Below, piece after piece: positions 1-64,000 of a stretch of DNA of 64,000 bases. The position numbers and the translations under genes were made by a program. Position 1 is the first letter of the stretch; each line of letters starts with the position of its first letter. This stretch comes from Candidatus Woykebacteria bacterium RBG_13_40_15 (lineage in GTDB: Bacteria > Patescibacteriota > Microgenomatia > Woykebacterales > RBG-16-39-9b). The stretch covers positions 6,485 to 70,484 of the forward strand of contig MHCP01000015.1 of NCBI GenBank assembly GCA_001816655.1, given 5' to 3'. The notes below the pieces were generated by a model. That model did not search any database. It was given only the letters and a program-made list of their open reading frames with translations, and was not told the DNA's origin.

Positions 1-1
1 A

Positions 2-550
2 CAACGTTCCTTAATTGCTCTATCGCTGGGTATCCTACTATTCGCCGCTTTAAATTTCCTAATACCGCACACCCACCTGGTTAGGGAAAAAGGGCATTTA
101 GATAGCCATTTGTATAAGACAGCTTATTTAGTTGCTATTGGTCTTGTTTTGCATGATTTTCCTGAAGGTTTTGCGATGGCAAATTCTTACATTTTTTCGC
201 CTTCTTTAGGATTACTAATCGCTATTAGCATCGCAATTCATAATATACCAGAAGAATTTGCAATGGCTACTCCAATTGTTTTAGTGAAGGAGAAAAGCTT
301 TCTGTTCAAAGCCGCTTTCTTTTCCGGATTGGCAGAGCCAGCCGGAGCTATTGTAGGGCTTTTTGCGGTTCATTTTATGGCTGCTTTAAATCCGCTGTTT
401 ATGTCTTTCGCAGCCGGTGCGATGATTTTTGTAGCAATACACGAATTATTGCCAATGGCGGCGACGTACAAAAAAATTCCTCTATTTATTTTAGGTGTAA
501 TTCTCAGCGCTTTTGTTTATCTGGGACTAACCTTACTAATACCAGAGTAA
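2..550 (+). CDS. ZIP family metal (zinc) transporter, 5' end truncated by window edge
   Basis: Frame is open from position 2 with no stop. Paired motifs HDFPEGFAMA and HNIPEEFAMA are typical of ZupT/ZIP transporters. Multiple TM helices. Confidence 0.7.
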   Translation, partial: QRSLIALSLGILLFAALNFLIPHTHLVREKGHLDSHLYKTAYLVAIGLVLHDFPEGFAMANSYIFSPSLGLLIAISIAIHNIPEEFAMATPIVLVKEKSFLFKAAFFSGLAEPAGAIVGLFAVHFMAALNPLFMSFAAGAMIFVAIHELLPMAATYKKIPLFILGVILSAFVYLGLTLLIPE

Positions 551-672
551 TTATTCTAATTTATACATATTGTATTATTTTTTGGTTTTGCTGCTTTCCC
601 TTACCTACGCAGCTAATAGCTAGCTGTATTACTCTTGCTTTACCGATTGCTAGCCTGATATAATTTCTATTC

Positions 673-1419
673 ATGGGCCAAATTTGGATCTATACGATAG
701 TCAGCGTCCTAGTAGTTAGCATAATTTCCTTAGTCGGGGTAATTACTTTACTTTTGCAGAAAACACTTCTTAAAAAACTTTTGTTGGTTTTTGTCAGCTT
801 TGCTACCGGCGCATTGTTTGGGGGAATTTTTTTCCATCTTCTTCCCGAAGTAGCTGAAGAGGGTTGGAATCTGCAAATTTCGATTTACATTTTGGCGGGT
901 ATTATCGTTTTCTTTATCTTCGAAAAATTAATCCGCTGGCGCCACTGCCACGAACCGACAAGCAGCGAGCACCCTCATCCCCTTGGAATAATGAACCTTC
1001 TTGGTGATTCGGTTCATAATTTTACCGATGGTCTGGTAATCGCTGGGAGTTACCTAGCTAGTATCCCCTTAGGCCTTGCAACCACTTTAGCGGTTATTTT
1101 CCACGAGATACCTCAAGAAATAGGAGACTTCGGTATCTTAATTTACGCAGGCTATTCAAAAAGAAAGGCCTTGTTTTTTAACTTTCTTACGGCGCTCACT
1201 GCTGTTTTAGGAGCCTTAGTAGCTTTAATAATAAGCTCTAGAATTGAAAATATCTCCTCTTATCTGGTTCCCTTTGCGGCTGGTGGTTTTCTTTACATCG
1301 CTGGTTCTGATCTTTTACCGGAACTTCATAAACAGACAGCGATATCAAAATCCTTAATCCAACTTTTCTCTCTTCTTCTTGGAATAGCAGTAATGGCACT
1401 GCTTATTTTTGTAGAGTAA
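673..1419 (+). CDS. ZIP family metal transporter (ZupT-like), His-rich loop
   Basis: HNFTDGL and HEIPQEIGDFG motifs, His-rich HCHEPTSSEHPHP loop, 7-8 predicted TM helices. Confidence 0.7.
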   Translation: MGQIWIYTIVSVLVVSIISLVGVITLLLQKTLLKKLLLVFVSFATGALFGGIFFHLLPEVAEEGWNLQISIYILAGIIVFFIFEKLIRWRHCHEPTSSEHPHPLGIMNLLGDSVHNFTDGLVIAGSYLASIPLGLATTLAVIFHEIPQEIGDFGILIYAGYSKRKALFFNFLTALTAVLGALVALIISSRIENISSYLVPFAAGGFLYIAGSDLLPELHKQTAISKSLIQLFSLLLGIAVMALLIFVE

Positions 1420-1428
1420 AATTGGTTA

Positions 1429-1869
1429 ATGAACCATAAACATACACCGACCTCCAACTTTAAATTAGCTTTTTCTGCTACTACTCACTGCCTTGTCGGC
1501 TGTGGTTTGGGAGAAGTTTCCGGGGTAATAGTTGGAACAATATTTGGTTTAACTTTCATTGTTAGTATTGCTCTGGGAATAGTGGCGGGTTTTATATTTG
1601 GCTACCTTTTAGGATTGCTGCCGCTTCTCAGGGCAAAAATGTCCTTGAAGAGTGCGACAAAAATAGTAGTTGCTACGGAAACAGCCAGTATCGCTGTAAT
1701 GGAAACAGGCGAGGTTTTAACCGAATTTTTCTTTCCTGGAATGATGAATGCCGCTTTAGTGGACATACTTTTTTGGGTTGGATTAACGGCTGCGCTACTC
1801 GTTGGTTTTGCTGCTGCCTTTCCGGTTAATCTCTACCTAGTGCGCCGAGGTATAAGACACCAGCATTAA
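1429..1869 (+). CDS. DUF4396-like small membrane protein
   Basis: THCLVGCGLGEV motif followed by hydrophobic helices, reminiscent of the DUF4396 family. Confidence 0.4.
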   Translation: MNHKHTPTSNFKLAFSATTHCLVGCGLGEVSGVIVGTIFGLTFIVSIALGIVAGFIFGYLLGLLPLLRAKMSLKSATKIVVATETASIAVMETGEVLTEFFFPGMMNAALVDILFWVGLTAALLVGFAAAFPVNLYLVRRGIRHQH

Positions 1870-2639
1870 TCGTTCTTCAAATTAACCAAATCAATTGTAT
1901 TTTGGGTGTAGTTTTCTAAATTTATGACCTCTTGCGGGGTTAAAACTTCACAGACTTGAGCCCAGTGGAAGGAAGCAATATCCCCCACTTTCACATCCGG
2001 CGCTATTTTCGGATTCCACTCAATTTCCTTTTCAACTTCCTTTCCAAACCCATACGTCTTTCCTACTAACAATGGTTTATATTTTACTTTTAACTTTTTT
2101 CTTTTTACTTCAAGTATTCGTCCCCATCCTATCCGGCAAAGATCGAGCATTTCCCCTTGCAATTTTATCCTTCCAGTAACTGCTCCAAGTATTAGTACAT
2201 GGAAACTGTGATGAGGAACGGCTCCTTTTGGAACTTGGTCGGCTCTTTGGCTTGCTACTTCTTCAGTTAAAAGTCCCGGCTGCGTAAAACCAGTCAAGAT
2301 TAGGTTTTTCAAATCCTTTTCGTCAACCTTGCCCAACAAACTATTTCCAACCCAAAAAGCTTTTACTACTTTCTCATCAAGGGGGTCGGTAATATTATTT
2401 TTCTTGGCAATTAATTGGTAATATTTGTAGGCCGCCTCAAATTTCTCGAAAATACCTCTCACGGCTTTTTCTGAAACATTTTTTCCAGTAGTGTAGTCAA
2501 TCAAAGCTTTCCGGCTTTTTGCGTCCTGCGGACCACAATATCCAAGTGAGTAGGATGGTAAGGAGTAAACCGCGGCTGTTTTAAGACCTGACAACTGTCC
2601 CCCTTTGGGCAGAAATAAATTTACCCGACCAAAAGGCAA
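1866..2639 (-). CDS. hypothetical protein with HypC-like C-terminal segment
   Basis: 257 aa ORF. C-terminal VKVGDIASFHWAQVCEV resembles the HypC OB-fold tail. No other recognisable domain. Confidence 0.3.
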   Translation of the reverse strand: MPFGRVNLFLPKGGQLSGLKTAAVYSLPSYSLGYCGPQDAKSRKALIDYTTGKNVSEKAVRGIFEKFEAAYKYYQLIAKKNNITDPLDEKVVKAFWVGNSLLGKVDEKDLKNLILTGFTQPGLLTEEVASQRADQVPKGAVPHHSFHVLILGAVTGRIKLQGEMLDLCRIGWGRILEVKRKKLKVKYKPLLVGKTYGFGKEVEKEIEWNPKIAPDVKVGDIASFHWAQVCEVLTPQEVINLENYTQNTIDLVNLKND

Positions 2640-3501
2640 ATATTAAACCAAATGCGACAACTGCCAGCCCCGCAAATTGATTTGCAGTTAAACTTCTGCC
2701 ACTAAGCAATGTTAGCGCGGTTGTAATTGGAGAGCCTAAAAGTAAAATAACCGTTGCTGTTGTAACCTTGACGCTTTTTAATCCTGTGTACCAAGTTAAA
2801 ACGTAGCTGGCTAGCAGGCTTGATGCAATTAAAATCCAAGGAATTTGTGCCATTGAAAGTTTCGCAACGGAATTAATATTACCTGTAAAAACAAGGAAAA
2901 TTAGAATAAACAGCGAACCTATTCCCATTCTGCCAAGTGCAACAAGCCGTGGAGATATTGTTTTTAGGGCGGCCTTTGAAATCGTATATTCAAACGCCCA
3001 GAAGAGAGTTGCGGCTAAGATTAAATAATCGCCGGCATTCAAACTAGCGGGTAGCGATTTCAAAAGCAATAAATTACCGAGCAATAAAACTGCACCTAAT
3101 AAATAGAGCTTGAGACTAATTTTTTCACGCAGAATTGTTGCTGCAAAGAAAGCGACGTAAACAAACATTGTCTTCTGAACGAACGAGCCGTTCGCAGCAG
3201 TAGTAAGTGAGAGTCCTTTGAAAAAAAGCAGGAAGGGGATCGCCCCACCGAAAAGCCCAATTGCTAAAAGCCATAACCAGTCTTTCTTTTTTAATTTTTT
3301 AACCTGATTAATTTCTCTAAATCCTAAAACCAGCGCCAAAAGGAAGACGGCGACAAGTGTATTTTTCAGAAAAGTGAACAAATATGGATTAAATTCAGCT
3401 ACACCGAACTGATTTATAAAAACGGAAAAGCCACTGATTACGGCTGTTGAAAAGACTAAAATTAATCCCGTTCTTTGATTAACCATTCCAGGCCTTGACA
3501 A
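2581..3501 (-). CDS. EamA/DMT superfamily transporter
   Basis: About 10 TM helices in two EamA-like repeats. Start probably at an internal Met, since it overlaps the upstream ORF. Confidence 0.5.
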   Translation of the reverse strand: MSRPGMVNQRTGLILVFSTAVISGFSVFINQFGVAEFNPYLFTFLKNTLVAVFLLALVLGFREINQVKKLKKKDWLWLLAIGLFGGAIPFLLFFKGLSLTTAANGSFVQKTMFVYVAFFAATILREKISLKLYLLGAVLLLGNLLLLKSLPASLNAGDYLILAATLFWAFEYTISKAALKTISPRLVALGRMGIGSLFILIFLVFTGNINSVAKLSMAQIPWILIASSLLASYVLTWYTGLKSVKVTTATVILLLGSPITTALTLLSGRSLTANQFAGLAVVAFGLIFAFWSGKFISAQRGTVVRS

Positions 3502-3691
3502 TTTTCAAAACCTTCTCGGCATCTGCCTTTCCTACCTTTTTTATCGCCATTCCGTGACTAAAATATAAATAATCGCCAACTTTTATATTTGGTAGCAAGC
3601 TAGTATCTATATCCTTTTCTTCGCCAAGCGCATCAACGGTAGCAGTAGTTTTATTTAATTTTAGAACCCTAACTGGAGTAGCGAGGCACAT
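3479..3691 (-). CDS. HypC/HupF-family-like small protein
   Basis: N-terminal MCLATPVRV matches the HypC signature MC(L/I)(A/G)(I/V)P. 70 aa with GDY and HxG pattern. Confidence 0.5.
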   Translation of the reverse strand: MCLATPVRVLKLNKTTATVDALGEEKDIDTSLLPNIKVGDYLYFSHGMAIKKVGKADAEKVLKIVKAWNG

Positions 3692-3693
3692 TT

Positions 3694-4296
3694 TTAACTA
3701 GTAAGTTTATGCAATCCGTTTAACAAGACTTCGCCAAAAGTATCAATCCAGGTAGTTTTGGGTATTTCGCGATACGGAATATAGCGGGCCAGCATTTGTT
3801 GGATTTTTTCCTTATCGTCCTTATTAACTAAAATGAAAAGGCGACGAGGCCAATTTAGAAAGGTATCGATATGTAGGATAGTGAAACCATTTTTTTCCGT
3901 AAACCAAAAATCATCAAGTTCCTGCCAAATATAGCTATAATTACCGTTATTTATACCTTGACTAGTAATTGAATTGTTGACTATTTCTGGTGGAACGGTA
4001 GCTAGACTGTAGGCGACGAAAACCAAAGCTAATACAGGAATAATAATAAAAAACTCTCTTACGAAAAGGAGAATCAGTATTATTGTCGCGAGCAACAAAA
4101 AGGTGTAGATGTACCACTTCGCACTACGCCTAGTATAGGTTCGGGAAAAAGATTGCCATCGGAACAGGGTTTTGACTGTCTTCCTTTTATCGGATTGTGA
4201 GCCATTCTCAAGTTCAGAAATCTTTCCTTGTAAGGAAGCTAACTCTGATTTTAATTTTCCTAATGTTTTCTCTCTATCCGGCATTTTTTCCCTCAA
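3694..4296 (-). CDS. hypothetical membrane protein with N-terminal coiled coil
   Basis: ORF with two adjacent TM helices. Confidence 0.3.
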   Translation of the reverse strand: MREKMPDREKTLGKLKSELASLQGKISELENGSQSDKRKTVKTLFRWQSFSRTYTRRSAKWYIYTFLLLATIILILLFVREFFIIIPVLALVFVAYSLATVPPEIVNNSITSQGINNGNYSYIWQELDDFWFTEKNGFTILHIDTFLNWPRRLFILVNKDDKEKIQQMLARYIPYREIPKTTWIDTFGEVLLNGLHKLTS

Positions 4297-4301
4297 ACTG
4301 T

Positions 4302-4344
4302 GGCGAGACGTACATTTTTCTTTGAAATTATTACGTCTCTAGCC
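4302..4344. repeat. hairpin element copy 1 (GGCGAGACGTA-loop-TACGTCTCtaGCC) abutting tRNA-Ser(TGA) 3' end
   Basis: 8-bp perfect stem GAGACGTA/TACGTCTC with 19-nt loop. A second hairpin CACGTAGAAATC/GATTTCGTACGTG follows, up to the tRNA end. Confidence 0.6.
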
Positions 4345-4369
4345 ACGTAGAAATCTTTGATTTCGTACG

Positions 4370-4459
4370 TGGCGGAGAGGGTGGGATTCGAACCCACGAT
4401 AACATTGCTGCTATACCGGTTTTCAAGACCAGCGCCTTAAACCGCTCGGCCACCTCTCC
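4370..4459 (-). tRNA. tRNA-Ser (anticodon TGA)
   Basis: Reverse complement GGAGAGGTGGCCGAGCGG...CTTGAAA loop...GGTTCGAATCCCACCCTCTCC-G-CCA. Long variable arm, G73 discriminator, CCA encoded. Confidence 0.9.
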
Positions 4460-4574
4460 AGTAGGAGAGATACCCTAAAACCTCTCCACTTCTATTTTAA
4501 ACTATTTCCAATCAAATTACCTAGACTTCTTCTACCCCAACCGCTTTTTAAAACGTATACGTAGTAGATCATAT

Positions 4575-4692
4575 TGGCGAGACGTAATAATTTCAAAGAA
4601 ATTAAACGTCTCTAGCTCGTACGTGGCACGTAAAATCGCTTCGCGATTAACGTGCCTAGGACGTTAATTTTGCAACGCAAGATTTTACGTCC
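4575..4692. repeat. hairpin element copy 2 (loop inverted relative to copy 1) plus expanded second hairpin, abutting tRNA-Ser(GCT) 3' end
   Basis: GGCGAGACGT...ACGTCTCtaGC has an identical stem, and its loop is the reverse complement of the copy-1 loop. The CACGTAAAATC...GATTTTACGTC stem carries a 43-nt palindromic insert (TTAACGTGCCTAGGACGTTAA). Confidence 0.6.
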
Positions 4693-4782
4693 TGGCGGAG
4701 GAGGTGGGATTCGAACCCACGTGAGCCTCTCGGCTCGCAGGTTTAGCAAACCTGTGCACTGGACCAACTATGCGACTCCTCC
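4693..4782 (-). tRNA. tRNA-Ser (anticodon GCT)
   Basis: Reverse complement GGAGGAG...CAGGT-TTGCTAA-ACCTG...long variable arm...GGTTCGAATCCCACCTCCTCC-G-CCA. Confidence 0.85.
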
Positions 4783-4834
4783 AAGCCCGAGAACTAATGG
4801 AGCAGGCAAATTTTAACAAAAAAACACTACTCTT

Positions 4835-5527
4835 TCAACGCGACAGGTAATTTTTATGGGAGCTTGCTAGTATCAAAGCCCAGATATTACCAGCACCTTT
4901 TCTCTTTAGTACTTTTGTAACTTCTCTAACGGTCGCTCCTGTCGTCCAGACATCATCAAAAACCAAATAGTTTTTGCTGCGAACTTCGGCTTCTTTTGTA
5001 ATATCAAAAGAATTAGTAACCTCGATTAGTCTCTCCTTCTTGGGAAGTGTTGCCTGAGGTTTTGTTTGTTTTGTCTTAATTAAGATGTTGGGATCAAAAT
5101 CTATTCCTAGTAGGGAGGCGATTTTACGACCCAAAATTTCAGTTTGATTAAATCCCCTCCACCTTTTTTTATTTGAGGAAACTGGAATGGGAACTAGAAA
5201 ATACTGTTTAAAATTGTGGTTTGCTAGGTTTTTAGATTTTTTAGTTTCCTCAATGATTGTTGTTTCTAAATCAGTGGTAAATCTGTATTTCAATTGTCCA
5301 ATCAAATCTTTAATTGGGCTTGAGTATTGAAATAGACAAACTAAACCATCTAGACTATATCTTGTTTTGCATTTTGGGTGTGTTGTTCCTCCAATGGCAG
5401 CCTTTAGGCAGACGGGACAAAATTGCTCTGTTGGCTTTATTTTCAATCTATCGTTTTCACAAAGATATGTGCCGAGGCTGCTGCAAACGACACATCTTTT
5501 GGGAAAGATAAGGTCAAGTAAGCCCAT
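4835..5527 (-). CDS. comF: ComF-family phosphoribosyltransferase-domain protein
   Basis: N-terminal double zinc ribbon (CVVC...CPVC, HPKC) and C-terminal PRTase motif LVFDDVWTTGAT. Confidence 0.7.
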   Translation of the reverse strand: MGLLDLIFPKRCVVCSSLGTYLCENDRLKIKPTEQFCPVCLKAAIGGTTHPKCKTRYSLDGLVCLFQYSSPIKDLIGQLKYRFTTDLETTIIEETKKSKNLANHNFKQYFLVPIPVSSNKKRWRGFNQTEILGRKIASLLGIDFDPNILIKTKQTKPQATLPKKERLIEVTNSFDITKEAEVRSKNYLVFDDVWTTGATVREVTKVLKRKGAGNIWALILASSHKNYLSR

Positions 5528-5557
5528 TTATTTATAATTTTAACCGCTAAAACACAA

Positions 5558-5580
5558 CCCCGCACCTTTTAGGTGCGGGG
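5558..5580 (-). terminator. Rho-independent terminator downstream of ssrA
   Basis: CCCCGCACC-TTTTA-GGTGCGGGG is a 9-bp GC stem. On the minus strand it is followed by TTGTGTTTT, immediately 3' of the tmRNA. Confidence 0.6.
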
Positions 5581-5638
5581 TGTCATCTTTCGATAAACTC
5601 AAGATCCTGAGCACCACCTTTAGGGTGGTACCGAAGGA

Positions 5639-5996
5639 TGGTGGAGATGCCCGGCTCTTCCCCGGGGTCCGAAAAGATAACTTACTAGAGAAACTACAAG
5701 CTTAGTCAACATTTAATTTCAGTTTAGGCCTACTAGTTGACGAGCCAGCCTAAACCTAGGTCGCAAGTCTAACTTTCCATAGAAGAACCGGTTCTACAAA
5801 AAGCCTCTTAGCAAGGGTTGCGCCTTGCCATCTCCGCTAAGATAGAGAAACGACAAGACGGCTCATTACGCTACTGCGTATTGAGCGGAAAATGCTTTGT
5901 TGGCATTTATTAGGTTGATCGGAATTTTAACGGTGGTCCCGATCGACACCGGCTTGCTCTTTAGCTAGAGTCTTCCCGTCGAATATATACATCCCC
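5639..5996 (-). ncRNA. ssrA: tmRNA (SsrA)
   Basis: Minus-strand 5' end GGGGATGTATATATTCGACGGG pairs with 3' end CATCTCCACCA, giving a 7-bp acceptor stem with a G3-U wobble, the AlaRS identity element. A T-arm-like CCCGG-GGAAGAG-CCGGG is present. Internal tag ORF is ...GCC AAC AAA GCA TTT TCC GCT CAA TAC GCA GTA GCG TAA TGA, reading ANKAFSAQYAVA then a double stop. smpB is adjacent. Confidence 0.8.
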
Positions 5997-6043
5997 ATGA
6001 TAAGTCAAAACTCAAAATTCAAAAGTCAAATTAAAACTGGTTG

Positions 6044-6508
6044 TTAAAGTGCTTCTTTCTGATGCTTCAGTTTTTCTTCCCGCAAAGTGCTTTCAGCTTC
6101 CCTTTGGAGGGCTTTTCTCTTTAAAGCCTCACGTTTATCGTACTTTTTCTTTGGAGAGGCCAGAGCGATCTCAATTTTAGCATAATTACGTTTAAAATAC
6201 AAGCGCGTAGGGACCACTACCAAATTTGCTCCAGCAAGTTTTCCGGCCAAGTAGTTTATTTCTTTTTTATGCAGAAGGAGTTTTCTGTCCTTACGGCCAC
6301 TACTAGTAGTGGCTCCCTTTTCATATGGACCAATGTAGGCATTAACGAGTACGGCTTCTCTGCTACGGATTAAAGCATAAGAGTCGGTTAAATCCACCTT
6401 GTTTTCTCTAACTGCCTTTATCTCCTCTCCAGTTAAACTAATGCCGGCCTCTAATTTTTCGTTCAGGGTGTAGTTGAAGGTTGCTTTCTTATTGAAGATT
6501 GGTTTCAT
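6044..6508 (-). CDS. smpB: SsrA-binding protein SmpB
   Basis: 154 aa with typical SmpB pattern GISLTGEEIKA...KLLLHKKEI and a basic C-terminal tail. Confidence 0.85.
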   Translation of the reverse strand: MKPIFNKKATFNYTLNEKLEAGISLTGEEIKAVRENKVDLTDSYALIRSREAVLVNAYIGPYEKGATTSSGRKDRKLLLHKKEINYLAGKLAGANLVVVPTRLYFKRNYAKIEIALASPKKKYDKREALKRKALQREAESTLREEKLKHQKEAL

Positions 6509-8454
6509 TGGAGTTTGAACGAGTAAACTGTATTTTGGGCGAGAAAATAAACTACTTTTTTAGATTCGTCAACAATGATAGCCTTCGCTCCTCTCAAGTT
6601 ATCGGATTGGTATAGGGCGACGTAATTCCCGCTTTGTTTTTCAATCACAAATACGCCGCCTGCTCCCTTATCTAAAATATAAAGGTTTACGAAACCTTCC
6701 TTCGTATAAATATCTGCGATTTCAGAAATCTCCCGCGGTTGATTCTTTATGGAAAAGTCTTGCCTCTTACCATCAAAAAATTTGCTGACGGAGTCCCCCG
6801 TAGCTATCCAAACTGCCCCGTCTATTGCAAAGGAGGTAGCTTCCCCATTAAAATTTTCGGTTAAATATTTCTGTGGTCCTGAAAGTGAGGATCCAGCAGA
6901 AAAATAACGCCAAACCTGTTTTGCCCCAGAATCTAGAAGATAAAATTTATCCCTAAAGGTTTCGGCCTCAATTGGGTTTTTCCAGGAAGGAGAGCTAAAT
7001 GCGGCTCTTTTCTCTTGTTCATTTTGATCTACTTTTAATATCTCGTCTTTGGTTTGGAGATAGAGATAATTTTCGTCAGCGGCTATATTTTTTGATCCCT
7101 CTTTCTCGGAAACAAAAATCTTAGGTTCGGCTCCCTCAAGTGGGATTTTGTACACAGAACCAGAATTTACATCAAATGCATAGAGGTCTGATGCTCCCAT
7201 CTTAATTTCCTTAACATCAATTTTTCCTTTGAGTAGGCTAAGATCGCTAAAAAGCTTCGTTTCCACATTGTAAATTCGGTTGATTTTTGTAAGCAGCCCT
7301 GCCAACTTCTCTTTCAAATTCTTTACCTTGGGGTTTTTTGATGAGGAAATTTTAGATAACTCGCTTTCTGCTTCAGTAACAAGGCTAGCTGCTTTTGCTG
7401 GATTTATTTTTTCCAAATTTTCCGCTTCTGATAGCTTACTTTCCACACTTGCCACAGTAGCATCAAACCTCTCTTTTGATTCTTTTCTTGAGTGATTAAA
7501 AAACCCAACCGAGATACTTATCAGGAAAATGGCAGCTAAAACAAGGGCTATTTCGGCAATGCGTTTCTTTTTCCGACTCGCTTCATCCTCCAATGCTCCC
7601 GGGAGGCGGGGGAGCCAGGGAGATAAAATAATAAAGAGGGCCTTTCTGACATACGGTTTGGAGAAAGAAAGGGCACGCCTTGCCTCAAGCTTTACCCGAA
7701 ACAAAAAATTATTAAAAAATTCAACTTTTAATTTTGGTTTTGGTATTTTATCTATCGAGTTTTTGAATGCTTCTTGAAACTTTTGCCCCCTCTCTTCTTC
7801 TCCTATTTCTTTTTTATCTAAATCGGCAATCAAAACCGGATACGGTTTTTCTACAGGCTCTTGCACTGAAAGTCGCACATATAAAGCCTCCCCTACCTCT
7901 TTTATTTCGGTTTGAATTGCCTCCAGGCTTTCTTTGAAATCGTCTTTCTGACAAAATTTGCCTAGGGCTTCTTTATTTACATTTTTTGAGAAGGTAGAGT
8001 CTGCTAGAAAAATTCCATCTTTATCAAAAAGTGAGCCGGAAGCTACTTTAGAAAAATTAATTTTCTTTGTATTCCCACCCCTTGCAAGAAAGAGGCCACA
8101 ATCGCCGCTTTTACCGACATAAAGTACTGACCCCCAAAGGCAAGCAACAACCATTTGAGCTGGCATTTGTTCTTTCGCAATAGAGGCTTTTACAGTTTCT
8201 ATTGCTTCTTCCATTGCTTTTAAATTACTTCCGCTAGCTTTGTAAAAGGTATTTTTAAATAAATCGAGGATCCCTCGGCCAGCTACCAGTCCTTTATCTT
8301 CCGATTCACTTTTTACTTCGACCAAAGCAAGGGTCATTCCTCGTAGTTGCTTTAAATGTTCATCTGTCGGGGTGTATTGAAAAGTCGAAGAAAAAACTCC
8401 TTCTTGGTTTTTTCCGTGGATTTCGCCTACTTGGGCAAACAAGGTTTTTTCCAT
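6505..8454 (-). CDS. membrane protein with N-terminal PP2C-like phosphatase-like domain
   Basis: N-terminal MVVACLWGSVLYVGKSGDCGLFLARGG resembles the PP2C core strand-turn motif. One TM helix, a coiled coil, and a C-terminal beta-rich domain. Overlaps smpB, so likely an operon. Confidence 0.3.
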   Translation of the reverse strand: MEKTLFAQVGEIHGKNQEGVFSSTFQYTPTDEHLKQLRGMTLALVEVKSESEDKGLVAGRGILDLFKNTFYKASGSNLKAMEEAIETVKASIAKEQMPAQMVVACLWGSVLYVGKSGDCGLFLARGGNTKKINFSKVASGSLFDKDGIFLADSTFSKNVNKEALGKFCQKDDFKESLEAIQTEIKEVGEALYVRLSVQEPVEKPYPVLIADLDKKEIGEEERGQKFQEAFKNSIDKIPKPKLKVEFFNNFLFRVKLEARRALSFSKPYVRKALFIILSPWLPRLPGALEDEASRKKKRIAEIALVLAAIFLISISVGFFNHSRKESKERFDATVASVESKLSEAENLEKINPAKAASLVTEAESELSKISSSKNPKVKNLKEKLAGLLTKINRIYNVETKLFSDLSLLKGKIDVKEIKMGASDLYAFDVNSGSVYKIPLEGAEPKIFVSEKEGSKNIAADENYLYLQTKDEILKVDQNEQEKRAAFSSPSWKNPIEAETFRDKFYLLDSGAKQVWRYFSAGSSLSGPQKYLTENFNGEATSFAIDGAVWIATGDSVSKFFDGKRQDFSIKNQPREISEIADIYTKEGFVNLYILDKGAGGVFVIEKQSGNYVALYQSDNLRGAKAIIVDESKKVVYFLAQNTVYSFKLQ

Positions 8455-8457
8455 AAA

Positions 8458-8742
8458 TTACCTAATTAACAATGAGACGGCAAAAATAAAAATTACTACT
8501 GCTCCCAATAAGTTGGCCAGGCTTAGGGCGTCCAATACTATTCCCGTGTTAGTCTGTATATTTTTATTTAACACTCTTACCTGCTTATAGACCAGAAATG
8601 AAAATATTAAATACATTCCTAGTACAAAGGATAAAAATAGCACAGTCAAAAAATCGAAGTTTAAGTTCTCCAAATTAATTTTAGTTAGGTTGAATAGTTC
8701 TATTTTCATATCTCCCTTCCGCTTTTTTATTATCGGAAACAA
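8458..8742 (-). CDS. small membrane protein
   Basis: Two predicted TM helices. Probable start at the internal Met. Confidence 0.3.
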   Translation of the reverse strand: MFPIIKKRKGDMKIELFNLTKINLENLNFDFLTVLFLSFVLGMYLIFSFLVYKQVRVLNKNIQTNTGIVLDALSLANLLGAVVIFIFAVSLLIR

Positions 8743-9250
8743 GATCCAAAATCTTTTTTACATTGCCTTCCGGATCTGGAATTCCTAAAAAATCGAAGTT
8801 TAACAAAGTTCCTGCTGTCTGAATGTGAACATCCCCATAATCAAAAAAATTCTGGGCTATGCCTCCCTTTGAGTATGTAACATCTTGAACATTTTGCAAG
8901 GCCATTTGGGAAACTTTATGATAAAAGATGCTGTAAAAATTTATATCCACGATCCTCTTGTTGGTTAAAATGTAGATATTAAAATACCAAAACAAAAAAT
9001 ACTGAAAAGACGCCCCAAGCACAATTAGCTCCCAGGTAAGAAATGCTAGCAGGGAAGTGCTCGCTGAAATCTGTAAGTTGAAACCCAAAATATTTGGCAA
9101 AAATGGGATAATAATCGGCAGAGCAGCTAAAAAGGCAGCAATTAAAACCCACTTCAAATTTGTAATTATATGTGGTCTAAGTAAAAAAAGAACTTTTTCT
9201 TCTTTTAGCTCACCTTCGAATCGAGCGGGTTCTTGCAAGCTTCCTGCCAT
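8681..9250 (-). CDS. membrane-flanked bacterial PH (bPH_2/YdbS-like) domain protein
   Basis: Two N-terminal TM helices followed by a TNKRIV...GD.HIQTAG beta-rich segment typical of the DUF304/bPH_2 family. Confidence 0.35.
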   Translation of the reverse strand: MAGSLQEPARFEGELKEEKVLFLLRPHIITNLKWVLIAAFLAALPIIIPFLPNILGFNLQISASTSLLAFLTWELIVLGASFQYFLFWYFNIYILTNKRIVDINFYSIFYHKVSQMALQNVQDVTYSKGGIAQNFFDYGDVHIQTAGTLLNFDFLGIPDPEGNVKKILDLVSDNKKAEGRYENRTIQPN

Positions 9251-9262
9251 ACCAACATTGTA

Positions 9263-11047
9263 TCAGCGTATCAGTACATCGTAAAGAGATGTCAAAATTA
9301 CTAATCTTCCCAGCGCTCTCAGATTAAAAACTGATCTGAAGAAGCTCCCGGAAAAAGTTTTCCCGCCCGGATAATTATTACTAACAAATGTGATCGAAGA
9401 TGTGCTCCCTGCGCCATCGAATCCAATTAAGATCCCCCCATTTACTAATGTGCCGACCGGAGCTATACCAATTTGGTTTAGTTTGTTAATAATCTGCGTC
9501 CCGCTCCACCCAGCTGGCCCGAGACAGCCATCAGTCGGCGATAGGTATTGGTTGTAACTGCTGTTTGCTTGAGAGAGCAGTGCAGCATTAAAAAGGTCGC
9601 TAACTTCTGTTTTATTTAACCAGGGGAAGGTGCCGCCACAGTATTTCCCATTCCAAAAAGTGTGATACCAAGGTGAATTACCATAGGCTGGTCCCTCATA
9701 AGCACCGGAGGGACCGAAATCTCGAATTTTTTTCAAATATGGCGGGTTGTAGCTCCAACCAATTTCGGTTGGCAGCATAGTGTAACCACCAGCTGTAGAT
9801 GCATAATAAGAGGTTATTGGAACCCCTCCATAAGTAATAACTACTCCTCGTGTCGCGTCTACCGCCTGGCGCCATCTGGCCGCGGCCGGGTCGGTTACCT
9901 TACCAGCGTTATAAACTTGGCAGGCGGTACTCGTACAAATAGATCTTTGTGAAAGGTACGCCCCTTCGTTGCCAATATAACTTGCCCAACTAGTATAGGC
10001 CAAAGCGTACGTACGAGCTGCCACTGCTTGGGCTTTCAGAGCCTCCATAGACCAATATGAGGGCATTTCGGCTATACCTTTCAAATAATTATCTTCAAAG
10101 GGAATAATGCCGACACCCGCTACATTAATACGGGTTGGTGTTGTGTAACCGCCAACCGACACATTGTTGTAGTAAGCGTGAAGAATTGTCCCGTAACTTT
10201 GTCCTGCTTTAGCCCTACCATAAGCGCCATACTGGCTCATACCTACCCTGTGGGGGTAGCCATAGGTTAAAAAGACATAGGCTGGAGAAAAGCCTGGGTT
10301 TGGCAATGGTTCTGAGGGTGGCGCACTGTCTCCAACAGTCTGGTTGTTACCGGAAGCGGCAAACTTGGCGGCGAGCAATTCTTGTTGCTTGCTAGTTAAG
10401 TTTTGCAACTCGTTTTGGAGACCAGTCAATTTATTCGAAAGGCTGCTTTGCTGGTAGGTACTGTAATAGTAGTTGCTGCGCAAAGAAGCCAGTTGGCTAT
10501 TAATATCGTTGGCAAGGGCCTCCAATTCTGCTTTTGCTTTTACTATTTCCTTGCGAGTTTTTTCAACTTGTATAACTTCCTTATTCACGCTCTCGATTAT
10601 CCCCTTGCTCGTCCCTAAAACTCTCTTTTGAAAAGCCATGCCCTGTGTAAAATCAGAAAATCCCCCGGCATTAATAAATAGCTCTAGTGGGTTGTCTCCT
10701 GGGTGTTTGTAAAATTGTCTGATCTGCCTATCGCGGATTTCAACAATGCTTCTAAGCTCGTTCTTCTTGCTGTTTAAGTCGTCCTCAACTTTCGATAGCT
10801 CACTACTAATTTCAGCAACTTTTTTATTCGCTTCCTCTGCCTCTGCCGCTGTTGAGTAAATCGAGGAGGAGAGATAGGCTATGTCCTTTTTTATTTGATC
10901 TAAGCTTTGTTGGGTCTGCCAATAGAGAGAGTTTTTTTGGTCAATTTGATTCTGAATGTCAAGAAGGTCGTCCGCGCGGACACTCGAAATAGAGATGGCT
11001 AAAAGAATAATTAAAGGTAGCAGGAAGTGAGCAGTTTTTTTAAACAT
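9263..11047 (-). CDS. SpoIID/LytB domain protein with N-terminal coiled coil
   Basis: Signal peptide plus long coiled coil. EALKAQAVAARTYALAY is the SpoIID/LytB signature. Tyr/Trp-rich C-terminal domain. Confidence 0.6.
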   Translation of the reverse strand: MFKKTAHFLLPLIILLAISISSVRADDLLDIQNQIDQKNSLYWQTQQSLDQIKKDIAYLSSSIYSTAAEAEEANKKVAEISSELSKVEDDLNSKKNELRSIVEIRDRQIRQFYKHPGDNPLELFINAGGFSDFTQGMAFQKRVLGTSKGIIESVNKEVIQVEKTRKEIVKAKAELEALANDINSQLASLRSNYYYSTYQQSSLSNKLTGLQNELQNLTSKQQELLAAKFAASGNNQTVGDSAPPSEPLPNPGFSPAYVFLTYGYPHRVGMSQYGAYGRAKAGQSYGTILHAYYNNVSVGGYTTPTRINVAGVGIIPFEDNYLKGIAEMPSYWSMEALKAQAVAARTYALAYTSWASYIGNEGAYLSQRSICTSTACQVYNAGKVTDPAAARWRQAVDATRGVVITYGGVPITSYYASTAGGYTMLPTEIGWSYNPPYLKKIRDFGPSGAYEGPAYGNSPWYHTFWNGKYCGGTFPWLNKTEVSDLFNAALLSQANSSYNQYLSPTDGCLGPAGWSGTQIINKLNQIGIAPVGTLVNGGILIGFDGAGSTSSITFVSNNYPGGKTFSGSFFRSVFNLRALGRLVILTSLYDVLIR

Positions 11048-11165
11048 AGAAACTAAAAAGCTAGTTATTTTACTATAGCCTATTTAGCCTTGAAAGGCAA
11101 GGGTGGCAACGGCTCTGATTTGGTTGACAAACCTAGCCCTCAAGCTTTAAGCTATAATTAAGGAC

Positions 11166-12866
11166 TTGCCAAAAGTGAAAAAAAGATTAATTTTATTTTC
11201 CCTAAGTTTATTTTCCTTAATTTTTCTTATTTCTCCTTCTAATAAGAACGCTTTAGTAACCAAAACTTATGGTGACGACCCAGCAAAACTCTGCTCTCTT
11301 AAATTAACGGGAGATGGGGAGATAGATGGGGTTCCTTATGTTTTACCAGGTGGCACGCTGAGAATACAGCTAACGGGAGCTAAACCAAAGTTAAATGGGT
11401 TTAAGAACCCGGGTGATGTTATGGAATTTAGAAGGGAAGGCGACCCCTACAACGCCAAGAGTAAGATCAGACTACCTATATCTACGGATGGCGATGGAGA
11501 CGGGAATGGTGAATGGGAAGGGAATCCGGAAAGGTATTTTGGCACTTACACTACCAACTACGATAAATATTCTATCTTTCCTGATTGCCCAAACGGCGTC
11601 TCCCCAAACGACAAAACTTTTTATATGTTTAGAGAGCACGAATATAACGGTAAGAAAAGTGGTTTGGCTTGGCTTATCACTCCCCACGACCCACCAAAAA
11701 ACGACGACACACGAATTTCAATATTTATAGCTGGGGTTGAAAAACTGTATGCAATGGTCCCAAATAAATGCCCGGATGGTTCAAAATGTGATCTTACTAG
11801 GTGGCATGAATTCTTAGAAAAACATGAGAATTTTAAAGCCTTTATGGTCAAGGTCTACGGGGACGGGGAAAATGGAAGCCAGGAGCCTGGCTTTACAGGT
11901 AGTTTCATCTCACAGTCGGGCGGTTCGCTGTATGCCTTGGACGATGGGGATGGGGATATCTGCGATAGTAATCCCCACCAAGCATATAAGGCGGATCTTG
12001 ATGCTTGGGATCTTATCAACAAAAAAAAGACTGAAGAGGAGAAAAAAGAACAAGAACAACTGTTAAATAAACTTTATAAATGTGCAGATGCCGATCATTG
12101 GGGTAAGAATGATTTTCTAAGGCCGCGTTTACCTAACGAGATGTTGGAGAAATTACAAGAAGAGAGCCCAGACGCCAATATTGGTCCTAAACTGTTGGAA
12201 ATCAAAGGTATTTGCGAAAATATGCAGGGGATCAGAAGCAGTTGCGATGATGCCTTTAACGAAAATGTAGCGTATAAATTCGCAATATACGGTGTCTTGG
12301 TTCCGCCGATTAAAGGTACTGAAAAGATTGCAGATGATGGTAAGGGAGACATAGCTGACATGCCTTCTGATGGGAGAGATCTGAGTTCTAAAGATTATGA
12401 TGCTTGTGATGATAGTACTGATGGGTTACCAACCTACGCAGTGGGAGAAGACGAAGAAACTATAGCAAGATTGGTCGATGTAGATACTTGTGATGTTTAC
12501 GGCCCGTTGAAAGCAGAAAATAGTGTAAAGGCGATTTTTACATTCACTCCAGTAAAAGCCGATAGCGCGATGGGTTATTTTGAGGGTGAAGGTTATATTA
12601 ATACTCCATTTGGAAAAATACCTGTTAGCGCGGCCGGGATAGCCCAGGCGATTCTCAGTTTAGCTTTGGGTGCAGGTGGTGGCATTGCTTTTCTGCTCAT
12701 GGTCTTTGGCTCTTACAGACTAATTTTTTCCGCCGGCAACCCAATGGCAGTCCAGCAAGGAAGAGAGGTAATTACAGCCGCAGTCGTCGGGTTGCTTGTA
12801 ATCCTCTTCTCTGTTTTTATTCTTAGATTATTTGGGATTGGGGTCTTGGGTTTACCAATTGGTTAA
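11166..12866 (+). CDS. secreted Asp/Gly-rich protein fused to C-terminal T4SS pilin (TrbC/VirB2-like) domain
   Basis: Signal peptide, then about 450 aa ectodomain rich in DGDGDG, then C-terminal GGGIAFLLMVFGSYRLIFSAGNP...REVITAAVVGLLVILF. This matches the pilin repeats in the following ORFs. Confidence 0.55.
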   Translation: MPKVKKRLILFSLSLFSLIFLISPSNKNALVTKTYGDDPAKLCSLKLTGDGEIDGVPYVLPGGTLRIQLTGAKPKLNGFKNPGDVMEFRREGDPYNAKSKIRLPISTDGDGDGNGEWEGNPERYFGTYTTNYDKYSIFPDCPNGVSPNDKTFYMFREHEYNGKKSGLAWLITPHDPPKNDDTRISIFIAGVEKLYAMVPNKCPDGSKCDLTRWHEFLEKHENFKAFMVKVYGDGENGSQEPGFTGSFISQSGGSLYALDDGDGDICDSNPHQAYKADLDAWDLINKKKTEEEKKEQEQLLNKLYKCADADHWGKNDFLRPRLPNEMLEKLQEESPDANIGPKLLEIKGICENMQGIRSSCDDAFNENVAYKFAIYGVLVPPIKGTEKIADDGKGDIADMPSDGRDLSSKDYDACDDSTDGLPTYAVGEDEETIARLVDVDTCDVYGPLKAENSVKAIFTFTPVKADSAMGYFEGEGYINTPFGKIPVSAAGIAQAILSLALGAGGGIAFLLMVFGSYRLIFSAGNPMAVQQGREVITAAVVGLLVILFSVFILRLFGIGVLGLPIG

Positions 12867-12869
12867 TTT

Positions 12870-13523
12870 ATGGCTATTTTTTGCGACGCACCAGAGGCAA
12901 CAGGAAGCGCTGGAAGTGGCTGTATAGTCGATCCCCTGAGGGGTCGGTTTGGTAGTTTGGGGGAACTTCTAACTGCCCTTCTTCCCTTTATCTACGCGCT
13001 GGCCGCAATGGTCGCCTTACTTTTTCTGGTGTGGGGAGGAATTCGCTATTTAACTTCCAGGGGGGATGAAAAACAATTAACTGCCGCGCGCGGCACAATA
13101 ACAAGCGCTATAATTGGCCTTTTGATTATTCTTTTGGTTGGTGTTATTGCGGGAATTATCGCTACTATTTTCAAAATCGATCTTTTTGGCAGTCTCGTGC
13201 CAGCTGCCTATGCAGCCGACACAGTGGATATTGGCTGCGCGGTGAAAATGGCCGGCGGTGTTTGTATCAAAGATGCTTTCCCGAATGTTGGCTCTCTTTT
13301 TACAACTGTAGTTAAAGCGGCCTTATTTACGGCGGCTTTTATTTTTCTCGCTATGACTATCTGGGGCGGCTTTCGCTTTATAAACGCCGGCGGAAACAAA
13401 GACGAAGTTGATGCCGCCAGGGGAGTATTAAGTACCGCTGTTATTGGAGTCTTGATTGTTGCACTCTCTTTAGCAATAATCGAAGTAATTACTAATTTTG
13501 CAGGAGTAGCAAGTATTTTCTAA
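12870..13523 (+). CDS. tandem-duplicated T4SS pilin (two TrbC/VirB2-like domains)
   Basis: Two copies of the motif WGG(I/F)R(Y/F)xxxxGxxxxxxxARGxxxxAxIGxLI, each with two TM helices. Confidence 0.65.
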   Translation: MAIFCDAPEATGSAGSGCIVDPLRGRFGSLGELLTALLPFIYALAAMVALLFLVWGGIRYLTSRGDEKQLTAARGTITSAIIGLLIILLVGVIAGIIATIFKIDLFGSLVPAAYAADTVDIGCAVKMAGGVCIKDAFPNVGSLFTTVVKAALFTAAFIFLAMTIWGGFRFINAGGNKDEVDAARGVLSTAVIGVLIVALSLAIIEVITNFAGVASIF

Positions 13524-13524
13524 G

Positions 13525-13872
13525 ATGGATATTTTTAAACCCGCGCTGGCAGCATCTTCTAGCGCAGACGCATCGGGGTGGCTTGGTAAAATTGGCATAA
13601 AACTGCCTGATCTTGGGGGCTTGGTAGCCAGCGCGCTAAAAATCGCTTTTTTCCTTGCGGCTCTTTTTTTCCTCATCCAATTTATTATCGGTGGCTTTTC
13701 CTGGATAGCTGCTGGTGGGGATCAAAAAGCCCTCGATCAGGCCCGTTCGCGCTTGACTAATGCGGTTATTGGTTTATTAATTGTCGTCGCTGCCTTTGGG
13801 GTCATTTATATTATCTTAAGCGCTTTACATATAAATATCTTTTCCGGTGAAACTATAATTATCGGAAAATAA
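13525..13872 (+). CDS. T4SS pilin (TrbC/VirB2-like)
   Basis: GGFSWIAAGGDQKALDQARSRLTNAVIGLLIVVAAF motif and two TM helices. Confidence 0.65.
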   Translation: MDIFKPALAASSSADASGWLGKIGIKLPDLGGLVASALKIAFFLAALFFLIQFIIGGFSWIAAGGDQKALDQARSRLTNAVIGLLIVVAAFGVIYIILSALHINIFSGETIIIGK

Positions 13873-13930
13873 AGCACCCGGTTGCATAAAAGGCTTTCTA
13901 TGCTTTATAATTTTAAAAGGAGGTGAAATT

Positions 13931-14332
13931 TTGGTTCCTATGAAAAAATTACTCGGATCAGCAGGTCTTTCTGCCGCCCTCTTAGCTATTGCGGCTTCGC
14001 CGGCGTTGGCGCAAACAGAGTTTAAATTTACAGCCCCTGCAAACATACCAAGTTTAGGGGAGATGCTATCCAATATACTGGTGTTGCTATTTTTCTTCGC
14101 CGCTCTCTTGGCTTTTGTCTTCATTGTTATCGGCGGTATCCAGTGGATAACTGCCGGTGGAGATAAGCAAGCCGCAGCCTCGGCAAGAGACCGAATCACA
14201 GCTGCAGTAATTGGTCTTGTTATCGTTGTAGCCGCTTTTGCGATTACAGTACTTATCACATCTGCTCTGCATATTAATATCTTTGCACCGGAGGGAATTA
14301 AACTTCCTGGCGGAGACAGTGTATTCAAGTAG
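13931..14332 (+). CDS. T4SS pilin (TrbC/VirB2-like) with signal peptide
   Basis: GGIQWITAGGDKQAAASARDRITAAVIGLVIVVAAF. The C-terminal ALHINIF is shared with the preceding paralogue. Confidence 0.65.
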   Translation: MVPMKKLLGSAGLSAALLAIAASPALAQTEFKFTAPANIPSLGEMLSNILVLLFFFAALLAFVFIVIGGIQWITAGGDKQAAASARDRITAAVIGLVIVVAAFAITVLITSALHINIFAPEGIKLPGGDSVFK

Positions 14333-14349
14333 GCTATCACGAAATAAAA

Positions 14350-14742
14350 GTGTTAAGCCAATTTAAAAAATTACTCTTTAAATTTCCTATTCTGTTATTT
14401 CTTTATTGCTTTATTTTAAAGCTAGGGGTAGCTTATGCTGGAAATGAGGACCTTGACCTCAACCCTTCCCCAGTAACCGACCTCGTAAAAATTTTCGAAA
14501 ACGCACTTTCTGCGGTAATAATACTTGGGGGCCTTGCTTCTTTTGTAATGATTATTGTTTCGGGCTTTAAATTTATCGCCGCTCAAGGAGATCCAAAGGC
14601 TCTTATGTCTGCTCGCTCGTCTCTACTTTGGGCAATTGCTGGGGTCGCTTTTATTATAATCGCGTGGCTTGTTCTTCAGTTTATAGCTAACTTCACAGGG
14701 GTAAATGTAACAATCTTCCGGTTAAATTTCAATCTTGAGTAG
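14350..14742 (+). CDS. T4SS pilin (TrbC/VirB2-like)
   Basis: SGFKFIAAQGDPKALMSARSSLLWAIAGVAFIIIAW motif and two TM helices. Confidence 0.6.
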   Translation: MLSQFKKLLFKFPILLFLYCFILKLGVAYAGNEDLDLNPSPVTDLVKIFENALSAVIILGGLASFVMIIVSGFKFIAAQGDPKALMSARSSLLWAIAGVAFIIIAWLVLQFIANFTGVNVTIFRLNFNLE

Positions 14743-14821
14743 TTATTAACTAACCTTCCTATTGATTTTTCCAAGGAATCTTTAATTTTTTGCTCCTAAT
14801 ATACCCGATCAATTAAACATT

Positions 14822-15508
14822 CTACGGCTCTTCTACGGCTTTTCCCACAGGCAGGTAGACTATGTGTATTTGTTTTTCCGGGTCTGTCAAACCGTACGAC
14901 CGGAGCCAATTCAGGGCCGCGTCTCTGTAAACGTCCATTGGTTTGTTGTCTATAGTTATAAAAAATTTGTCTGTTGATGGCCAATAAGTAATTTTAAAAT
15001 GATTTCCTGTGTATGGCAACTTTTCTTTTATCTTTTGAACCACTCCCGTTGGGGTCTTACTGCTACCAGTCGTAAAATACCACTCATAAATAAGCTTGTT
15101 GTCGAGCTTTACACTAATCGTATATTTTGTTCCTTGAAGAAGAGTTTCTTCCGGTGTAACGACTGCAACAGTCGTTCCAGGAGAAAGTTCCGACCGAAAT
15201 TTAAAGTCTGGCTTTGTTCCAACTTTCACATCCATATCCTTGACTGGTCGATCAAAAAAGATGTTTATTGTTGGTGCTGTTGAAACACCTTCCTGTTTTG
15301 GCAAAGGCTCCACTCTCGACACTAGCAAAGACGCTTTAGCTGCCTTCAGATCCCCTACATCAAGTGCATTGGTTTTTTCGGTTTCTTTTTTGGGGGGTGT
15401 AAGAGTTGTAATGAGTAGGAAAGCTATCGCTGCTATCGAAAAGACAAAAAGCCAAAATTTTTTATCTTTTAATAACTCATTTAGTTTTTCCAGTTTCATG
15501 GGTGGCAA
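14822..15508 (-). CDS. bitopic membrane protein, possible VirB8-like T4SS component
   Basis: Single N-terminal TM helix plus about 190 aa extracytoplasmic domain. Size and topology fit VirB8. No motif-level support. Confidence 0.25.
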   Translation of the reverse strand: MPPMKLEKLNELLKDKKFWLFVFSIAAIAFLLITTLTPPKKETEKTNALDVGDLKAAKASLLVSRVEPLPKQEGVSTAPTINIFFDRPVKDMDVKVGTKPDFKFRSELSPGTTVAVVTPEETLLQGTKYTISVKLDNKLIYEWYFTTGSSKTPTGVVQKIKEKLPYTGNHFKITYWPSTDKFFITIDNKPMDVYRDAALNWLRSYGLTDPEKQIHIVYLPVGKAVEEP

Positions 15509-16977
15509 TTTACTCCTTTATAACTTGTTGAAACCTCATCTCCTACGTTAAAACTGGGGTTTGGCAATAAATTTCTAAATTCTTGCTCGGGCAGCACTTC
15601 GTTCTCCTCATCCCTTATCATATAATGAAGGTGGTTTACGCCGTGTGTATCTCCAGTTGCTCCCATCAATCCTAGAAATTCTCCCTCTGGGACAAAAGTA
15701 TAGTTCTCTGCCGATTGAATGCAGGAGGAATAGGATTTAAGATGCACATAGTAAGTAATGTAGCTGCTTCCTGTTATTGCTACATAAATTCCGCCATATT
15801 CATCAGTATCCTTTAATAGAAGCCCCCCATTAGTTGAAAATATTGGGGTACCTTCATCGTTGTTTATATCTACTGCCGAAGCCTGATCACCGTAATGAGT
15901 ACCTGATGGATTATACGGCCCTTGAGTAATTTGCCCACTAGTTGGCCAATTACCTCCTATACCACCAGGTGTGCCTGTGCCTGTATCTGATACCGCTAAA
16001 TAAACCTCCCAGATTTTGTCGCAATAAGTCATGCTCCCAAACCTCTCTATTGGCTTGTCACAATCTCCATAATAAGCTGTCCCTGCCTTTTCTATCTCAT
16101 CCTCCTTTTCCCAGGCATCGTCGCTATCATTATAATCGTATTTTGTAAATTGGGCCCGATCGCACTCGTCAGAAGGCGCTCCACTATCACATTTTAACTT
16201 CCAAGCCGCGCCATAAATCGCGTTGCGGATATTACGGACATCTGGGTTGGGCGAATAAGTAGTTACCCCTGCTTCAACTACAGCTGTCTTATATGTGCAC
16301 CACGCGCAAGGAGGGTCAGTAACATCTCCACAATCTAGATCGCTTGGTCGAAAACCATAGTCCTCCATATAGTCTACTGACATTTGCATTGGCCCAATGG
16401 CCGAACATCCATTAGGCTCTCTATTTTCAGGATCTATCCCTTCACCGTTTATACCATTTGGGCTACCGGTATAGACGTCTTTGCTATAATCATCGATCTC
16501 TTCATCCGAATAGCCAAAGATGTGGGGACCTTCAATCACAGCGATCCCAACAAGAACCCCCGCCGGCACTTTAGCCCAAGCACCAGCTGCTTCGAAAAGA
16601 CTTTTTAGTTTTGCTGAGCAGGTATCTTCTTCCCCTTCCTCTGGTGGTTCTTCTCCCAACGCCAGTTTACAGTACCCCGGAACTAAATTGTTGCCGCCGG
16701 TTATTGGTACGGCTGCTTCTGCGCTTCCCACGGCTCCCCCAGCCCCACCTCCAAACAAAACAACCACAATAATCACCGCCATTATTACTACTGAAGCGAT
16801 TAACACTAAACCCCCTAGAAAACTTCCTATCCCCGCCCCAGCTATTGCGATGGCGGCTCTAGTTCCAACTTGTTTTATTAACTGCTCCTGAGCAGCACTA
16901 CCCCGGGCCTGCTGAGCTATGTTAGTAAGATCACTTAGGGATGGGCCTTGTTTTTGTTCTTCTTCTTCTTGTGGCAT
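15496..16977 (-). CDS. bifunctional cell-wall hydrolase: lytic transglycosylase-like domain plus M23 peptidase (VirB1/CwlT analogue)
   Basis: N-terminal TM helix. Cys-rich lysozyme-like segment with GPMQ. C-terminal M23 motifs HYGDQASAVDI (HxxxD) and NHLHYMI (HxH). Confidence 0.6.
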   Translation of the reverse strand: MPQEEEEQKQGPSLSDLTNIAQQARGSAAQEQLIKQVGTRAAIAIAGAGIGSFLGGLVLIASVVIMAVIIVVVLFGGGAGGAVGSAEAAVPITGGNNLVPGYCKLALGEEPPEEGEEDTCSAKLKSLFEAAGAWAKVPAGVLVGIAVIEGPHIFGYSDEEIDDYSKDVYTGSPNGINGEGIDPENREPNGCSAIGPMQMSVDYMEDYGFRPSDLDCGDVTDPPCAWCTYKTAVVEAGVTTYSPNPDVRNIRNAIYGAAWKLKCDSGAPSDECDRAQFTKYDYNDSDDAWEKEDEIEKAGTAYYGDCDKPIERFGSMTYCDKIWEVYLAVSDTGTGTPGGIGGNWPTSGQITQGPYNPSGTHYGDQASAVDINNDEGTPIFSTNGGLLLKDTDEYGGIYVAITGSSYITYYVHLKSYSSCIQSAENYTFVPEGEFLGLMGATGDTHGVNHLHYMIRDEENEVLPEQEFRNLLPNPSFNVGDEVSTSYKGVNCHP

Positions 16978-17080
16978 TGATAGGTCCTTTACTTCTATTG
17001 TAATTTTTTAAACTCTAACACGCAACCACCACCCTTTCTTGACTTAGTAACTTTAAATGAATTAAAATTTATCTAGAACT

Positions 17081-18763
17081 ATGTTCCTGCCCAAAAAATT
17101 TGTACTTACATTGGTAGCCGCGATTTCTGCCTTTTTTTTGTTTGGCGCGCCTGTTTTTGCGCTTGAGCAATCAATCACTTCTACAACCCCTAGTGCAACT
17201 ACCTCTGTAGGAGGCGGGCAAGTTATGGGTTGGCAGAGTGCTGTTGGTGATTTTTTTGGAGATGTCGCGGGGGGTATGATGAGTACCGCGACGAAACTCA
17301 TGGGTCAAGCTCTAGATACGGCATTAGACCACTTTTTAATTAAGGGTGCAACTGGGTGCTTATCCTCCGACAAGGGTTGCCAGCAGGAACAAGTTCAGGA
17401 GGTTATGAATGGAACGCCGATTGAAAAAATGAGCAATCCGGGTTTTCTTCATGTTTTAGCTTCCGGTGGGGACCAGCTTATGACTATGCCAATACCAATA
17501 GATACCGGTACCTATTTCGCCTCGATTAACCCTTTTAAACAGGCGCAGGCTGCTGACACTGGTTTTGATGAACTTCAAAGATCGACCGGATTATTGCGCC
17601 TTTGGGTAGTCTTGAGAAACTCTGCCTATGCCCTGTCTGTACTTGTCCTTGTAGTCATTGGCTTTATGATCATGCTTCGGGTGCCGCTTGATCCACGCAC
17701 AGTGGTTACGGCGCAGAGTGCAATCCCAAGGATAATTATTGCCCTTATTTTAATTACGTTTAGTTTTGCGATCGCCGGCCTGTTTCTTGACTTTGGCAGG
17801 CTAGCGGTCCAATCGGTTCATTGGGTATATGGCCAAGTTGGTATTAGTTGGGGCGGAGCCTTGTTGAAGCTTATCGGGGTAATTGTTTTTGGTAGCGCAT
17901 CAATTGGAGCTATCATGGGGTTTGGCCTGCCGGGATTTATTCTTGGAGCGGTAATCGGCGTCATAATCGTTGGGGCGGTCCTTCTGTATCTTTATTTCAA
18001 AATGATTTCTCGGTTTGCCCAATTCGTCGTTCTCTCTATATTCGCGCCAATGGTTTTCTTATATGCCGCTGTTCCCGGACAAACAAGCGCTGCTACAAAT
18101 TGGTTCAAGCGTCAGCTCTCCAATATTCTCGCCACACCGGCCATACTTTTCATGGTCGCCCTAGCTCTTGTTGTAATTAATACCGGTATCCCTAACCCCC
18201 TGTATCGTGGTAACCCTTTTAATCTAGCCGATAGCTTTACTCCATTTTTAGTCGCGTTTGGTATCTTGTTTGCCGCGACACGTGCTCCGGAAATAGTCGA
18301 TGATTTACTTGGTCTAAAGAAAGCGCCCGGAGCTAACGCAGGGTTGACTGGCGCTACACTTATGGGTGGTCTAACCACAGCAACTAGAAATAAAGAACTC
18401 ATAAAGGGTGTTGGATCGCGACTTGCCGGCGGACCGCTTGGAAAGGCGGCTGGTGCCGCCGCTGCACCCCTTCGGGCTGGCGCAAATAAGCTCACAGGTG
18501 GTTACTTCGACCGAAGAGCAGAAAGGGCTAGAGATGACAGAGCTCTTAAGCTGGCAAAGGCGAGTTATGATGAGCAACAAAGAAGAGATCGAGGAACGGA
18601 ACTTTTAAAACAACAGGGTTATATTAAAGGAGAAAAGGGAGAGCAGGGAGAACAAGGAGAGCAGGGAGAACAAGGAGTCTCACTTATCAATCCTGGGCCT
18701 CAATACCCTGCAAAGCCAGCGGGAGGTGGGACAAGCCAGGAGGATCAAAATCAAAATACATAG
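17081..18763 (+). CDS. VirB6/TrbL-like polytopic membrane protein with C-terminal collagen-like GEQ repeats
   Basis: Signal peptide and at least 6 TM helices in the central region. C-terminal GEKGEQGEQGEQGEQG is encoded by a tandem 18-nt DNA repeat at about 18628-18675. Confidence 0.45.
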   Translation: MFLPKKFVLTLVAAISAFFLFGAPVFALEQSITSTTPSATTSVGGGQVMGWQSAVGDFFGDVAGGMMSTATKLMGQALDTALDHFLIKGATGCLSSDKGCQQEQVQEVMNGTPIEKMSNPGFLHVLASGGDQLMTMPIPIDTGTYFASINPFKQAQAADTGFDELQRSTGLLRLWVVLRNSAYALSVLVLVVIGFMIMLRVPLDPRTVVTAQSAIPRIIIALILITFSFAIAGLFLDFGRLAVQSVHWVYGQVGISWGGALLKLIGVIVFGSASIGAIMGFGLPGFILGAVIGVIIVGAVLLYLYFKMISRFAQFVVLSIFAPMVFLYAAVPGQTSAATNWFKRQLSNILATPAILFMVALALVVINTGIPNPLYRGNPFNLADSFTPFLVAFGILFAATRAPEIVDDLLGLKKAPGANAGLTGATLMGGLTTATRNKELIKGVGSRLAGGPLGKAAGAAAAPLRAGANKLTGGYFDRRAERARDDRALKLAKASYDEQQRRDRGTELLKQQGYIKGEKGEQGEQGEQGEQGVSLINPGPQYPAKPAGGGTSQEDQNQNT

Positions 18764-18822
18764 CAAAATGGGGTCACTTCTCGCATTACTGCTTAAAGCA
18801 ACCCCATGTGTGATCACCTCCT

Positions 18823-21681
18823 TTACACTGCTGGCACTACAAGTGGGCTACCGTTTCCCCTAGGCACCCACTTCCTGCCATAATACTGCCCTTGCTCCAA
18901 GAGATAGGGAATTGTTCCCCCAACTATCTTTATCTCCTCGTTGGTCCATCTACCCTCAATGTCTAAGAGAACCTTCTCGGGACTCGTTCTCCCAAAATTG
19001 AGAGCTGCGGCTCCAAGCAACGGCTGGACAACTTCCTTCGCAACCGTCTGTATATCCTCCCACTCTTCAAACGTACCGTCCATGATCTTCCCTGCGATCA
19101 AACCCTGTGCCTTTTCCGGGCTCTGCTGGTAGTAGTTGAAGCCAAGGACCTTGGCCAAGCGGCTCTGAGCTAGGAAACTAGCCGATTGTTTAGGGAGCCT
19201 GATCACATGGAATCTCTTTGCTTGCTGTACCTTTGGATCGTGGATGCTTAGCCCCCGACGATATGCCCCTTCCAGCAAACGAAGCGCCATTGGAAGGCTG
19301 GCTTGCTTAAGCTCGCCATCATTGCCATTGGCCAACTCTATCAGCACAGCATCTGCGAAATCGTCGGCTACCTCAAGCCTTTTTGCAGCGAAGTTGCGCC
19401 AGTCCGGCCGACCATCTCCCTCAAGCCATGGCTGTCCTGCCAAATCCGCTCGGTATCCTTTACGGAGATCGGTTTCCCCCATGTCCTCATTTTCTTGGGC
19501 TTGCCTATCTATCAGGGCTTGCTTAGGAGCGAGTGGCTGTCTATTCCACATGAGTAACAGCATATTCCCAAATTGGGTGTAGCTGGGTCTAGCTGGGTCG
19601 TTGCTGGTCCAGCGACTAAACCGGACATTTTCTTCCGACCCAAAAGCCATGGGCGAGCGGAATCTCTGGTTCGTTTTATCCACGAGGGACATGAATACAA
19701 TCCCATCGTAGGTTTCCCACAGCCATTTGGGATCGTCCGTAGCCAGGTCTATTTTCTGGAGGGCCCAGAGGAACTCGTTGGGGTAGTTCATTACCTTCGC
19801 CAAATCTCTGTCCACCCCAGTTGCACCTCGGGGTGGAAGAACCCCCCAAATCGCTTGGCCGCAATAGCTCCAGATCATCTCCAAACCCGACTGAAAAGCC
19901 AAGTGAGCATCAAAGATCTCCCTAGCTAGGGAGTTTCCGTGGTCTCTTTCCTCAAAGGGATCCTTCATCATCCAGTAGGGACCGAGGATCCTTTCTCTCA
20001 CAGCCTGGATCGTCTCTTCCTCCGTCGGCGCTCTGTTGTCGTGGCCTTCTTTCCACCCCGCTAACCAGCGCGGACCGAGATACTCTAACCGCTCCTCTTG
20101 GCTCCTTCCGCTCACCTCTTCGGCGAGCTTGTAGAGCCGCATGAAACGATCGTTGTACTTCCACTCAAGTGGCGGCCGTGGCCCTCCAGCGTCATTGTCG
20201 CACGCTTGGGCGTTCACTGCTTCAGTAAGGCCTCCCTGACCACGCTTTGTACGCATGCTCCTCGCCATCTGCCAGGCTCTAATGATTCGGACGATGTCGC
20301 GCAAGACCTCGAAAGGCGCGGCGAACATCTTCATTGCCTCCCAATTCAACCCATCCGGGGTAAGGACCGGAGGCTCAATCAGGTGGAAGTAAAAGCCAAC
20401 CAGTGTCCATAGCTTGTCGGCCTTTTGCTCCCAGGTAACGGCTTGTATGTTCCAGACTGATTGCCAGATCTTCCTGAGCTGGTTTAGCTCCGTTAGGTTC
20501 ATCCAGTCGTATTCCTCATTGAGAAGATTCTCGAAGCCGCCCTGAACAGGAAGACAACTTAGGGCAGCCCTGACCGGATCAACCTCTAGGGCATCGAAGT
20601 CTGCTTCTGGGCCCGCCCCACTCTCTTGGAACTTTGTTCGTTCCTGTTCCTTTATCTTCTGCAGGCCTTCGTAGACCTGCCGAGCAGTAACAAACTCCAA
20701 TGCCACCTCAAGGTGAACGCGGTAGTAAAGCGCCCCCTCGGTTTCCAGCCAGCCGGGTACGCAAAGCTTGCCCCCTATTTTCATAAATGGCAGGGGCGGT
20801 GGAACATCCTCAGTCTCTGGATCGTACCGCTCTTTGATTAGAGAGGGGTCCCGAAGAGCTCTGAGGAGGTCGAAATCCAAAGAGTCCCCTGTGACTGGAT
20901 TGGCGTAGCCTCTGTAGCAGTAGGGGACATACGTCTTCTCCTTAGGCCGCCTTTCCACGCTAGCAGGGTCTCTGCGGTAGTCCTCGATTAGCTTCCACCT
21001 CCTCTCCAACTCCTCGTTGTACCGCTTTTCCAACCGGGCCTTTGGCACCATGTGGAACGGTTGGCGAGGGCTTTGGGAGTAGGCCTCTTCTATAATCGGG
21101 GTCAGGACCCAGTAGCGAACTCGCTGAATTTCACCTAGGAATTTGTAGGTTTCGTCTCCGAGAGAGAACGTGTGGAATTTTCTATATGCCTTTCTCTCCC
21201 TACTGCCCTCCTCTCCACTCTGGAGACGTTTTTCGTAGTGCTCCCCCCATCTCTCCTGATGGGTAGCGAAGGCCCCCCTCATTCCCTCTGGCAAGTGGCC
21301 CAAGAACATCGGCTCGCCCTTCACCATACGGTAGATGTTGCCTTTATCATCCAGAAGGACGTGGGCTTTTTTTCCCTTCTTAGGCGACCACTCAAGGTCC
21401 AGCCTTTTGTACAAACTTTCCAGATCCTGTGGCTTCGTGGTCCTCCACATCCATACCGGCACGTAGATTCGGATCCCCTTCTGTGAGAAGAACTCCAGTA
21501 GCCTGTCGATTATCCTTGTCGTTATGGCTTGAAGTAGTGCCCACTCAGAGCTGAAGGGAAACCTTCTGCCTCCCGCATAGTCTTCGTCCTGCAACCAAGT
21601 CCTGTCGGTTACCCGAACACCGCTTGTGGCAGCTTGTTCCTCTTCCTCTTCTTGAAAGTCCGTGTCGTTCATCATTGTCAT
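18823..21681 (-). CDS. large hypothetical protein (952 aa) in GC-rich island 1
   Basis: Long uninterrupted ORF. Local GC is markedly higher than flanks. No recognisable catalytic motif by eye. Acidic N-terminus, Trp-rich. Confidence 0.6.
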   Translation of the reverse strand: MTMMNDTDFQEEEEEQAATSGVRVTDRTWLQDEDYAGGRRFPFSSEWALLQAITTRIIDRLLEFFSQKGIRIYVPVWMWRTTKPQDLESLYKRLDLEWSPKKGKKAHVLLDDKGNIYRMVKGEPMFLGHLPEGMRGAFATHQERWGEHYEKRLQSGEEGSRERKAYRKFHTFSLGDETYKFLGEIQRVRYWVLTPIIEEAYSQSPRQPFHMVPKARLEKRYNEELERRWKLIEDYRRDPASVERRPKEKTYVPYCYRGYANPVTGDSLDFDLLRALRDPSLIKERYDPETEDVPPPLPFMKIGGKLCVPGWLETEGALYYRVHLEVALEFVTARQVYEGLQKIKEQERTKFQESGAGPEADFDALEVDPVRAALSCLPVQGGFENLLNEEYDWMNLTELNQLRKIWQSVWNIQAVTWEQKADKLWTLVGFYFHLIEPPVLTPDGLNWEAMKMFAAPFEVLRDIVRIIRAWQMARSMRTKRGQGGLTEAVNAQACDNDAGGPRPPLEWKYNDRFMRLYKLAEEVSGRSQEERLEYLGPRWLAGWKEGHDNRAPTEEETIQAVRERILGPYWMMKDPFEERDHGNSLAREIFDAHLAFQSGLEMIWSYCGQAIWGVLPPRGATGVDRDLAKVMNYPNEFLWALQKIDLATDDPKWLWETYDGIVFMSLVDKTNQRFRSPMAFGSEENVRFSRWTSNDPARPSYTQFGNMLLLMWNRQPLAPKQALIDRQAQENEDMGETDLRKGYRADLAGQPWLEGDGRPDWRNFAAKRLEVADDFADAVLIELANGNDGELKQASLPMALRLLEGAYRRGLSIHDPKVQQAKRFHVIRLPKQSASFLAQSRLAKVLGFNYYQQSPEKAQGLIAGKIMDGTFEEWEDIQTVAKEVVQPLLGAAALNFGRTSPEKVLLDIEGRWTNEEIKIVGGTIPYLLEQGQYYGRKWVPRGNGSPLVVPAV

Positions 21682-21972
21682 TTGTCGTTCTCCTTGGTGT
21701 GTTTTAATGCCGCTTTCGCAGCTTCTTTAAGTGGTTGTATTCAAACTCCGCTTGACGCGATGCGTCTGCGGAAGGGAATTGAATCAAACCCACTTGGTGA
21801 AGCGCAAAAAGCAGCTCACACCAAGGGGTGTCTACCCGCCGGCCGGCGGGCAAGCATCCCTTGGTGTTTTTCACCAAGAAGCTATACCGAATTAAGAATT
21901 TATAATTCAGAATGCAGAATTTCTCCTTCTTTATTTTCGAATATTTACTTTTTAAAGTTCTACAAAAAGATA

Positions 21973-22003
21973 AGCGGGCTCTAGGTATTTCCCAGAGCCC
22001 GCT
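21973..22003. repeat. boundary hairpin AGCGGGCTCT-loop-AGAGCCCGCT (island 1)
   Basis: 10-bp stem with 11-nt loop. Near-identical to the hairpin at 47434-47464. Confidence 0.6.
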
Positions 22004-22364
22004 TCACCACCAGCCACCGGCTGATGTCTCGCCATTACGGCGAGATCTGCTCTGGGCTTTTCTCAATGATTAATTTGAAGCTAAATTTCATTTTAAATTT
22101 CCTCGTGCTTATTCTAGCACAAATCGTTGAGTTTGTCAAACCTATAGTCACTCGACTACATCTCGCGCCTGTTTCTCTGCGAGATATAATACGCAAGTAT
22201 TACCTGCCCGACGCTAAAGCTTTGGCAGGCGGGCATTCTGCGTATTGTTTCCTTGCAGGATATAATAATCCGTCTCCTTTACTTTATTTTTGATCTATTT
22301 TGAACTGGTTGCTTTTACCAACCAAATAGTCAATAATAGTGGGCGAAGAAGAGGGACGATATTA

Positions 22365-22395
22365 CAGTAAGCAGAAAGCAGTAAGCAGTAAGCGG
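22365..22395. repeat. CAGTAAGC/CAGAAAGC short tandem repeat block
   Basis: cagtaagcagaaagcagtaagcagtaagcgg. Related motif at 22828-22870 and at 44501-44523. Confidence 0.6.
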
Positions 22396-22415
22396 GTTGG
22401 AACTAAAAATCAACT

Positions 22416-22847
22416 TTGCTAGCTGCTACAAGTTTTCTACAAAGTGCCTCGGCAGAGAGCAGAAAGCAGATGCCCAACAGTTCGAGTTTCGAAAAAATAA
22501 AGGCTTGGCAAAAAGGTCATCTATTAGCCTTGGAGGTTTACAAAGTTACCAAGTCGTTTCCGCGGGAAGAGGCTTTCGGTCTAACATCTCAGTTACAACG
22601 TGCTGCAATATCCGTCCCCACCAACATAGCAGAAGGTTACGCAAGACAAAATAATAAGGTCTTTGGAACATTTTTAGATACGGCTTACGCGTCGCTAGTT
22701 GAAATTAAGTATTTATTAAAGTTTTCTGCAGAGGTTGGTTATATTTCGAAACAAAATTTTATTAAATTAGAATCTTTAGCTGACGAGGTCGGCAAGGTTC
22801 TTTGGAAATTTATGAAGGAGGTAAAATCAGTAAGCAGTAATCGGTAA
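22416..22847 (+). CDS. four-helix-bundle protein (23S rRNA intervening-sequence protein / Avd-like family)
   Basis: 143 aa. Pattern KIKAWQKGHLLALEVYKVTKSFPREEAFGLTSQLQRAAISVPTNIAEGYAR is characteristic of the PF05635-type four-helix-bundle family, which includes DGR Avd. Confidence 0.6.
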   Translation: MLAATSFLQSASAESRKQMPNSSSFEKIKAWQKGHLLALEVYKVTKSFPREEAFGLTSQLQRAAISVPTNIAEGYARQNNKVFGTFLDTAYASLVEIKYLLKFSAEVGYISKQNFIKLESLADEVGKVLWKFMKEVKSVSSNR

Positions 22848-22934
22848 GCCTAATTGGAAAGCAGAAAGCAAACGCTAATTGTTATCTGCTAACTAACGGG
22901 TGCTAACTGTTCAACTGCTAACTGCTAACTGACT
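22828..22934. repeat. short tandem repeats: CAGTAAGC-like followed by four copies of GCTAACT
   Basis: cagtaagcagtaatcggtaagcc...gaaagcagaaagc, then gctaact at 22888, 22902, 22917 and 22924. GCTAACT approximates the reverse complement of AGTAAGC. Confidence 0.6.
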
Positions 22935-23459
22935 GTGCAGCAGCATCCTGTACCGCAAAACATAACTGGCTTTGAGTTTAAACTGATTGGCTTTCTGACT
23001 ATAAAGCAGTTTGCTTATTTGGCGGGGGCTTCTATCCTCTCTTTTGCTTGCTATTTTATATTGCCCGGCCTTTTGCGTTGGATGATTATCTTACCAGTTA
23101 TGGCGGCGGGAAGTGCTTTTGCCTTTCTGTCCCTAAACGGTATGTCTTTCGACAAATGGATCATTGCCTTTATCCGATTGATAAGCAACCCCCAGATAAG
23201 AGTTTGGAGAAAAACACCTAAGGTTATTAGCTTTCTAGCCCCAGAATTTTCCTACTATTTACGCCGAGGAGTAGAAGCGGCACAACCCACTCAAGCACCA
23301 AGCAAAGATCGTCTTAAACTCTTTGTTAGCCAACTTCAGGAACAAAAGCCAGAGGATCAGTTGGACGTTTTTGAAAAAAGCCGGCTCTCAAAGTTAAATT
23401 TTGCTGCCCGAGAGACTCCCCAAACACCTATACCGGACCAGGAAGGAGTGGCCCCTTAG
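22935..23459 (+). CDS. small two-TM membrane protein, possible VirB3-like T4SS component
   Basis: 174 aa with two adjacent TM helices near the N-terminus. Its position in the T4SS locus fits VirB3 or a VirB3-like protein. Confidence 0.3.
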   Translation: MQQHPVPQNITGFEFKLIGFLTIKQFAYLAGASILSFACYFILPGLLRWMIILPVMAAGSAFAFLSLNGMSFDKWIIAFIRLISNPQIRVWRKTPKVISFLAPEFSYYLRRGVEAAQPTQAPSKDRLKLFVSQLQEQKPEDQLDVFEKSRLSKLNFAARETPQTPIPDQEGVAP

Positions 23460-25262
23460 ATGACTGATATAACTGTCCCTCTAACAAGGGTCGGTAACCT
23501 TACTTCTGATCTACCGGAAAAAGCACCACCCTACCCAGGGGAAGCCCTCGCGGGAAGGTCTCCAAAGAGATTAGTCGAGGAGCAAAAAACAGGAGACTTG
23601 AAACTAGCATCCGCAACGCCTTTTAAACCAGTCGCTTCGATAAATTATCCGGAGAAAAATATTTACGTCGCGCCGCTTAATAATGTTCAGCCTAGCCGTG
23701 GCTTGAACCCAGTTGGTAGCCGAGGAGTGGTTTCCTTACCTATTCAGGGCGAGAGGGTTTTTGAAATCGAGGACGCAATCAGAAAGCCTGTTGAAGCACG
23801 TATCGAAAAACTTTTATCCCAATACGAGTCTCCACCCGTGGAGCAGGTAAAACCTCTACTCCCCCCACAAGGGCCTCCTCCTGTAGGAACGGGGGAAACA
23901 ACTGAGCAAGCTAAGACGGAGCTAGAGAACATTAAAGAGGCGGTTCGCAACGAGCTGCTAAAAAAGGGCGGCAAAGATCAAACCTTGACACCGATCCCGT
24001 CTGGGACGCCAGCAGCTACTGCCCCAGTGGCTGTTCCTTCAGCTTCGTCGCCGCAAATACAATCCCCACAAACAGCAACGATCCCAGCGGAGCAACAGCC
24101 AAGCGCGCCAAGCATTATATCTATACCTACGCCAACAGCGCCCAAGCAGGATGAAACTGAGATCCACAAACGGGTGGAGCCGCCTCAACCAGAACAGATT
24201 GTATCGCCACCAACAGAAGCGGCCAAAATTGGGCCTCCTACAACTCAAACCGCCCCCTTGCAGACAACTCCACCACCAGGCGAATCGGCGACAAGTAAGC
24301 TTTTTTCGGAGGCGGAAAAATTGCAAACTGAGCTAGCTAATTTACAAAAGGAAGTTTCGGAACAAAAGTTGGGGGGAAAAGGCGAGGGAACCGCGCAAGT
24401 CGGCGCCCCTACAACCCCCTCTTCTATTCCTGTTTCTATGCCTGTTCCCAATATTGTTGTTGCTCCTACTCCTCCCCAACCTACCCCTGTAACTACCCCT
24501 CCGGCTCAAAAATCTGCTCAAGATGAACAGATTAGGAGGCTAGTTACTGAGAGGTCGGAGCTACTTAAGCAAATTAATGATCTTAGCAGCAAGCTTCAGG
24601 ACGAGAAAACCCAAAAACAGACTGCGCAAGAGGATGCAGACTCATTTCGGAAAAAAACCAGCACCTTGGAGAAGGAAAAGGCCGATATTTTAGGGCAAAG
24701 CGAGGCTATTAAAGCAGACTTAGTGAAAAACCAGCAGGTCCCTACTTCAACGGAGGGCCTCCCTAAGGAAATAGAAAATCTACGCTCCCGCCTTTTAGTG
24801 GCTGAGCAAGCGAAAAAGGTAGACGAAGAAAAAATAAACCAACTAGAAGATTTAATTGCTGGGGCAAAGCAAATACCGCAAGGAAAAGTCGATCTAGTTG
24901 AACCGGAAAAAGCTAAGAGTGTAGAAACTTTATCTAAGCAGGGTGTAGTTAAAGTTGTTAAACCCGACCTTGCAGTTGGGAAAATGGCTCCTTCGTTGAC
25001 AAGCGCCCCCAATGTAATAAATGGCATCGTTCGGGACAAGGGGGGATTGCTTCTTTCAAATGTAATTATAGTCGTAAAGGATAGTACGGGCGACCCGGTA
25101 AGGGCCTTGAAGACGAATAAGATTGGTCAGTTTGCAATTTCGACGCCCCTACCAAATGGCACATATATTATGGAGCTAGAATCGACAACTAATAATTTTA
25201 ATAATATTCAGGTGGAACTCAAAGGCGAGGTATTGCCACCAATAGAGATAAAGGCTACCTAA
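23460..25262 (+). CDS. Pro/Gln-rich coiled-coil protein with C-terminal carboxypeptidase-regulatory-like beta-sandwich
   Basis: Long low-complexity Pro-rich region, coiled coil, and C-terminal GIVRDKGGLLLSNVIIVVKDSTGDPV...GQFAISTPLPNGTYIM. Possible envelope-spanning T4SS scaffold. Confidence 0.35.
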   Translation: MTDITVPLTRVGNLTSDLPEKAPPYPGEALAGRSPKRLVEEQKTGDLKLASATPFKPVASINYPEKNIYVAPLNNVQPSRGLNPVGSRGVVSLPIQGERVFEIEDAIRKPVEARIEKLLSQYESPPVEQVKPLLPPQGPPPVGTGETTEQAKTELENIKEAVRNELLKKGGKDQTLTPIPSGTPAATAPVAVPSASSPQIQSPQTATIPAEQQPSAPSIISIPTPTAPKQDETEIHKRVEPPQPEQIVSPPTEAAKIGPPTTQTAPLQTTPPPGESATSKLFSEAEKLQTELANLQKEVSEQKLGGKGEGTAQVGAPTTPSSIPVSMPVPNIVVAPTPPQPTPVTTPPAQKSAQDEQIRRLVTERSELLKQINDLSSKLQDEKTQKQTAQEDADSFRKKTSTLEKEKADILGQSEAIKADLVKNQQVPTSTEGLPKEIENLRSRLLVAEQAKKVDEEKINQLEDLIAGAKQIPQGKVDLVEPEKAKSVETLSKQGVVKVVKPDLAVGKMAPSLTSAPNVINGIVRDKGGLLLSNVIIVVKDSTGDPVRALKTNKIGQFAISTPLPNGTYIMELESTTNNFNNIQVELKGEVLPPIEIKAT

Positions 25263-25982
25263 ATGGCTAAACCAAAAAGAATACCACTAACTCAAGAGCA
25301 TTTGGATATCGAAGATATTCGAGATGATGTTGTTATTCTAAAAAGTGGGACCGCGGCTGCGGTTCTCCAAACAACTGCTATTAATTTTGATTTACTGAGC
25401 GAACAGGAGCAAGATTCAGTCATTTTTGCATTTGCGGGCTTACTAAATTCTATAACCTACCCCATTCAAGTGTTGATACGCAGTAAAAGAGTTGATATTT
25501 CCAATTACATATTAAGGATCGCCGAGGCAAAGAGGAAAACCCATAATCAAAGCTTGGTCTCCCAAATTGAAAAATACGAAAACTTTATTAAGGATCTCGT
25601 ATCAAAAAACCAGGTTCTTGACAAGAGATTTTATGTAATAATCCCTTATTTTAATATTGAGCTTTCTCAATTAACTGGGGGTCTGGGATCAATTTTCCAC
25701 CCAAAGGCCGTCAAAGAGCATAAATGGGCCACTTTGGAAAAAGCGAAGGTAAATTTGGAACCAAAAGTGGAGCACCTCATAAAGCAATTTTCGCGGCTTG
25801 GGGTAAAAACTATCCGTTTAACAACCGAGGAGCTAGTTGAACTTTATTATGATCTTTACAATGCTGATATCGCGCGCGAGGAGAAAGCGGCGCTTGGAAC
25901 CAAAGAATATACGACACCAATAGTTGAGCCAAAAATTACACCCGTAGCAACTCCGCCAGCAGAGGAAGGGGTCAAACAGTAA
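25263..25982 (+). CDS. VirB4 N-terminal-domain-like protein (possible split VirB4, part 1)
   Basis: VVILKSGTAAAVLQTTAINFDLLSEQEQDSVIFAFAGLLNSITYPIQVLIRSKRVDI matches the N-terminal pattern of Gram-positive VirB4/TrsE-like ATPases. Stop lies 3 nt before the next ATG. Confidence 0.45.
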   Translation: MAKPKRIPLTQEHLDIEDIRDDVVILKSGTAAAVLQTTAINFDLLSEQEQDSVIFAFAGLLNSITYPIQVLIRSKRVDISNYILRIAEAKRKTHNQSLVSQIEKYENFIKDLVSKNQVLDKRFYVIIPYFNIELSQLTGGLGSIFHPKAVKEHKWATLEKAKVNLEPKVEHLIKQFSRLGVKTIRLTTEELVELYYDLYNADIAREEKAALGTKEYTTPIVEPKITPVATPPAEEGVKQ

Positions 25983-25985
25983 TCC

Positions 25986-27800
25986 ATGACATTTAATATT
26001 TTTGGAAAAAAACAAAAAACACAACCAGAAAATCCCAATCTACAAAGTACCCGAGACAAAACCGCGAGATTCCTTGGTACTGGAATGGTTGATGTAAAGG
26101 ATGTTATTGCACCAGCAGCAATACAGGTCGAGTTTGATCATGTAAAAATCGGCGAAACATATTTTAGAACCCTTTTAGTTGCTGGTTACCCCAGATTTAT
26201 AGGAGCTAACTGGCTTGCCCCTTTAATCAACTTTGATCACACTCTTGATCTTTCCTTTTTCTACTACCCTGTAGAAACCAGGGGTATTTTAAGCGATCTG
26301 AGACGTAAAATAGCAGAAATGGAAGCAACAATCGAATCTGATTTGGAATCTGGTAGGGTCCTTGATCCAGCCATTAGGGCCTCCCTTGAAGATGCCCAAG
26401 AGTTGCAGGAGCAGCTGGCTACTGGAATTGAAAGGTTTTTTCAGTTTTCCTTTTATATCAAAATACCCGCAAATAGTTTGGAGGAATTAAATAAAATAAC
26501 GCGGGAGGTGGAAGCTGTTGCTGGATCCTTGTTGATAATAACTAAACACGCAAGCTTGCAACAAGAGCAGGGATTTCAAAATACCTTACCTTACTTTTCC
26601 GACAAATTATTCTCAATTAGAAACATGGATACAATAAGTCTTGCCACAACCTTCCCCTTTACAAGTTCCGAATTAACGGCAGACGAGGGTGTCCTCTACG
26701 GAATAAATGAGCATAATGGATCCCTAGTTATTTTTGACCGTTTCTCGCTAGAAAATGCTAACAGTGTTGTTTTTGCAAAATCGGGAGCAGGAAAAAGCTA
26801 TCTAGTTAAGTTGGAGGCTTTGCGCTCTTTAATGTTTGGTACCGAAATAATCATCATCGACCCTGAAGATGAGTACAAAGATCTAGCGGTGACCATCGGC
26901 GGTGAATATATAAAATTCGCCCAAAATCAGCCGGCAAAAATTAACCCATTTGACCTTTCCGGAATCTATGAAGAAGGGGAGAATGAGCTTGGATTAAAGA
27001 TCTTATCCCTTCACGCTCTTTTTCGAATAATGTTAGGGGAACTTACTCCTACCGAAGATGCCATTCTTGATCGGGCCTTAATAACTACTTATAAACTCAA
27101 GGGGGTTACTCCAGATCCTGCAACACAAACTAAAGAACCTCCAATTTTGGCCGATTTATACAATGTGCTGCAGAATATGGCGGAGTCTTCAGCAAGGGAA
27201 ATGGCGCAAAGGCTGGAAAAATTCATAAAAGGCTCGCTCTCTGGTATTTTTGACCAGCCTAGTACAGTTAACTTGTCCAACTCATTCACAGTTTTCTCCA
27301 TTAGAGAGCTCGAAGACGAGCTGCGTCCTATTGCTATGTTCATTGTCCTTGATCATATCTGGACTAAGATTAAGAGGGATAGAAAAAAGAGACTTCTTGT
27401 AGTGGACGAGGCTTGGTATTTAATGAAATACCAAGATTCTGCTTCATTTATGTATTCTATGGCAAAGAGGGCTCGTAAATACAACTTGGGGGTAACAACT
27501 ATCACGCAGGATGTTGAGGATTTTTTGAACAGTGACTACGGTAAAGCAATTGTTACGAACTCTTCCATCCAAGTTTTGCTTAAGCAGAGCCCGGCTGCAA
27601 TTGATAAAATTGTTGAAGTATTTTATTTATCGGCTGGTGAAAAAAATCTTTTACTTTCGTCAGATATTGGTGAGGGGCTGTTCTTTGTAGGCCCCAATCA
27701 TGTAGCAATTAGGATCCAGGCGTCGCCTGATGAACACATGCTTTTAACACGCGGGCAGCAAACTCCCAAACCCACGGAAGAGCCGCCTAAGGCTCAATAA
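25986..27800 (+). CDS. VirB4/TraE/CagE-family conjugal-transfer ATPase (C-terminal ATPase part)
   Basis: Walker A VVFAKSGAGKSYLVK and Walker B RLLVVDEAWYLM (DEAW is typical of VirB4). 604 aa. Confidence 0.75.
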   Translation: MTFNIFGKKQKTQPENPNLQSTRDKTARFLGTGMVDVKDVIAPAAIQVEFDHVKIGETYFRTLLVAGYPRFIGANWLAPLINFDHTLDLSFFYYPVETRGILSDLRRKIAEMEATIESDLESGRVLDPAIRASLEDAQELQEQLATGIERFFQFSFYIKIPANSLEELNKITREVEAVAGSLLIITKHASLQQEQGFQNTLPYFSDKLFSIRNMDTISLATTFPFTSSELTADEGVLYGINEHNGSLVIFDRFSLENANSVVFAKSGAGKSYLVKLEALRSLMFGTEIIIIDPEDEYKDLAVTIGGEYIKFAQNQPAKINPFDLSGIYEEGENELGLKILSLHALFRIMLGELTPTEDAILDRALITTYKLKGVTPDPATQTKEPPILADLYNVLQNMAESSAREMAQRLEKFIKGSLSGIFDQPSTVNLSNSFTVFSIRELEDELRPIAMFIVLDHIWTKIKRDRKKRLLVVDEAWYLMKYQDSASFMYSMAKRARKYNLGVTTITQDVEDFLNSDYGKAIVTNSSIQVLLKQSPAAIDKIVEVFYLSAGEKNLLLSSDIGEGLFFVGPNHVAIRIQASPDEHMLLTRGQQTPKPTEEPPKAQ

Positions 27801-28884
27801 TTTTTCCATCAACCATATTTAATACACGGGCCCGCTTTTTAAATTCCGCTGTTAGAAGATCGAGGCTCGTGGTCGTAATTAATATCTGGCGTGCGCTAAT
27901 GTGAGTAAGGAGCAGCCCCCTGTTCTTTTCGTCAAGTTCGCTCGTAACATCGTCGAGAAGTATTACCGGAGGCTCGCCGAAAATTCGCGAAAAAAGCTGG
28001 GCTTGGGCAAGGTTCAATAAAATTATGGCTTGGCGTTTTTCTGCTCTGGAACCAAAGGGGCCTAAATCTTTCTCCAAAATTGATTGTCCTAACTCTTCCT
28101 CTACAACTAGTTTGAGGTCGTCTCTGTGTGGGCCAAAAGTAGTCATTATTAACCGCCGTTCTACACCTCGTTTATTTTTAAGGGCTCGTAAGAACTCTTT
28201 CTTACTTAGTCCCTCACTCTCTAGATTAATTGGGACCGTGTATTCAATACGAGCATTTTTTCCTATCGTTCCTTTTGAGATTTTATTTAGAATTCTATTT
28301 AAACTGCTTATTTCTTTTTCGCGCTCCTGCCAAAGTTTTATGCCGTACTTGGCAAGAAGCCTATCCCATGTTTCAAGTTGTTCCTCAGTCGCATTTCCAC
28401 CGGAGATTTTGAGAAGCTTGTTCCGATTAATCAGGGTTTTATTGTAATTAATCAAATTGAAAAGGTAACCTCGATTTATTGTTGCGATTAATTTGTCCAG
28501 CCAAACCCTTCTAGCGGCTGGTGGCCCTCCAATTAGTTCTATTTCTCCTGGGTGAAAAAGGACTGTTGCTAGCCTGCCCAAAAGATAAGTAGCTGGCTTT
28601 GTTTTATTATTGATTATTATCTTGGTTTCTCCCTCTCGGTAAAGGAATATACGAATACTACCCTTACTAGTCTCACCGAATATCTCAGCGTTACTCTCGT
28701 TCCAATTGATCGCCTCGCTTCTTGTTCCATGAAACGGTTTGCCATAAGAGAGCAAATAAACAGCCTCGATGAGGTTTGTTTTCCCCTGACCATTGCCTCC
28801 AACAACAATTGTTACTCCGCTACCCAATTGTAGGTCGGAAATATCTAGATTTCGGAAGTTTCTTATGGAAAGGGTTTTCAACAT
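27787..28884 (-). CDS. recF: DNA replication and repair protein RecF
   Basis: N-terminal LSIRNFRNL...IVVGGNGQGKTNLIEAV Walker A. SMC-like signature near the C-terminus. Confidence 0.85.
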   Translation of the reverse strand: MLKTLSIRNFRNLDISDLQLGSGVTIVVGGNGQGKTNLIEAVYLLSYGKPFHGTRSEAINWNESNAEIFGETSKGSIRIFLYREGETKIIINNKTKPATYLLGRLATVLFHPGEIELIGGPPAARRVWLDKLIATINRGYLFNLINYNKTLINRNKLLKISGGNATEEQLETWDRLLAKYGIKLWQEREKEISSLNRILNKISKGTIGKNARIEYTVPINLESEGLSKKEFLRALKNKRGVERRLIMTTFGPHRDDLKLVVEEELGQSILEKDLGPFGSRAEKRQAIILLNLAQAQLFSRIFGEPPVILLDDVTSELDEKNRGLLLTHISARQILITTTSLDLLTAEFKKRARVLNMVDGKIIEP

Positions 28885-29985
28885 TTAACTTTGCGGGCGG
28901 ACAGGCATGATTACAAAACTAAGATTCTTTTTGTCCCTGCCGCGGAAGATGGCAGCACTTGTACTTCCACTAAGGGACATCGTCATCTGCTCGTCCTTAA
29001 TAGCGGAGAGGCTCTCGAGCAGAAACCGCGAATTGAAAGCCAGGGTCATTTTTTCGCCATCAATATTAGCGTGCATCTCTGTCTCGGCATCTCCCACTTG
29101 GCTGGTGGCTCCTGTTAATTTAAGCTTTCCTGCGCCAAGCTCAATCTTAACTACATTACCAACATCTCGGGCAAACAAGGCCCCCAATTTTACAGCATTT
29201 ACCAGCGCTTTCGTGCTAACAGTCACTGTGGAGCAAAAGGCTGTTGGTATTATTTGTTCAAAACTTGGATAGGCTCCTTCTAGGAGTCTGCTTATAATAA
29301 TTAGGTTTCTAGTCTCAATTTTTGCCTGGTTTTTTTCTTTGTCAACAGATAGTTGCACCGTCTCGTCTTCTTGGTCGGCAACGGCTTTGACGGTTTCCTG
29401 AAGGGCTCTTGATGGGATTAATACCTCGAAATCACCAGAGCCTGTTATTTCATTTTTGCCTAGCCTGTAACCGTCCGTAGCGACAAAAACCAATTTACTA
29501 GCAGACCCTTTTATAAGTATCCCTGTTAGCACAGGGCGGCCTTCCTCAGCCGCCGCACAGAAAATAACCGAGGATACGGTATTTAAAAAGGTTTGCCTCT
29601 CCAATTCTAAGGTGGACGCGGATTCAAATGTAGTAACTTTCGGAAACTCGCTTGGGTTTATTGTGGAAAGGGTTGCTTTGGAGTCGCCCGACTCTAGTAA
29701 TACGCTATCCTTTACAGTTTTAATGGTGAGCTGCTCGTTTGTGGCGGCCTGACAAAAGTCAACCAAAAGTCTGGCAGGAACGGTAGTTTCTCCATTTTCC
29801 TCAATTTTTACACTCATTTGTTTTATGATTGTTGTTTCTAAATTGGTTCCGGTTATTTTAAGCATGCCGGAGTTTGCTTCCAGTAAAAGATTTCCCAATA
29901 CGGGTAAACTTAAACGTGTTGTTATTGCTTGTGAAACAAGAGACGCTGCCTTTAAAAGTGTTTCTCTGTTAGTGACTAACTTCAT
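28885..29985 (-). CDS. dnaN: DNA polymerase III beta sliding clamp
   Basis: 366 aa. N-terminus MKLVTNRETLLKAASLVSQAI...LPVLGNLLLEA is typical of DnaN. Sits between dnaA and recF. Confidence 0.85.
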   Translation of the reverse strand: MKLVTNRETLLKAASLVSQAITTRLSLPVLGNLLLEANSGMLKITGTNLETTIIKQMSVKIEENGETTVPARLLVDFCQAATNEQLTIKTVKDSVLLESGDSKATLSTINPSEFPKVTTFESASTLELERQTFLNTVSSVIFCAAAEEGRPVLTGILIKGSASKLVFVATDGYRLGKNEITGSGDFEVLIPSRALQETVKAVADQEDETVQLSVDKEKNQAKIETRNLIIISRLLEGAYPSFEQIIPTAFCSTVTVSTKALVNAVKLGALFARDVGNVVKIELGAGKLKLTGATSQVGDAETEMHANIDGEKMTLAFNSRFLLESLSAIKDEQMTMSLSGSTSAAIFRGRDKKNLSFVIMPVRPQS

Positions 29986-30090
29986 TTTTATTACTTAATA
30001 TTAATAATAGTCGTAGTAATAGAGGCAGAAAAAAGTAAATTTTATACTACAACAAGCAGGGGAAAGGTTTGTGGAAAAACGCAAAAGTTA
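29986..30090. promoter_or_regulatory. candidate oriC segment (dnaA-dnaN intergenic, AT-rich with DnaA-box-like TGTGGAAAA)
   Basis: AT-rich TTAATATTAATAATAG plus a one-mismatch DnaA box. Position is classic between dnaA and dnaN. Confidence 0.35.
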
Positions 30091-31452
30091 TTAACCACCA
30101 AGGGCCTTATCCTTGACCTCTGCAACTATTCTACCAATTTCCCCATCCTTTTCCACTAGGTTTTCCACCTTGCTGACAGAATAAATTACCGTGGTGTGGT
30201 CCCTACCCCCTAAAAGAGAGGCGATCTCGTTAAAAGAAAGCCCCACCTCAGTGCGTAGTAAGTACATTGCTACTTGCCGGGGAAAAACACACTCTTTGCC
30301 CCTTTTTACGCCCCGTAAGTCCGATAAACTAAGAGAGAAAAACCTAGCTATTTCGGCCAATATTTCTTCCGCGGAGGGCTTCTTTGGGGGATCCAAATTA
30401 ATTGAGTTTTTTACGAGCTCCTCATTTATAGCTCGTCCAGTAAGCTTTGCAATAGCAAGCAACCGTAGTAATCCACCCTCCAAAGACCGAACGCTTGGGC
30501 CTAAACGCTCCGCCATAAAGCGAATTGTGGGAAAATCTATTGAAGCCCCTTCCGAATGCGCCTTTGCCAGCAGAATTGCCTCTCTTAGTTCCAGGTCGGG
30601 GGTTTCTATCTTGACTACCATACCACCAGAAAACCTGTTTCTCAACCGCTCATGTAGATTTGAAAGTTGTGCTGGATCACGATCGCAACAAAGAATAATC
30701 TGTTTACCACGACCGTGCAGATGATTAAAAGTGTGAAAAAATTCTTCTTGAGTGCTTTCTCTCCCAGCTATAAACTGAATATCATCAATAAGCAAGAGAT
30801 CCACGGCCCGATATTTGGCCCGAAAATCTACAGTTTGCCGTTTTTGAATAGCTTCAATCATATCGTTGGTAAAAGTCTCGCTTGAGGAATAAATTACCCG
30901 GCTAGGGTTTCGGCGAAGAATTACTCCCTGGCCAATCGCCTGCAGGAGGTGGGTCTTTCCCACCCCAACCCCACCGTAGATTAAAAGCGGATTGTAACGC
31001 TCAAAGGGGGAGTCGACAACGGCTTTGGCAACAGCGTAAGCAAGTTGATTAGATTGGCCGACGATAAAATCTGCGAACGAATATTTTGGATTTATATTGG
31101 AAACAACCAAGGACTCCTTGATTGTTGAGGAAGCAGCGTCCTCAAACAAAGGTATGGCCAGCTCCGGATTTTTCGGCTCCTTCACTTTTGGCGCCTCAAG
31201 CCCTTTTGCGGAAACCGTGAAGACTAAGGTCGCAGATGCCCCGGAGATACGCTCAACAATTTCCTTTATTTGCCCTAAGTATCGTTCTTCAATCCATGTT
31301 TTATTGTATGGGCTAGAGCAACCAATTTCCACAACACCGTCCTTGAGAGACAATACTCCAGTCTTGCCCTTAAACCAAGTTTGAAAGTTGGCGGCGGACA
31401 ATGTTAATTGTAATTCAGTTAAAACCGATTCCCAAAGGGATTTTTCATCCAT
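30091..31452 (-). CDS. dnaA: chromosomal replication initiator DnaA
   Basis: AAA+ Walker A GGVGVGKTHLLQAIG, Walker B LLLIDDIQF, and a C-terminal DNA-binding domain (HTTV). Confidence 0.9.
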   Translation of the reverse strand: MDEKSLWESVLTELQLTLSAANFQTWFKGKTGVLSLKDGVVEIGCSSPYNKTWIEERYLGQIKEIVERISGASATLVFTVSAKGLEAPKVKEPKNPELAIPLFEDAASSTIKESLVVSNINPKYSFADFIVGQSNQLAYAVAKAVVDSPFERYNPLLIYGGVGVGKTHLLQAIGQGVILRRNPSRVIYSSSETFTNDMIEAIQKRQTVDFRAKYRAVDLLLIDDIQFIAGRESTQEEFFHTFNHLHGRGKQIILCCDRDPAQLSNLHERLRNRFSGGMVVKIETPDLELREAILLAKAHSEGASIDFPTIRFMAERLGPSVRSLEGGLLRLLAIAKLTGRAINEELVKNSINLDPPKKPSAEEILAEIARFFSLSLSDLRGVKRGKECVFPRQVAMYLLRTEVGLSFNEIASLLGGRDHTTVIYSVSKVENLVEKDGEIGRIVAEVKDKALGG

Positions 31453-31661
31453 AAGTGCGCATTAAATTAGGCAGGAGACATCAGGAAAAGCTAGCCCTCG
31501 AGATTAGGGGCCCTACTATAATAGCAAGCGGGTTTAAGGAGCGGTCAAGATACTAAAAATATAGCAAACTAGATCGCCCACTTTTTATGAGGCTAAAAAC
31601 TATTTTCGAATTGACAAACCGAGTTTGGGGCCATATACTCTAACAGAAAAATTGAGGACAA

Positions 31662-31799
31662 ATGCCTAAACGAACATATCAGCCAAAGAAATTAAAAAGA
31701 AAAAAGAAACACGGTTTCCTATCAAAGATGGCAAATAAAAGTGGTAGGTCAGTTATAAGTAAACGCCGCTTAAAGGGGCGTAGACGGCTCGCGATCTAA
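31662..31799 (+). CDS. rpmH: 50S ribosomal protein L34
   Basis: 45-aa [48 protein letters not shown]. Not in the ORF track because it is under 60 aa. Immediately upstream of rnpA. Confidence 0.9.
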
Positions 31800-31801
31800 T
31801 T

Positions 31802-32134
31802 ATGCTACCGGAAAAATTTAGATTAAAGATAGGCCAGAGTAATTATCGTAATTGGGTTGGAAAAAAAGAAGTCTACACGCCACTTTTTAAATTGATTTAT
31901 AGAAAAAAGGTAAGCCGGTCTGATACAAAAATTGGTTTCGTTGTCACTGGAAAAATTGGAAAAGCCACAAAGCGAAATAAAATTCGTAGATGGCTATCCG
32001 AAGTGGTTAAAGACAGCATCGAAAGATTCCCAAAAGGAACGGAAGCGGTATTTATAGTTTCAATACCAAAGGAAGAAATTACGTATGAAAAAATTGTTGA
32101 CTGGGTCGATAAAATTTTACCAAGAATTTATTAG
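31802..32134 (+). CDS. rnpA: RNase P protein component
   Basis: 110 aa, basic, with an RnpA-like FVVTGKIGKATKRNKIRRWLSE. Canonical position after rpmH. Confidence 0.8.
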   Translation: MLPEKFRLKIGQSNYRNWVGKKEVYTPLFKLIYRKKVSRSDTKIGFVVTGKIGKATKRNKIRRWLSEVVKDSIERFPKGTEAVFIVSIPKEEITYEKIVDWVDKILPRIY

Positions 32135-32309
32135 CCTATTTCTTAAACTAGGCTTCCCTGCAGGAAGATGTCGTTATAGGCCAACCTGTTCGGAATACAC
32201 AAAGAGGGCAATTGAAAAATTCGGGCCATTAAGAGGAGTTGGCCTTGGCCTTAAACGGATTGTTAAATGCAACCCCTTTTCGGTCGGGGGGTTTGATCCC
32301 ATACCATGA
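32085..32309 (+). CDS. yidD: membrane protein insertion efficiency factor YidD
   Basis: CRYRPTCSEYTKRAIEKFGPLRGVGLGLKRIVKCNPF is the YidD signature. Confidence 0.85.
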   Translation: MKKLLTGSIKFYQEFISLFLKLGFPAGRCRYRPTCSEYTKRAIEKFGPLRGVGLGLKRIVKCNPFSVGGFDPIP

Positions 32310-33034
32310 TTAATTTTTTTGTTGATATACTACTTGGTTTAAATAGGCTCCTTTTCAACAATCTTGGATTGACTATTATCGTTGTTGGTATTTTATCCAG
32401 AGCAGTCTTCCACCCATTTATAATTTCCAGTCTAAGATACAACAAAGCTCTTCGCGATTTAAAACCACAATTAGATAGCATAAAGAAAAAGTACGGTAAA
32501 GATATTAGAAAGGTTTCGGAGGAGCAGTCCAAGCTTTTTCGAGCGTCTGGGGTACATCCCGCGGCCGGTGCAATAAGCTGTTTGAGTACCATAACTCAGA
32601 TAGTCGTTTTTATTATTTTGTACCAAGCTTTAATAAAAGTAATTTCCTCCGGGGTTCAGACGAGCTTCCTTTTATGGAATTTAGCCAACCCAGACGTTTA
32701 TCATATTCAAGGCGTGCCGATTCCTATACCAGGGCTGTTAGTAATACTTTCAGCATTCGGAACTCTTATCCAATCACAAATGCTTACGCCAGAGACTAAG
32801 AAGGCCCCGCCTAAGAAGGGGGAAAAGGGGGATATCTCAGACGATTTAATGGCTTGGCAACAACAAACGATGTTTATATTCCCAATTATAATTTTGTTAA
32901 TTGGACTCCGATTTCCTGCTGGGCTTGTTTTGTACTGGGCTATTAGCACTCTTTACGGTATAATTCAGCAGTATCAGGCAAGTGGCTTAGGAGGACTAAA
33001 ATTATGGCTAGCAAGTCTACCGATAAAAAAATAG
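32306..33034 (+). CDS. yidC: YidC/Oxa1-family membrane insertase (short form)
   Basis: 242 aa with 5 TM helices and conserved YidC core. Canonical position after yidD. Confidence 0.75.
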   Translation: MINFFVDILLGLNRLLFNNLGLTIIVVGILSRAVFHPFIISSLRYNKALRDLKPQLDSIKKKYGKDIRKVSEEQSKLFRASGVHPAAGAISCLSTITQIVVFIILYQALIKVISSGVQTSFLLWNLANPDVYHIQGVPIPIPGLLVILSAFGTLIQSQMLTPETKKAPPKKGEKGDISDDLMAWQQQTMFIFPIIILLIGLRFPAGLVLYWAISTLYGIIQQYQASGLGGLKLWLASLPIKK

Positions 33035-33483
33035 AAAAGGAAGCCAAGGAAATTTGTTTAAAGACGCTTTCCTTACTTGGGTTTGATTTAACTCCAAAGA
33101 TAACAAAAGAAGAAGGAGCAATACACATCGATATAGAGGGGGAGGATCTTGGTTTATTGATCGGGCAGCACGGATCTAACCTCGAGAGTCTCCAACTTTT
33201 AATTGGAATTGCAATTAATAAGAAAGTATCCAGTGGGAAATGGATACCGGTTCTAATTGATGTTGGGGGGTGGCGTAAACAGCGGGAGGAAGCCATCAAG
33301 GCCTTAGTGGAAAGAGCAGCCGAGAAAGTTTCAATGGGCGACTCTAAAGCAGAACTTCCCCCCATGTCCCCCGCCCAAAGGAGAGTAGCGCACATTTTTG
33401 TTTCTGAACAAAAAGGGTATGTAAGTGAATCTGTTGGGGTAGGAGAGGATCGAAGAGTAGTTATAAGAAAAGAAAATGGCTGA
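33004..33483 (+). CDS. jag: Jag/KhpB-like RNA-binding protein (KH + R3H domains)
   Basis: KH-like LLIGQHGSNLESLQLLI and R3H-like C-terminus. Canonical position after yidC. Confidence 0.7.
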   Translation: MASKSTDKKIEKEAKEICLKTLSLLGFDLTPKITKEEGAIHIDIEGEDLGLLIGQHGSNLESLQLLIGIAINKKVSSGKWIPVLIDVGGWRKQREEAIKALVERAAEKVSMGDSKAELPPMSPAQRRVAHIFVSEQKGYVSESVGVGEDRRVVIRKENG

Positions 33484-33922
33484 AAATAATAGAAGCTTAA
33501 AGGTTTTTTGTGATGGCGGGGCGCGAGGAAACCCCGGCCCTGGAGCAGCAGCATGTATAATAACCGATCCTGCGGGGAAAAAGCGTTTTTTATGCGGGAA
33601 ATATTTAAGTTGGGCTACCAACAACCAGGCAGAATACGGGGCGGTAAGACTAGCCCTAAAGGTAATAAAAGAAAACTATAAAAAACGCGTAGATGTAAAC
33701 TTTTTCTTGGATTCAGACTTAGTCGTTAATCAATTATCCGGATTATTTAAAGTTAAAAACGCGGCCTTGAGGAGTATTTTATTTGAAATAAGGACGATGG
33801 AAGTTTCCCTAGGAAAGGTTTATTATAAACGTGTTCCAAGAGAAGAAAACGAGGAAGCAGATCGGCTAGTAAATAAGGTTATTGATGAAAAGAAAGATTT
33901 GAGGGAGACTGCTTCTATTTAA
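33476..33922 (+). CDS. rnhA: ribonuclease HI-like protein
   Basis: FCDGGARGNPGPGAAACII...NNQAEYGAVRLAL...EEADRL. Shows the RNase H fold motifs DGG...E...D. Confidence 0.7.
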   Translation: MAENNRSLKVFCDGGARGNPGPGAAACIITDPAGKKRFLCGKYLSWATNNQAEYGAVRLALKVIKENYKKRVDVNFFLDSDLVVNQLSGLFKVKNAALRSILFEIRTMEVSLGKVYYKRVPREENEEADRLVNKVIDEKKDLRETASI

Positions 33923-33924
33923 AA

Positions 33925-35559
33925 ATGGAAACTGCCACGGAAGGACAAAAACTAGAGTTTAAAAATTTTGAAAACAAGCCGACGGCCTTAGTAGCTGGTG
34001 GTGCAGGCTTTTTAGGATCATATCTCTGTGAGGCTTTAATCGCTCAGGGCTTCAACGTACTTTGTGTTGATAATTTAGCACGAAGTTCAAAAAAGAATAT
34101 TGAAAAGCTTCTCTCCTTTCCCAACTTCTTTTTTTGGGAAGAGGACATAAACCGAGCTGGTTTTACAATCTCACCTAATGTCAAAATAACCCATATTTTT
34201 CACCTTGCAAGCGTTGAGGAATACCTGTCCTCAAATAACCTTTCCCTAGAAACTTTATTGGTTAATTCCATCGGGACAAAAAATCTGCTGGACGTAGCTG
34301 TTCAAAAAAAAGCAAAATTTATTTTTGTTTCTTCGTCGGAAGTCTTCCGTGGAGCCTTTTCTCAAAAGAACCTATCAATTTACTTTGGAAAGGAAGCTGG
34401 TACAACACACCTTACTTTCGGAGAGGCGAAAAGGTTTTCCGAAACCCTAGCCGCCGAGTATTTCAATAAATTCGACCTCCCCGTAGTTATAGTTCGAATT
34501 AAAGATCCTTACGGGCCTAAAATGAATCTGTCCTCAGACAATATAGTGTCAAAGTCTATTAGCCAGGCAATTAAAGGAAAGATTGAGATAATAGGAGATG
34601 GTTTAAGAGTAGCTAATCCTACCTTTGTTACCGATATAATTTTCGGGATCGTAAAGGCGGCGATTAAGGGCGAGAAGGGAGAGATCTTTAATTTAATTAG
34701 TCGAGAAAGATGTACAGAACGAGCCCTCGCGGAGCATTTAAAAAAGCTTTTTGGCGGGGTAGAAGTTGTTTATAAAGAGCAGAAAGAATTAGATCTGCCA
34801 GAGTCTCCCCTGATTTTAGACGATGCTCAAGGAAAGCTAAATTGGGATCCAAAGGTCCCGTTGGACGATGGGCTTGTTCAAACAGTTAATTTTTATAAGG
34901 TGGGGGGTACCGAAAATAAGGAAGAAAAGAATGTACCGAGTAACCCAATAGTCCCCCCAGTAGAGTTAACTGGGAAAAAAGGATTTGACAAAAACTTTTT
35001 AAGGAATTTATTTTTAGGTGCTATTTTGGTGCTGTTTTTATGGGCAACAGCCGTTCCAATTATAACTTCAGCAGCAAGCTACTATTTAGGTAATAAAAAT
35101 TTCAATAGTGCCCTGGAAGAACTTAAGCAGGATAAAACCGATAATGCAGTAGCTCACGCCGAAAAAGCTGAAAATTTCTACAAACGTAGTCAGGAATCCT
35201 TGCAAAATATCTCTTGGCTTCTAACCGCGACCAATTTAAAAGGGACCTTACAGCAAACGAGCAATTACCTTTTCCTAGCGGAGACCCTTTCTAGAGCAGT
35301 AAATTTCGAAAGTAAAAGCATAGGCAATATTAACGATGCCTCTAGCGCAGACGGTGAAAAGCTAAAAGAAGATTTAAAAAAAGCCATAGAAAACATCACA
35401 GAGGCAGACAAAAATATTGATGTAGCATCCACAATAAGTATTGATGCAAGAAAACTGCCAGCCTTCTTGAATAAAGACTATCAAACGCTTCAGGAAAAAA
35501 GGCAGACACTGGAAAGCCTTTCTGAAACAATTAACTCAAATTTAGAAAGCACACAGTGA
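33925..35559 (+). CDS. NAD-dependent epimerase/dehydratase (UDP-sugar decarboxylase-like) fused to C-terminal TM/coiled-coil extension
   Basis: Rossmann LVAGGAGFLGSYLCEALIAQGFNVLCVDNL. The catalytic domain spans about 330 aa, followed by a TM helix and a roughly 180-aa coiled-coil tail. Confidence 0.6.
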   Translation: METATEGQKLEFKNFENKPTALVAGGAGFLGSYLCEALIAQGFNVLCVDNLARSSKKNIEKLLSFPNFFFWEEDINRAGFTISPNVKITHIFHLASVEEYLSSNNLSLETLLVNSIGTKNLLDVAVQKKAKFIFVSSSEVFRGAFSQKNLSIYFGKEAGTTHLTFGEAKRFSETLAAEYFNKFDLPVVIVRIKDPYGPKMNLSSDNIVSKSISQAIKGKIEIIGDGLRVANPTFVTDIIFGIVKAAIKGEKGEIFNLISRERCTERALAEHLKKLFGGVEVVYKEQKELDLPESPLILDDAQGKLNWDPKVPLDDGLVQTVNFYKVGGTENKEEKNVPSNPIVPPVELTGKKGFDKNFLRNLFLGAILVLFLWATAVPIITSAASYYLGNKNFNSALEELKQDKTDNAVAHAEKAENFYKRSQESLQNISWLLTATNLKGTLQQTSNYLFLAETLSRAVNFESKSIGNINDASSADGEKLKEDLKKAIENITEADKNIDVASTISIDARKLPAFLNKDYQTLQEKRQTLESLSETINSNLESTQ

Positions 35560-35616
35560 ATTAGGAGTCTAGTGGCTCCTTGCGTAAGAACAAGCCTTTT
35601 GTTAAACTAACCCCCG

Positions 35617-35970
35617 ATGGATAAAGAAGTTTTCAAGCAGTTTAAGCAGCATTTCGGAGAGGAATGGTCCTGTAATTGCGGAAGTTCCTTTGAGTCAGAG
35701 TGGTTAGAAATTATGGCGCAGACTGATAATTCCCTTCTCGCAAGATATAATTGTCAGGTTTGTGGTGGAGAGCAATTTTTTGCTGTCGGCGTTTCGGCTG
35801 GGGACAAACTAAACAAAGAGATAACGGAAGTTCCAATGGCCGCAATTTCGAGCGATGATGCGCTAGATATAAAATCAGAGATTTCCAAATTGACTTTTAA
35901 ACAAATTAGAGCCTTGGGGCGAAGGAAGGTAATAGCTAAAACATCAATACAGAAACCGACAAGGGGCTAA
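35617..35970 (+). CDS. hypothetical zinc-ribbon protein
   Basis: CNCG...CQVCGG Cys pairs. 117 aa. Confidence 0.3.
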   Translation: MDKEVFKQFKQHFGEEWSCNCGSSFESEWLEIMAQTDNSLLARYNCQVCGGEQFFAVGVSAGDKLNKEITEVPMAAISSDDALDIKSEISKLTFKQIRALGRRKVIAKTSIQKPTRG

Positions 35971-36007
35971 ATTGTTGTATTGACGAGGCCTTTATAATGA
36001 TTCTTGC

Positions 36008-36712
36008 ATGGAAAAAATAAAAATAACAGTAGAGCCAAGAACGATCTTAGGTAAAAAAATAAAGAAACTTAGAAAAGTTGGTATTTTGCCTGCAAATTTA
36101 TTTGGAAAAGACATAAAGTCAAAATCAATTCAACTATCAAGTAAGGATTTTAAGAGATCTTATAAAGAGGCAGGCGAAACCGGAATAGTTGAAGTAAAGT
36201 TAAAGGACGAAGCCTATTCAGCCTTGATACACGATGTTCAATACGATCCCGTAACAGGCGAAGCAATTCACGCCAATTTTCACAGGGTTAATTTAAAGGA
36301 GAAAATTACTGCTAATGTGCCCATTAAGCTTGAGGGAGAATCCCCTGCAGAAAAAACAGGAATTGGGCTTATTTTGCAAACCCTGGACGAACTAGAGATT
36401 GAAAGTCTCCCAACGGATATCCCACACGAAATTACTGTTGATATTTCAAATCTTTCTGAAATAGGTCAGACGATTCATGTAAAAGATCTAAAGATTGAAA
36501 AGGACAAAATAGAAGTTAAAAATGACCCTGAAGAAGTCGTTGTTTCAGTTCAGACAGCAGAAATGAAGGAGGAGGTTGTTGAAGAAGCCCCAACCCCCGA
36601 AGAGGTAGAAGCGATTGAGGAAAAGGGTGAAGAAACTCTTGAGGGTGAAGAGGGGGAAAAGACGGAAGAAAAAGAGAAGGAGAAAGAACAATCCTCAGAA
36701 CAAAAGACCTAA
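36008..36712 (+). CDS. rplY: 50S ribosomal protein L25/general stress protein Ctc (long form with acidic tail)
   Basis: N-terminal KITVEPRTILGKKIKKLRKVGILPANLFGK and a Glu-rich C-terminal extension. Confidence 0.75.
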   Translation: MEKIKITVEPRTILGKKIKKLRKVGILPANLFGKDIKSKSIQLSSKDFKRSYKEAGETGIVEVKLKDEAYSALIHDVQYDPVTGEAIHANFHRVNLKEKITANVPIKLEGESPAEKTGIGLILQTLDELEIESLPTDIPHEITVDISNLSEIGQTIHVKDLKIEKDKIEVKNDPEEVVVSVQTAEMKEEVVEEAPTPEEVEAIEEKGEETLEGEEGEKTEEKEKEKEQSSEQKT

Positions 36713-39165
36713 TTACGTGGCCACTGTGCGAGCATTACACTTTTCCCACCGGTGTTTGATAGTTTTTGCCAAAGTTCCTCAGTTATAAAAGGCATGAATG
36801 GGTGCAATAATATTAGAGAATTTTCAAGTACGTATTCCAACACTGGCTGACTTTCCTTTCTCCGCAATTTACTTTTTTCTATATAAATGTCTGCAAATTT
36901 GTGCCAGACAAAATCGTAGATCTCATCAGAAGCAAGGTGGAGCTGGAGACCTTGTAAATTCTTAGTAACCTTCCCACTTGTTTTATCCAACTCGGTTTTT
37001 ATCCACTTATCATCTTTGTGAGCGAATCTTAGGTTACCTACAGGATCTTTCGGCTTTAACTCCAAGATGTATCTTGCGATGTTTCTGAGCTTCGTTCCAA
37101 AATTCCTGAAGTTTTTTCCTCTAGTATCTAGACTTTCCCTTGAAACCCTGCCATCCCTACCCGGAACAGCATAGGTATAAAGCGCCATTCTTGTTGCATC
37201 GGTTCCCCACCGCTCGATTAAATAGCTTGGTTCGATACCGTTTCCCAATGACTTTGAAAATTTACGACCTTGTAAATCTCTCAACATCCCATGAAAAAAC
37301 ATCTGTTTAAAAGGAATCTCCTTCATAAAGTATTTTCCAAGCATAATCATTCTGGCAATCCAAAGAAATTTAATCTCAGGCGCAGTTATCTCAAAATCCC
37401 AGGGGAAATAACGTTCAAGCGCTCTAGTTTTTTCAGGCCATCCTAAAGTGGAGAGAGGCCAAAGCCCTGAGGAAAACCAGGTATCTAAAACCTGCTCGTC
37501 TTGGGTTAGCTTTGAACCGCCGCATCGAGGACACGTTTCTGGTGGATCGGAAGATACAATTACTTCCCCACACCCCGTGACTTTCCTATTTACGGGCTCA
37601 AATTTATAACTGTATATAAAAGCTAGCGTGTTCTCGTTTACATCAAAATTCTTGTTATGTTTTTGTAGAGCCGCAATCAATTCTTCGCGTTTTTGATAAA
37701 CCGCCCCATAAGCAGGGTCATGTAGTGGCAATTTGCCGACGGCGGTCTCGCTAACAGCAGTGATAGTGCCAAAACCGATGATTTTATTAGTCCCGCTTTG
37801 ATGAAAGGCAGCTCTGTCTCCGACTTTATACCAGTGGTTCTTTAGGCGGTAGGTTTTGGTTTTCCCGGTGTAAAGTTGAGGCACAACGCCTTCATAAAAA
37901 CCCAAGGGTCTAGCTAACCCCTTTCCTAAACCACAATACCAAACCGGGATGCGGTGACCCCACCAAAGAGACCTTGAAATACACCAATCGTGGATATTTG
38001 ATAACCAATCATTGAGAATTTTGGAATACCCCTTAGGTAAAAAATTTATTTCGTTACCACTTATCGCTTTGATTGCCCCCTTAGCTAGATTATTAACTTT
38101 AACAAACCACTCCTCCGATACCAGAGGTTCGACAGTGCTTTTACAGCGATCACAAACAGCAACATTGTGAACATAATCCTCTTCCTTAACCAGAATTCCC
38201 TTTTCTTTAAGTTCTGGAATCATTGCTGCTCGGGCCTCTTCAACCTTCATTCCAGCAAATTTCCCAGCGACCTCTGTTAATCTACCATTTTTATCTATCA
38301 CCCGAATTATTGGAAGGTTGTGCCTTTTCCCAATTTCATAATCTTCAAAATCATGGGCTGGGGTAACTTTTACAACACCCGTCCCAAAGTTTGGATCCAC
38401 TGCCGGATCCGCAATCACCTTCATTTTCTTCGGTCCGGCGAGAGTTTGGATTTCAAATTCCTTTCCAACGAAGTCTGTATATCTTTTATCGCCAGGGTTT
38501 ACAGCCATTGCAGTATCGCCAAACTTTGTTTCCGGGCGAACAGTTGCGAGTGTTAGTGGCCCGTATTTAAGAAAGTAAAGCTTCTCTTTTCTCTCCTCAT
38601 ATTCTAATTCAGCATCCTCTATTGCCGTGTTACATCTCGGACACCACTGCACTATATAAGGCCCTTTGTAGAGTAGCCCTCTGTCCCAATAAGTTTTAAA
38701 CTCTTCAAAAACCGCCTTAGCTGGACCTGGGTCTAGTGAAAAAACTTCCCTGGACCAGTCGGCCGAAAGCCCCATAAATCGCCATGTTGAAGAAACTCCC
38801 TTGTATACCTTGTCTTTAAATTCCCATGCCCTTTTTAACCACTCTTCACGGCCTAGCTTTTCCTTGGAAAGCCCTTGTTTTTTTAGCTCCCTGTTGAAAG
38901 TTGCTTCAAACAAAATCCCTGCATGATCAACACCCGGCAAAAGCAAAACATCAAACCCCTGAAGCCGCTTGAATCGGGCAATAGCATCCAAGATCGTATG
39001 CTGCATTGCATGGCCGAGATGAAGCCCACCGGTTAAATTAGGTGGTGGTATTAGCAGCGAATAAGGTTTTTTTGGAGAGTTCGGGGCCGCTTTGAAAAGA
39101 CCTTTTTTCTCCCAAAAAGAGTACCAGCTCGCTTCGGATTGTTTATGGTCATAAACTTTGTCCAT
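36709..39165 (-). CDS. valS: valyl-tRNA synthetase (short form)
   Basis: PPPNLTGGLHLGHA HIGH region and KFSKSLGN KMSKS region. N-terminal WYSFWEKKGLF. 818 aa, lacking the C-terminal coiled coil. Confidence 0.8.
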   Translation of the reverse strand: MDKVYDHKQSEASWYSFWEKKGLFKAAPNSPKKPYSLLIPPPNLTGGLHLGHAMQHTILDAIARFKRLQGFDVLLLPGVDHAGILFEATFNRELKKQGLSKEKLGREEWLKRAWEFKDKVYKGVSSTWRFMGLSADWSREVFSLDPGPAKAVFEEFKTYWDRGLLYKGPYIVQWCPRCNTAIEDAELEYEERKEKLYFLKYGPLTLATVRPETKFGDTAMAVNPGDKRYTDFVGKEFEIQTLAGPKKMKVIADPAVDPNFGTGVVKVTPAHDFEDYEIGKRHNLPIIRVIDKNGRLTEVAGKFAGMKVEEARAAMIPELKEKGILVKEEDYVHNVAVCDRCKSTVEPLVSEEWFVKVNNLAKGAIKAISGNEINFLPKGYSKILNDWLSNIHDWCISRSLWWGHRIPVWYCGLGKGLARPLGFYEGVVPQLYTGKTKTYRLKNHWYKVGDRAAFHQSGTNKIIGFGTITAVSETAVGKLPLHDPAYGAVYQKREELIAALQKHNKNFDVNENTLAFIYSYKFEPVNRKVTGCGEVIVSSDPPETCPRCGGSKLTQDEQVLDTWFSSGLWPLSTLGWPEKTRALERYFPWDFEITAPEIKFLWIARMIMLGKYFMKEIPFKQMFFHGMLRDLQGRKFSKSLGNGIEPSYLIERWGTDATRMALYTYAVPGRDGRVSRESLDTRGKNFRNFGTKLRNIARYILELKPKDPVGNLRFAHKDDKWIKTELDKTSGKVTKNLQGLQLHLASDEIYDFVWHKFADIYIEKSKLRRKESQPVLEYVLENSLILLHPFMPFITEELWQKLSNTGGKSVMLAQWPRN

Positions 39166-39262
39166 TGTGACAAAGTATATAGTAAGTTAAAGACGCTTGC
39201 AATCTAGCGACCGGTTTAAATAAAACCGAAAGCAAGGGATATATTAAAAACCAAGTAGGAAA

Positions 39263-39913
39263 ATGTCCGCTCGTTTTGGTAAACTTATATTAATGGATGA
39301 AAATCTAAATTTCGATGTCTTAGCTGAGGATAATATTAGAATATTAGCAGTACCAAATGAGAACTTTAAGAAACCGCTATGCGTAATTTTGGTGGGCTAT
39401 CCAGGGGCAGGAAAAACCCATTTGGTAGAAAGATTAAAACAAAAATTTCCATTTACTGTTCTTTCTGAGGAAGATATGACTAGTTTTTTGTCCCCCCGAG
39501 CAACAATATTTAAGCGTGGCGCAGTTGAGGTTTTCAAATTAGCCCTAAAAACCATCGAACACTTATTAAAAAAAGGTAAGTCGTGTATTTATGACGCAAA
39601 TATTAAAACAAGGGAACAGCGGGATTTAATTAAAAAAGCAGTTGAATTTGCAGGAGGCAACTACCTGTTAGTTTTGGTAAATTACCCAAAGGAAGAATGT
39701 TACGAGCGAAGCCAAAAGCAAAACTTTGAAATAAGTAGAGGCGAGGCAAAAGGTTTTATAGTTGATAGGGATTTTTTCGAATTTGAAGTAGCTTCTACAC
39801 ACCTTCCCGCTCCTAATGAGCAACACATAGATTACGACGGGCAAAACGAAGAAGCCCCCCTCCAACTTTACCCAGTATTGGAAGAACGGTTCAAGCAGTC
39901 AGAGCAGTATTGA
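39263..39913 (+). CDS. P-loop kinase-like protein (AAA_33/zeta-toxin-like fold)
   Basis: Walker A VILVGYPGAGKTHLVERL. 216 aa. Confidence 0.45.
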   Translation: MSARFGKLILMDENLNFDVLAEDNIRILAVPNENFKKPLCVILVGYPGAGKTHLVERLKQKFPFTVLSEEDMTSFLSPRATIFKRGAVEVFKLALKTIEHLLKKGKSCIYDANIKTREQRDLIKKAVEFAGGNYLLVLVNYPKEECYERSQKQNFEISRGEAKGFIVDRDFFEFEVASTHLPAPNEQHIDYDGQNEEAPLQLYPVLEERFKQSEQY

Positions 39914-40882
39914 TGGGTCGGGTTCCAGTTTGCTCCACGGAACAATTTTATAGTTGAAGTAGGCAGCTGCCGCGACCATAACCCCATTATCAACCGAAAG
40001 ATTAATCGGCGGAAAGAAGACTGGAATGGAAAGGCTTTTACCAGCCTCTTCTCTAAGTAGTTTGTTTGCGGCCACCCCTCCCCCAAAAACAATACTTTCC
40101 GCGGGCAGACTGGCGGAAGCTTTTTTAGCTTTTGTAATTAAAACTTCTACAACTGCTGCTTGAACACTGGCAGCAATATTATTGATATTATCGCTGAGAT
40201 TCTCCTCACCAATATTACTAACCAAACTAGTAACAGCCGTTTTAAGACCGCTGAATGAAAAATCATAATCAGGGGAGTTGAGTAGAGGCCTTGGAAGATT
40301 AAATTTTTGAGAATCACCTTGTATTGCTGCCTTTTCTATCGCAGGGCCGCCAGGATAGCCTAGGCGTAGAAGACGGGCTATTTTATCAAGAGACTCTCCT
40401 GCAGCATCGTCCCTGGTACCCCCGAGAGATTTATAATTTCCATGCCCCTGCATATAAACTAATTCCGTATGCCCGCCGGAGACTATAAGAGCAATGAGGG
40501 GAAATTTTGGTGGGGTTGTGTTTTCAATCCAGGTAGCATAAATATGAGAAATTAGATGACTCACTGGGATTAGTGGTTTTTTCCATACATAGGAAAGTGT
40601 TTTGGCAACTTCAACACCAACAATTAGTGAGCCATGTAGACCGGGACCGAAGGTAACTGCGATTGCATCGATTTGCTTTGAGGGAGGCTCTCCTAATACC
40701 TCAGTAACAACTGGAATTATTGTTTTGGTTTGCTCGCGCGCCGCGATCTCTGGTATTATTCCGCCAGACTTAGCGTGCAAAGGTAGGGAAGAAGCAAGGC
40801 TGCTGGAGATAACTTTAGTGCCGTTTTCGACAATGGCAACAGCCGTTTCGTCACAGGAAGTTTCTACACCTAGGATTTTCAT
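39899..40882 (-). CDS. tsaD: tRNA N6-adenosine threonylcarbamoyltransferase TsaD/Kae1
   Basis: MKILGVETSCDETAVAIV and the conserved HxxxH-less ASKH fold motifs GGVAAN. Confidence 0.85.
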   Translation of the reverse strand: MKILGVETSCDETAVAIVENGTKVISSSLASSLPLHAKSGGIIPEIAAREQTKTIIPVVTEVLGEPPSKQIDAIAVTFGPGLHGSLIVGVEVAKTLSYVWKKPLIPVSHLISHIYATWIENTTPPKFPLIALIVSGGHTELVYMQGHGNYKSLGGTRDDAAGESLDKIARLLRLGYPGGPAIEKAAIQGDSQKFNLPRPLLNSPDYDFSFSGLKTAVTSLVSNIGEENLSDNINNIAASVQAAVVEVLITKAKKASASLPAESIVFGGGVAANKLLREEAGKSLSIPVFFPPINLSVDNGVMVAAAAYFNYKIVPWSKLEPDPSILL

Positions 40883-40943
40883 ATTGCTTGCCTGTCCTGA
40901 GCCTGTCGAAGGATTTCAATCCCCAAAATTTTCATAAGCTTGG

Positions 40944-41483
40944 TTACTGCCCATAATGAACTGGCGGTTTTGGGGACCGCTTTCTTCTAGGTGACAATAA
41001 ATATTGGGCCGCGTCTGCGTCCAGATCAGTAAATTCATCCGCTTCAGCAATTAATTTGTTGGAAGCGCTAGGTTTAAAGGCCATAACTTCAACCCTGTGG
41101 CCCTGATTCCTTAAAAATTCCACAGCGTCTTTATAATCACCATCTCCGGAAACAAGAACCATTACATCCAATTTAGAAGAGAGGCGAATCATATCAATCA
41201 CGACCCCGACATCCCAATCCGCTTTCTTTTGCCCACCGGGAAAAACCTGAATATCCTTTACCTTTACTTCGAAGCCGGCTTTTTGTAGAGCATCAAAAAA
41301 AGATTGTTCTAGGGGTTCCTCAGCACGGACAACATAAGCGATCGCTCTAATTAGTTGTCGGCCACCAACAGCGTCTTCTAGTATTTTTCCAAAATTTACT
41401 TTAGATCCATAAAGATTTTTGGCCGAATAATACATATTTTGAACATCTACAAAAACCCCAACTCTTTGCGAAATGTTTTTCAT
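40944..41483 (-). CDS. NYN/LabA-like PIN-fold domain protein
   Basis: VGVFVDVQNMYY...LVSGDGDY pattern of LabA/NYN nucleases. Confidence 0.65.
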   Translation of the reverse strand: MKNISQRVGVFVDVQNMYYSAKNLYGSKVNFGKILEDAVGGRQLIRAIAYVVRAEEPLEQSFFDALQKAGFEVKVKDIQVFPGGQKKADWDVGVVIDMIRLSSKLDVMVLVSGDGDYKDAVEFLRNQGHRVEVMAFKPSASNKLIAEADEFTDLDADAAQYLLSPRRKRSPKPPVHYGQ

Positions 41484-41567
41484 TTCAATTCACCACCCTT
41501 CGACCAGTAATAATTGAAGAACTGATGCTGTTATGATAACATTTAGAGCAGTTTTTAGCGAGGATCT

Positions 41568-42446
41568 ATGAAAAAAGTTACAAAAGCAATAATCCCCGCG
41601 GCTGGTTTCGGAACTCGCTTTTTGCCACAAACAAAGGCAATGCCCAAAGAAATGCTCCCCGTGGTTGATAAGCCGGTTATTCAATATGTCGTTGAAGAGG
41701 TAGTAGCCTCTGGGATTTTCGACATTATTATCGTTACCGGGTCATCCAAAAGAGCAATCGAGGACCATTTTGATCGGGCCTATGATTTGGAATTTTTTCT
41801 TTCTCAGTCAGGAAAAGGAGATAAATTAGAGGAAATTCGTAAGATTGCCAATATGGCAAATTTTGTTTTTGTAAGTCAGAGGGGGCCATATGGAAATGCT
41901 GGGCCAGTTCTTAGTGCAAGCCACCTTATAGCGAAGGACGAACCATTTGCTGTTATTTGGGGAGACGAATTTATTTATGCGGACCCCCCACGCTTAAAGC
42001 AGCTGATTGATGTTTTTGAAAAATATCAAAAATCGGCAATTAGCGGAGTGAGAGTCGATAAAAAAGACCTTTCAAAATATGGGATATCAAAAATAGAATC
42101 AGTCGAGGATAATGTGTATAAGATATTAGACATCGTCGAGAAACCGACGCTGGAAGAGGCCCCTTCAAATTTAGCGACTCACGGGGCTTATATTTTTACC
42201 CCTAGTATGCTCGGTTACCTATCTGACTTGAAACCTGGGAAGGGTGGGGAGCTGTGGCTATCGGAAGCGATCGAGGCACTGCTAAAAAAAGAGTCGGTAT
42301 ACGCTGTAGAAATTAAAAACGGTAGGTATTACGATACTGGGGACAAACTTGGCTACCTAAAGACGATAATTGATTTCTCCATCGATCACCCTGAATTTGG
42401 GAATGAAATAAAAGAATATATAAAAGAAAAAGCTAGGGCTTTTTGA
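41568..42446 (+). CDS. galU: UTP-glucose-1-phosphate uridylyltransferase
   Basis: AIIPAAGFGTRFLPQTKAMPKEMLPVVDKP N-terminal nucleotidyltransferase signature. Confidence 0.8.
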   Translation: MKKVTKAIIPAAGFGTRFLPQTKAMPKEMLPVVDKPVIQYVVEEVVASGIFDIIIVTGSSKRAIEDHFDRAYDLEFFLSQSGKGDKLEEIRKIANMANFVFVSQRGPYGNAGPVLSASHLIAKDEPFAVIWGDEFIYADPPRLKQLIDVFEKYQKSAISGVRVDKKDLSKYGISKIESVEDNVYKILDIVEKPTLEEAPSNLATHGAYIFTPSMLGYLSDLKPGKGGELWLSEAIEALLKKESVYAVEIKNGRYYDTGDKLGYLKTIIDFSIDHPEFGNEIKEYIKEKARAF

Positions 42447-42541
42447 TCAGACTTGACAAATAAACGGCTACCTTTTAAAATCTTGTCTTGCCCAAGTGCT
42501 CTGTTATCTGTACCACCTTTAATAAAAGCTAATAAAGAATT

Positions 42542-44492
<1,951 letters not shown>

Positions 44493-44500
44493 GCAGATAT

Positions 44501-44523
44501 CAGAAAGCAGACAGCAGTAAGCG
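44501..44523. repeat. CAGAAAGCAG...CAGTAAGCG motif at left edge of GC-rich island 2
   Basis: cagaaagcagacagcagtaagcg shares a 10-mer and a 9-mer with the repeat at 22365-22395. Confidence 0.5.
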
Positions 44524-44632
44524 TTAGAAGTAGGCCTTAGGAACCTCAAAGCCTGTAGTTCTCCACTCGTTTCGGATAATTTTGATCTTCCCATAAATTT
44601 TTAACTTGAGAAAAAATGTGAAAACTAGGACA

Positions 44633-44666
44633 GTCAGGGGAACCTCGGTTTGGAAGTTCCCCTGAC
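44633..44666. terminator. strong hairpin downstream of minus-strand 295-aa ORF (11-bp stem GTCAGGGGAAC/GTTCCCCTGAC)
   Basis: Perfect 11-bp stem, 12-nt loop, and T-rich trailer on the minus strand. Confidence 0.5.
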
Positions 44667-44677
44667 GAGTGCGTGAA

Positions 44678-45565
44678 CTAGCTTTTCTTGACTAGCTTGC
44701 CGTGCGGTCTCCAGGAGGAAGGCCGGCCTTGTGTTATGACCTCAACCATTCTTGTTGGCCACTCTGTCCCGAATTGTAGGAGACGGCCGAATCCGAGACG
44801 TAGGGCCGTAGGTTTGTCTGGAAGCAACAACGGAAGCTCCTCGGGGTTTATTTTCTCACCCTCCCTGTAGAAAGCTGCATGGTGCTTTACTGGGCAGACT
44901 AGCAGTACTCTCTTGAGGAAGAAGAATGCGACGAAATGGTCCTCTCTATTGAGGCAGCGGACCAAATAAGTCGCCTCTGGTGCTAAGCCCCAAGGTATGG
45001 TTAGTCGCTTAGGATCCGTGGCCGAGTGCTGTTGCCAGGTAAAGACACCCCAGTGCTTCGTATATACCCTCCCCTCACTGTCGATTTTCACCACTTCCAT
45101 CAGGTCTGGTACCGGAGCGCGGGTGAGCGGGCCGGTCCCAACTAGCGGCGGCTGGCGGATTGGGGGCAGATCGTCCAAATGGAGACAGCCGATAAAGGGC
45201 CGCTTCTCTGGCCAGGTTTCCATTCCTTCCACTGCCCCAAAAGGTAGTACCTCTCTTCCAAACAGGATTTCCGAACCCTGCTTGAAAGTTCCAAACGTCG
45301 CTCCGTTGTCAGGATTGGGAAAGCCGAATCTACCAGAGGGTGAAACTCGGCAAAACCGGGTTGGAAGGCGCGCTCTTAGACATCTCTGATAGTAAAGACG
45401 TTCCATCCATGTCGGGGCTTGACCAAGACTCTGAACAAGTTCCCAGACATCCGACTCCCCCAGTAGCCATAGCCTATAGCGAAGCTCAAGATCTTCATCG
45501 GGCATGATCAGTAGGTGTGCGCCACTTGATGTAACCAGGTGAAACGTTAATTTGGCGGGCGGCAT
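44678..45565 (-). CDS. hypothetical protein (295 aa), GC-rich island 2, candidate retron accessory/effector
   Basis: Long ORF with island-like GC content. No recognisable motif. Confidence 0.5.
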   Translation of the reverse strand: MPPAKLTFHLVTSSGAHLLIMPDEDLELRYRLWLLGESDVWELVQSLGQAPTWMERLYYQRCLRARLPTRFCRVSPSGRFGFPNPDNGATFGTFKQGSEILFGREVLPFGAVEGMETWPEKRPFIGCLHLDDLPPIRQPPLVGTGPLTRAPVPDLMEVVKIDSEGRVYTKHWGVFTWQQHSATDPKRLTIPWGLAPEATYLVRCLNREDHFVAFFFLKRVLLVCPVKHHAAFYREGEKINPEELPLLLPDKPTALRLGFGRLLQFGTEWPTRMVEVITQGRPSSWRPHGKLVKKS

Positions 45566-45737
45566 GACGTTCCCTCCTTGGATTTGAACTCTCCTTAACT
45601 ACAATCTCCACTCCAACTGTTAAATATATTAAAACTTTTTTTGTAGCTGTCAAGCGGCTTTTAGCTAAAAAGTACCTTATTAATAAGCGAAGTTGAAAGT
45701 TGCAGATAAAACCATATTTATCTAAAATGTTATTGCT

Positions 45738-46223
45738 ATGGGGAAATTTGAGGCTTTGACACCAGAACAAGTAAGACAATTTGAAAAAGAAGCAGTTAAA
45801 AGATTTAACCACGAGGAAAACGATCATCCACATGTTGAACCCCAGGTGGGATCACTTGAGCTGGCCCGCTTTAAGGCCGTTTTTCCTTTCCAACTTTTTC
45901 CAGACGAGTTGATAGTCGAGGAAAAAAGAGTGATTTGGATTCATCGTTTTGGCCCACGAATGTGCGAGGTAATTACTCTTTTACCCTCCGATATAAATAG
46001 AGTCGAAGCTTCCACCGGCCCTCTCTTTGGCCATCTTCATGTCTCTATACCAAGGCACGATATTGAGATTCTTATCGACCGTCTTAAACGAAACGACGCT
46101 CTCTTTGCCCGTGATTTAATTGATGGTCTAGCTACAGCAGCCAGACAAAACCTAGCGATAGAAGGCGAAACTGCGCAAGAAAAAGTAGATTTTCTTCTCC
46201 GTCTTTCCCACGTGAGTGTCTAA
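45738..46223 (+). CDS. hypothetical protein (161 aa) immediately upstream of retron-like ncRNA, candidate effector
   Basis: Same strand as the RT, ending about 40 nt before the a1 repeat. No recognisable motif. Confidence 0.5.
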   Translation: MGKFEALTPEQVRQFEKEAVKRFNHEENDHPHVEPQVGSLELARFKAVFPFQLFPDELIVEEKRVIWIHRFGPRMCEVITLLPSDINRVEASTGPLFGHLHVSIPRHDIEILIDRLKRNDALFARDLIDGLATAARQNLAIEGETAQEKVDFLLRLSHVSV

Positions 46224-46262
46224 ACCTTGACCGAAAAAGCCCTAAATGATATAAAGACACTA

Positions 46263-46388
46263 ACTTGGGCTAGAGCTTAAGTGGCCCCAAATTGGCCCGC
46301 ACCGTCAGATGGCTGACTGGTGTAAACGGGAAGGCTGGCGCCTCGTTCCCGGCGCGCGTTTACCAGCCCGAACTTGAGTAGCCCAAGT
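46263..46388 (+). ncRNA. retron-like msr/msd non-coding RNA bracketed by a1/a2 inverted repeats
   Basis: Perfect 10-bp inverted repeat ACTTGGGCTA (46263-46272) and TAGCCCAAGT (46379-46388). The enclosed region has a GGCC hairpin and a long imperfect stem GACTGGTGTAAACGGGAAGGCTGGCGCC / GGCGCGCGTTTACCAGCC. It lies directly upstream of a retron-type RT. Confidence 0.55.
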
Positions 46389-47432
46389 GAGGATGGGGCT
46401 GCCGTACTAGCTAATAGCGCGGCAGCCCCTAGAAAATGGAGAGCGATAATGAGATCAATAGAGCCAGTTATATTCTCCAGCGGAGAAGGACGATTCCCAG
46501 CGGAGGGTTTGGAGGTTGACTATAATAGGTTCGGATTCAACCCCCTAGTCTACCTCGGGTTCCTAATAGGTATACCAACAAGGTGGATCGATTACGTAAT
46601 AAAAATCGGTGCCGACAACTTCTACACCGAAGTTAGGATACCGAAAAAGGGTGGTGGGGTGAGGGTTCTTCAAGTACCCCTAGATCCCTTAATGGGTATT
46701 CAGAGAAGGATTCTTCGCAAGGTTCTAAGCCAACTAGAGCCCAAGAGCTCCTGCCACGGCTTTGTTACTGGTAGATCGATAATTACCAATGCCCAAGTCC
46801 ATGTCGGATCAACGCACATGCTTGTCCTCGATCTGGAAAGTGCATTTGATCAAGGCCTGTCTAGTCGAATCTTTAGAGAGCTCTGGGGAGAGAGGGTTGG
46901 CGAGAGGAGGCTTGGATTTCTGGTCGCCTCCTTGATAACACAGCTCTGTACAGTATACAGCGGGGATATTGGAGAACGGTACGGGTTTCGGCACCTTCCT
47001 CAGGGAGCACCAACCTCACCAGCGCTCTTTAATCTTGCTTGCCGTCCGTTGGATGGAAGACTGGACCACTTCGTATGGAGAATCGGTGGGGTTTACACAC
47101 GCTATGCGGACAACCTTGCTTTCTCCGTTCCTAGACAACTGACCCCCAAGGAGGAGCATATAATTCGGAAGATAGTAGATGGGAGTGGTTTCAGAGTTAA
47201 CGATGCCAAAACGAGGTTGATGCGCCAAAGCGGGCACTCGATCCTGCGTCTTCCAGGGGTCGCTATCAACAACGGAAGGATAATACTTCCCAAGAGGAAG
47301 AGAAAGCAGCTGCGGGCAGCAATTTACCTAGCCGCCTTGCATGGAGAGACAGATAGGCTTCGGGGACTAATAGGCTTTGTGGAGCAGGTGTACGGCCCCG
47401 AAGTCCCAAGACAAATAATCGGTAGTCACTAG
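46374..47432 (+). CDS. retron-type reverse transcriptase (motif C reads YADN)
   Basis: RT motifs present: IPKKGGGVRVLQVP (motifs 1-2); HGFVTGRSIITNAQVH carrying the retron-specific VTG and NAxxH; LDLESAFD (motif A); LPQGAPTSPALFNLA (motif B); YTRYADNLAF (motif C with the second Asp replaced by Asn). The likely true start is ATG at 46449, which has a GGAGAG ribosome-binding site. Confidence 0.8.
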   Translation: MSSPSEDGAAVLANSAAAPRKWRAIMRSIEPVIFSSGEGRFPAEGLEVDYNRFGFNPLVYLGFLIGIPTRWIDYVIKIGADNFYTEVRIPKKGGGVRVLQVPLDPLMGIQRRILRKVLSQLEPKSSCHGFVTGRSIITNAQVHVGSTHMLVLDLESAFDQGLSSRIFRELWGERVGERRLGFLVASLITQLCTVYSGDIGERYGFRHLPQGAPTSPALFNLACRPLDGRLDHFVWRIGGVYTRYADNLAFSVPRQLTPKEEHIIRKIVDGSGFRVNDAKTRLMRQSGHSILRLPGVAINNGRIILPKRKRKQLRAAIYLAALHGETDRLRGLIGFVEQVYGPEVPRQIIGSH

Positions 47433-47433
47433 T

Positions 47434-47464
47434 AGCGGGCTCGCTTCCACAAACCGAGCCCGCT
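47434..47464. repeat. boundary hairpin AGCGGGCTCG-loop-CGAGCCCGCT (island 2, just after RT stop)
   Basis: 10-bp stem with 11-nt loop. Same stem sequence family as 21973-22003. Confidence 0.6.
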
Positions 47465-47605
47465 CACCGTAGTTAATATCCCATAATAATTATATATTCA
47501 AATTTATCTCTGACTTTGAATCAAATTACCCTTGCTTACTTCTTTACAAAAATTAACGAAAACTTTCCACCAAGGCCCTTTTATTTGCTACAATTAAATT
47601 GATAT

Positions 47606-48880
47606 ATGATTATAAAAAACTTCGATCAGCTTTCAATAAACTCTTTGAGAAACCACGCCTTGCAAATTACAGAAGCAGGTTTCGAGGCAATTGATACGGA
47701 AACGGTCATCAAAGAATCAGTGAAATTAACAAATGGAACTCTCCAGATTAAAGATAGGCAATTTGACCTGAAAAAATTTGAGCATATTTACCTAATTGGG
47801 GTTGGGAAAGTCGCTTTTGCGGCTGGGAAAGCTTTAGAAAAAATGTTGGGTAATTATATAACCGATGGGATAGTTTTAGATGTTCAAGGTGGAAAATTAA
47901 AAAAATTAAAAAGCTTAATTGGTACACACCCCTTGGCTTCCCAAAAAAATGTTTTAGCTACTAAAGAAATAATTTCACTTCTGAAAAAAGCAGGGAGAGA
48001 GGATCTAATTTTGGCAGTTATTTCTGGCGGAAGTAGCGCTCTTTTGTGCGCCCCACATAAAATCTCGTACGAAAAAATCGCTGAAATTTTCGAAGTTATG
48101 ACAGGTACGGGTGCAACTATTGAGGAAATCAATATAGTGAGGAAACATCTTTCCGAAATAAACGGCGGCGATCTTGCGAAGCTGACCTACCCAGCCACCA
48201 TCATCTCACTGATTTTCTCCGACGTGCCGGGTGATGATTTAGACACAATTGGTTCTGGGCCGACTGTTTTAGATAGTTCAACAACGGCGGATGCGCAAGC
48301 ACTAATTGAAAAATACAATGTTTTAAAAGAGGCCAAACTTAGCAAGGTTGAGTTTACGGAAACCCCAAAGAATCCTATTTACTTTGAAAAGGTTGCAAAT
48401 ATTATTGTTGTTAACAGTAAACGCGCCGTAGATGCCATGGCTAAGAAGGCGGCAGAGTTAAATTACAAAGTTAGTATTTTTAGCACACAAGTACAAGGAG
48501 AAGCTTCGGATGCCGGCCAGAAACTTTTGGCTAGCGCTGAGGATAAGACAGCAGTTTTGGCAGCCGGCGAAACTACAGTTTCAATAAAAGGAGATGGAAT
48601 CGGGGGGCGTAATCAACACCTTGTTTTATCGGCCCTGAAGCATCTTAAAGAAGATCAAGTTATTATTTCGGCCGACAGCGACGGGGTTGATCACAGCCGG
48701 TTTGCCGGTGCAATTGGTGATAAAGAGACTGTTAAAAAAGCGATCGGGAAAAAGATTTCAATAGAAAAATACTTGGATAACTTTGACTCATTTAATTTTT
48801 ACCGAGTTGTAGAAGACGGTATCGAGACAGGCCCTTTGGAATCCAACGTGTCTGATTTCATGCTGGTTTTATCTGCCTAG
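47606..48880 (+). CDS. glycerate 2-kinase (MOFRL family)
   Basis: LAAGETTVSIKGDGIGGRNQHLVLSA and VGKVAFAAG motifs of GckA/TtuD-type glycerate kinases. Confidence 0.7.
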   Translation: MIIKNFDQLSINSLRNHALQITEAGFEAIDTETVIKESVKLTNGTLQIKDRQFDLKKFEHIYLIGVGKVAFAAGKALEKMLGNYITDGIVLDVQGGKLKKLKSLIGTHPLASQKNVLATKEIISLLKKAGREDLILAVISGGSSALLCAPHKISYEKIAEIFEVMTGTGATIEEINIVRKHLSEINGGDLAKLTYPATIISLIFSDVPGDDLDTIGSGPTVLDSSTTADAQALIEKYNVLKEAKLSKVEFTETPKNPIYFEKVANIIVVNSKRAVDAMAKKAAELNYKVSIFSTQVQGEASDAGQKLLASAEDKTAVLAAGETTVSIKGDGIGGRNQHLVLSALKHLKEDQVIISADSDGVDHSRFAGAIGDKETVKKAIGKKISIEKYLDNFDSFNFYRVVEDGIETGPLESNVSDFMLVLSA

Positions 48881-48942
48881 AAGCTGACTGTAAGCGTCGA
48901 AATTTGACAAACGAATTCTTGGTTGATAAGATTAATTTGTAG

Positions 48943-50550
48943 ATGGAAACACAGACTGCTCCTGCTCGAAATTGGTTTAAACCATCAATATTAATTCTTC
49001 TTGTAGTTTTACTTCTAGCCTCCCTAGCTTTAGTTGGGATTTACCTCATTAAAAATGCCAATAAAGAACCTAAAGAAAAAGTTCTCACTGGTCTAACCAG
49101 AGATAAAATAACAATTGGCAGTAGTGTTATTGTTTTAGGAGTATTTCCGGAGTCTGCTGCTGAAACTCGGGATATTGATTTTAATAACAATATTTTTGAT
49201 GGACTGACCCGAGTTATAAATGGCGAGGTAAAGGGGGCTCTAGCGACCAGTTGGACCAACCCAGATAAAACCACCTGGCGCTTTACTTTGCGAAAAGGAG
49301 TCAAGTTTCACAACGGCGATCCCTTTACTGCCGCCGATTTAAAATTTAGCATTGATCAGGCTATAGCAAAAGAGTGGCCGGATACCTCGTATTTAATAAC
49401 AATAAAATCGGTTGAAATCGTGGACAACTTTACAGTAGACATTAAAACAGCTAGCCCCGACCCGGTTCTGCTTGCCAGGTTAGCCAATGTTCCTATTGTT
49501 TCCGAAAAACAATACAAAAGTAAAAAGGCAGACGAGCAAGCAGTCGGCACAGGGCCATATAAATTTGTAAGCCTTGATGATAAGGAGGGGGTTTTGGAAG
49601 CTAATGAAAGCTGGTATTTAGGTACCCCAAAAGTAAAGAAAGTTGTCTATAAATTCTACCCCGTAGACACAACCGATGAACAAATGGCTCAGGCGCTACG
49701 CAGGGACGAGGTTGATCTAATTGTTCTTCAGGAGGAAAAGGTAGTCAACTCCCTTAAAAACGATTTCCAAGTAAAATCGTCGACTGGCCTTGAGATAAGG
49801 ATTTTGTGGTTGGATGCGGCCAGAGAAAAAAGTCCGTATGTAGACAAAGTTCCAAACCCACTAAAAAACAAACTGGTAAGACAAGCTATTTATAAGGCGA
49901 TAGATACAAATGAAATAATTAAAGAACAGGGAATTTCTACCGAACCACCCTCACAGTTAGTTACAGAAGGGGTCTTTGGCTACAATCCAAACATAAAAAG
50001 ACCAAAGAAAAGTCTCGAGGAAGCAAGGAATTTAATGGAGCAAGCAGGAATGACTGGTGGATTTAGTATGACTTTGGATACACCAGAAGGAGTAGTGAAA
50101 ACCGCCAATGCGATAGCCAAGAATCTTAAAGAGATAAATATTAATGTTAAAGTCAATCCTATAACAAAAGATACAGGATTTGGAAAAGTTACGAGCGGGG
50201 ATAGTTCTGCTTTTATGTTGAGCTATACAGCGGACATACTTGATTCGGGTGATGTCTTTGCTGATCTTTTGCATACACCCACAAGTAACTTTGGTAGTAG
50301 CAACTTTTTTAGCTACAGTAATAGCGAAATAGACAAGCTAGCAGAGGAGGCATCTTCAATCTTCGAACCAAAGAAAAGGTTACCGAAGTTGCAAGAAGCG
50401 ATGGTAAAGGCCATGGAAGAACTACCGCTCATACCTCTATTTCAACAAAAGACTTTCTGGGTTATTAGAAATAACTTTGATTGGACGCCCACAGCGCTTG
50501 GGGTTATTTCTTCTAATGAAATTTCCGGTCGTGAAGTAACTACCAAATAA
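48943..50550 (+). CDS. ABC transporter substrate-binding protein, family 5 (peptide/nickel type)
   Basis: N-terminal TM/signal anchor. WRFTLRKGVKFHNGDPFTAADLKFS is typical of SBP_bac_5. Confidence 0.65.
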   Translation: METQTAPARNWFKPSILILLVVLLLASLALVGIYLIKNANKEPKEKVLTGLTRDKITIGSSVIVLGVFPESAAETRDIDFNNNIFDGLTRVINGEVKGALATSWTNPDKTTWRFTLRKGVKFHNGDPFTAADLKFSIDQAIAKEWPDTSYLITIKSVEIVDNFTVDIKTASPDPVLLARLANVPIVSEKQYKSKKADEQAVGTGPYKFVSLDDKEGVLEANESWYLGTPKVKKVVYKFYPVDTTDEQMAQALRRDEVDLIVLQEEKVVNSLKNDFQVKSSTGLEIRILWLDAAREKSPYVDKVPNPLKNKLVRQAIYKAIDTNEIIKEQGISTEPPSQLVTEGVFGYNPNIKRPKKSLEEARNLMEQAGMTGGFSMTLDTPEGVVKTANAIAKNLKEININVKVNPITKDTGFGKVTSGDSSAFMLSYTADILDSGDVFADLLHTPTSNFGSSNFFSYSNSEIDKLAEEASSIFEPKKRLPKLQEAMVKAMEELPLIPLFQQKTFWVIRNNFDWTPTALGVISSNEISGREVTTK

Positions 50551-50608
50551 CAGCTCACAAATTTATTTTCCTAGCCCCAGATTTTTGTGTTACACTTAAG
50601 CTAGTTGA

Positions 50609-52099
50609 ATGAAACTTCTGCCACAAACATTATTTAAATCAATAAGGGTAAGGTTTGGTGTAATAATTGCAATTCTACTTCTTTTGGTTTTTGCGCTTTC
50701 TTCCGGTGTATTAATTATTCGTACTATAAATTCTCAAAATAAGACACTAATTACACAAGCCCGAGCTTTTTCTGAATTGTCCTCTCAACCAATTGGCGAT
50801 ACCTACTCACTTTATTACGGTTCGGGGTACCTAAAATTTACTGAGCTGATTGGGAAAATACTAGCTCTAAACCCTGATATAATCAAAGTACAAATAATTT
50901 CGGCAAACGGCGAAATTTTATTCGATTCCACCCAAGTTTCTGCCGATAAGCCTCCCGAAATCAAAAACGAGACAGACAAAGCGGTTATAGAGAAAGTTAA
51001 ATTAAACGAGGAAAGTGAAATACCAGCCCGTACGGAAGGGTCAAAACCAACCCAAATAATCCAACCCTATTTTGAGGACTTTGGCGCCCACCCTTTTTCA
51101 ATCCGTTACTTTATTTCTTATGATTCCGTAACCCAAAACATGGCAGCTATCATTACCACCTCAGCCCTGCTTTCGGCGGGGTTTCTTATTGGAGCAATTA
51201 TTCTAATTTTTATTGTCGTTGGTCGGACTATTATTAATCCGATGGAAACAGTAATCAAAGGGGCCCGTCTAATTCAGGGAGGCGATTTTTCGCACAACAT
51301 TGAGGTTAAAAATAAGGATGAAATTGGGGATTTAGCAGCGGCAGTAAACCAAATGGCGCAAACACTAAAGAGGAATATTGAATCGCTCCGAGAACTTGAT
51401 AAATTAAAGGACGAATTTGTCTTCTTAGCCTCTCATAATTTGAGAACGCCAATCACGGTTATAAAAGGCTACATTGGGCTACTTCAAAGAGATAAATCCC
51501 TCGGAGCAAAAGCTAAAAATAGGCTTGAAAAAATGCAAGCTAGTACAAAAGAGCTGCAACTACTCGCAGAATCATTGCTTAATTTAGCTTCCTTGGAGTA
51601 TAAAGATAAGGAACTTTTAATATCGGACGTAGATCTGGTGGAGCTAGTTGAAGAAATAACTGAAGAGTTTGGTAAAGAAGTGGGTGAAAAAAGAATTAGT
51701 TATATTTTGGAATTCCCATCAACCCCGCCTTCCAAAATAGCAGCCGACAAAGAGAGAATAAAGCAGGCGTTGGGAAATTTAATTGATAACGCAATTAAAT
51801 TTAATAGAGACGGGGGGAAGGTAATAATCAAACTAGAAGAAAAAGACAAAGATTTGATCCTCTCAATAGAAGATACTGGTGTTGGAATTTCTAAAGAAGA
51901 AAGTGAGCATATTTTTCAGAAGTTCCATCGAGCGACTAGCGTACTCAATTATAACTACGAGGGTATTGGGGTGGGACTCTATATAACTAGGTTGATTATA
52001 GAAGCCCATCAAGGTAAAGTCTGGTTCGAATCTAAACTTGGAGAGGGAACCACGTTTTTTGTTAAGCTACCAGTTAAGGCAGAACACTCAGTGGGTTAA
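50609..52099 (+). CDS. sensor histidine kinase (TM, HAMP, HisKA, HATPase_c)
   Basis: H-box ASHNLRTPITVIKGY, N-box LGNLIDNAIKFN, G-boxes DTGVGI and GIGVGL. Confidence 0.85.
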   Translation: MKLLPQTLFKSIRVRFGVIIAILLLLVFALSSGVLIIRTINSQNKTLITQARAFSELSSQPIGDTYSLYYGSGYLKFTELIGKILALNPDIIKVQIISANGEILFDSTQVSADKPPEIKNETDKAVIEKVKLNEESEIPARTEGSKPTQIIQPYFEDFGAHPFSIRYFISYDSVTQNMAAIITTSALLSAGFLIGAIILIFIVVGRTIINPMETVIKGARLIQGGDFSHNIEVKNKDEIGDLAAAVNQMAQTLKRNIESLRELDKLKDEFVFLASHNLRTPITVIKGYIGLLQRDKSLGAKAKNRLEKMQASTKELQLLAESLLNLASLEYKDKELLISDVDLVELVEEITEEFGKEVGEKRISYILEFPSTPPSKIAADKERIKQALGNLIDNAIKFNRDGGKVIIKLEEKDKDLILSIEDTGVGISKEESEHIFQKFHRATSVLNYNYEGIGVGLYITRLIIEAHQGKVWFESKLGEGTTFFVKLPVKAEHSVG

Positions 52100-52895
52100 T
52101 GGCAAGACCATCTTTATAGACCTCAAAGTGGAGGTGAGGACCAGTAGTCACACCTGTATCTCCAATAAAACCAATTATTGCATCGCTACCTACGCTTTCC
52201 CCGACCCGAACATTAATTCCAGAAAGATGTGCATACTTGGAGTCAAAACCATTTACACTTTGAATAATAATAGTATTGCCAAAACCATGGCTGTTCCAAC
52301 CAGCAAATACCACCTTTCCCTTGGCGAGAGGCTTTATGGGGGCACCGTGCGGGGCTGTGATATCTATACCCCGGTGGTAAGAAGAGAAGAGGCTCGTTAT
52401 ACCACCGCGAATGGGCCATGTAAAAATAGGGTGTTCTTTAGCAACTACTTGCGTAGATATAGTAAGCTTTTCTATTTTAGGCGTAACTGCAAGCTGGTTT
52501 CCAGCCACAACAGTGTCTGGCCTTTGATTAAAGCCAACAAGTAAAAATATTAACCCAAGTACTACGATTGTCCTAAAGGCAAATGTAGGAACAGCTTTTC
52601 TAAATGTTTGCCAAAGGAAAAGTACCTCGGTTAAAACACTCAAAGCGTCAATAATAATAGCTTCCGGGGTAAACCAGACGATATTGCCACGCAAGGCACC
52701 AGTTCCAGCAGCTGCGTGGGAGAATTGTACATTTCGCAGGGGCAGAGCGCGCCTTGTACCAAAAGGCACATAGGTGGTTCTGTTTAACATAATCCCCGCC
52801 AGCAACTGCGTAGCTGTGGGCGGGGTAGAAACAAAAAATCTCCCATATTTTTGGGAGACGCGGCGTATTCTAACAGAAAGGACAAGTAGTGTCAA
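52074..52895 (-). CDS. M23 family metallopeptidase
   Basis: HRGIDITAPHGAPI (HxxxD) and GDTGVTTGPHLHFEV (HxH). Confidence 0.8.
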   Translation of the reverse strand: MTLLVLSVRIRRVSQKYGRFFVSTPPTATQLLAGIMLNRTTYVPFGTRRALPLRNVQFSHAAAGTGALRGNIVWFTPEAIIIDALSVLTEVLFLWQTFRKAVPTFAFRTIVVLGLIFLLVGFNQRPDTVVAGNQLAVTPKIEKLTISTQVVAKEHPIFTWPIRGGITSLFSSYHRGIDITAPHGAPIKPLAKGKVVFAGWNSHGFGNTIIIQSVNGFDSKYAHLSGINVRVGESVGSDAIIGFIGDTGVTTGPHLHFEVYKDGLAINPLSVLP

Positions 52896-52956
52896 GTTAT
52901 AGGGGTGCGTAATTAGAGTTTTTGTAGGTTATATGATATACTTTGGCCTCGTATAA

Positions 52957-53030
52957 GGCGTGGTGGTCGAGTGGTTAGACACGGGTCTGCAAAACCTGTC
53001 ACAGCGGTTCGAATCCGCTCCACGCCTCCA
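52957..53030 (+). tRNA. tRNA-Cys (anticodon GCA)
   Basis: GGCGTGG acceptor. Anticodon stem-loop CGGGT-CTGCAAA-ACCTG. T-arm GCGGTTCGAATCCGC. 3' end CCACGCC-T-CCA. Confidence 0.85.
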
Positions 53031-53050
53031 AAGCCCGGGCTAATAAATAT

Positions 53051-53079
53051 CCTCTAGTAATTGACATAGTGTTATTTTT
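53051..53079 (+). promoter_or_regulatory. consensus sigma70-type promoter (TTGACA-17 nt-TATAAT)
   Basis: TTGACA at 53051-53056 and TATAAT at 53074-53079 with an exact 17-nt spacer. Drives a roughly 300-nt leader before the first island 3 ORF. Confidence 0.6.
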
Positions 53080-53390
53080 CTGGTATAATACAACTTGTTC
53101 TTTGAAATATTAGAAAAGTTACAGGTCTCGAAAGGCATCTAGTAACTGGTAATAATTGTATTTGTAACTGTCACTGTTAAAAACCTTGAAGTAAATGCAC
53201 ATTAAAACCAGTTACCAGGTGCCTTTATTGTGCCGCGGAGCTTTATGCGAAGTGGCATTGGTACCAGTACCTTGAAAATTACTCCTTACAAACTCTCCTT
53301 CACTTGGGCTCGCTCATATTGTTCTTAAATTTATTTTGAGAACAGTTAGAGCGGCTTGCTCAAGCATTACAATACGAAGGAGGTTGTGAC

Positions 53391-53831
53391 GTGACAGCCC
53401 GTCTAGTCAAAGGCGTGTACGGTACGTATCTGGCCCCTTTTGAAGGCCCCTTCGGCCTTCGCTATGGGCAACGCAGGAAGTGGTACATCCACAACAATGC
53501 TGGGTGGTACAATTCTGAAGGCGAGAAGTTAGGATGGGGCGATCTCAACATTGAGGATATTCAACGAATCGCTTCGGAGCTCCTGCCCGGCGAGGTGTTC
53601 ATCATCCTCAGTGAGCAGGACACTTCCTGGCAGCACGACCGAATGGATGCTCCCGGGATCGAGTACTGTGCTTTCAAATGCCACTGTATTATCCTTCCAG
53701 GGAAGGTATACAAGGTGGTGGGGCATGAATACGAAACCGCGGACGAGGACGTGGAGGATCAAGGGCTCGCCGTAACCCTAGTTTCTCGCTCTCGTGCAAG
53801 GGAGCTTCTCAGCCAGCCTACCAACGCCTAG
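53391..53831 (+). CDS. hypothetical protein (146 aa), GC-rich island 3
   Basis: GTG start preceded by GAAGGAGG. GC-rich codon usage unlike the host. No recognisable motif. Confidence 0.5.
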   Translation: MTARLVKGVYGTYLAPFEGPFGLRYGQRRKWYIHNNAGWYNSEGEKLGWGDLNIEDIQRIASELLPGEVFIILSEQDTSWQHDRMDAPGIEYCAFKCHCIILPGKVYKVVGHEYETADEDVEDQGLAVTLVSRSRARELLSQPTNA

Positions 53832-53945
53832 ACAACAGCAAGGAGTAAGCGATGTGTAGTCCAAATCAAGCAGCGATGTTTGAAGAGGCACAAGTACCAT
53901 CGTAAACTTCTTAAGGAAATCATGGTTCGATAAACTCACCACAAG

Positions 53946-54401
53946 TTGGTTTTCTTAGGAGAGATCATGAACAACGTGAGTTCGTGGTCTGTAGTCAAGG
54001 AGGGAGAGATGAGTACCTTAGAAGCGCAGTTAATGGACGCTACCTTCGATTGGCGTCACCGCATACTACACCACCGTGATGGAACGTGCGGCGCCTCGGC
54101 GCGTGACCTGGAGACCGGCTCGCTTTATTGCCCTGCCGAGGCGTCCAGGGCACCGCCTGATCGGATCATCAAGGAGGCGGGCAGGGAGTACACAGAGCCA
54201 CTCCCTTGCCTCACCAGAATCCTCGTTCGGCTCGCTCGTTTAGATGCCGAAGCGAGGATATTTGCCACCGGCTTCCTCAGCTTCTGCGAGAATGCCGGAG
54301 TTCCCAAGGTCGCAGCGGAGGCTATCTGGGAAGCCGCAGTTCAGCAGACCGAGGATTATCTTGCTAGGTCAAAGAGCCTCGACGAGCTTAACGCCGAGTA
54401 A
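53946..54401 (+). CDS. hypothetical protein, GC-rich island 3 (likely start ATG 53967)
   Basis: AGGAG RBS at 53956-53960 and ATG at 53967. No recognisable motif. Confidence 0.5.
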   Translation: MVFLGEIMNNVSSWSVVKEGEMSTLEAQLMDATFDWRHRILHHRDGTCGASARDLETGSLYCPAEASRAPPDRIIKEAGREYTEPLPCLTRILVRLARLDAEARIFATGFLSFCENAGVPKVAAEAIWEAAVQQTEDYLARSKSLDELNAE

Positions 54402-54658
54402 GATCGTCCGTCTTCCTAGCGATTACGGACACGGCTACGGTTTGGCGGTTTCGGCAAAGGCATTGCCTTGTCTCTTCCGCCATGTCGTGACGAACGGCAA
54501 AAACAAAAAGTTGGTCAGGCAAAACCGTTCTACCTGGCCGTAAAAACAACGGTGCGAAGGCCTCTTGAGGCATGCGTGGGAAGGAGCAGACATATGCAAT
54601 GTTTGTTTCCTTCCCTTCCCTGAGCAAATCAAGAAATTGGTTTTCTTAGGAGGAGACG

Positions 54659-54684
54659 CGACCTGAAAGGGTCGTTTTTCTTTT
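54659..54684 (+). terminator. putative Rho-independent terminator (CGACC-TGAAAG-GGTCG then TTTTTCTTTT)
   Basis: Short GC stem followed by a T-run. Lies within a roughly 360-nt non-coding stretch. Confidence 0.35.
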
Positions 54685-54766
54685 CCGAGGAGTTTGCAAG
54701 GCCCGTCCTTGCAGCTTCGACACAACCATTTCCCATTTTAATTCTTTGTGTTAAAATTACTCCGCC

Positions 54767-55015
54767 ATGGAAAAAGTCCAAAAGATCAAGGTTTTAAAAT
54801 ACACCGCCATTTTTGAACCAGATAAAGAAACTGGCGGTTACACTGTAACTATCCCAGCGTTACCTGGCTGTATTTCCGAGGGCGATACTTTTGAAGAGGC
54901 GTTAAAAAATATTAAAGAAGCAGCTGAGCTTTACCTGGAAGTTTTGAAAGAAGAGAAAGAGGAAATACCAGTCGAAGAAAACCCCGTCGTGGCGCCAATT
55001 GAAGTTAGAGTATGA
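54767..55015 (+). CDS. hicB: HicB-family antitoxin
   Basis: KYTAIFEPDKETGGYTVTIPALPGCISEGDTFEEALKNIKEA is the UPF0150/HicB RNase-H-like fold signature. Confidence 0.75.
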   Translation: MEKVQKIKVLKYTAIFEPDKETGGYTVTIPALPGCISEGDTFEEALKNIKEAAELYLEVLKEEKEEIPVEENPVVAPIEVRV

Positions 55016-55230
55016 CCAAACTCCCTGCTGTAAAACCAAAGGAACTAGAAAGGGTTTTATTAAAAGCCGGTTTTAAATTTGTCCGTCAAAAGGGAAGCCA
55101 CAGAATGTACGTCAGAGGAATTTATAAGGTTGTCGTTCCCTACCACAACAAAGATCTAAAGAGTGGCACCCTGAGAAATATCCTTAAGCAAGCCAACCTT
55201 CCTCCGACACAATTATCCAAAATTCTTTAG
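55012..55230 (+). CDS. hicA: HicA-family mRNA interferase toxin
   Basis: PKELERVLLKAGFKFVRQKGSHRMY is the YcfA/HicA signature with catalytic His. Overlaps the hicB stop by 4 nt. Confidence 0.75.
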   Translation: MTKLPAVKPKELERVLLKAGFKFVRQKGSHRMYVRGIYKVVVPYHNKDLKSGTLRNILKQANLPPTQLSKIL

Positions 55231-56360
55231 AGTTTTTTGGCGTATTGGGAGGAGATCCAACCTTCTTTTGCGGCCTTTATTTTATACCAGCCAGAAGTAT
55301 CCTCTAGCAGTTTATATTTTTCCCCGGGGGAGACTTGGCCAATTATTGCATAAGCGGTCCCCGGCCCATTTCGGACATTCAATATTCCGGTTGGTGTTTG
55401 GAGTATTTCAACACTAGACGTTGTTGCGGTTGTTTCGGCCGGTTGATAATTTTTTGCTAGATTTTCGAAAGCTTTCTTTGCTGCTCCTGTAGTTTCTTGT
55501 CCATCTGCTTTTAAAAAGCCGATTGTAGAGGCTTTGGCGGCCTTAATCTTAGCCTCGGATTTTTTATTCTGAAAGTAGGTTTTACCGTTTTGATCAATTA
55601 GCGCGTCAAACCCCATTTGTTTAGTTTTAGCATAGAAAAATACTCCTTCCGCCCAAATCTCAGGTTTGTCAATTAAGGAGGTGTGACTTGCTGATATTGC
55701 GATTTCGTAGGAATTAATTTGCCCCTCTTGCAATTTTGCTATCTCAGAAAAAGGATTTTCCGACAAAAATACTTCGACTATCAATCTAGAACCAGATTCG
55801 ATATTGATTTCCATCTCTCTAGTGTAAAAACCACTTTTTCCAACCCTCAACTTATGAATACCCCGGTTTGGGTCTATTGATACCGCCCCACGCCCCACAA
55901 GTTCTCCGTCAAGCCAAATGTCGGATTTAGCCGACGTCGTAATTATGGAAAGACCACCCCCTGCCTGGAAGGAACGAACGTCTCCCGCAGAAAAAGCCCC
56001 ATTCGGTCCAAAATCGAAGTTTATTGCGGTAATATTTTGGGCCGTCAAGCTGATCTTTTTTGAAAAAACCACCTTTTTATTATCAAGGCTAGATATTTCA
56101 CTTTCCAGCCGTAGAGTATGGCTCCCCACTCGCAAATTTTTCTTGAGAAGTGGGGTAGTACCGATCAATTTTTCATCCAGAAAAACCTTGCTAGTAAAGT
56201 TTGGTGTTTCCACCTTCAATATCGAATTGGAGCTTTTGAAAAATTGAAAAGCCAGCCCAAAGATAATAATTAGGATTATTATTGCGATTAGTGAAAGAAG
56301 GATCTTTAGAAACCTCATAAAGCATCTATAAAAATAACACAAAGAAAACGCTTTACACAA
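55227..56360 (-). CDS. PEGA-domain protein with C-terminal bacterial SH3 domain
   Basis: N-terminal TM helix, PEGA-like beta repeats, and C-terminal NVRNGPGTAYAIIGQVSPGEKYKLLEDTSGWYKI (SH3b). Confidence 0.55.
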   Translation of the reverse strand: MCKAFSLCYFYRCFMRFLKILLSLIAIIILIIIFGLAFQFFKSSNSILKVETPNFTSKVFLDEKLIGTTPLLKKNLRVGSHTLRLESEISSLDNKKVVFSKKISLTAQNITAINFDFGPNGAFSAGDVRSFQAGGGLSIITTSAKSDIWLDGELVGRGAVSIDPNRGIHKLRVGKSGFYTREMEINIESGSRLIVEVFLSENPFSEIAKLQEGQINSYEIAISASHTSLIDKPEIWAEGVFFYAKTKQMGFDALIDQNGKTYFQNKKSEAKIKAAKASTIGFLKADGQETTGAAKKAFENLAKNYQPAETTATTSSVEILQTPTGILNVRNGPGTAYAIIGQVSPGEKYKLLEDTSGWYKIKAAKEGWISSQYAKKL

Positions 56361-56384
56361 TAATTTTTAATTCTTGCAGAGTTC

Positions 56385-56930
56385 TTGCAGCTAGTGTTAA
56401 ATTGTAGTGTGAGACAATTTTCTGCCATAAAACTAGCGGACGAACTCATCCTTCCTCTTGTAATTATTGTAATGACTAGGTACTTGAGCGTTTTTTTGGC
56501 GGCTTTACTGGCCCCATTAAATTTCTCAATTGGAGTTTCTAGCAGCTTTCACACCCTCTTATTTTTGAGTTTTTCTGACAAAAACCAAGCGGTATTAGCT
56601 AATTTTATTTCGTGGATGGCTGTTGCTACGGTTTTGGCAATGTATTTTGGCTTTGTCCTTTTTCGGGGCCTCCATACTGCCTCGGAGCAGCTACATCCCA
56701 AATATGCGCAGGACCTTCACAAGAGAAATCTTGATTTTCTGGTTATTGACCAAAATGAGACAAGGCATCAAACAATCGGTTGGCTAGCAATCGTGGTGTT
56801 GGTATCCTGCCTTATGCTGTATGATTTTTTAAGTGTAGGATTGCCGGCTTTTTCCTTGGGCTACTTCCTTGGGTTAGCAGCCTTGCTAATAGGGATTTCT
56901 TATCCGGTCTTTTACAGAGGCAAAAATTGA
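56385..56930 (+). CDS. hypothetical polytopic membrane protein
   Basis: 181 aa with 4-5 TM helices. Confidence 0.3.
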   Translation: MQLVLNCSVRQFSAIKLADELILPLVIIVMTRYLSVFLAALLAPLNFSIGVSSSFHTLLFLSFSDKNQAVLANFISWMAVATVLAMYFGFVLFRGLHTASEQLHPKYAQDLHKRNLDFLVIDQNETRHQTIGWLAIVVLVSCLMLYDFLSVGLPAFSLGYFLGLAALLIGISYPVFYRGKN

Positions 56931-57000
56931 AGCCCCGTAGGCTAAAAGGTAACGGAGTTGTCTTTAAGTTTTCCAAACGCTCTGCTTGTCACGGGGCGGA

Positions 57001-57930
57001 TTAAATGTTGGATGCGTAGAGGAAAAAGATAACAGAAAAAAACCAAAGAAAAACTGTAAAGAAAAGAGGTTTGTCCGAGATCAAAATTTTTTCAGGAGAT
57101 TCCCCCTCACTTTTTTCAAAAATGAGATACAAATAACGAAAAACCCCGTAGGCTACGATGGGTATAGTTGCCATCAAAAGTTTTGATGAGGAGAGGGTTT
57201 GTGGTAAGACGCTCGCATAAAAGACATTCCCACCAATCTCAGGGGAATTAAAAGTAAATAAGCTATATGTAATCAAAATTGCCGTTGCCATCATAAAAAC
57301 TAACCCGTCTAAAAGCTGCTGGGGGTAAAACAAAAGTGTTTTTCGGTGCTGACCCCCCTGTTGCTTTGTAAGAAGGGTAAATTCGCTTCTTCTTTTGCCC
57401 ACACTAAGAAAAAGAGCGAACATCATAGTTGTTATAATAAGCCAAGATGAAAGAGGTGTAAGGACCACAATAGAGCCAGCAAAAATCCGTAGCATAAAAG
57501 TAAAGGAAATTGCGATAACATCCAAAATAATAATTTCTTTGAGTATAAATGTGTAAAAAAGCTGAATTACCAAGTAGATTGCGATTAGGGGTACAAGATA
57601 TGGAGAAATAAAAGTTGAGGAAATCAGAGCAACTGATGCTAGAAATAATGCAACAATTGCAGCTGTTCTGACAGATAGGTTGCCGGCGGCTATTGGACGA
57701 TCTTTTTTTGAAAAGTGAAGTTTATCCCTGTTCCTATCAGCAATATCATTTATTAGGTACATTGAAGAAGAAGCGGCACAGAAAATTAGAAAGGTATAAA
57801 AAACAGGAGTAAATTTACTTAATATAAAAAGCTCCTTGGAGAAAAGAATCGCTGCAAAAACAACTAAGTTTTTAATCCACTGCCTGGGTCTTAAAGAGAC
57901 AAAGACTTCTAATGTTAAATCTTTAAACAT
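57001..57930 (-). CDS. UbiA-family prenyl/phosphoribosyl transferase (decaprenyl-phosphate phosphoribosyltransferase-like)
   Basis: NDIADRNRD (NDxxDxxxD) motif and 8-9 TM helices. Confidence 0.65.
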   Translation of the reverse strand: MFKDLTLEVFVSLRPRQWIKNLVVFAAILFSKELFILSKFTPVFYTFLIFCAASSSMYLINDIADRNRDKLHFSKKDRPIAAGNLSVRTAAIVALFLASVALISSTFISPYLVPLIAIYLVIQLFYTFILKEIIILDVIAISFTFMLRIFAGSIVVLTPLSSWLIITTMMFALFLSVGKRRSEFTLLTKQQGGQHRKTLLFYPQQLLDGLVFMMATAILITYSLFTFNSPEIGGNVFYASVLPQTLSSSKLLMATIPIVAYGVFRYLYLIFEKSEGESPEKILISDKPLFFTVFLWFFSVIFFLYASNI

Positions 57931-59032
57931 GTATTAATTTGCTCTTACGAAGCCGAGCTAGTGTAATTAGAAAAGCTAATATTACTACTGCGCCTAGAAA
58001 AATTGCAAAAAATCTCTCCTGTCGGCTTAGATTTAAGGCCAAAAAAGCAAAAACAATACTTACTAGGTAATAAAAAAGCACCACTTGTCTTTTTGACCAG
58101 CCGAGGGATAAAAGTTGATGGTGAAGATGTTCCTTATCACCCCACACAGGCGAGCGACCGCGCAAGATTCTACGTATGACAGCCCAAATACCGTCAATTA
58201 TGGGAACGATTAGAAGTAGGCCAGTTGTTAGAAGTTTTGCGCCGGATAAAATTGAAAGAGAAGCGATAATCAGACCAGCTAAAGCAGCACCCCCATAACC
58301 AGGCATTATTTTTTGAGGATAAAAACTCCAAAATAAAAAACCAAAATAAGCACCAGCAGCAATAAAAGCGAGTACCGCCGGAGCTAACTGACTACCATCC
58401 ACTCCTAAAAGCCGGCTTGAAGCAAAACCAAGCGCAATTAACCCAATCACTGCGATTCCTGGAAGCTGGCCGTCTACTCCGGAAGACCAATTAAGAGAAT
58501 TCATAACCCAAATAACCCAAATAAAAGCAAAGATGTCAGCGAGCAGTACAATTGAATGAGGGCCGGCGAAAAAACCAAAAGGGAGAAGCTCGGGAAAGTT
58601 AAAGTGATAGATAATATTATCCAACCTAACCTGTCCCCCAAAAGGGTTGGTGAACCAAGTAATACCAACACCAAAACCAACGATTATCCCAGCGGCTAAG
58701 ACATTGGTTAAAAGCCGAAGGTACGGGTTTAAATCGTATTTATCATCCAACACTCCAACGATAACGATTACAAAGGCAGCTAACAAAATCCCAATAATAT
58801 GTTTATCAAGTAGCTTTGGCCCCCAAATTAATGAAAATATTACGTAAGAACTTATAACTGCGAAAAACGTTGCTAGTCCACCAGCACGGGGAATAGGACT
58901 TTTATGCAGAATAGCTGGATGGATTCTCCAAGGAAAGTCCAAAAATTTAAATTTCTTTGCAAACAAAATTATGATCGGTGTAATCACAAAAGAAACCAAG
59001 CCTGCAAATAAAAATAAATCAATGAAAGCCAT
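57923..59032 (-). CDS. glycosyltransferase family 4 (MraY/WecA-like polyprenyl-phosphate sugar-phosphate transferase)
   Basis: 10-11 TM helices and VDGQLPG DG-motif region. Forms an operon with the UbiA and GT2 genes. Confidence 0.5.
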   Translation of the reverse strand: MAFIDLFLFAGLVSFVITPIIILFAKKFKFLDFPWRIHPAILHKSPIPRAGGLATFFAVISSYVIFSLIWGPKLLDKHIIGILLAAFVIVIVGVLDDKYDLNPYLRLLTNVLAAGIIVGFGVGITWFTNPFGGQVRLDNIIYHFNFPELLPFGFFAGPHSIVLLADIFAFIWVIWVMNSLNWSSGVDGQLPGIAVIGLIALGFASSRLLGVDGSQLAPAVLAFIAAGAYFGFLFWSFYPQKIMPGYGGAALAGLIIASLSILSGAKLLTTGLLLIVPIIDGIWAVIRRILRGRSPVWGDKEHLHHQLLSLGWSKRQVVLFYYLVSIVFAFLALNLSRQERFFAIFLGAVVILAFLITLARLRKSKLIHV

Positions 59033-59383
59033 TTAAGTAGCAACTAAAATTATTTTAAATAATGTATAAAAAAGAATACCACTGATAATAGGACTGACCC
59101 AAACAAGAATTGAAGAGAGAATTTTCTCCCTCGATCGGAAATAACTAATCATTAGAAAATTAATAATAATTATTGAGATGTTAATTATTGGTAGTAACCA
59201 AATGAAAACAGGACTAGTCAAGCGGGCTTCTCCCCAGTGTCTTGTAAACCAGAGAGGAATAGCCAAAGGAAGTTTATTGTAATATTGGCTGATTAGTAAT
59301 ACAGATAAGAATAAAAACAGGAGACTAAACACCAAACTAATGAAACTACCACTTTTTACTGAATTTCTTAGAGCCGCTTTCAT
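59033..59383 (-). CDS. small membrane protein (DUF2304-like)
   Basis: 116 aa with 4 TM helices. Commonly found adjacent to GT2 genes. Confidence 0.3.
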   Translation of the reverse strand: MKAALRNSVKSGSFISLVFSLLFLFLSVLLISQYYNKLPLAIPLWFTRHWGEARLTSPVFIWLLPIINISIIIINFLMISYFRSREKILSSILVWVSPIISGILFYTLFKIILVAT

Positions 59384-59394
59384 GAATTGCTTTT

Positions 59395-60885
59395 CTAATT
59401 TTTAACTATTTTTTCTGTAACTTTATATTCTAGTCTTTTGCCCAGCAACAATCTAGTATGAGCATCCATTCCTGGTAAGGCAGAAAAGAAAAAGCCAGTG
59501 ACGGGTAAAAGGAAGTACTGAAGAATTGACAGCGGTAGTAACCTTTTTTTAAAGCCGCTATTTTGGGGTTTCGCGAGAAAGTCAACGATTATTACGAAAA
59601 TAAAAAATACAGCACAAAAAGTTAAAATAACACTTGAGATTCTTGGCAGGTAAAAACCGACACTGGTGTAGCGGAACGTTGGATTTATAAGTGGGGGTAT
59701 TGCTGCTCCGAGAGTGATTATCCACCAGTTTACCGGCCAAAGTACGTGCTGCTCTGACGCACGTATAAAACGGACAAGAAAATTTACTAAAGGAACTTCT
59801 CTTCGGTGTCTAATAAAATGACTCAACGCATAAGCAACGTCAGTTACTCCCCATGCCCATCGTCTATTTTGAAAATATTGGGCCTTTAGGCTTTCCCAAT
59901 AATTCTGCCCCTCAGCGGCGTCGGCATACAAAGGTAGGAATATTGATTCTAGATCAACGTTACCATTGTTTGCAAAGAAAGCTTTGAAGAATAAGTGCCA
60001 GTCTTCAGGTACTACGTCAACATCCCAAAAGTCGGCTTTTTCTAAGAGCCGCCAACTCAGGGAGTAACTTGAGTAATTAAAATTTGAACCAGGGGTGAGT
60101 AGTTGAGCTATACCATTGATCGAGTAGATTGTATGTACAACTTTGATTGGGAGGGGTACGCGCCAAATGTTATTATAAAAAAGAATTGCTGCCTGCCAAA
60201 ATTTTTGATGGGGAGTATCATTTTTCAAAAATTGATAGGTTAGGACACTAAAATATTTGGGATGAATGGAAACATCCGAATCACAGCTAGTTACTGTAAT
60301 AAAATCTTTGTCATAACCGGCACTCTCAATATATTTTTTGACTTCCCTAGCCGCAAAAGCCAGGTTTGAAGATTTTCCTGCAACTTCGTTTTCTAATAAC
60401 GCGTGCTGGGTAATCCAGAAGTCACTAAAGTTCTTCCCAAAACGCTTTCTTAAGCCCTCGGCTTTCTTTAACGAGGCTTCTTCGCGTTTTTCGGTAGCAA
60501 TACAGACGCTGATTTTTTGAGCAGGAAATTCTTGTTCTGCGAGGAAGGCTAGGGTTCTGGACAAAATTTCTTCAGACTCTTTGTAAGTTGGGATTAAAAC
60601 AATGTGCCGCATCTTTTCCCAAGGTAGCCCCTCATCTTTCAGTTTTTGCAGCCAATTTTTTCTTGCAACTCCTTGTATTTTAATATACCCCCTTAAGGAG
60701 TTAATGCCTAGAAGGGCAGCACGGTAAAAAAAGTAAATGTCGAAGAAAATTATGAAATATGCAAGAGCAAAGGGAGCAAGAAAACTAGCCCAAAATGGAG
60801 ACGTCAAAAGACCCCATGAAATGACTGGTAGAATTATTTCGAAAACCCGCTTAAATATTTTTTCTCGAGCCTCTTTAGTAAACAT
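59395..60885 (-). CDS. glycosyltransferase family 2, membrane-bound (processive-type)
   Basis: VLIPTYKESEEILSRTLAFLAEQEFP, DxD region (TSCDSDVS), and N- and C-terminal TM helices. Confidence 0.7.
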   Translation of the reverse strand: MFTKEAREKIFKRVFEIILPVISWGLLTSPFWASFLAPFALAYFIIFFDIYFFYRAALLGINSLRGYIKIQGVARKNWLQKLKDEGLPWEKMRHIVLIPTYKESEEILSRTLAFLAEQEFPAQKISVCIATEKREEASLKKAEGLRKRFGKNFSDFWITQHALLENEVAGKSSNLAFAAREVKKYIESAGYDKDFITVTSCDSDVSIHPKYFSVLTYQFLKNDTPHQKFWQAAILFYNNIWRVPLPIKVVHTIYSINGIAQLLTPGSNFNYSSYSLSWRLLEKADFWDVDVVPEDWHLFFKAFFANNGNVDLESIFLPLYADAAEGQNYWESLKAQYFQNRRWAWGVTDVAYALSHFIRHRREVPLVNFLVRFIRASEQHVLWPVNWWIITLGAAIPPLINPTFRYTSVGFYLPRISSVILTFCAVFFIFVIIVDFLAKPQNSGFKKRLLPLSILQYFLLPVTGFFFSALPGMDAHTRLLLGKRLEYKVTEKIVKN

Positions 60886-60887
60886 AA

Positions 60888-61685
60888 TTATATTTTAAAT
60901 AAAATTTTCGCGTTTTGAGTTGTAATATTAGTAGCCTCTTCAATGCTCAAGTTTTTAAGTTCTGCGATTTTGGTAGCGACCATTTTAACATAAATTGGTT
61001 CATTTCGCTTGCCTCTGTAAGGTTCTGGAGGTAAATAGGGAGCGTCTGTTTCAATCAAAATTTTACCGTTCGGAACATTTTTTGCTATTTCCCTGATTGT
61101 ATTATTGCCCTTGTAAGTAATATTTCCGCTGAAAGAAATATAAAGACCAAAGTCTAGAAACCTTTTTGCTTGGTTGGCATCTCCGATAAAACAATGCATT
61201 ACACCTCGAATCGTTCCTTTATACTGGCCGATTTCATTGATAAGTTCATCGTAGGCGTCTCGGCAATGAAAAATAATCGGCAAGTTCCTTTCAATTGCAA
61301 GAGTAATCTGTTCGTGGAGCATGCTTGTCTGATCCTTCAACTGTGGTTTTGGATAGTCGTCTAGTTCGTTAGAACGCAAGACGCGAAGTGGCTTATATGT
61401 ATGAAGGTCCAGACCAATTTCTCCCACAGCGACAACTTTTTCTTCGCCGGCCAGTTTTGTTAATGTTTTAGAGTCCCATTGATTAGGATGGTGGGGATGC
61501 ACCCCAATAGAAGCGTAAAAGTTGGGGACTTCTTTAGCTAAAGCAACTGCTCCCTTACTAGAATCAATTGCCGCGCCTACATTTATAACTGCTTCAAGTT
61601 CCTTGGAATTGCGTTTAACAACGGCGTCTCGATCCTTGTTGTAGTCTTTAAACTGCAAATGAGCATGGGTATCTATTAGGTTCAT
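60888..61685 (-). CDS. tatD: TatD-family metal-dependent hydrolase
   Basis: MNLIDTHAHL...and the conserved His/Glu/Asp pattern of TatD DNases. Confidence 0.8.
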   Translation of the reverse strand: MNLIDTHAHLQFKDYNKDRDAVVKRNSKELEAVINVGAAIDSSKGAVALAKEVPNFYASIGVHPHHPNQWDSKTLTKLAGEEKVVAVGEIGLDLHTYKPLRVLRSNELDDYPKPQLKDQTSMLHEQITLAIERNLPIIFHCRDAYDELINEIGQYKGTIRGVMHCFIGDANQAKRFLDFGLYISFSGNITYKGNNTIREIAKNVPNGKILIETDAPYLPPEPYRGKRNEPIYVKMVATKIAELKNLSIEEATNITTQNAKILFKI

Positions 61686-63121
61686 TTCCTAGGAAAAATA
61701 CCGCCTTTATAAACAATTTTGTTTTGTCTAAATTGGTCAAAAATCATTTCTGACGTCGCCGGTAGGAACGGTTCGATCAGATAAGCAATCTTTTGGATTT
61801 CTATCACCACGTCTTGTAGTAATTTCTTAACCACCTCTTTATCAGATTTCAATTTTTCCCACGGCTTCTCATTTTCTAATAAAGAGTCCAACTCAGAAAT
61901 ACTCTTCCATATAAGATCCAAAACGTCTTTAAAGTAGAATTTTTCAATATATTCTTTGATTCTCTTTTCTCGATCTGTTGAAGGGTTTAGGTAGGGATTT
62001 TGAGGTTCAAAAATTAATATCTCGCCAATTTTTTCACCAAGCTTCGCTACTCTTGCGACTAAATTTCCTAAACCATTAGCTAGATCTGAATTGTAGGCAT
62101 TTTCTAGCTTTTCAATCGAAATATCATTATCGTCTTCAGGACTCGTGTACCTTAAAAGATAGTAACGGACTGCATCAGCCCCATATTTTTTCACAAGTTC
62201 AGTCGGTCGGATTATATTTCCAAGTGATTTACTGATTTTTTGCCCATCCAAAGTTAAAAACCCATGTGCATAAATTGTTGAAGGTAATGGATACTCAGCA
62301 CTTTTTAACATTGCTGGCCAAAGTAGTGCGTGCCAGCGTAGATTATCTTTGCCGATGATGTGAATAATTTTTGTATTTTCGTCCCAAAACCCTTTTTGTT
62401 TCCCAGCCGTCAAATAATTGATCAGAGCGTCAAACCAAACATAAATTACCTGGGTCGAGTCGCCTGGTACTTCGATTCCCCAAGGGACTGCTTCTTTTCT
62501 TCGGGAAATAGTTATATCTTCAATTTTGTCGACAAAAGCCAAAACCTCGTTCCTTCTGCTTTCAGGTAAAACAAAATTAGGATTATTTTTAATGTGCCCC
62601 TTTAAAAAAGGAATGTATTTTTTCCATTCGAAGAAATAATTTTTTTCAGTCACAGGCTCCAACTTAGTTTTAGGATGGATTAGGCAACGCCCGCCTTTTA
62701 TTTCAGAAGCGGTTTTAAAAGCCTCACAATCGCGGCAATACTGCCCCTTAAAATCTCCTAGATATATATCGTTTTTATTTTTAGCAACTCTATTCCAAAA
62801 ATCTAAAACAACTTCTATATGATCAGAATCTGTGGTTCGAATAAATCTATCATACGAAATATTCAAGCTATCCTGCTCTTTTTTGTCAGCGTTTGAAATG
62901 AAATCAACGAATTCTTCAACGTCTTTACCGGCGGCCTTTGCGGCCTCAAGTGCCTTAGCGCCGTTTTCATCTGTGCCGGTTAAGAAATATACATTTTGTT
63001 TGCCGATTGTTTCTCGATAGTAACGCGCAAGGACATCAGCCATGATTTTTTGATACGCATGGCCTATGTGAATTACGTCGTTTACATAATCTATTGCGGT
63101 TGTGATTAAAACTTTGTCCAT
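61682..63121 (-). CDS. metG: methionyl-tRNA synthetase (short form)
   Basis: ITTAIDYVNDVIHIGHAYQKIMADVLARYYR (HIGH region) and KISKSLGN (KMSKS region). 479 aa without a C-terminal dimerisation domain. Confidence 0.8.
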   Translation of the reverse strand: MDKVLITTAIDYVNDVIHIGHAYQKIMADVLARYYRETIGKQNVYFLTGTDENGAKALEAAKAAGKDVEEFVDFISNADKKEQDSLNISYDRFIRTTDSDHIEVVLDFWNRVAKNKNDIYLGDFKGQYCRDCEAFKTASEIKGGRCLIHPKTKLEPVTEKNYFFEWKKYIPFLKGHIKNNPNFVLPESRRNEVLAFVDKIEDITISRRKEAVPWGIEVPGDSTQVIYVWFDALINYLTAGKQKGFWDENTKIIHIIGKDNLRWHALLWPAMLKSAEYPLPSTIYAHGFLTLDGQKISKSLGNIIRPTELVKKYGADAVRYYLLRYTSPEDDNDISIEKLENAYNSDLANGLGNLVARVAKLGEKIGEILIFEPQNPYLNPSTDREKRIKEYIEKFYFKDVLDLIWKSISELDSLLENEKPWEKLKSDKEVVKKLLQDVVIEIQKIAYLIEPFLPATSEMIFDQFRQNKIVYKGGIFPRK

Positions 63122-63279
63122 AATTGTATTTTATTCCTCTAGAGCACTTAATTAAATTAGCTGCTTTAGCTTAAGCTAATAGGCGTAGCCTAGGATTAAG
63201 CGCAGCATTCGTAAAAGCCAATCTTCGGAGAAGATATTGGCTCTGAGAATGCTATTTTACAGCAAGTGCCCAAGCAAAG

Positions 63280-63672
63280 CTACCGATTTGAGAAGTACAA
63301 TTCGATTAAAATAACTATCCCGATTATTAAAGCCGTGTTTAAGAAATTTAAGAAGCTAAAGACTTTTAAAAACTCGATTGCGATAATCAAAAACGAAAAC
63401 AGAAAAGCTCGTCTCAGGGAGCGAACAAGCCGCCTTTTTGAAGCTATTAACATATCTTGTCCGGGCAATCTCGTTACAAAAACTCCCGATATAAAATAAA
63501 TTGCTAAAGTAATTGTAAATGTTAGACCTGCGAGAGCAGACAATAAAGCATAAGAAACATTGGTTATAACTATGGCCTCTCCAATTTTTGGTGGGGTAAA
63601 GTAAACGATTGAAAAAAAGACCGCCCAAAAAACGACCGCACCGATAGTGATGGGGATTATAAATTTTTTCAT
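63280..63672 (-). CDS. small membrane protein
   Basis: 130 aa with 4 TM helices. Confidence 0.3.
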   Translation of the reverse strand: MKKFIIPITIGAVVFWAVFFSIVYFTPPKIGEAIVITNVSYALLSALAGLTFTITLAIYFISGVFVTRLPGQDMLIASKRRLVRSLRRAFLFSFLIIAIEFLKVFSFLNFLNTALIIGIVILIELYFSNR

Positions 63673-63803
63673 TCTTGGTTTAATTTTAAACCTTGGCCGA
63701 CTTAATTTACAATAAACCTAGAGTTTGCTAAGATAGTTCGGCAAGACTACTATTAAAACTTGGATAAATTTGTTGAAGAGGCGCTCAGAAAAGGAGTCGA
63801 AGG

Positions 63804-64000
63804 ATGGATATAAATACTCTAATAATTATTTTAATCGGCGTTGTAATTGTTGGTTTTGTTTTTCTTTTCAGACAATTTCAACTTTTGCAAAAAGAAAAAG
63901 ATAAAGATAAATCCCAAGAAATTCTCTTAAAGTGGCTTGAGGACATGAGGAGCAGTGTTGATAAAAACACAAGCACTTTGCAAGAGCGGCTCGATGCGGC
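63804..64000 (+). CDS. rmuC: DNA recombination protein RmuC-like, N-terminal fragment (runs off window)
   Basis: MDINTLIIILIGVVIVGFVFLFRQFQLLQKEKDKDKSQ... is an N-terminal TM anchor followed by a coiled coil, as in RmuC. Confidence 0.45.
   Translation, partial: MDINTLIIILIGVVIVGFVFLFRQFQLLQKEKDKDKSQEILLKWLEDMRSSVDKNTSTLQERLDA

Follow-up and report, generated by a model that had tools for sequence, protein, structure and literature searches.

The segment at positions 11166-27800 of the window, a 64-kb stretch out of a 162.8-kb contig of Candidatus Woykebacteria RBG_13_40_15 (CPR), very probably encodes a chromosomal type IV secretion system (T4SS), vertically inherited and of the kind typical of Patescibacteria, here in Woykebacteria (Microgenomates). 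The initial annotation had read the segment as conserved T4SS-like machinery of CPR bacteria rather than an ICE or plasmid module, an interpretation consistent with the CPR source, the FATA-type VirB4, the synteny with dnaA, the lack of relaxase, coupling protein (T4CP) and integrase in the window, and the literature. It is supported but already published (Wang 2023, PMC10633639; Quinonero-Coronel 2025, PMC12102498), since Patescibacteria T4SS are described as lying near dnaA, lacking a relaxase and carrying pilin arrays of 2-11 genes (PMC12102498; PMC10633639); PMC12857230 likewise treats this class of system.

As had been noted, the locus abuts recF-dnaN-dnaA. The two are convergent, and the VirB4 gene N shares 14 nt with the 3' end of recF. 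The origin-region housekeeping block (27787-33034), assigned from Pfam matches and the rpmH ORF (31662-31799, plus strand), carries recF, dnaN and dnaA on the minus strand and rpmH, rnpA and yidC on the plus strand. The cumulative GC skew is lowest at 28-32 kb, and a search for a cluster of DnaA boxes of the E. coli type found none. Genes M (TrsD homologue), F (Big_5), I (952 aa) and J (23S_rRNA_IVP) were absent from the initial annotation.

The cytoplasmic-membrane translocon is of Gram-positive (MPF-FATA) ancestry and consists of PrgI/VirB3, a VirB4 split into TrsD and an ATPase body, and a diverged VirB6. N (25986-27800, plus strand), the predicted VirB4 ATPase, passes the cut-off of NF045971 (394.6 versus 325 bits), belongs to the MPF-FATA-like CD1110 family and carries the Walker A motif AKSGAGKS. 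It aligns to positions 185-734 of the 752 in this profile, and the missing N-terminal ~185 positions are supplied by M (25263-25982, plus strand; NCBIfam TrsD, E 4.3e-10), a TrsD/TraC-like protein that represents the separately encoded VirB4 N-terminal domain, also aligns to VirB4 profiles (positions 19-238) and has counterparts annotated as PF26593 TraC-like with 62-66% identity. The VirB3-sized two-TM protein expected from the initial annotation is K (22935-23459, plus strand), which matches PrgI (PF12666) at 50.9 bits (gathering score 27) and has a hydrophobic block of two-TM size at residues 26-69. The Pro-rich protein, likewise recovered, is L (23460-25262, plus strand), a coiled-coil protein with a C-terminal beta-sandwich, where a weak CarboxypepD_reg match (E 8e-4) is located; it has neither a TM segment nor a signal peptide. 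Counterparts of 530-984 aa occupy the same position in the related loci L081, L083, L087, L088 and L090, and L is a CPR-specific component.

H (17081-18763, plus strand), which had been described as a VirB6/TrbL-like polytopic protein, contains at least six hydrophobic segments and a Gly/Gln-rich tail. No match was obtained for H in Pfam searches, nor was a Pfam domain present in any of its 32 homologues, and the NCBIfam match to CD3337/EF1877, Gram-positive VirB6 analogues, is weak (E 0.0025). In its core the AlphaFold model reaches a pLDDT of 85-95, and TrwI/VirB6 of R388 accounts for each of the top five Foldseek matches in the PDB (chains from 7o3v, 8rtd and 8rt9), with probabilities of 0.99-1.00, target-normalised TM-scores of 0.46-0.51 and E-values of 0.02-0.08. 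H thus appears to be a VirB6-like, highly diverged protein, as judged from this fold match at E 0.02-0.08 and from no sequence profile.

Five ORFs with six pilin domains had been proposed, one of them internally duplicated, and a Pfam profile search bore this out: PF18895 (T4SS_pilin) matches all five, with A and C falling just below the gathering score of 26.6. These are, all on the plus strand, A (11166-12866; 22.7 bits), B (12870-13523; 55.1 bits, E 8e-15, in two stretches), C (13525-13872; 24.3 bits), and D (13931-14332; 39.6 bits) and E (14350-14742; 31.4 bits), the latter two with a leader peptide. All six domains can be aligned ungapped over the common core hhh-GG-h-x-h-xx-G-D/N-xxx-h-xx-AR-xx-h-xx-A-hh-G-h, and their pairwise identities are 20-53%. 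B comprises two tandem pilin domains (30% identical to each other) with four TM helices, and its counterparts pil233 (56%) and pil355 (46% over 206 aa) are of a length that fits two domains. A begins with a signal peptide and ends in a VirB2-like pilin domain (aa 486-566), with an ectodomain of ~460 aa between them that belongs to no known family; its hydrophobic segments lie at 4-26, 485-517 and 532-566. PF18895 is found in the precomputed annotation of its homologue P0044 (59% identity) and, weakly, in that of its L083 counterpart pil467 (38% over 566 aa); the counterpart in L081 is pil372. We consider A a candidate for a pilus-displayed adhesin or minor pilin.

In both L083 and L081, each pilin of the window has a best match of its own, with the order kept and at 36-63% identity; in L083, these include pil102 for C (59%, annotated PF18895), pil135 for D (60%) and pil125 for E (63%). 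As paralogues of long standing, each conserved in its own right, the pilin genes probably have different structural roles. Arrays of several divergent tandem pilin genes are also known as the VirB2 paralogues of Bartonella and Anaplasma, but the ordered one-to-one matches between genomes whose DnaN proteins are 39.5% identical argue for old specialised subunits and not for recent antigenic-variation amplification. The multiplicity of pilins, which had been singled out as striking, is not exceptional, as it falls within the published 2-11 genes (PMC12102498).

Cell-wall proteins accompany the pilins. G (15496-16977, minus strand) had been annotated as a lytic transglycosylase plus M23 hydrolase, and only the second half of this claim stood: G is a membrane-anchored wall hydrolase (TM at 41-87) in the VirB1 role with a C-terminal M23 peptidase (48.2 bits; PDB matches to DipM and M23 chains), whereas no profile supports a lytic-transglycosylase/SLT half. 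There is only an E...GPMQ motif pattern, together with an SLT_2 match (E 0.041) in one homologue; the middle domain is possibly lysozyme/SLT-like. F (14822-15508, minus strand), which overlaps G on the same strand, is an N-terminally anchored Ig-like protein (Big_5, 25.1 bits, gathering score 23.6) with one TM at 15-39 and 55% identity to its L083 counterpart. On the other side of the pilins, a SpoIID-domain protein with an N-terminal anchor and a coiled coil (9263-11047, minus strand; Pfam SpoIID, E 2.4e-20) is 57% identical to its counterpart in L083, where a HEPN/nucleotidyltransferase pair separates it from the first pilin gene, which it adjoins directly in L081. Judging from this synteny, it is possibly a wall-remodelling factor associated with the system.

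Between VirB6 and PrgI lies gene I (18823-21681, minus strand), which encodes a soluble, Arg- and Trp-rich protein of 952 aa with no match in Pfam, NCBIfam, PHROG, PADLOC or the PDB; a search of 1.84 billion representative proteins gave nine distant relatives. All five relatives with both flanks on the contig occupy the same slot, and on two shorter contigs the VirB6-like flank is visible. I evolves far faster than every neighbour and looks mosaic, sharing 34% identity over only 105 aa with the L083 slot protein compared with 38-80% for other locus genes, and W, Y, P, G and R make up most of its conserved residues. Its GC3 of 0.62 exceeds the 0.36-0.51 of the other window genes tested, and GC3 also surpasses that of the neighbours in each of the eight genomes examined. 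The slot proteins of 21 among 51 loci are W/R-enriched but unalignable, and 20 of these 21 are soluble.

I is preceded by a structured 5' leader (21682-21880, minus strand; MFE -95.8 kcal/mol, z -8.84), in which anti-SD-like and SD-like segments alternate and a closing helix is formed between the 5' segment and the Shine-Dalgarno region. Compensatory changes occur at 12 of 32 pairs (four sequences), the seg1:seg2 helix is kept in 6/6 sequences, and the closing helix over the SD is found in three of four genomes, its flanks differing in sequence and yet being complementary in each. From these sequence comparisons, the leader appears to sequester the Shine-Dalgarno sequence, which suggests tight control of I. 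Further upstream, a promoter (TTGACA-17-TAGAAT, 11/12 positions), conserved in L081, L087, L090 and L134, precedes a ~140-nt unit (together 21962-22139, minus strand; fold z -5.7) that contains a 17-codon mini-ORF, ends in a strong intrinsic terminator (14 bp plus T-run) and represents an upstream attenuator or else a small RNA. Immediately before the PrgI start there is an IVS-like element (22365-22935, plus strand), in which J (22416-22847, plus strand; 23S_rRNA_IVP, PF05635, 122 bits) is enclosed by inverted 7-nt repeat arrays whose arms (22365-22394 and 22874-22935) are 76-87% complementary. IVP also adjoins PrgI in L083 and L088, and L002, L057, L065 and L072 carry an IVP-like ORF upstream of PrgI.

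These properties of I bear on the idea that the system injects effectors into the host upon contact, I and its non-homologous slot counterparts being the translocated proteins. The solubility of I, which has no general-pathway secretion signal, its constant place within the locus, its rapid evolution and raised GC3, its apparently SD-sequestering leader and the nature of the alternative slot occupants all point in this direction, and protein export was suggested as an option by Wang 2023 (PMC10633639). However, we found in I no toxin, enzyme or translocation-signal motif and next to it no immunity-like gene, the structure model is poor (pLDDT 52), the locus has no T4CP for substrate recruitment, and a fast-evolving structural or adaptor subunit would give the same picture, so that we regard this explanation as unlikely. 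We propose that I encodes an accessory of the T4SS that is specific to its clade, evolves rapidly and is gated at the level of translation.

A DNA-uptake machine like Helicobacter ComB or Sulfolobales Ced, with host DNA as a nucleotide source, seems to us similarly doubtful. Import of DNA or other macromolecules was proposed in the 2025 paper (PMC12102498), nucleotide synthesis is missing in CPR bacteria (PMC12102498; PMC12857230), and there is a weak similarity to CedB; this amounts to 52 bits against a cut-off of 700, though, and comEC, dprA and comF are all absent from the locus. In S. epibionticum, the single species tested, comEC loss ends competence and not growth, whereas the T4SS is essential (PMC12857230), which counts against a ComEC route only and not against the T4SS itself importing DNA. 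The "competence-like" alternative in the initial annotation is thus not specifically supported.

Profile scans of ~50 ORFs across the 64-kb window recognised no relaxase, T4CP or VirB11 domain, and the Walker A motif occurs in only four ORFs (VirB4, DnaA, RecF and an AAA_33 kinase), in agreement with the initial annotation, which had seen no coupling ATPase, relaxase or VirB11. Neither the window nor four relatives' loci spanning the VirB4-to-VirB6 core contain a relaxase, T4CP or integrase; in many CPR genomes, T4CP homologues are distant from virB4 (PMC12102498), and a T4CP or relaxase may lie elsewhere in this genome. Relatives of VirB4 were retrieved from at least 596 stretches, the named ones mostly CPR MAGs, and 80 loci were kept. 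Most of these show the order PrgI-(L)-TrsD-VirB4 beside dnaN-dnaA. Apart from a single insertion in each (one gene or a gene pair), L081 and L083 are essentially collinear with the window, and L087 and L088 preserve the core that runs from VirB4 via the hydrolase to the first pilin. Across genomes in which DnaN and RecF are 38-40% identical, VirB4 retains 76-80% and TrsD 62-66% identity, indicating strong purifying selection. A decayed or domesticated Gram-positive-type ICE, now devoid of relaxase, coupling protein and integrase, would account for a VirB4 closest to the CD1110 (CTn2) ICE family, for the MPF-FATA components TrsD and PrgI and for a published phylogeny suggesting an origin in monoderm conjugative elements (PMC12102498), but is highly improbable given the conserved dnaN-dnaA position, the conservation of VirB4 far above DnaN and RecF, the failure to see an integrase or repeat boundaries in the window, and an overall GC (0.39-0.48) and, for the eight locus genes tested, a GC3 (0.36-0.43) that, with I excluded, lie within the housekeeping-gene range; an ICE origin would at most mean a domestication in the distant past, as already published, and not a recent remnant.

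The patescibacterial T4SS thus favoured most closely resembles SEML1_0004-0019 of S. epibionticum ML1 (PMC10633639) and the clade described in PMC12102498, being likewise chromosomal and beside dnaA-dnaN-recF. Both combine successive genes for PrgI, a TrsD-like protein and VirB4 with wall hydrolases, a diverged VirB6 and an array of about six divergently transcribed PF18895 pilins, without relaxase or T4CP in the cluster. The host class differs (Microgenomates here, Saccharimonadia there), as do the hydrolases (M23 here, lysozyme plus Cys-protease there); particular to the present locus are the Pro-rich L between PrgI and TrsD, one pilin with a ~460-aa ectodomain and one ORF with two pilin domains. 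The gene in the PrgI-VirB6 gap is here soluble, on the opposite strand and, as far as tested, unrelated to SEML1_0011, which bears a KEGG permease label, and no VirB8 homologue or NTF2-like VirB8 candidate was recognised at our locus. With Gram-positive MPF-FATA systems (pGO1 trs, pIP501 tra, pCF10 prg, CTn2 CD1110) the locus shares the CD1110-family VirB4, the TrsC/PrgI-TrsD-TrsE order, the absence of outer-membrane core proteins and an anchored bifunctional wall hydrolase (the lytic-transglycosylase half being unproven here), but it lacks relaxase, T4CP and a PrgB-type surface adhesin, is not on a mobile element and has VirB2-like pilins, which are absent from MPF-FATA. Two-helix VirB2-like pilins, the VirB6 fold, the VirB3-VirB4 pairing and, presumably, VirB4-driven pilus biogenesis are common to the Gram-negative VirB/Trw (MPF-T) system of R388 (7o3v, 8rtd), whereas VirB5, VirB7, VirB9, VirB10, VirB11 and VirD4 are absent here and the envelope is monoderm.

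By analogy with structural work on R388/VirB, VirB4 hexamers on VirB3 and VirB6 would extract pilin subunits from the membrane, and these would polymerise on the VirB6 platform into a pilus or conduit that passes the hydrolase-opened wall and contacts the host bacterium. The pilins could serve as major subunit, covalent double subunit (B) and ectodomain subunit (A), the last of which could be an adhesin or tip replacing the missing VirB5. The homologous cluster SEML1_0004-0019, with the same order next to dnaA-dnaN-recF, is essential (PMC10633639), and, in light of the R388/VirB structures and the S. epibionticum Tn-seq, we surmise that the machine may serve epibiotic life, and not conjugation, by transferring protein or other macromolecules between the symbiont and its host. 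The less ordinary part of the locus is the fast-evolving gene I with its odd codon usage and tightly folded RNA leader, and the new leads all concern this 952-aa product encoded between VirB6 and PrgI.

[quoted passage not shown] The homologous, essential cluster SEML1_0004-0019 of S. epibionticum lies directly after dnaA-dnaN-recF and contains VirB4, PrgI, VirB6-like proteins, hydrolases and six pilins; pilins were noted by its authors, while a coupling protein and a relaxase were not (Wang et al., 2023, PMC10633639). A survey of Patescibacteria likewise distinguished a VirB4 clade that is related to MPF-FATA and found TrsD, PrgI, VirB6 and VirB2-like proteins to be widespread, relaxases to be nearly absent, and dnaA, dnaN and rnpA to lie close by (Quinonero-Coronel et al., 2025, PMC12102498), a picture that is repeated in a 2025 review (PMC12857230). 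The initial annotation had favoured conserved CPR machinery over an ICE or plasmid module, which is borne out by the published class, by synteny and by VirB4 conservation.

The VirB4 ATPase (gene N) scored 394.6 bits against NF045971 (conju_CD1110; NCBI cut-off 325), which types it as MPF-FATA-related, and also matched P-loop_TraG and AAA_10. Its alignment to the VirB4 profile begins at position 185, and the missing N-domain is supplied by a separate, adjoining ORF (M). This TrsD/TraC-like protein reached 39.8 bits with NCBIfam TrsD (E 4.3e-10), which is under the curated cut-off of 200, and its counterparts in related loci are flagged as PF26593 (TraC-like). The predicted two-TM protein of VirB3 size, encoded close to virB4, is PrgI/VirB3 (K; PF12666, 50.9 bits vs a gathering score of 27), and the presumed scaffold (gene L) is Pro-rich, lacks a TM segment and shows a weak beta-sandwich match at its C-terminus. 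For the VirB6/TrbL-like protein H the earlier assignment is suggested by fold but not by a sequence profile: all five best PDB fold matches were TrwI/VirB6 of R388 (probability 0.99-1.0; weak by E, 0.02-0.08, with a TM-score of ~0.5; AlphaFold core pLDDT 85-95), while no Pfam or NCBIfam profile was passed. VirB6 homologues are scarce in Microgenomatia, where the survey suspects divergence (Quinonero-Coronel et al., 2025, PMC12102498); the modelled fold of H, together with its 32 homologues, all without a Pfam domain, fits that suspicion and provides fold-level evidence that the 'missing' Microgenomates VirB6 is present though diverged. In the hydrolase G, a TM anchor and the M23 domain were confirmed. 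The proposed lytic-transglycosylase half was not confirmed: a profile built from three homologues retrieved no SLT structure from the PDB, and the only such Pfam signal was SLT_2 at E 0.041, in one homologue. Apart from this unproven domain and four genes that had been omitted (M, the Big_5 protein F, the 952-aa protein I and the 23S_rRNA_IVP gene J), component matches, scans and origin context confirm the gene content read initially.

All five small ORFs at 11166-14742 (A to E) matched PF18895 (T4SS_pilin), with six domains altogether as anticipated, because B carries two PF18895 stretches (55.1 bits). The gathering score was exceeded by three of them (B, D and E), with A and C slightly under it; PF18895 is annotated on a 59%-identical homologue of A and on the counterpart of C in L083, a related locus from another genome. 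The six domains share a two-helix core in a gap-free alignment and are pairwise 20-53% identical. Published arrays (n=441), abundant in Microgenomatia, contain 2-11 pilin genes each, with a mean identity of 25% and a maximum of 54% (PMC12102498). Both the count and the identities thus fall inside published ranges, which supports the assignment to this system and renders the pilin multiplicity, previously called striking, unexceptional. Each pilin has its own best match, in conserved order, in L083 and in a second related locus, L081, with identities of 38% and 36% for A, 56% and 46% for B, 59% and 45% for C, 60% and 54% for D, and 63% and 48% for E, respectively. The paralogues are therefore older than the divergence of these genomes and have been maintained individually, which favours specialised subunits, and hence a hetero-oligomeric pilus, over antigenic variation. 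Among them, B is a conserved covalent double pilin, and A, in which a signal peptide is followed by an orphan ectodomain of ~460 aa and then the pilin domain, is plausible as a displayed adhesin or tip subunit because VirB5 is absent.

The locus abuts the replication genes as first described: virB4 and the 3' end of recF share 14 nt, followed by dnaN, dnaA, rpmH and rnpA, in an origin block of rpmH-rnpA-yidC / dnaA-dnaN-recF. The cumulative GC skew reaches its minimum at 28-32 kb, and DnaA boxes of the E. coli consensus are not enriched (18 seen vs 13.5 expected). Other genes in the window are housekeeping ones (tmRNA, SmpB, LeuRS, TsaD, GroEL, MetRS, TatD and L25). A scan with VirB4 as query yielded at least 596 related stretches, of which 80, 56-70% identical to the query, were kept; the named ones are for the most part CPR MAGs, and PrgI-(L)-TrsD-VirB4 lies beside dnaN-dnaA in most of the 80 loci. 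Many of the MAG records bearing this CPR-type PrgI-TrsD-VirB4-dnaN-dnaA locus (L001, L004, L007 and others) are titled 'uncultured Gammaproteobacteria/Pseudomonadales bacterium', titles that look taxonomically wrong. Over the region that each covers, L081 and L083 keep essentially the gene order of the window; L081 spans dnaA to SpoIID with an extra PMT gene within the pilin array, and in L083 a HEPN/nucleotidyltransferase pair separates the first pilin from SpoIID. L087 and L088 have in common with the window the core that extends from VirB4 to the first pilin and includes the hydrolase. Upstream of SpoIID, a trio at 6505-9250 (minus strand) that is conserved and syntenic in L083 encodes a 649-aa protein with one TM segment and no family match, a DUF5657-like small protein and a bacterial PH-domain protein.

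Being MPF-FATA-related, the VirB4 could also belong to a conjugative ICE or plasmid system of that type. Across ~50 ORFs scanned in the 64-kb window, however, no relaxase, T4CP or VirB11 was found, in agreement with the initial annotation, nor were an integrase or MOB or TrwB/VirD4/TcpA domains; Walker A motifs occur in VirB4, DnaA, RecF and a small kinase only, leaving VirB4 as the sole T4SS-type ATPase. Relaxase and T4CP are likewise missing from L081, L083, L087 and L088. Neither flanking long repeats nor an integrase domain marks the window as mobile, and the chromosomal position is fixed across relatives, contrary to a mobile element. Between the window and L081 or L083, VirB4 is 76-80% and TrsD 62-66% identical, compared with just 38-40% for DnaN and RecF, which indicates unusually strong constraint on the ATPase module and speaks against a decaying mobile element. 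Membership in the MPF-T VirB/D4 group was rejected since VirB7/9/10, VirB5 and VirB11 have no Pfam or NCBIfam matches in the locus. Components specific to a Ced/ComB-type DNA importer were not recognised: CedB (52.3 bits, cut-off 700) and CedD (29.8, cut-off 600) stay far below threshold, with scores that reflect generic VirB4-fold similarity only.

An IVS-like element at 22365-22935 holds gene J (23S_rRNA_IVP, 22416-22847), flanked by inverted arrays of a 7-nt repeat (AGCAGTA... / ...TAACTGC) whose predicted stem-loop arrangement is like that of an rRNA intervening sequence; the GTG start of PrgI follows directly after the array. PrgI has an IVP gene next to it in L083 and L088 and an IVP-like ORF upstream in 4 of the 80 VirB4-related loci. 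The leaders of L083, L088 and L169 contain similar repeat arrays that lack an IVP ORF, and a related repeat is seen at 44494-44523. After groEL, at 44500-47500, there is an island of elevated GC with a 352-aa reverse transcriptase (RT; 46374-47432) and two more ORFs without family match, of 295 aa (minus) and 161 aa (plus). An Avd-like J acting with this RT as a diversity-generating retroelement (DGR) on the T4SS was considered. J scored 122 bits with 23S_rRNA_IVP and 37 with bAvd, not reaching the family cut-off of 40; blastn at two settings found no TR/VR repeat pair near the RT, which retron-type PADLOC models matched best (E 5e-56). A retron-type RT without a TR/VR pair is not a DGR, and this candidate was rejected.

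The slot between H and PrgI is occupied by gene I (18823-21681, minus strand), which encodes a soluble 952-aa protein and is the most diverged gene of the locus. Among 1.84 billion representative proteins, scanned in full, only nine distant relatives (28-32% identity) were recovered. Both flanks are visible for five relatives, namely four of these nine and the 894-aa slot protein of L083, and all five (in L081, 10001-12925; L083, 11865-14549; L087 and L088, 6001-~8800; and L090) sit in the same slot on the strand opposite to PrgI and VirB6; the shorter contigs L089 and L092 show the VirB6-like neighbour only, and one further contig gives no context. The L083 slot protein aligns with I at 34% identity over 105 aa only, in contrast to 38-80% over most of the length for the other L083 genes, and the N- and C-parts of I match different relatives, giving it a mosaic look. 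I is rich in Trp (3.4% vs 0.9%) and Arg (8.1% vs 3.8%) and has no match in Pfam, NCBIfam, PHROGs, PADLOC or PDB; an AlphaFold2 model from a 10-sequence alignment was poor (pLDDT 52, pTM 0.35), and Foldseek with it returned nothing meaningful. I was first taken for a foreign insertion because of its GC content (0.52-0.54 over the region vs 0.42 for the window). The excess is synonymous, with a GC3 of 0.62 against 0.36-0.44 in 14 other window genes and 0.51 in the retron-type RT, but it recurs in all seven relatives compared (0.45-0.70 vs 0.30-0.53 in conserved neighbours), and this recurrence, the slot shared by the five two-flank relatives and the partial context of L089 and L092 led us to reject an insertion. 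The GC3 excess, divergence and mosaic look may point to a hot spot of recombination or replacement. The possibility that I is a cryptic T4CP or relaxase was dismissed, as it lacks a Walker A motif, a conserved His pair, an HUH-like motif and any profile, PDB or fold match.

The 199-nt leader of I (21682-21880, minus) is predicted to be highly structured (MFE -95.8 kcal/mol, z = -8.8). It comprises five related segments in which anti-SD-like sequences (CUUCUUGGUG, CCCCUUGGUG) alternate with SD-like ones (CACCAAGGG, CACCAAGUGGG, and the true SD CACCAAGGAG). All six sequences retain the helix formed by segments 1 and 2; its inner hairpin has wholly changed in sequence with its pairing preserved, and double changes affect 12 of 32 pairs (four sequences). 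The minimum-energy fold pairs the 5' segment with the SD in three of four genomes, all three having flanking bases that differ in sequence yet stay complementary. These patterns, in a small sample, suggest that I is under tight translational gating by its leader. The region has no Rfam match, and a metagenome scan with the leader motif gave 85 matches, nearly all chance ones in GC-rich coding DNA, with L134 and L169 the only genuine cases. We regard the leader as a candidate for a new cis-regulatory RNA that is confined to one narrow clade of CPR bacteria. Further upstream, a unit at 21962-22139 (minus) combines a near-consensus promoter (TTGACA-17-TAGAAT), conserved in L081, L087, L090 and L134, with a strong 14-bp GC-rich terminator ~140 nt on; it holds a mini-ORF (MKFSFKLIIEKSPEQISP) with its own RBS and would be a small RNA or, alternatively, a leader-peptide attenuator.

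Beyond the I family, 21 of the 51 VirB4-related loci with enough upstream sequence have the slot filled by an ORF of 450 aa or more on the opposite strand. All but one of the 21 occupants lack a TM segment, and they are W/R-enriched (medians 1.7% W and 7.1% R vs 0.6% and 4.0% in recognised genes). phmmer does not recognise them as related to one another, and with hhalign no occupant matched the profile of the I family. Few of the 22 occupants scanned match any Pfam family (two ClpB-like proteins and one PGK among them were set aside as housekeeping). Exactly one, unrelated to I, matched TrwB_AAD_bind and DUF87, indicative of a T4CP-like ATPase. The protein in question is probably encoded by the 1188-aa ORF in the Daviesbacteria locus L077 (2557-6123, minus), and in some lineages a coupling-type ATPase may occupy the slot.

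R388 and VirB structures suggest, by analogy, a mechanism in which VirB4, together with TrsD as its N-domain, would bind to PrgI and to the VirB6-like H and pull pilins out of the membrane, while the opening of the cell wall would fall to G. We speculate, at a rather low probability, that the slot is a hypervariable cargo or specificity module of CPR T4SSs, its occupant being large, soluble and W/R-rich. The I family would be the form of this module in the Woykebacteria-related group, with persistently high synonymous GC and translational silencing by an SD-sequestering leader; the slot protein would either act as an effector passed into the host cell or set which host or substrate the machine engages, and adaptation of the host range would be driven as recombination or replacement turns the protein over.

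Since the locus belongs to a published class, its novelty is low and it brings no new principle. What gives the class its importance is that the one CPR bacterium tested cannot grow epibiotically without it. Gene I and the leader that apparently masks its ribosome-binding site raise the interest modestly, as a concrete and testable candidate for cargo or specificity factor; if the module reading is true, a CPR T4SS would for the first time have a candidate for its substrate or specificity factor, in the slot protein.

Follow-up and report, generated by a model that had tools for sequence, protein, structure and literature searches.

Three stretches of conspicuously GC-rich DNA lie in a 64,000-nucleotide sequence of Candidatus Woykebacteria RBG_13_40_15 (the window), and the question arises how they came to be there. 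The initial annotation had proposed three insertions, acquired repeatedly from a common donor of higher GC that might be the host of an episymbiont. We lean towards another explanation, namely that the segments are occupied variable-gene slots of the Woykebacteria lineage and not three equivalent private insertions. On the best reading, genes are replaced time and again from an exchangeable pool that is richer in GC and probably made up of further CPR genomes or of mobile elements belonging to these; in two of the slots, the regulatory frame is conserved and the gene content would be exchanged. Composition, synteny, the conserved frames, the variable cargo, the class of the reverse transcriptase and the ncRNA architecture are observed directly, while the direction and frequency of exchange, as well as every protein function mentioned below, are what we infer from these patterns.

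The window has a mean GC content of 0.424 (median over 300-nt windows, 0.417), and a sliding-window scan of its whole length identified four segments in which GC was at least 0.48 throughout:

18601-21900: GC-rich segment of island 1, GC 0.53
44501-45600: left GC-rich segment of island 2, GC 0.52
46101-47500: right GC-rich segment of island 2, GC about 0.50
53301-54700: GC-rich segment of island 3, GC 0.527

Per gene, the third-position GC content (GC3) of 54 native ORFs was 0.364 +/- 0.037 sd with a maximum of 0.435, compared with 0.52-0.65 for the five island genes (952 aa, 0.621; 295 aa, 0.557; reverse transcriptase (RT), 0.515; 146 aa, 0.639; 151 aa, 0.651), placing these genes 4 to 8 sd above the native ORFs. 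The codon shift extended across every amino-acid family, and usage of K to R, I and N had moved as in a genome of ~55% GC. Dinucleotide distances from native DNA, normalised for GC, were outlying as well: the 952-aa gene (hereafter X) reached 139, where native pieces of 2.85 kb gave 48 +/- 14 and at most 76, and island 3 reached 172 and the halves of island 2 120-124, where size-matched native pieces gave about 65-76 +/- 21. Thus, the GC-biased third codon position that had been seen by eye was borne out by the sliding-window and codon-usage analyses, and in codons, amino acids and dinucleotides the genes of all three segments look like those of ~52-57% GC replicons. Distances between islands (delta* 42-108, with 42 between X and the 295-aa gene) resembled those between native pairs (67-106), which fits a common kind of source. 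GC is also raised in two further stretches (16.3-18.7 kb; 23.3-24.5 kb), which owe this to GC1 and GC2 of Gly/Ala/Pro/Thr-rich proteins with native GC3. It also held true that, apart from the RT, only proteins of unknown function are encoded, as the 952-, 295-, 161-, 146- and 151-aa proteins had no convincing family match in Pfam, PADLOC, PHROGs or NCBIfam. Among these five, only the 161-aa protein gave a sub-threshold match, of 25 residues, to a function-less PHROG family.

The core of island 1 is a single gene within a type IV secretion system (T4SS) cluster:

18823..21681, minus strand: gene X, ORF of 952 aa, between a VirB6-like gene and PrgI

The order VirB6-like / X / PrgI-VirB4 was kept in position and orientation in all eight related genomes (this one and L002, L005, L006, L007, L010, L018 and L019), and X was the gene with the highest GC3 in each of them, a ranking with a chance probability of about 8e-10. 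X thus keeps a constant position and is GC3-rich throughout, and does not count as an insertion peculiar to RBG_13_40_15, contrary to what the initial annotation had assumed for island 1. About nine relatives, all distant, were found among 1.8 billion representative proteins, with homologues showing 28-31% identity at lengths of 870-1017 aa, and all six with examinable genomic context lay in the same CPR T4SS cluster. Searches of Pfam, PDB, PADLOC and PHROGs gave no match to X. The protein is a mosaic, its N-terminal part matching P0122, P0123 and P0125, and P0124 and P0127 matching solely the C-terminal residues 653-947. X is far more divergent than its flanks: identity to L002 was 74-76% for VirB4, 44% for PrgI, 34% for the VirB6-like protein and 25% for X. 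Judged by sequence comparison, the similarity of X is incongruent with that of the flanks, since L002 and L007 share 94% identity in VirB4 and only about 24% over about 200 aa in X, whereas L005 and L007 share 85% in VirB4 and 40% over the full length of X. X and VirB6-like similarities were partly congruent (Spearman 0.51), which indicates some vertical descent. Its GC3 correlated with that of the host (r = 0.80, n = 8), which it exceeded steadily by 0.11 to 0.25, and X was compositionally at home in none of the eight genomes, including L019 with 50% GC. This fits a process acting at the level of the locus and is unexpected for a fixed external pool. The X genes of different genomes also have in common a dinucleotide signature that sets them apart from native DNA.

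Upstream of X, further elements were identified:

21775..21885, minus strand: 5' leader of X with conserved structure; a variable inner hairpin lies within a long hairpin (CAYCAAGGG ... CCCTTGRTG), which is in turn surrounded by an outer stem
21972..22139, minus strand: small transcription unit upstream of the leader, from a promoter and terminator scan
22139-22111, minus strand: promoter of the small unit, TTGACA-17-TAGAAT
22004-21972, minus strand: terminator of the small unit, 14-bp stem
22365..22935, plus strand: IVP / bAvd-like four-helix-bundle gene (22416-22847; Pfam PF05635, E = 1.6e-35) with flanking repeat arrays

RNAalifold predicted 32 pairs in a six-locus alignment of the leader, 14 of them with compensatory changes, and the DNA homology between L002 and L007 that is lost over the X coding sequence returns in the leader, which had no Rfam match. 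The conserved leader points to a long residence of the locus. A similar hairpin with its upstream sequence precedes the X leader in L010, L018 and L005, the similarity being partial. Islands 1 and 2 had been said to share end hairpins and edge repeats. The hairpin stem AGCGGGCTC-N13-GAGCCCGCT indeed occurs in exactly two copies (21973-22003 and 47434-47464; 0 expected), but the copy at island 1 is the terminator of the small unit and not the island end. Likewise, AGCAG-type repeats are real (nine matches versus 1.1 expected), but the AGCAGWA-type heptamer arrays on both flanks of the IVP gene belong to a gene of native GC3 (0.368), whose orthologue adjoins PrgI in L018 (77% identity), and do not mark an island end.

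These data bring in the strongest competing explanation, a GC-raising process specific to these loci, by which X and perhaps other fast-evolving genes would be inherited vertically and kept GC-rich by a local force. Candidates for this force would be GC-biased gene conversion where recombination is frequent, a targeted form of diversification, or selection acting on mRNA or DNA. Composition would then be a maintained trait and no relic of transfer. The top GC3 rank of X in all eight genomes with its constant offset from host GC3, its being at home in no sampled genome, the partial congruence with the flanks and the long-resident leader all speak for this explanation, which we nevertheless consider possible but rather unlikely. 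Biased gene conversion in bacteria is usually credited with an effect of a few percent, and the GC3 offset of +0.1 to +0.25 is far above that. The choice of amino acids has likewise moved, from K to R, as expected after a long stay in a GC-richer replicon, and there are clear allele swaps such as L002 versus L007. X is a constant yet hypervariable part of the T4SS cluster of Patescibacteria, mosaic in make-up and transcribed divergently behind a conserved structured leader RNA. If slot 1 is fed by exchange, swaps or recombination between lineages may renew the alleles of X before these can drift to host composition.

Island 2 is bipartite, the 161-aa ORF and the promoter in its middle being of native composition. 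Its left part comprises:

44494..44523, plus strand: solitary AGCAG-type repeat at the left edge, directly 3' of the GroEL stop codon
44633..44666, minus strand: GGGGAAC hairpin, an inverted repeat immediately downstream of the 295-aa gene
44678..45565, minus strand: 295-aa ORFan
45566..45737, no strand assigned: AT-rich divergent promoter region common to the 295-aa and 161-aa genes
45738..46223, plus strand: 161-aa ORF, partner of the 295-aa gene, native GC3 of 0.352

Only one homologue of the 295-aa protein was present among 5.8 billion proteins (P0132, 51% identity). It is encoded on L016, from another metagenome, at a different site that adjoins an M23 gene and has no RT. The divergent region, which contains a promoter-like site (45653-45626, minus strand), is 70% identical over 232 nt to L016 823-1050, and a 44-aa N-terminal remnant of the 161-aa gene (68% identity) adjoins the promoter there. 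The GGGGAAC hairpin was not called as an intrinsic terminator in the scan; a similar one, GGGGGAACCC...GGGTTCCCC, follows the 295-aa homologue in L016.

The right part is a retron-like element:

46260..46391, plus strand: retron-type ncRNA (msr-msd candidate) with inverted repeat a1 (46260-46272) and a2 (46379-46391) and internal hairpins
46395..46429, plus strand: GGGGC...GCCCC hairpin, following the ncRNA and preceding the start codon of the RT
46449..47432, plus strand: retron-type RT of 327 aa, from the ATG at 46449, the start given in NCBI record P0002
47434..47464, plus strand: hairpin that follows the RT; its 9-bp stem is identical to that at 21973-22003

The RT matched PADLOC retron RT models at 1e-54 to 1e-56, the NCBIfam model for retron St85 at 5e-44 (below the family cut-off) and the Ec86 RT at 7.5e-65 in a PDB profile search. 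Compared with the usual retron RT motifs, NAxxH is kept, whereas YADN replaces YADD and LPGV replaces VTG; the RT belongs to the retron class and, within it, to a rare clade with YADN and LPGV. The closest RTs include one from a Patescibacteria genome, and the next-closest relatives beyond the YADN clade are labelled Myxococcota, Planctomycetes, Acidobacteria and similar. In four hosts of low GC, RT genes stand out by a high GC3; on contig L101, with 52% GC, the RT gene matches its surroundings in composition. The ncRNA candidate (fold z = -3.84) had no Rfam match; its layout of a1-CUA|G ... (G/A)AGUAG-a2, with G46273 as the candidate branching G immediately 3' of a1, is also present ahead of four related RTs and shows compensatory changes there, making five loci in total. 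The GGGGC...GCCCC hairpin has an equivalent place in L001, L017, L100 and L101, where the RT clade occurs without the 295/161 module. Island 2 hence does not represent one insertion but at least two units that recur apart. Homology to the relative L012 starts only at 47558, and an empty retron site was not found in its 226 nt upstream, where synteny is broken.

Slot 2 accordingly holds the retron-like element next to a portable module, in which the 295-aa and 161-aa genes lie on either side of their divergent promoter. From the anatomy of the ncRNA, the RT may prime on G46273 of the a1/a2-closed RNA and produce msDNA, its activity being uncertain because of the catalytic motif YADN. By analogy with other retrons, a role in phage defence is conceivable, with the neighbouring ORFans as candidate effectors.

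Island 3 occupies a slot after a tRNA gene:

52957..53030, plus strand: tRNA-Cys (GCA), anchor of the slot, at the same place in L014
53061..53226, plus strand: conserved promoter (53061-53089) and long leader hairpin (inverted repeat, 53131-53226) of native composition
53227..53942, plus strand: cassette unit 1 with the 146-aa ORFan (53391-53831)
53943..54652, plus strand: cassette unit 2 with the 151-aa ORFan (53946-54401)
54616..54684, no strand assigned: conserved native terminator region closing the slot (terminator, 54658-54675)
54685..55226, plus strand: HicB (54767-55015) and HicA (55012-55230) toxin-antitoxin module (Pfam)

The promoter, TTGACA-17-TATAAT with TG, agrees with the consensus at 12 of 12 positions, and the leader hairpin had no credible Rfam match. 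Positions 52699-53226 are about 80% identical to L014, and the terminator region 85.5%. The same tRNA-Cys, promoter, hairpin and terminator enclose a different GC3-rich (0.593) cargo there, an alpha/beta-hydrolase. Unit 2 is bracketed by 19-nt direct repeats, AA[G/A]TTGGTTTTCTTAGGAG (53943-53961 and 54634-54652; 18 of 19 nt identical), of which the second copy lies within L014-conserved sequence. No viral relatives were found for the 146-aa or the 151-aa protein. The view of island 3 as one simple insertion thus gives way to a conserved expression slot with at least two separately bounded units. This site after tRNA-Cys would have taken ORFan cassettes serially, one of them flanked by the 19-nt duplication.

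The same compositional signature is thus found on mobile units (the 295-aa module elsewhere, the RT in unrelated contexts and the differing cargo of slot 3), which argues further against a locus-specific process. Three recent, independent insertions from one donor are improbable. The composition would be consistent with a donor of ~55% GC, the islands are alike in dinucleotide signature, and the labels of the RTs next after the YADN clade could suggest such a source. However, every relative examined has island 1 in an identical location, islands 2 and 3 each consist of at least two units, the former with a native-GC gene between them and the latter within a conserved slot, and no non-CPR homologue of X or the 295-aa protein was found. 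Of the proposed common donor, the mutual likeness in signature stands as a sign of a common kind of source; its identification with the host is unsupported because the relatives of X lie only in the CPR T4SS cluster wherever context was examined. It speaks against our own reading that searches with X and with the 295-, 146- and 151-aa proteins brought up neither a donor replicon nor an integrase or transposase, nor any relative on a plasmid or phage. A chimeric assembly or binning error joining GC-rich pieces from other organisms, already doubted in the initial annotation, might be suspected from the short-read metagenome source and the abrupt composition changes at gene boundaries, but is ruled out for practical purposes by the same architecture in independent assemblies: the gene order with a GC-rich X recurs in at least seven from different studies, L014 keeps the slot-3 frame on both sides of GC-rich cargo, the L016 homologue sits between native-like genes, and transitions are intergenic with promoters and terminators intact.

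The HicAB module is an additional insertion relative to L014, from which it is absent, and lies outside the GC-rich set. Both HicAB and IVP, variable modules of the same window, are of native composition, so that accessory does not equal GC-rich.

The GC content of the window averaged 0.424 (median 0.417 in 300-nt windows), and the runs that reached at least 0.48 were as follows.

18601–21900, GC 0.53
44501–45600, GC 0.52
46101–47500, GC about 0.50
53301–54700, GC 0.527

The 54 native ORFs had a GC3 of 0.364 ± 0.037 (maximum 0.435). GC3 was 0.621 for gene X of island 1, 0.557 for the 295-aa gene and 0.515 for the RT of island 2, and 0.639 and 0.651 for the 146-aa and 151-aa genes of island 3. 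G- and C-ending codons were both raised in every amino-acid family of these genes (AAG from 0.30 to 0.69, TTC from 0.23 to 0.62), and the encoded proteins contained less lysine (4.5% vs. 8.1% in native proteins), more arginine (8.3% vs. 3.9%), and reduced Ile, Asn, and Ser, which is the complete pattern of genes that have resided in a replicon with a GC content of about 55%. Measured from native DNA, the GC-normalised dinucleotide distance was 139 for X compared with 48 ± 14 (maximum 76) for native 2.85-kb pieces, and 172 for island 3 and 120–124 for the halves of island 2 compared with 65–76 ± 21 for native pieces of similar size. Distances between islands (42–108) were not above those between native pieces. 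A composition unlike that of the host genome, the mark of horizontally acquired islands, was thus found by GC3, dinucleotide, codon, and amino-acid measures, and the GC-rich segments noted in the initial annotation are real. For island 2 this applies to its two halves only, as the 161-aa ORF at its centre is native-like (GC3 0.352).

Amino-acid composition was rejected as the source of the island GC, since the shift is chiefly one of GC3, and high expression was rejected as the source of the GC3 excess, since GroEL has a native GC3 of 0.366. Two extra GC rises at 16.3–18.7 kb and 23.3–24.5 kb (0.47–0.51) have native GC3 (0.36–0.42) and are not foreign. Here, amino-acid composition was accepted as the source, and the rises stem from GC1/GC2 of Gly/Ala-rich and Pro/Thr/Ala-rich low-complexity protein segments.

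Island 1 is a single gene within a T4SS cluster that adjoins recF, dnaN, and dnaA, with DnaN and DnaA identified by Pfam.

12870–14742, three T4SS_pilin genes (Pfam)
15496–16977, Peptidase_M23 gene (Pfam)
17081–18763, TM-rich VirB6-like gene, assigned from position and TM-rich sequence alone, with no Pfam match
18823–21681, minus strand, gene X (952 aa)
22935–23459, PrgI (Pfam)
then a 600-aa protein, a TraC-like gene, and a VirB4/TraG-type ATPase (25986–27800), with P-loop_TraG/AAA_10 Pfam matches

VirB4, PrgI (VirB3-like), a VirB6-like protein, a cell-wall hydrolase, and VirB2-like pilins were all present near dnaA/dnaN, as in the Patescibacteria MPF-FATA-like T4SS. Gene set and context, with X inside, match the chromosomal layout beside dnaA/dnaN described in PMC12102498. 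A word-indexed search with X returned only X itself, while an exhaustive HMMER search returned nine distant relatives with 28–31% identity, mostly of 870–1017 aa. At the locus of one homologue (P0122), the order was VirB4, TraC-like, a large CarboxypepD_reg protein, PrgI, divergent X, VirB6-like, M23, and pilins, and X is thus placed as in the window. Further X loci were collected via VirB4 and via two other homologues (P0124 and P0125), the X-family alignment being too divergent for a pattern scan. An X gene (903–1017 aa) was found in the same position and orientation in all eight genomes examined, and in each it had the top GC3 of the locus (0.49–0.70 vs. neighbour means of 0.36–0.47, a difference of +0.11 to +0.25); the probability that it ranks first in all eight by chance is about 8e-10. 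Island 1 had been taken as a private insertion, and this cannot be maintained for a gene that occupies the same site in every one of these genomes.

In a comparison of the window with the related contig L002, identities were 74–76% for VirB4, 44% for PrgI, 34% for the VirB6-like protein, and 25% for X; judged by these values, X evolves much faster than its flanking genes. The divergence of X does not just mirror that of its flanks. The flanks are most alike in L002 and another contig, L007 (VirB4 94%, PrgI normalised score 0.76), but the X proteins of these two are almost unrelated, with some 24% identity across about 200 aa. The X proteins that resemble each other most, those of L005 and L007 (40% along the entire length), have flanks of only average similarity. 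X similarity was partially correlated with VirB6-like similarity (Spearman 0.51). X is also mosaic, as the N-terminal 500–730 residues of the window allele match one set of relatives and residues 653–947 alone match another. Between L002 and L007, DNA homology ends at the 3' end of X and returns at its 5' leader. The GC3 of X followed that of the host (r = 0.80) with a steady positive offset, and X was compositionally at home in no sampled genome. Dinucleotide distances were 40–125 between X genes of different genomes, about 80–200 from X to native DNA, and 38–100 between native DNAs; X genes are thus more alike across genomes than they are like native DNA, which is itself similar from genome to genome.

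No domain was recognised in X in Pfam, PADLOC, PHROGs, or NCBIfam, nor across 12 X-family members in Pfam, and a profile search of the family against PDB sequences returned noise alone (E ≥ 0.05). No relatives were found in an IMG/VR scan, and an AlphaFold2 model from eight sequences (pLDDT 52, pTM 0.31) was too poor for a fold search. A DGR targeting X, prompted by a neighbouring bAvd-like gene, was rejected: no DGR RT and no TR/VR repeat were found, the only RT of the window is retron-type and 25 kb away, no long near-repeat involves X, and the longest repeat families reach at most 41 nt.

Variability inside this T4SS cluster is already known, because the tandem pilin genes of Patescibacteria clusters are reported to be highly divergent in PMC12102498. 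X differs from these variable VirB2 pilin arrays in that it has no TM segment, pilin features, or domain and shows a persistent GC3 excess; term searches of that paper yielded no conserved gene of this size (about 950 aa) in this place. Hypervariable recombination loci, such as polymorphic toxin/effector and surface antigen loci, share with X conserved flanks and leader around a divergent mosaic coding region, allele similarity incongruent with the flanks, and atypical composition. Unlike them, X has no toxin, immunity, or repeat domains and no downstream orphan cassettes, and its entire 2.9-kb gene is variable, not only a C-terminal tip. X was the most variable and the most compositionally deviant gene of the T4SS cluster in every genome examined, and, together with its fixed position, this singles it out as a concrete candidate for a protein that acts in host interaction or as an effector. 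In Saccharibacteria, T4SS machinery is essential for epibiotic growth (as cited in PMC12102498).

X is preceded by a structured leader, 72–124 nt upstream of its start codon, built from a conserved long hairpin that encloses a second, variable hairpin and is itself surrounded by an outer stem.

21775–21885, minus strand, X leader in the window
7790–7890, X leader in L002
4790–4890, X leader in L005
5785–5911, X leader in L006
5030–5135, X leader in L007

RNAalifold predicted 32 pairs from the five genomes, 14 of them with compensatory changes, and four CTTGRTG/CAYCAAG half-sites change in concert in the window copy. Since alternative pairings look possible, the leader could be a regulatory switch. 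Just upstream, a small unit of about 140 nt runs from promoter to terminator (22139–21972, minus strand), with TTGACA-17-TAGAAT, a TG, and a terminator with a 14-bp stem. This unit is partially similar in L010, L018, and L005 and is a candidate sRNA without Rfam match. The X leader likewise had no credible Rfam match at permissive thresholds, nor had the leader of island 3 and the retron ncRNA described below.

The small unit also accounts for one of the two end hairpins said to be shared by islands 1 and 2. The hairpin stem AGCGGGCTC/GAGCCCGCT indeed occurs exactly twice in the window (0 expected), after the RT and at 21973–22003, but the latter copy is the terminator of the small unit. Similarly, the proposed edge repeats of the AGCAGWA heptamer type (AGCAGWWAGCAG) are enriched, with nine matches in the window versus 1.1 expected, but they surround a gene of native GC. 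They are confined to the flanks of a 23S-rRNA-IVP/bAvd-like gene, where they form direct and inverted arrays (within 22365–22935), and to a solitary copy just after the GroEL stop (44494–44523), at the left edge of island 2. Neither hairpin nor repeats are island termini. The repeats recur near X in L018 (6086–6097 and 6743–6754) and may mark insertion places of small modules.

Island 3 was found to be a conserved slot directly 3' of a tRNA gene.

52957–53030, plus strand, tRNA-Cys
53061–53089, perfect consensus sigma-70 promoter TTGACA-17-TATAAT
53131–53226, leader hairpin with 26-nt arms
53391–53831, plus strand, 146-aa ORFan
53946–54401, plus strand, 151-aa ORFan
54616–54684, terminator region

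The related contig L014, whose flanking genes encode proteins 65–85% identical to those of the window, aligns across the M23 gene start, tRNA-Cys, promoter, and leader hairpin, and again at the terminator region. The promoter/leader region (53061–53226) is about 80% identical despite unlike downstream genes: the cargo is 1.39 kb with the two ORFans in the window, and 0.87 kb with an unrelated alpha/beta-hydrolase (GC3 0.593) in L014. A 19-nt direct repeat (18/19 identical), of which about 6e-4 are expected by chance in 2.4 kb on a rough estimate, brackets the 151-aa unit, its distal copy lying within conserved resident sequence, as would be expected for a target-duplicating insertion or for recombination at the site. 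The view of island 3 as one insertion thus gave way to that of a conserved slot that holds at least two separately bounded units here and different GC-rich cargo in L014.

Like tRNA-linked islands, island 3 is located directly 3' of a tRNA gene, has atypical composition and a short direct repeat, and differs in content between relatives; unlike them, it lacks both an integrase and a copy of the 3' end of the tRNA and consists of one-gene units of about 0.7 kb. As the cargo lies between a conserved resident promoter/leader and a resident terminator, island 3 has more in common with an expression slot than with a self-contained island. Integron cassette arrays are comparable in that short single-ORF units without promoters of their own are read from a fixed promoter and have a repeated boundary motif between them, whereas island 3 shows no IntI and no attC-like imperfect palindromes, has a 19-nt duplication of resident sequence, and comprises two units only. 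A HicB/HicA toxin-antitoxin pair (54685–55226), absent from L014, is a further insertion, located between the native terminator and a 377-aa SH3/PEGA gene; its composition is native, in contrast to the adjoining cassettes.

Island 2, also regarded as a single insertion at the outset, comprises at least two units, namely an RT-independent module and a retron-like element.

44678–45565, minus strand, 295-aa ORFan
45738–46223, plus strand, 161-aa gene, behind a divergent promoter shared with the 295-aa gene
46260–46272 paired with 46379–46391, a1/a2 stem of the retron-like ncRNA
46449–47432, RT (327 aa)

Among 5.8 billion proteins, the 295-aa ORFan had one homologue, P0132 (51% identity). On its contig, L016, the homologue is preceded by the divergent promoter, with 70% identity to the window across 232 nt, and by what is left of the 161-aa gene (44 aa, 68% identity), and a GGGGAAC-like hairpin follows it, as in the window. 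On one side of the L016 copy lies an M23 gene and on the other a native gene rich in AT, and the RT is absent; from this occurrence at a different site without the RT, the two genes and the promoter between them form a portable module independent of the RT. The 295-aa gene was GC3-rich in both hosts (0.557 in the window; 0.573 vs. 0.354 for the flanking gene in L016). Searches of Pfam, PADLOC, PHROGs, and NCBIfam were uninformative for the 295-, 161-, 146-, and 151-aa proteins, and no relatives of the 295-, 146-, and 151-aa proteins were found in the IMG/VR scan. For the 295-aa family, the profile search against PDB sequences gave noise alone (E ≥ 0.05), and an AlphaFold2 model from two sequences (pLDDT 36) was too poor for a fold search.

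The RT starts from the ATG at 46449, in agreement with the NCBI record. It matched PADLOC retron RT models at 1e-54 to 1e-56, the best being 'RT_other' and 'outgroup', and in a profile search against the PDB the retron RTs Ec86, Ec67, Ec83, and Ec78 spanned 1e-46 to 1e-65 (Ec86 7.5e-65, Ec67 9e-58). Non-retron matches were weaker (group II intron RT 3e-22, Drt2 3e-12, AbiK 7e-6). On these profile scores, the predicted protein groups with retron RTs and not with group II intron, DGR, Abi/UG, or CRISPR-associated RTs. Under curated NCBIfam cut-offs, retron_St85_RT scored 150.7 bits vs. 235 and Ec67 119 vs. 450. Because of these sub-cut-off scores and the best PADLOC models, no defined retron type was assigned; RT and ncRNA are described as retron-like, and msDNA synthesis is putative.

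Motif 5/C reads YADN and not YADD in the window RT and the homologues P0003, P0004, P0006, and P0007, and FVDN in P0008. YADD was present in 111 of the 120 nearest RT homologues and D-to-N in 7 of 120, while all 80 viral retron RTs had xxDD. The rare clade in which the second catalytic aspartate is replaced by Asn (YADN, FVDN, or YCDN) comprised the window RT, P0003, P0004, P0006, P0007, P0008, and P0059. Conservation of the change across this clade argues against simple decay. 'VTG', the motif 7 signature of retrons (PMC8632793), was absent from the aligned members of the clade, which read LRLPGV at this position, and more distant relatives have VTGV or VCGV. YADN with LPGV was common to the six to seven closest relatives and found in none of the 80 viral retron RTs, and a search of IMG/VR with the RT profile gave only ordinary YADD retron RTs of at most 35% identity.

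An ncRNA of about 130 nt precedes the RT, with 12 of 13 positions of the a1/a2 stem paired and a fold z of −3.84. G46273, directly after the a1 arm, takes the position of the predicted branching G. The pattern a1-CUA|G ... (G/A)AGUAG-a2, followed by a GGGGC...GCCCC hairpin before the start codon, was also found upstream of four related RTs, with covarying stems of 7–14 bp in L001, L017, L100, and L101. The element therefore resembles retrons of the Ec86, Ec67, and Ec78/St85 family in its best RT profile match, the NAxxH motif, the upstream ncRNA, the a1/a2 closure, and the G after a1, and the variable, unrelated neighbour genes recall retron effectors. It differs in YADN and LPGV instead of YADD and VTG and in that no effector domain was recognisable in the neighbouring ORFs in Pfam or PADLOC. 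RT GC3 exceeded the background in four low-GC hosts (0.515/0.36 in the window, 0.535/0.45, 0.524/0.30, and 0.707/0.40). On L101, a contig of 52% GC, the composition of the RT matches its surroundings, and this match is the clearest hint at a home of higher GC, at least for the RT element.

With regard to mobility, family searches found no integrase or transposase among the island ORFs, and the only att-type repeats at the island edges were 11-nt repeats at chance level, except for the 19-nt repeat around the 151-aa unit. Relatives showed X at the same site in eight of eight genomes, slot 3 occupied by other cargo in L014, and the 295/161-aa module elsewhere in L016. No counterpart of the island 2 site, nor an empty retron site, was recovered from them. 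Other genomes that carry a YADN RT or a T4SS cluster contained scattered single ORFs with a GC3 of 0.55–0.75 in backgrounds of 0.27–0.48.

GC3-rich single ORFs in other genomes
L001: 441–1082 and 10457–10894
L017: 3888–4385
L100: 4263–5213 and 11553–12161
L004: 15178–15528

None of those scanned had a Pfam match, and the ORFs resembled neither one another nor the window ORFans. Such Pfam-less GC3-rich single genes were found in L001, L004, L010, L017, L018, and L100, and the GC-rich ORFans of different genomes had no mutual homology, the exceptions being the 295-aa pair and the ORFs of L010 and L018, which show a weak zinc-ribbon match. The GC-rich genes of the window and its relatives are lineage-restricted, fast-evolving accessory genes in otherwise conserved neighbourhoods.

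The most economical reading, considered on balance the probable one, is that the slots would be refilled from an exchangeable pool of higher-GC genes, likely other CPR genomes or their mobile elements, often enough to outrun amelioration. Against it, neither a donor replicon nor a mobility gene was found. An intrinsic bias, by which a process at the loci themselves raises GC, is possible but less probable; it better predicts the steady offset with which the GC3 of X follows that of its host (r = 0.80), with X at home in none of the genomes sampled. More speculative still is the proposal that GC-richness is a maintained property of special CPR loci and not a leftover of transfer. The conserved structured leader RNA would then front a hypervariable, mosaic, T4SS-linked gene, locus-specific diversification or gene conversion would hold X 0.1–0.25 GC3 units above its carrier genome, and X might be a secreted or host-interaction factor of an epibiotic lifestyle. 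As well or instead, the YADN/LPGV retron-like clade could have a function of its own and altered catalysis, for instance a shift in metal or substrate preference or a role other than polymerisation. Three insertions from one donor, perhaps the host of an episymbiont, as suggested in the initial annotation, were rated unlikely because X has a fixed position in relatives and because no non-CPR homologues of X or the 295-aa protein were found. Assembly chimerism, already doubted there, can practically be dismissed, as independent assemblies from different projects share the arrangement of the X locus.

Atypical-GC islands, tRNA-linked variable sites, and retrons are already known kinds of feature. 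In narrow literature checks, no prior description was found of a positionally fixed, hypervariable, and persistently GC3-rich T4SS-cluster gene with a structured leader, of a promoter/leader/terminator slot 3' of tRNA-Cys, or of a YADN/LPGV retron-like clade with conserved ncRNA. Composition alone misleads here, as islands are usually taken for recent imports, yet the largest island of the window keeps a constant position in the T4SS cluster of Patescibacteria. X provides a testable exception to amelioration, its atypical composition being apparently maintained and not fading. The two conserved architectures of a frame with variable cargo suggest how tiny CPR genomes reserve a few places for accessory genes, and a retron-like CPR clade with conserved ncRNA and a substituted catalytic aspartate bears on retron biochemistry and on the sparsely known defence of CPR.

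Some related loci deviated in detail. L008, a more distant relative with 33% GC (VirB4 67%), has no X-like gene in the interval from the VirB6-like gene to PrgI; its place is taken by two genes on the same strand (541 and 865 aa), both of native GC3, and this arrangement may mark how far the X slot extends phylogenetically. A second GC3-rich ORF was located between X and PrgI in L010 (5289–6149, minus strand, 0.686) and L018 (4966–5931, plus strand, 0.503), and the two share just an N-terminal CPxCE zinc-ribbon motif (E = 3e-6). The corresponding place in the window (22004–22415) is taken up by 400 nt of non-coding DNA rich in hairpins. The T4SS contigs L005 (CAYHXX010000002.1) and L007 (CAYIWY010000009.1) were deposited as 'uncultured Gammaproteobacteria' and L006 (DATBWR010000016.1) as 'Candidatus Nanoarchaeia archaeon'. 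Their VirB4 proteins are 71–75% identical to that of the window, and the labels look like mis-binning or mislabelling.

Follow-up and report, generated by a model that had tools for sequence, protein, structure and literature searches.

The DNA analysed here, a window of 64 kb within a 162.8-kb contig of Candidatus Woykebacteria bacterium RBG_13_40_15, contains two GC-rich stretches (islands 1 and 2) and two hairpins, H1 (21973 to 22003) and H2 (47434 to 47464, plus strand), each located to the right of one of them. Island 1 is a gene of 952 aa (18823 to 21681, minus strand), and H1 lies 290 nt upstream of it. Island 2 carries a retron-type reverse transcriptase (RT; 46449 to 47432, plus strand, 327 aa as annotated), and H2 begins 2 nt beyond the TAG stop codon of the RT (47430 to 47432). 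Upstream of the RT are an ORF of 161 aa (45738 to 46223, plus strand) and a candidate retron ncRNA (msr-msd; 46260 to 46391, plus strand), and a GC-rich ORF of 295 aa (44678 to 45565, minus strand) is divergent from this unit. Neither ORF gave a family match.

Two hairpins with a common stem

The hairpins read exactly as first described, with 9 of 10 stem pairs in common and an 11-nt loop in each. Both stems run further inwards. On the minus strand H1 is AAGCGGGCTCTGGG-AAATA-CCTAGAGCCCGCTT (21972 to 22004), which forms 14 pairs around a 5-nt loop, position 12 being a G-U wobble that becomes a mismatch, A-C, when the plus strand is read; H2 forms 12 of 13 pairs, also around a 5-nt loop. The loops are unrelated in sequence, and the central 13 nt, although of equal size, match at only one of 13 positions. 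Beyond the stem the only likeness is (T)CACC to its right (4-5 nt; GGTGA on the minus strand), such that in minus-strand orientation H1 is GGTGAAGCGGGCTC and H2 is GGTGAGCGGGCTC. The other flanks did not differ from shuffled controls.

The 64 kb contain only eight perfect hairpins with stems of at least 9 bp, and no two of these have an arm in common except H1 and H2. The pattern AGCGGGCTC-N9-15-GAGCCCGCT matched the window twice, at H1 and H2 only, and gave no match in 100 shuffles, and the stem 9-mer alone was not enriched (12 matches with at most one mismatch versus 9.8 expected). Like REP/BIME palindromes and DUS/USS terminator pairs, H1 and H2 have the same stem with different loops and are found after genes, but those elements are highly multicopy whereas here there are two copies in 64 kb. 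With 195 unrelated GC-rich hairpins as the empirical null, a 9-mer arm is common to two unrelated GC-rich hairpins with p = 5.4e-4 per pair, and the chance of an arm-sharing pair in this window is roughly 0.5-1.5%. Sharing by chance is therefore unlikely, though not astronomically so. As this chance is lowered further by the equal 13-nt centres and the GGTGA/TCACC flank, a genuine connection of the two hairpins is plausible.

The stem motif is generic in nature. Unrelated genomes and viral contigs, most of them GC-rich, yielded at least 132 matches, each in single copy, with loop lengths spread evenly across 9-15 nt and T-rich tails at 35 of the 120 external matches listed. No RT or 952-aa homologue was found near any of the at least 132 matches listed. 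Stems of the AGCCCGC/GCGGGCT type are common in bacterial intrinsic terminators, an example being the E. coli trp terminator.

H1 and the leader of a T4SS-cluster gene

The 952-aa gene is a member of a chromosomal T4SS cluster. We compared island 1 and its leader with the genomes of three related Patescibacteria (L126, L129 and L130), all of which keep the gene order and a homologous GC-rich gene of about 900 aa. The T4SS genes flank H1 on both sides in all genomes compared, and on the right of the leader IVP and PrgI follow in conserved order. The C-terminal 300 aa of the protein gave E values of 8e-30 to L129 and 7e-10 to L126. The family is small (only 10 representatives in 1.84 billion proteins), and no Pfam domain was found in the 952-aa protein. 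None of the three relatives has an empty site at this locus; the homologous gene and its leader occupy it. A GC excess of +8 to 11 points was likewise seen for the gene in every relative. The cluster agrees with the chromosomal T4SS of Patescibacteria (PMC12102498). Given the conserved gene order, homologous gene and leader, island 1 is, judging from synteny, native to the chromosomal T4SS cluster.

The leader lies on the minus strand. A sigma-70-type promoter with an extended -10 (TTGACA-17-TGcTAGAAT, 22111 to 22139; 11 of 12 matches, TG present) is located about 100 nt upstream of H1. Between the two is an 18-codon small ORF, MKFSFKLIIEKSPEQISP followed by a stop (22035 to 22091), and between that ORF and H1 are two small hairpins (TCTCGCC/GGCGAGA and CAGCC/GGCTG, 22009 to 22045). 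A U-tract, UAUCUUUUUGU, directly follows the H1 stem on its 3' side (T-tail TATCTTTTTGT at 21971 to 21961). H1 has a folding energy of -28.9 kcal/mol on the minus strand versus -23.4 on the plus strand, and is the top terminator-like minus-strand site of the 15-30 kb region. The whole leader transcript of 147 nt folds with z = -5.7. A second long imperfect hairpin, ACACCAAGGG...CCCTTGGTGT, then GCUUUUUG (21818 to 21867, minus strand), is also present in the 5' leader, and an ACACCAA/TTGGTGT hairpin is found in the L126 and L130 leaders as well.

The module of promoter, small ORF and terminator precedes the homologous gene in all three relatives, where the same promoter, down to the ATTTGTGCTAnAcT spacer and the -10 region, stands upstream of the small ORF. 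The small ORFs (MKQFILKLNSNAQSPPTG in L126, MSTEDNISLVFAQSPPG in L129 and MNEAELRIKKLIIPEPPPW in L130) are of 17-19 codons and proline-rich in four of four genomes, and they end in stall-prone motifs (SP-stop, PPG, PPTG and PPPW), with a Shine-Dalgarno sequence that is clear in only two of the four (the window and L126). The leader hairpins of the four genomes differ in sequence and covary, with a GGGC/GCCC core kept in all; GGGCTCTGG is common to the L130 hairpin and H1.

The 5' arm of H1 is complementary to the 3' part of the small ORF (GCCCAGAGC, 22049 to 22057), which makes that part of the ORF a candidate antiterminator strand. In silico, the duplex of ORF tail and H1-type 5' arm had energies of -19.8 to -24.6 kcal/mol across the four genomes, and the pairing was stronger than in shuffles in all four (p = 0, 0.012, 0.024 and 0). 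The proposed mechanism would thus run from the promoter through the small ORF, which ends in proline, and the two small hairpins to H1 and its U-tract, with pairing of the ORF 3' part to the H1 5' arm as the alternative to the terminator. Such a translation-coupled terminator/antiterminator switch would govern read-through into the large gene. The arrangement suggests that the leader is a putative translation-coupled attenuator.

Leader-peptide attenuators include the trp- and his-type operon leaders and ribosome-stalling leaders such as TnaC or those with polyproline motifs. The leader described here resembles them in its promoter, short ORF, terminator and alternative pairing of ORF with 5' arm, all of them conserved in four genomes. 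It differs in that it shows no series of regulatory codons for a single amino acid and in that the putatively regulated gene encodes an uncharacterised T4SS-cluster protein of about 900 aa. Attenuation at prgQ/IRS1 likewise occurs upstream of conjugation genes, on Enterococcus pCF10. The likeness, a small ORF plus terminator before a monoderm-type T4SS cluster with a PrgI-family gene, is one of analogy only, since there is no sequence similarity and no antisense RNA or pheromone logic has been shown for the window leader.

H2 and the retron-type unit

Retrons (Mestre et al. 2020, PMC7736814) are defined by an RT with an NAXXH motif and a contiguous msr-msd ncRNA. The island 2 RT is of the retron type rather than the group II intron type: it matches the padloc retron RT models at about 1e-55 and has NAQVH as its NAXXH motif (region X), a motif kept in all close RT relatives. 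The upstream candidate ncRNA is structured (fold z = -4.8) and, as in retrons, is closed by an inverted repeat (13 nt, CTAACTTGGGCTA/TAGCCCAAGTGAG) and has a G after the 5' repeat arm, here within an invariant CUA-G. The 12-bp closing helix is kept in four RT loci with compensatory changes. This clade departs from other retrons at two motifs. The YXDD catalytic motif reads YADN in the six closest proteins, against YADD in 107 of 120 homologues, and LPG, which retains only the G, stands where RT7 would have the VTG triplet. The clade also lacks a conserved effector neighbour. The adjoining ORFs are orphans that are not kept beside the RT relatives, the 161-aa ORF included. A further hairpin, GGGGCTGCCG...CGGCAGCCCC (46395 to 46429, plus strand), lies between the ncRNA and the RT start, and a GGGGC...GCCCC hairpin has this position in the RT relatives L001, L131 and L132. 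The RT plus ncRNA has a GC excess of +7 to 13 points in each of the relatives as well. For an empty site at island 2 the genome compared was L122, which diverges upstream of 47558 but is not syntenic with GroEL.

H2 is located downstream of the RT, outside the msr-msd. It folds at about -20 kcal/mol (-19.7 to -21; z = -5.1) and, as a U-tract is missing from both strands, does not qualify as a canonical intrinsic terminator. In the same three RT relatives a stable hairpin, there with a T-tail, follows the RT stop codon after 1-2 nt, and the sequences of these hairpins are unrelated to H2. H2 is probably the positional equivalent of these post-stop terminators, that is, the 3' hairpin of a unit composed of the 161-aa ORF, the retron ncRNA and the RT, in which it would mark or stabilise the 3' end of the transcript.

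The sequence-only reading placed each hairpin exactly at a transition from GC-rich to AT-rich DNA. This is accurate for H2 (GC 0.505 to 0.325) and only approximate for H1, which is inside a structured leader of mixed composition, the GC drop falling nearby at about 21900. In all hosts examined each of the two units is intrinsically GC-rich, which accounts for terminators at a GC-rich edge. The motif does not mark island edges as had been proposed, being absent from the left edge of island 2, where there is a different hairpin, GTCAGGGGAAC...GTTCCCCTGAC (44633 to 44666, minus strand), 11 nt after the stop codon of the 295-aa gene. This hairpin has the geometry of H1 (11 bp, minus-strand wobble, 2 bp) and an unrelated sequence. 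Both outward ends of island 2 thus close with a hairpin, in line with the reading of H2 as a transcript end. A third GC-rich patch (53100 to 54760) contained no hairpin of the H1/H2 type.

Origin of the shared stem

We think it probable that H1 is the terminator arm of the conserved leader upstream of the T4SS-cluster gene of about 950 aa and that H2 is the 3' hairpin of the retron unit. By the same token the two are, in our judgement, likely to be terminator hairpins of two unrelated transcription units, ordinary in kind, with neither a mobile-element terminus. The earlier alternative of a terminator type imported with donor DNA survives as to kind, H1 being the best terminator-like site of its region and H2 lying where the RT relatives carry terminators, and fails as to import for H1, a native hairpin whose position is conserved. 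The pair resembles intrinsic terminators in being GC-rich stem-loops right after a transcription unit, with a U-tract at H1. It departs from them in the missing U-tract of H2 and in the perfect 10-11 bp stems with inner mismatch or wobble extensions, which are longer than typical. The shared 9-bp stem most likely arose either by convergence within the limited set of sequences open to strong GC hairpins or, equally conceivable, by an old small-scale copying of the leader hairpin. No function of the shared stem and its GGTGA/TCACC flank has been demonstrated.

A more specific version of the copying scenario, possible but rather doubtful, has H2 as a descendant of the leader hairpin: the T4SS-leader terminator plus its GGTGA flank would have been copied or gene-converted to the retron 3' end, the stem being kept and the centre replaced, with no mobile-element role. 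The minus-strand alignment of H1 and H2 given above fits such an origin, as does GGTG(A)(G), which also precedes the leader hairpins of the relatives, while the CACC/GGTG flank is rare elsewhere (4 of 132 external copies among the matches listed). The chance of a shared arm is at most 1.5%, and the leader hairpin does duplicate, since L126 has two tandem copies 63 nt apart. However, a stem kept beside a centre that matches at one of 13 positions is unlike a simple copy in neutral drift, and the promoter, small ORF and T-tail of the leader were not found beside H2. Moreover, an import is unnecessary, since in the RT relatives a hairpin is present at this place anyway.

Much less probable is the proposal of the sequence-only reading that the hairpins are a shared terminal structure of one mobile-element family. 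Spelled out further, they would be conserved ends, att sites or recombination sites, with islands 1 and 2 as two insertions or the 25.5 kb between them as one element. The identical stem, the equal spacer length and the location of both hairpins to the right of a GC-rich stretch are in keeping with it, and a layout of half-site, N13 and half-site would suit a dimeric DNA-binding protein. However, island 1 is no insertion, as three relatives have its homologue in synteny, with H1 within their conserved leader; nor is the H1-H2 interval an insert, because H1 has T4SS genes to its left and right in every genome compared. The target-site duplications that were to be sought at the hairpins were not found, terminal homology extends only 4-5 nt, none of the four island proteins (952, 295 and 161 aa, and the RT) has an integrase, transposase or recombinase domain, and no second copy of the motif occurred at the same locus among the 132 external matches listed. 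The reading of H1 and H2 as mobile-element ends is therefore largely refuted.

It is similarly improbable that the two units communicate. The retron transcript 3' end would pair with the H1 5' arm and its GGUGA toehold and so modulate termination in the T4SS leader, or one protein would recognise both palindromes. The two sequences have 14-nt complementarity with a single bulge (duplex -33.5 kcal/mol), and a stem kept in sequence with a loop free to vary is the pattern of sequence-specific recognition. Upon co-folding, however, both hairpins stay intact (dimer -62.9 versus -59.5 kcal/mol for two monomers), and the gain with the nascent leader is only about 4 kcal/mol. In relatives the leader occurs without evidence of a retron and the retron without the leader, and no candidate binding protein is known. 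There is only a slim likelihood that the stem identity and the single-stranded GGUGA/UCACC are selected and that the retron 3' end, or a protein recognising AGCGGGCTC-N13-GAGCCCGCT, acts on the T4SS-leader terminator. If true, expression of a secretion-system gene in an ultra-small episymbiotic bacterium would be coupled to a retron-like element whose active site is YADN.

Least probable of all is one ancestral retron island (161-aa ORF, ncRNA, RT, hairpin with T-tail and the 952-aa protein as effector) split by inversion between the hairpins, for although undoing 22004 to 47433 in a reconstruction puts the T-tail right after the RT hairpin, joins the two GC-rich stretches and lengthens the other hairpin by GGTG/CACC, the present order is ancestral and conserved, being found in L126, L129 and L130 with no RT at that place in any of them, and this synteny refutes the scheme.

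The preferred reading of two ordinary terminator hairpins leaves three points about these organisms. A compositional "island" in Patescibacteria may be a vertically conserved, intrinsically GC-rich T4SS-cluster gene and not imported DNA. The comparison also exposes a conserved attenuator-like leader before an uncharacterised T4SS-cluster gene of about 900 aa, and it locates in CPR bacteria a retron-like cassette of RT and ncRNA that belongs to an unusual YADN clade.

The H1 and H2 hairpins and their shared stem

The hairpins H1 (21973-22003) and H2 (47434-47464) have near-identical stems, and re-reading the window returned exactly the sequences first given for them. The sequence-only reading had taken the pair as the shared ends of one mobile-element family or as a terminator type imported with donor DNA. 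This interpretation has partial support: both hairpins are probably terminators rather than mobile-element termini, and of the second option the terminator part stands whereas import fails for H1, which is native and has its leader (the promoter, small ORF and terminator module upstream of a 952-aa gene) conserved in three relatives. The motif AGCGGGCTC-N9-15-GAGCCCGCT is present in the window at these two sites only (0 in 100 shuffles), and the minus-strand form of the stem with its flank is GGTGA(A)GCGGGCTC. Only eight perfect hairpins in the window have a stem of 9 bp or longer, and a common arm is seen in one pair alone, H1/H2. Both stems extend inwards to a 5-nt loop, H1 with 14 pairs on the minus strand, where position 12 is a G-U wobble versus an A-C mismatch on the plus strand, and H2 with 12 of 13 pairs. 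Beyond the stem only the right-side (T)CACC is common to both (GGTGA on the minus strand); the remaining flank comparisons fell within shuffled controls, with no extended homology beyond 4-5 nt, and the loops are unrelated. An Rfam search gave no family at threshold at H1, H2 or the retron region.

The sole BLASTN similarity of island 1 to island 2 was heptamer repeats (22340-22394 versus 44479-44523), which are unrelated to the hairpins. Such intergenic tandem arrays are composed of CAGTAAG/CAGAAAG/CAGACAG in the window (22365-22394, 22453-22469 and 44501-44523) and of CAGAGAG/CAGATAG/CAGGGAT in the related Patescibacteria loci (L126, ~14740-14800, 15150-15210 and 16760-16930; L129, ~12700-12770 and 13380-13410). 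They lie just upstream of a four-helix IVP gene and right after the GroEL stop codon at the left edge of island 2, surround the type IV secretion system (T4SS) leader in the relatives, and resemble the STRR-type heptamer repeats of cyanobacteria.

Searching 185,579 species genomes for the motif yielded at least 120 matches (mean GC 0.62), all of them single copies in unrelated genomes, and IMG/VR viral contigs added 12, also single copies. As these copies are scattered over unrelated genomes, the stem is a generic way of building a strong GC hairpin. Among the matches listed, loop lengths are spread evenly across 9-15 nt, T-rich tails are found at 35 of 120 sites, the CACC/GGTG flank accompanies 4 of the 132 external copies and no homologue of the reverse transcriptase (RT) or of the 952-, 161- or 295-aa proteins lies near the motif, the 12 viral copies included. 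Pairwise 9-mer arm sharing among 195 unrelated GC-rich hairpins served as an empirical null and gave p = 5.4e-4 per pair, which is about 0.5-1.5% for the window; the equal 13-nt centers and the shared flank lower chance further, both features having been picked after the fact.

Stem identity is most likely due either to convergence or to an old local copy. A genuine, if shallow, relationship is plausible, in which H2 would derive from an ancient copy of the leader hairpin: the leader hairpin family is typically preceded by GGTGA/G and the leader hairpin is tandemly duplicated in L126. The totally different centers of H1 and H2 speak against a simple copy. Undoing a supposed inversion of the H1-H2 interval would join the retron island to the 952-aa gene, give the RT hairpin a T-tail and extend the other stem by GGTG/CACC, but such an inversion is ruled out by synteny in L126, L129 and L130. 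Trans RNA pairing of H1 with H2 could draw on a real 14-nt complementarity but is not thermodynamically favored, the co-fold keeping both hairpins with a gain of only ~3-4 kcal/mol; functional action in trans is thus unsupported. An uptake-sequence or REP family was rejected because the 9-mer half-site is not enriched in the window (12 matches versus 9.8 expected, one mismatch allowed).

The retron-type RT of island 2

Island 2 encodes a retron-type RT on the plus strand (46374/46449-47432) that matched Pfam RVT_1 (1.5e-18) and the PADLOC retron RT models (~1e-55) and contains NAQVH, which Mestre et al. (PMC7736814) list among the retron motifs. YADD is found in 107 of 120 RT homologues; in this RT and its five or six closest relatives YADN (or FVDN) replaces YADD and LPG replaces VTG. 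The closest clade (P0003, P0004, P0006, P0007 and P0008; 283-343 aa, with several members from Patescibacteria) retains NAxxH as well as a conserved structured RNA upstream and has no conserved effector neighbor. The 161-aa and 295-aa neighbors in island 2 are orphans that are not conserved beside the RT relatives, and no RT relatives were found in IMG/VR. The idea of a DGR, raised by a bAvd-like neighbor, was rejected, as the QGxxSP and NAxxH motifs of the RT are retron-type, not DGR-type.

Upstream of the RT lies a candidate retron ncRNA (46260-46391) with a multi-stem fold (z = -4.8) closed by the inverted repeat CTAACTTGGGCTA/TAGCCCAAGTGAG. In an alignment with the upstream regions of three loci of RT relatives (L001, L131 and L132) the 12-bp closing helix is kept via compensatory changes and an invariant CUA-G follows its 5' arm. 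The candidate has the anatomy expected of a retron msr-msd. H2 starts 2 nt past the RT stop codon. As the same three loci have a stable hairpin of unrelated sequence 1-2 nt past the RT stop, with T-runs after it, H2 is the positional equivalent of a predicted RT terminator, though the U-tract is absent. The RT and ncRNA are 7-13 GC points above the host in all four loci and therefore any terminator at their end must coincide with a GC step. At its opposite outward end, the 3' end of the 295-aa gene, the island has a different hairpin of the same geometry (44633-44666), whose wobble, like that of H1, is confined to the strand of the gene.

Upstream of the 424-aa gene, homology to the host resumes at 47558, which is 94 nt past H2. 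A metagenome scan with this 424-aa neighbor gave an 85%-identical relative that has no H2-like hairpin there, and its contig is not syntenic with GroEL upstream. Exact-protein look-ups of the 424-aa, 560-aa and GroEL proteins returned none on record.

The 952-aa gene, its T4SS cluster and the mobile-element reading

The GC-rich 952-aa gene of island 1 (18823-21681, minus strand) encodes a protein with no Pfam, PADLOC or PHROG match, and its family has 10 representatives in 1.84 billion proteins, all of ~870-1017 aa and without Pfam domains. Gene order is kept in L126, L129 and L130, and the window has the same Pfam content: T4SS pilins, Big_5, M23 peptidase (minus), a ~560-aa membrane protein (plus), the ~900-aa gene (minus), an optional 321-376-aa gene, an optional four-helix IVP gene and PrgI, and then CarboxypepD_reg-like, TraC-like and VirB4-like ATPase genes. 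It corresponds to the chromosomal T4SS cluster without a relaxase that has been described in Patescibacteria (PMC12102498). The ~900-aa proteins, encoded at 11865-14549 in L126, 9766-12477 in L129 and 9889-12657 in L130, are homologous over the C-terminal 300 residues (window versus L129, E 8e-30; versus L126, E 7e-10), and the gene is 8-11 GC points above its flanks in all four genomes at identities down to <35%. As order, homologue and GC excess recur in the relatives, the 952-aa gene is not foreign; the excess recurs with each homologue and hence the anomaly is a conserved gene property, not evidence of recent import. The ~900-aa gene forms a vertically syntenic compositional 'island' that is conserved across the four genomes.

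Target-site duplications and terminal repeats were looked for and none flank either island, Pfam and PADLOC searches of the island proteins found no recombinase, and L126, L129 and L130 have no empty site for island 1 as an insertion. In every genome H1 is flanked by T4SS genes on either side, which means that the 25.5-kb interval from H1 to H2 is no insert. Such a hairpin is absent from a third GC-rich patch (53100-54760), which adjoins tRNA-Cys and a HicAB pair. There, tRNA-Cys is followed by the patch (GC 0.47-0.57), which contains two orphan ORFs (53391-53831 and 53946-54401) and no AGCGGGCTC hairpin, and by the HicB/HicA pair (54767-55230); the whole region (52957-55230) looks like a small integrated island. 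The tmRNA gene (5639-5996) and two tRNA-Ser genes (4370-4459 and 4693-4782) near the left end of the window are ordinary features.

The leader of the 952-aa gene and H1

On the minus strand the leader begins with a promoter, TTGACA-17-TGcTAGAAT (22139-22111, 11 of 12 matches), followed by an 18-codon small ORF (22091-22035), two small hairpins, H1 and UAUCUUUUUGU. H1 ranks first among terminator-like sites in the 15-30 kb region, and the 147-nt leader transcript folds with z = -5.7. In each of the three relatives the homologous gene is likewise preceded by a promoter, small ORF and hairpin with T-tail, which marks H1 as a native, position-conserved predicted regulatory terminator. The promoter ATTTGTGCTAnAcT spacer and -10 region are conserved in L126, L129 and L130. 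The small ORFs (17-19 codons) are MKFSFKLIIEKSPEQISP in the window, MKQFILKLNSNAQSPPTG in L126 (~14995-15041), MSTEDNISLVFAQSPPG in L129 (~12990-13041) and MNEAELRIKKLIIPEPPPW in L130 (~13127-13186), and the respective terminator arms are AAGCGGGCTCTGGG/CCTAGAGCCCGCTT, GGGCCCCGAT/ATCGGAGCCC, GTGGGCTT/AAGCCCAC and TGGGCTCTG/CAGAGCCCA. Between the four genomes the hairpins show paired changes with the GGGC/GCCC core kept, and GGGCTCTGG is common to the L130 leader hairpin and H1.

In L126 the leader hairpin is in tandem (14877-14895 and 14940-14958, 63 nt apart), with identical stem and loop and an immediate T-tail at the first copy only. Just upstream of the window leader promoter is a 22-nt direct repeat, TGTTTCyyTGCrrGATATAATA (22170-22191 and 22246-22267, 82% identical), a possible operator or duplicated promoter element. 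The minus-strand RNA also has a perfect 10-nt long-range complementarity (21795-21804 and 22000-22009) of UGGUGAAGCG, which overlaps the start of H1, to CGCUUCACCA, 195 nt downstream in the leader; this could be a further alternative pairing that competes with the terminator.

In all four genomes the terminator 5' arm has its complement in the 3' part of the small ORF (AGCCCA..., CCAGAGCC...), the duplexes having energies of -19.8 to -24.6 kcal/mol (shuffle p = 0, 0.012, 0.024 and 0). Such pairing suggests a translation-coupled terminator/antiterminator switch at the leader, to which the element GCCCAGAGC would belong, and its pairing with the small ORF would in part set the H1 stem sequence. 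The small ORFs end in proline-rich, stall-prone motifs (SP-stop, PPTG, PPG and PPPW), endings that would fit a translation-coupled switch. The leader may be a candidate translation- or EF-P-sensing attenuator.
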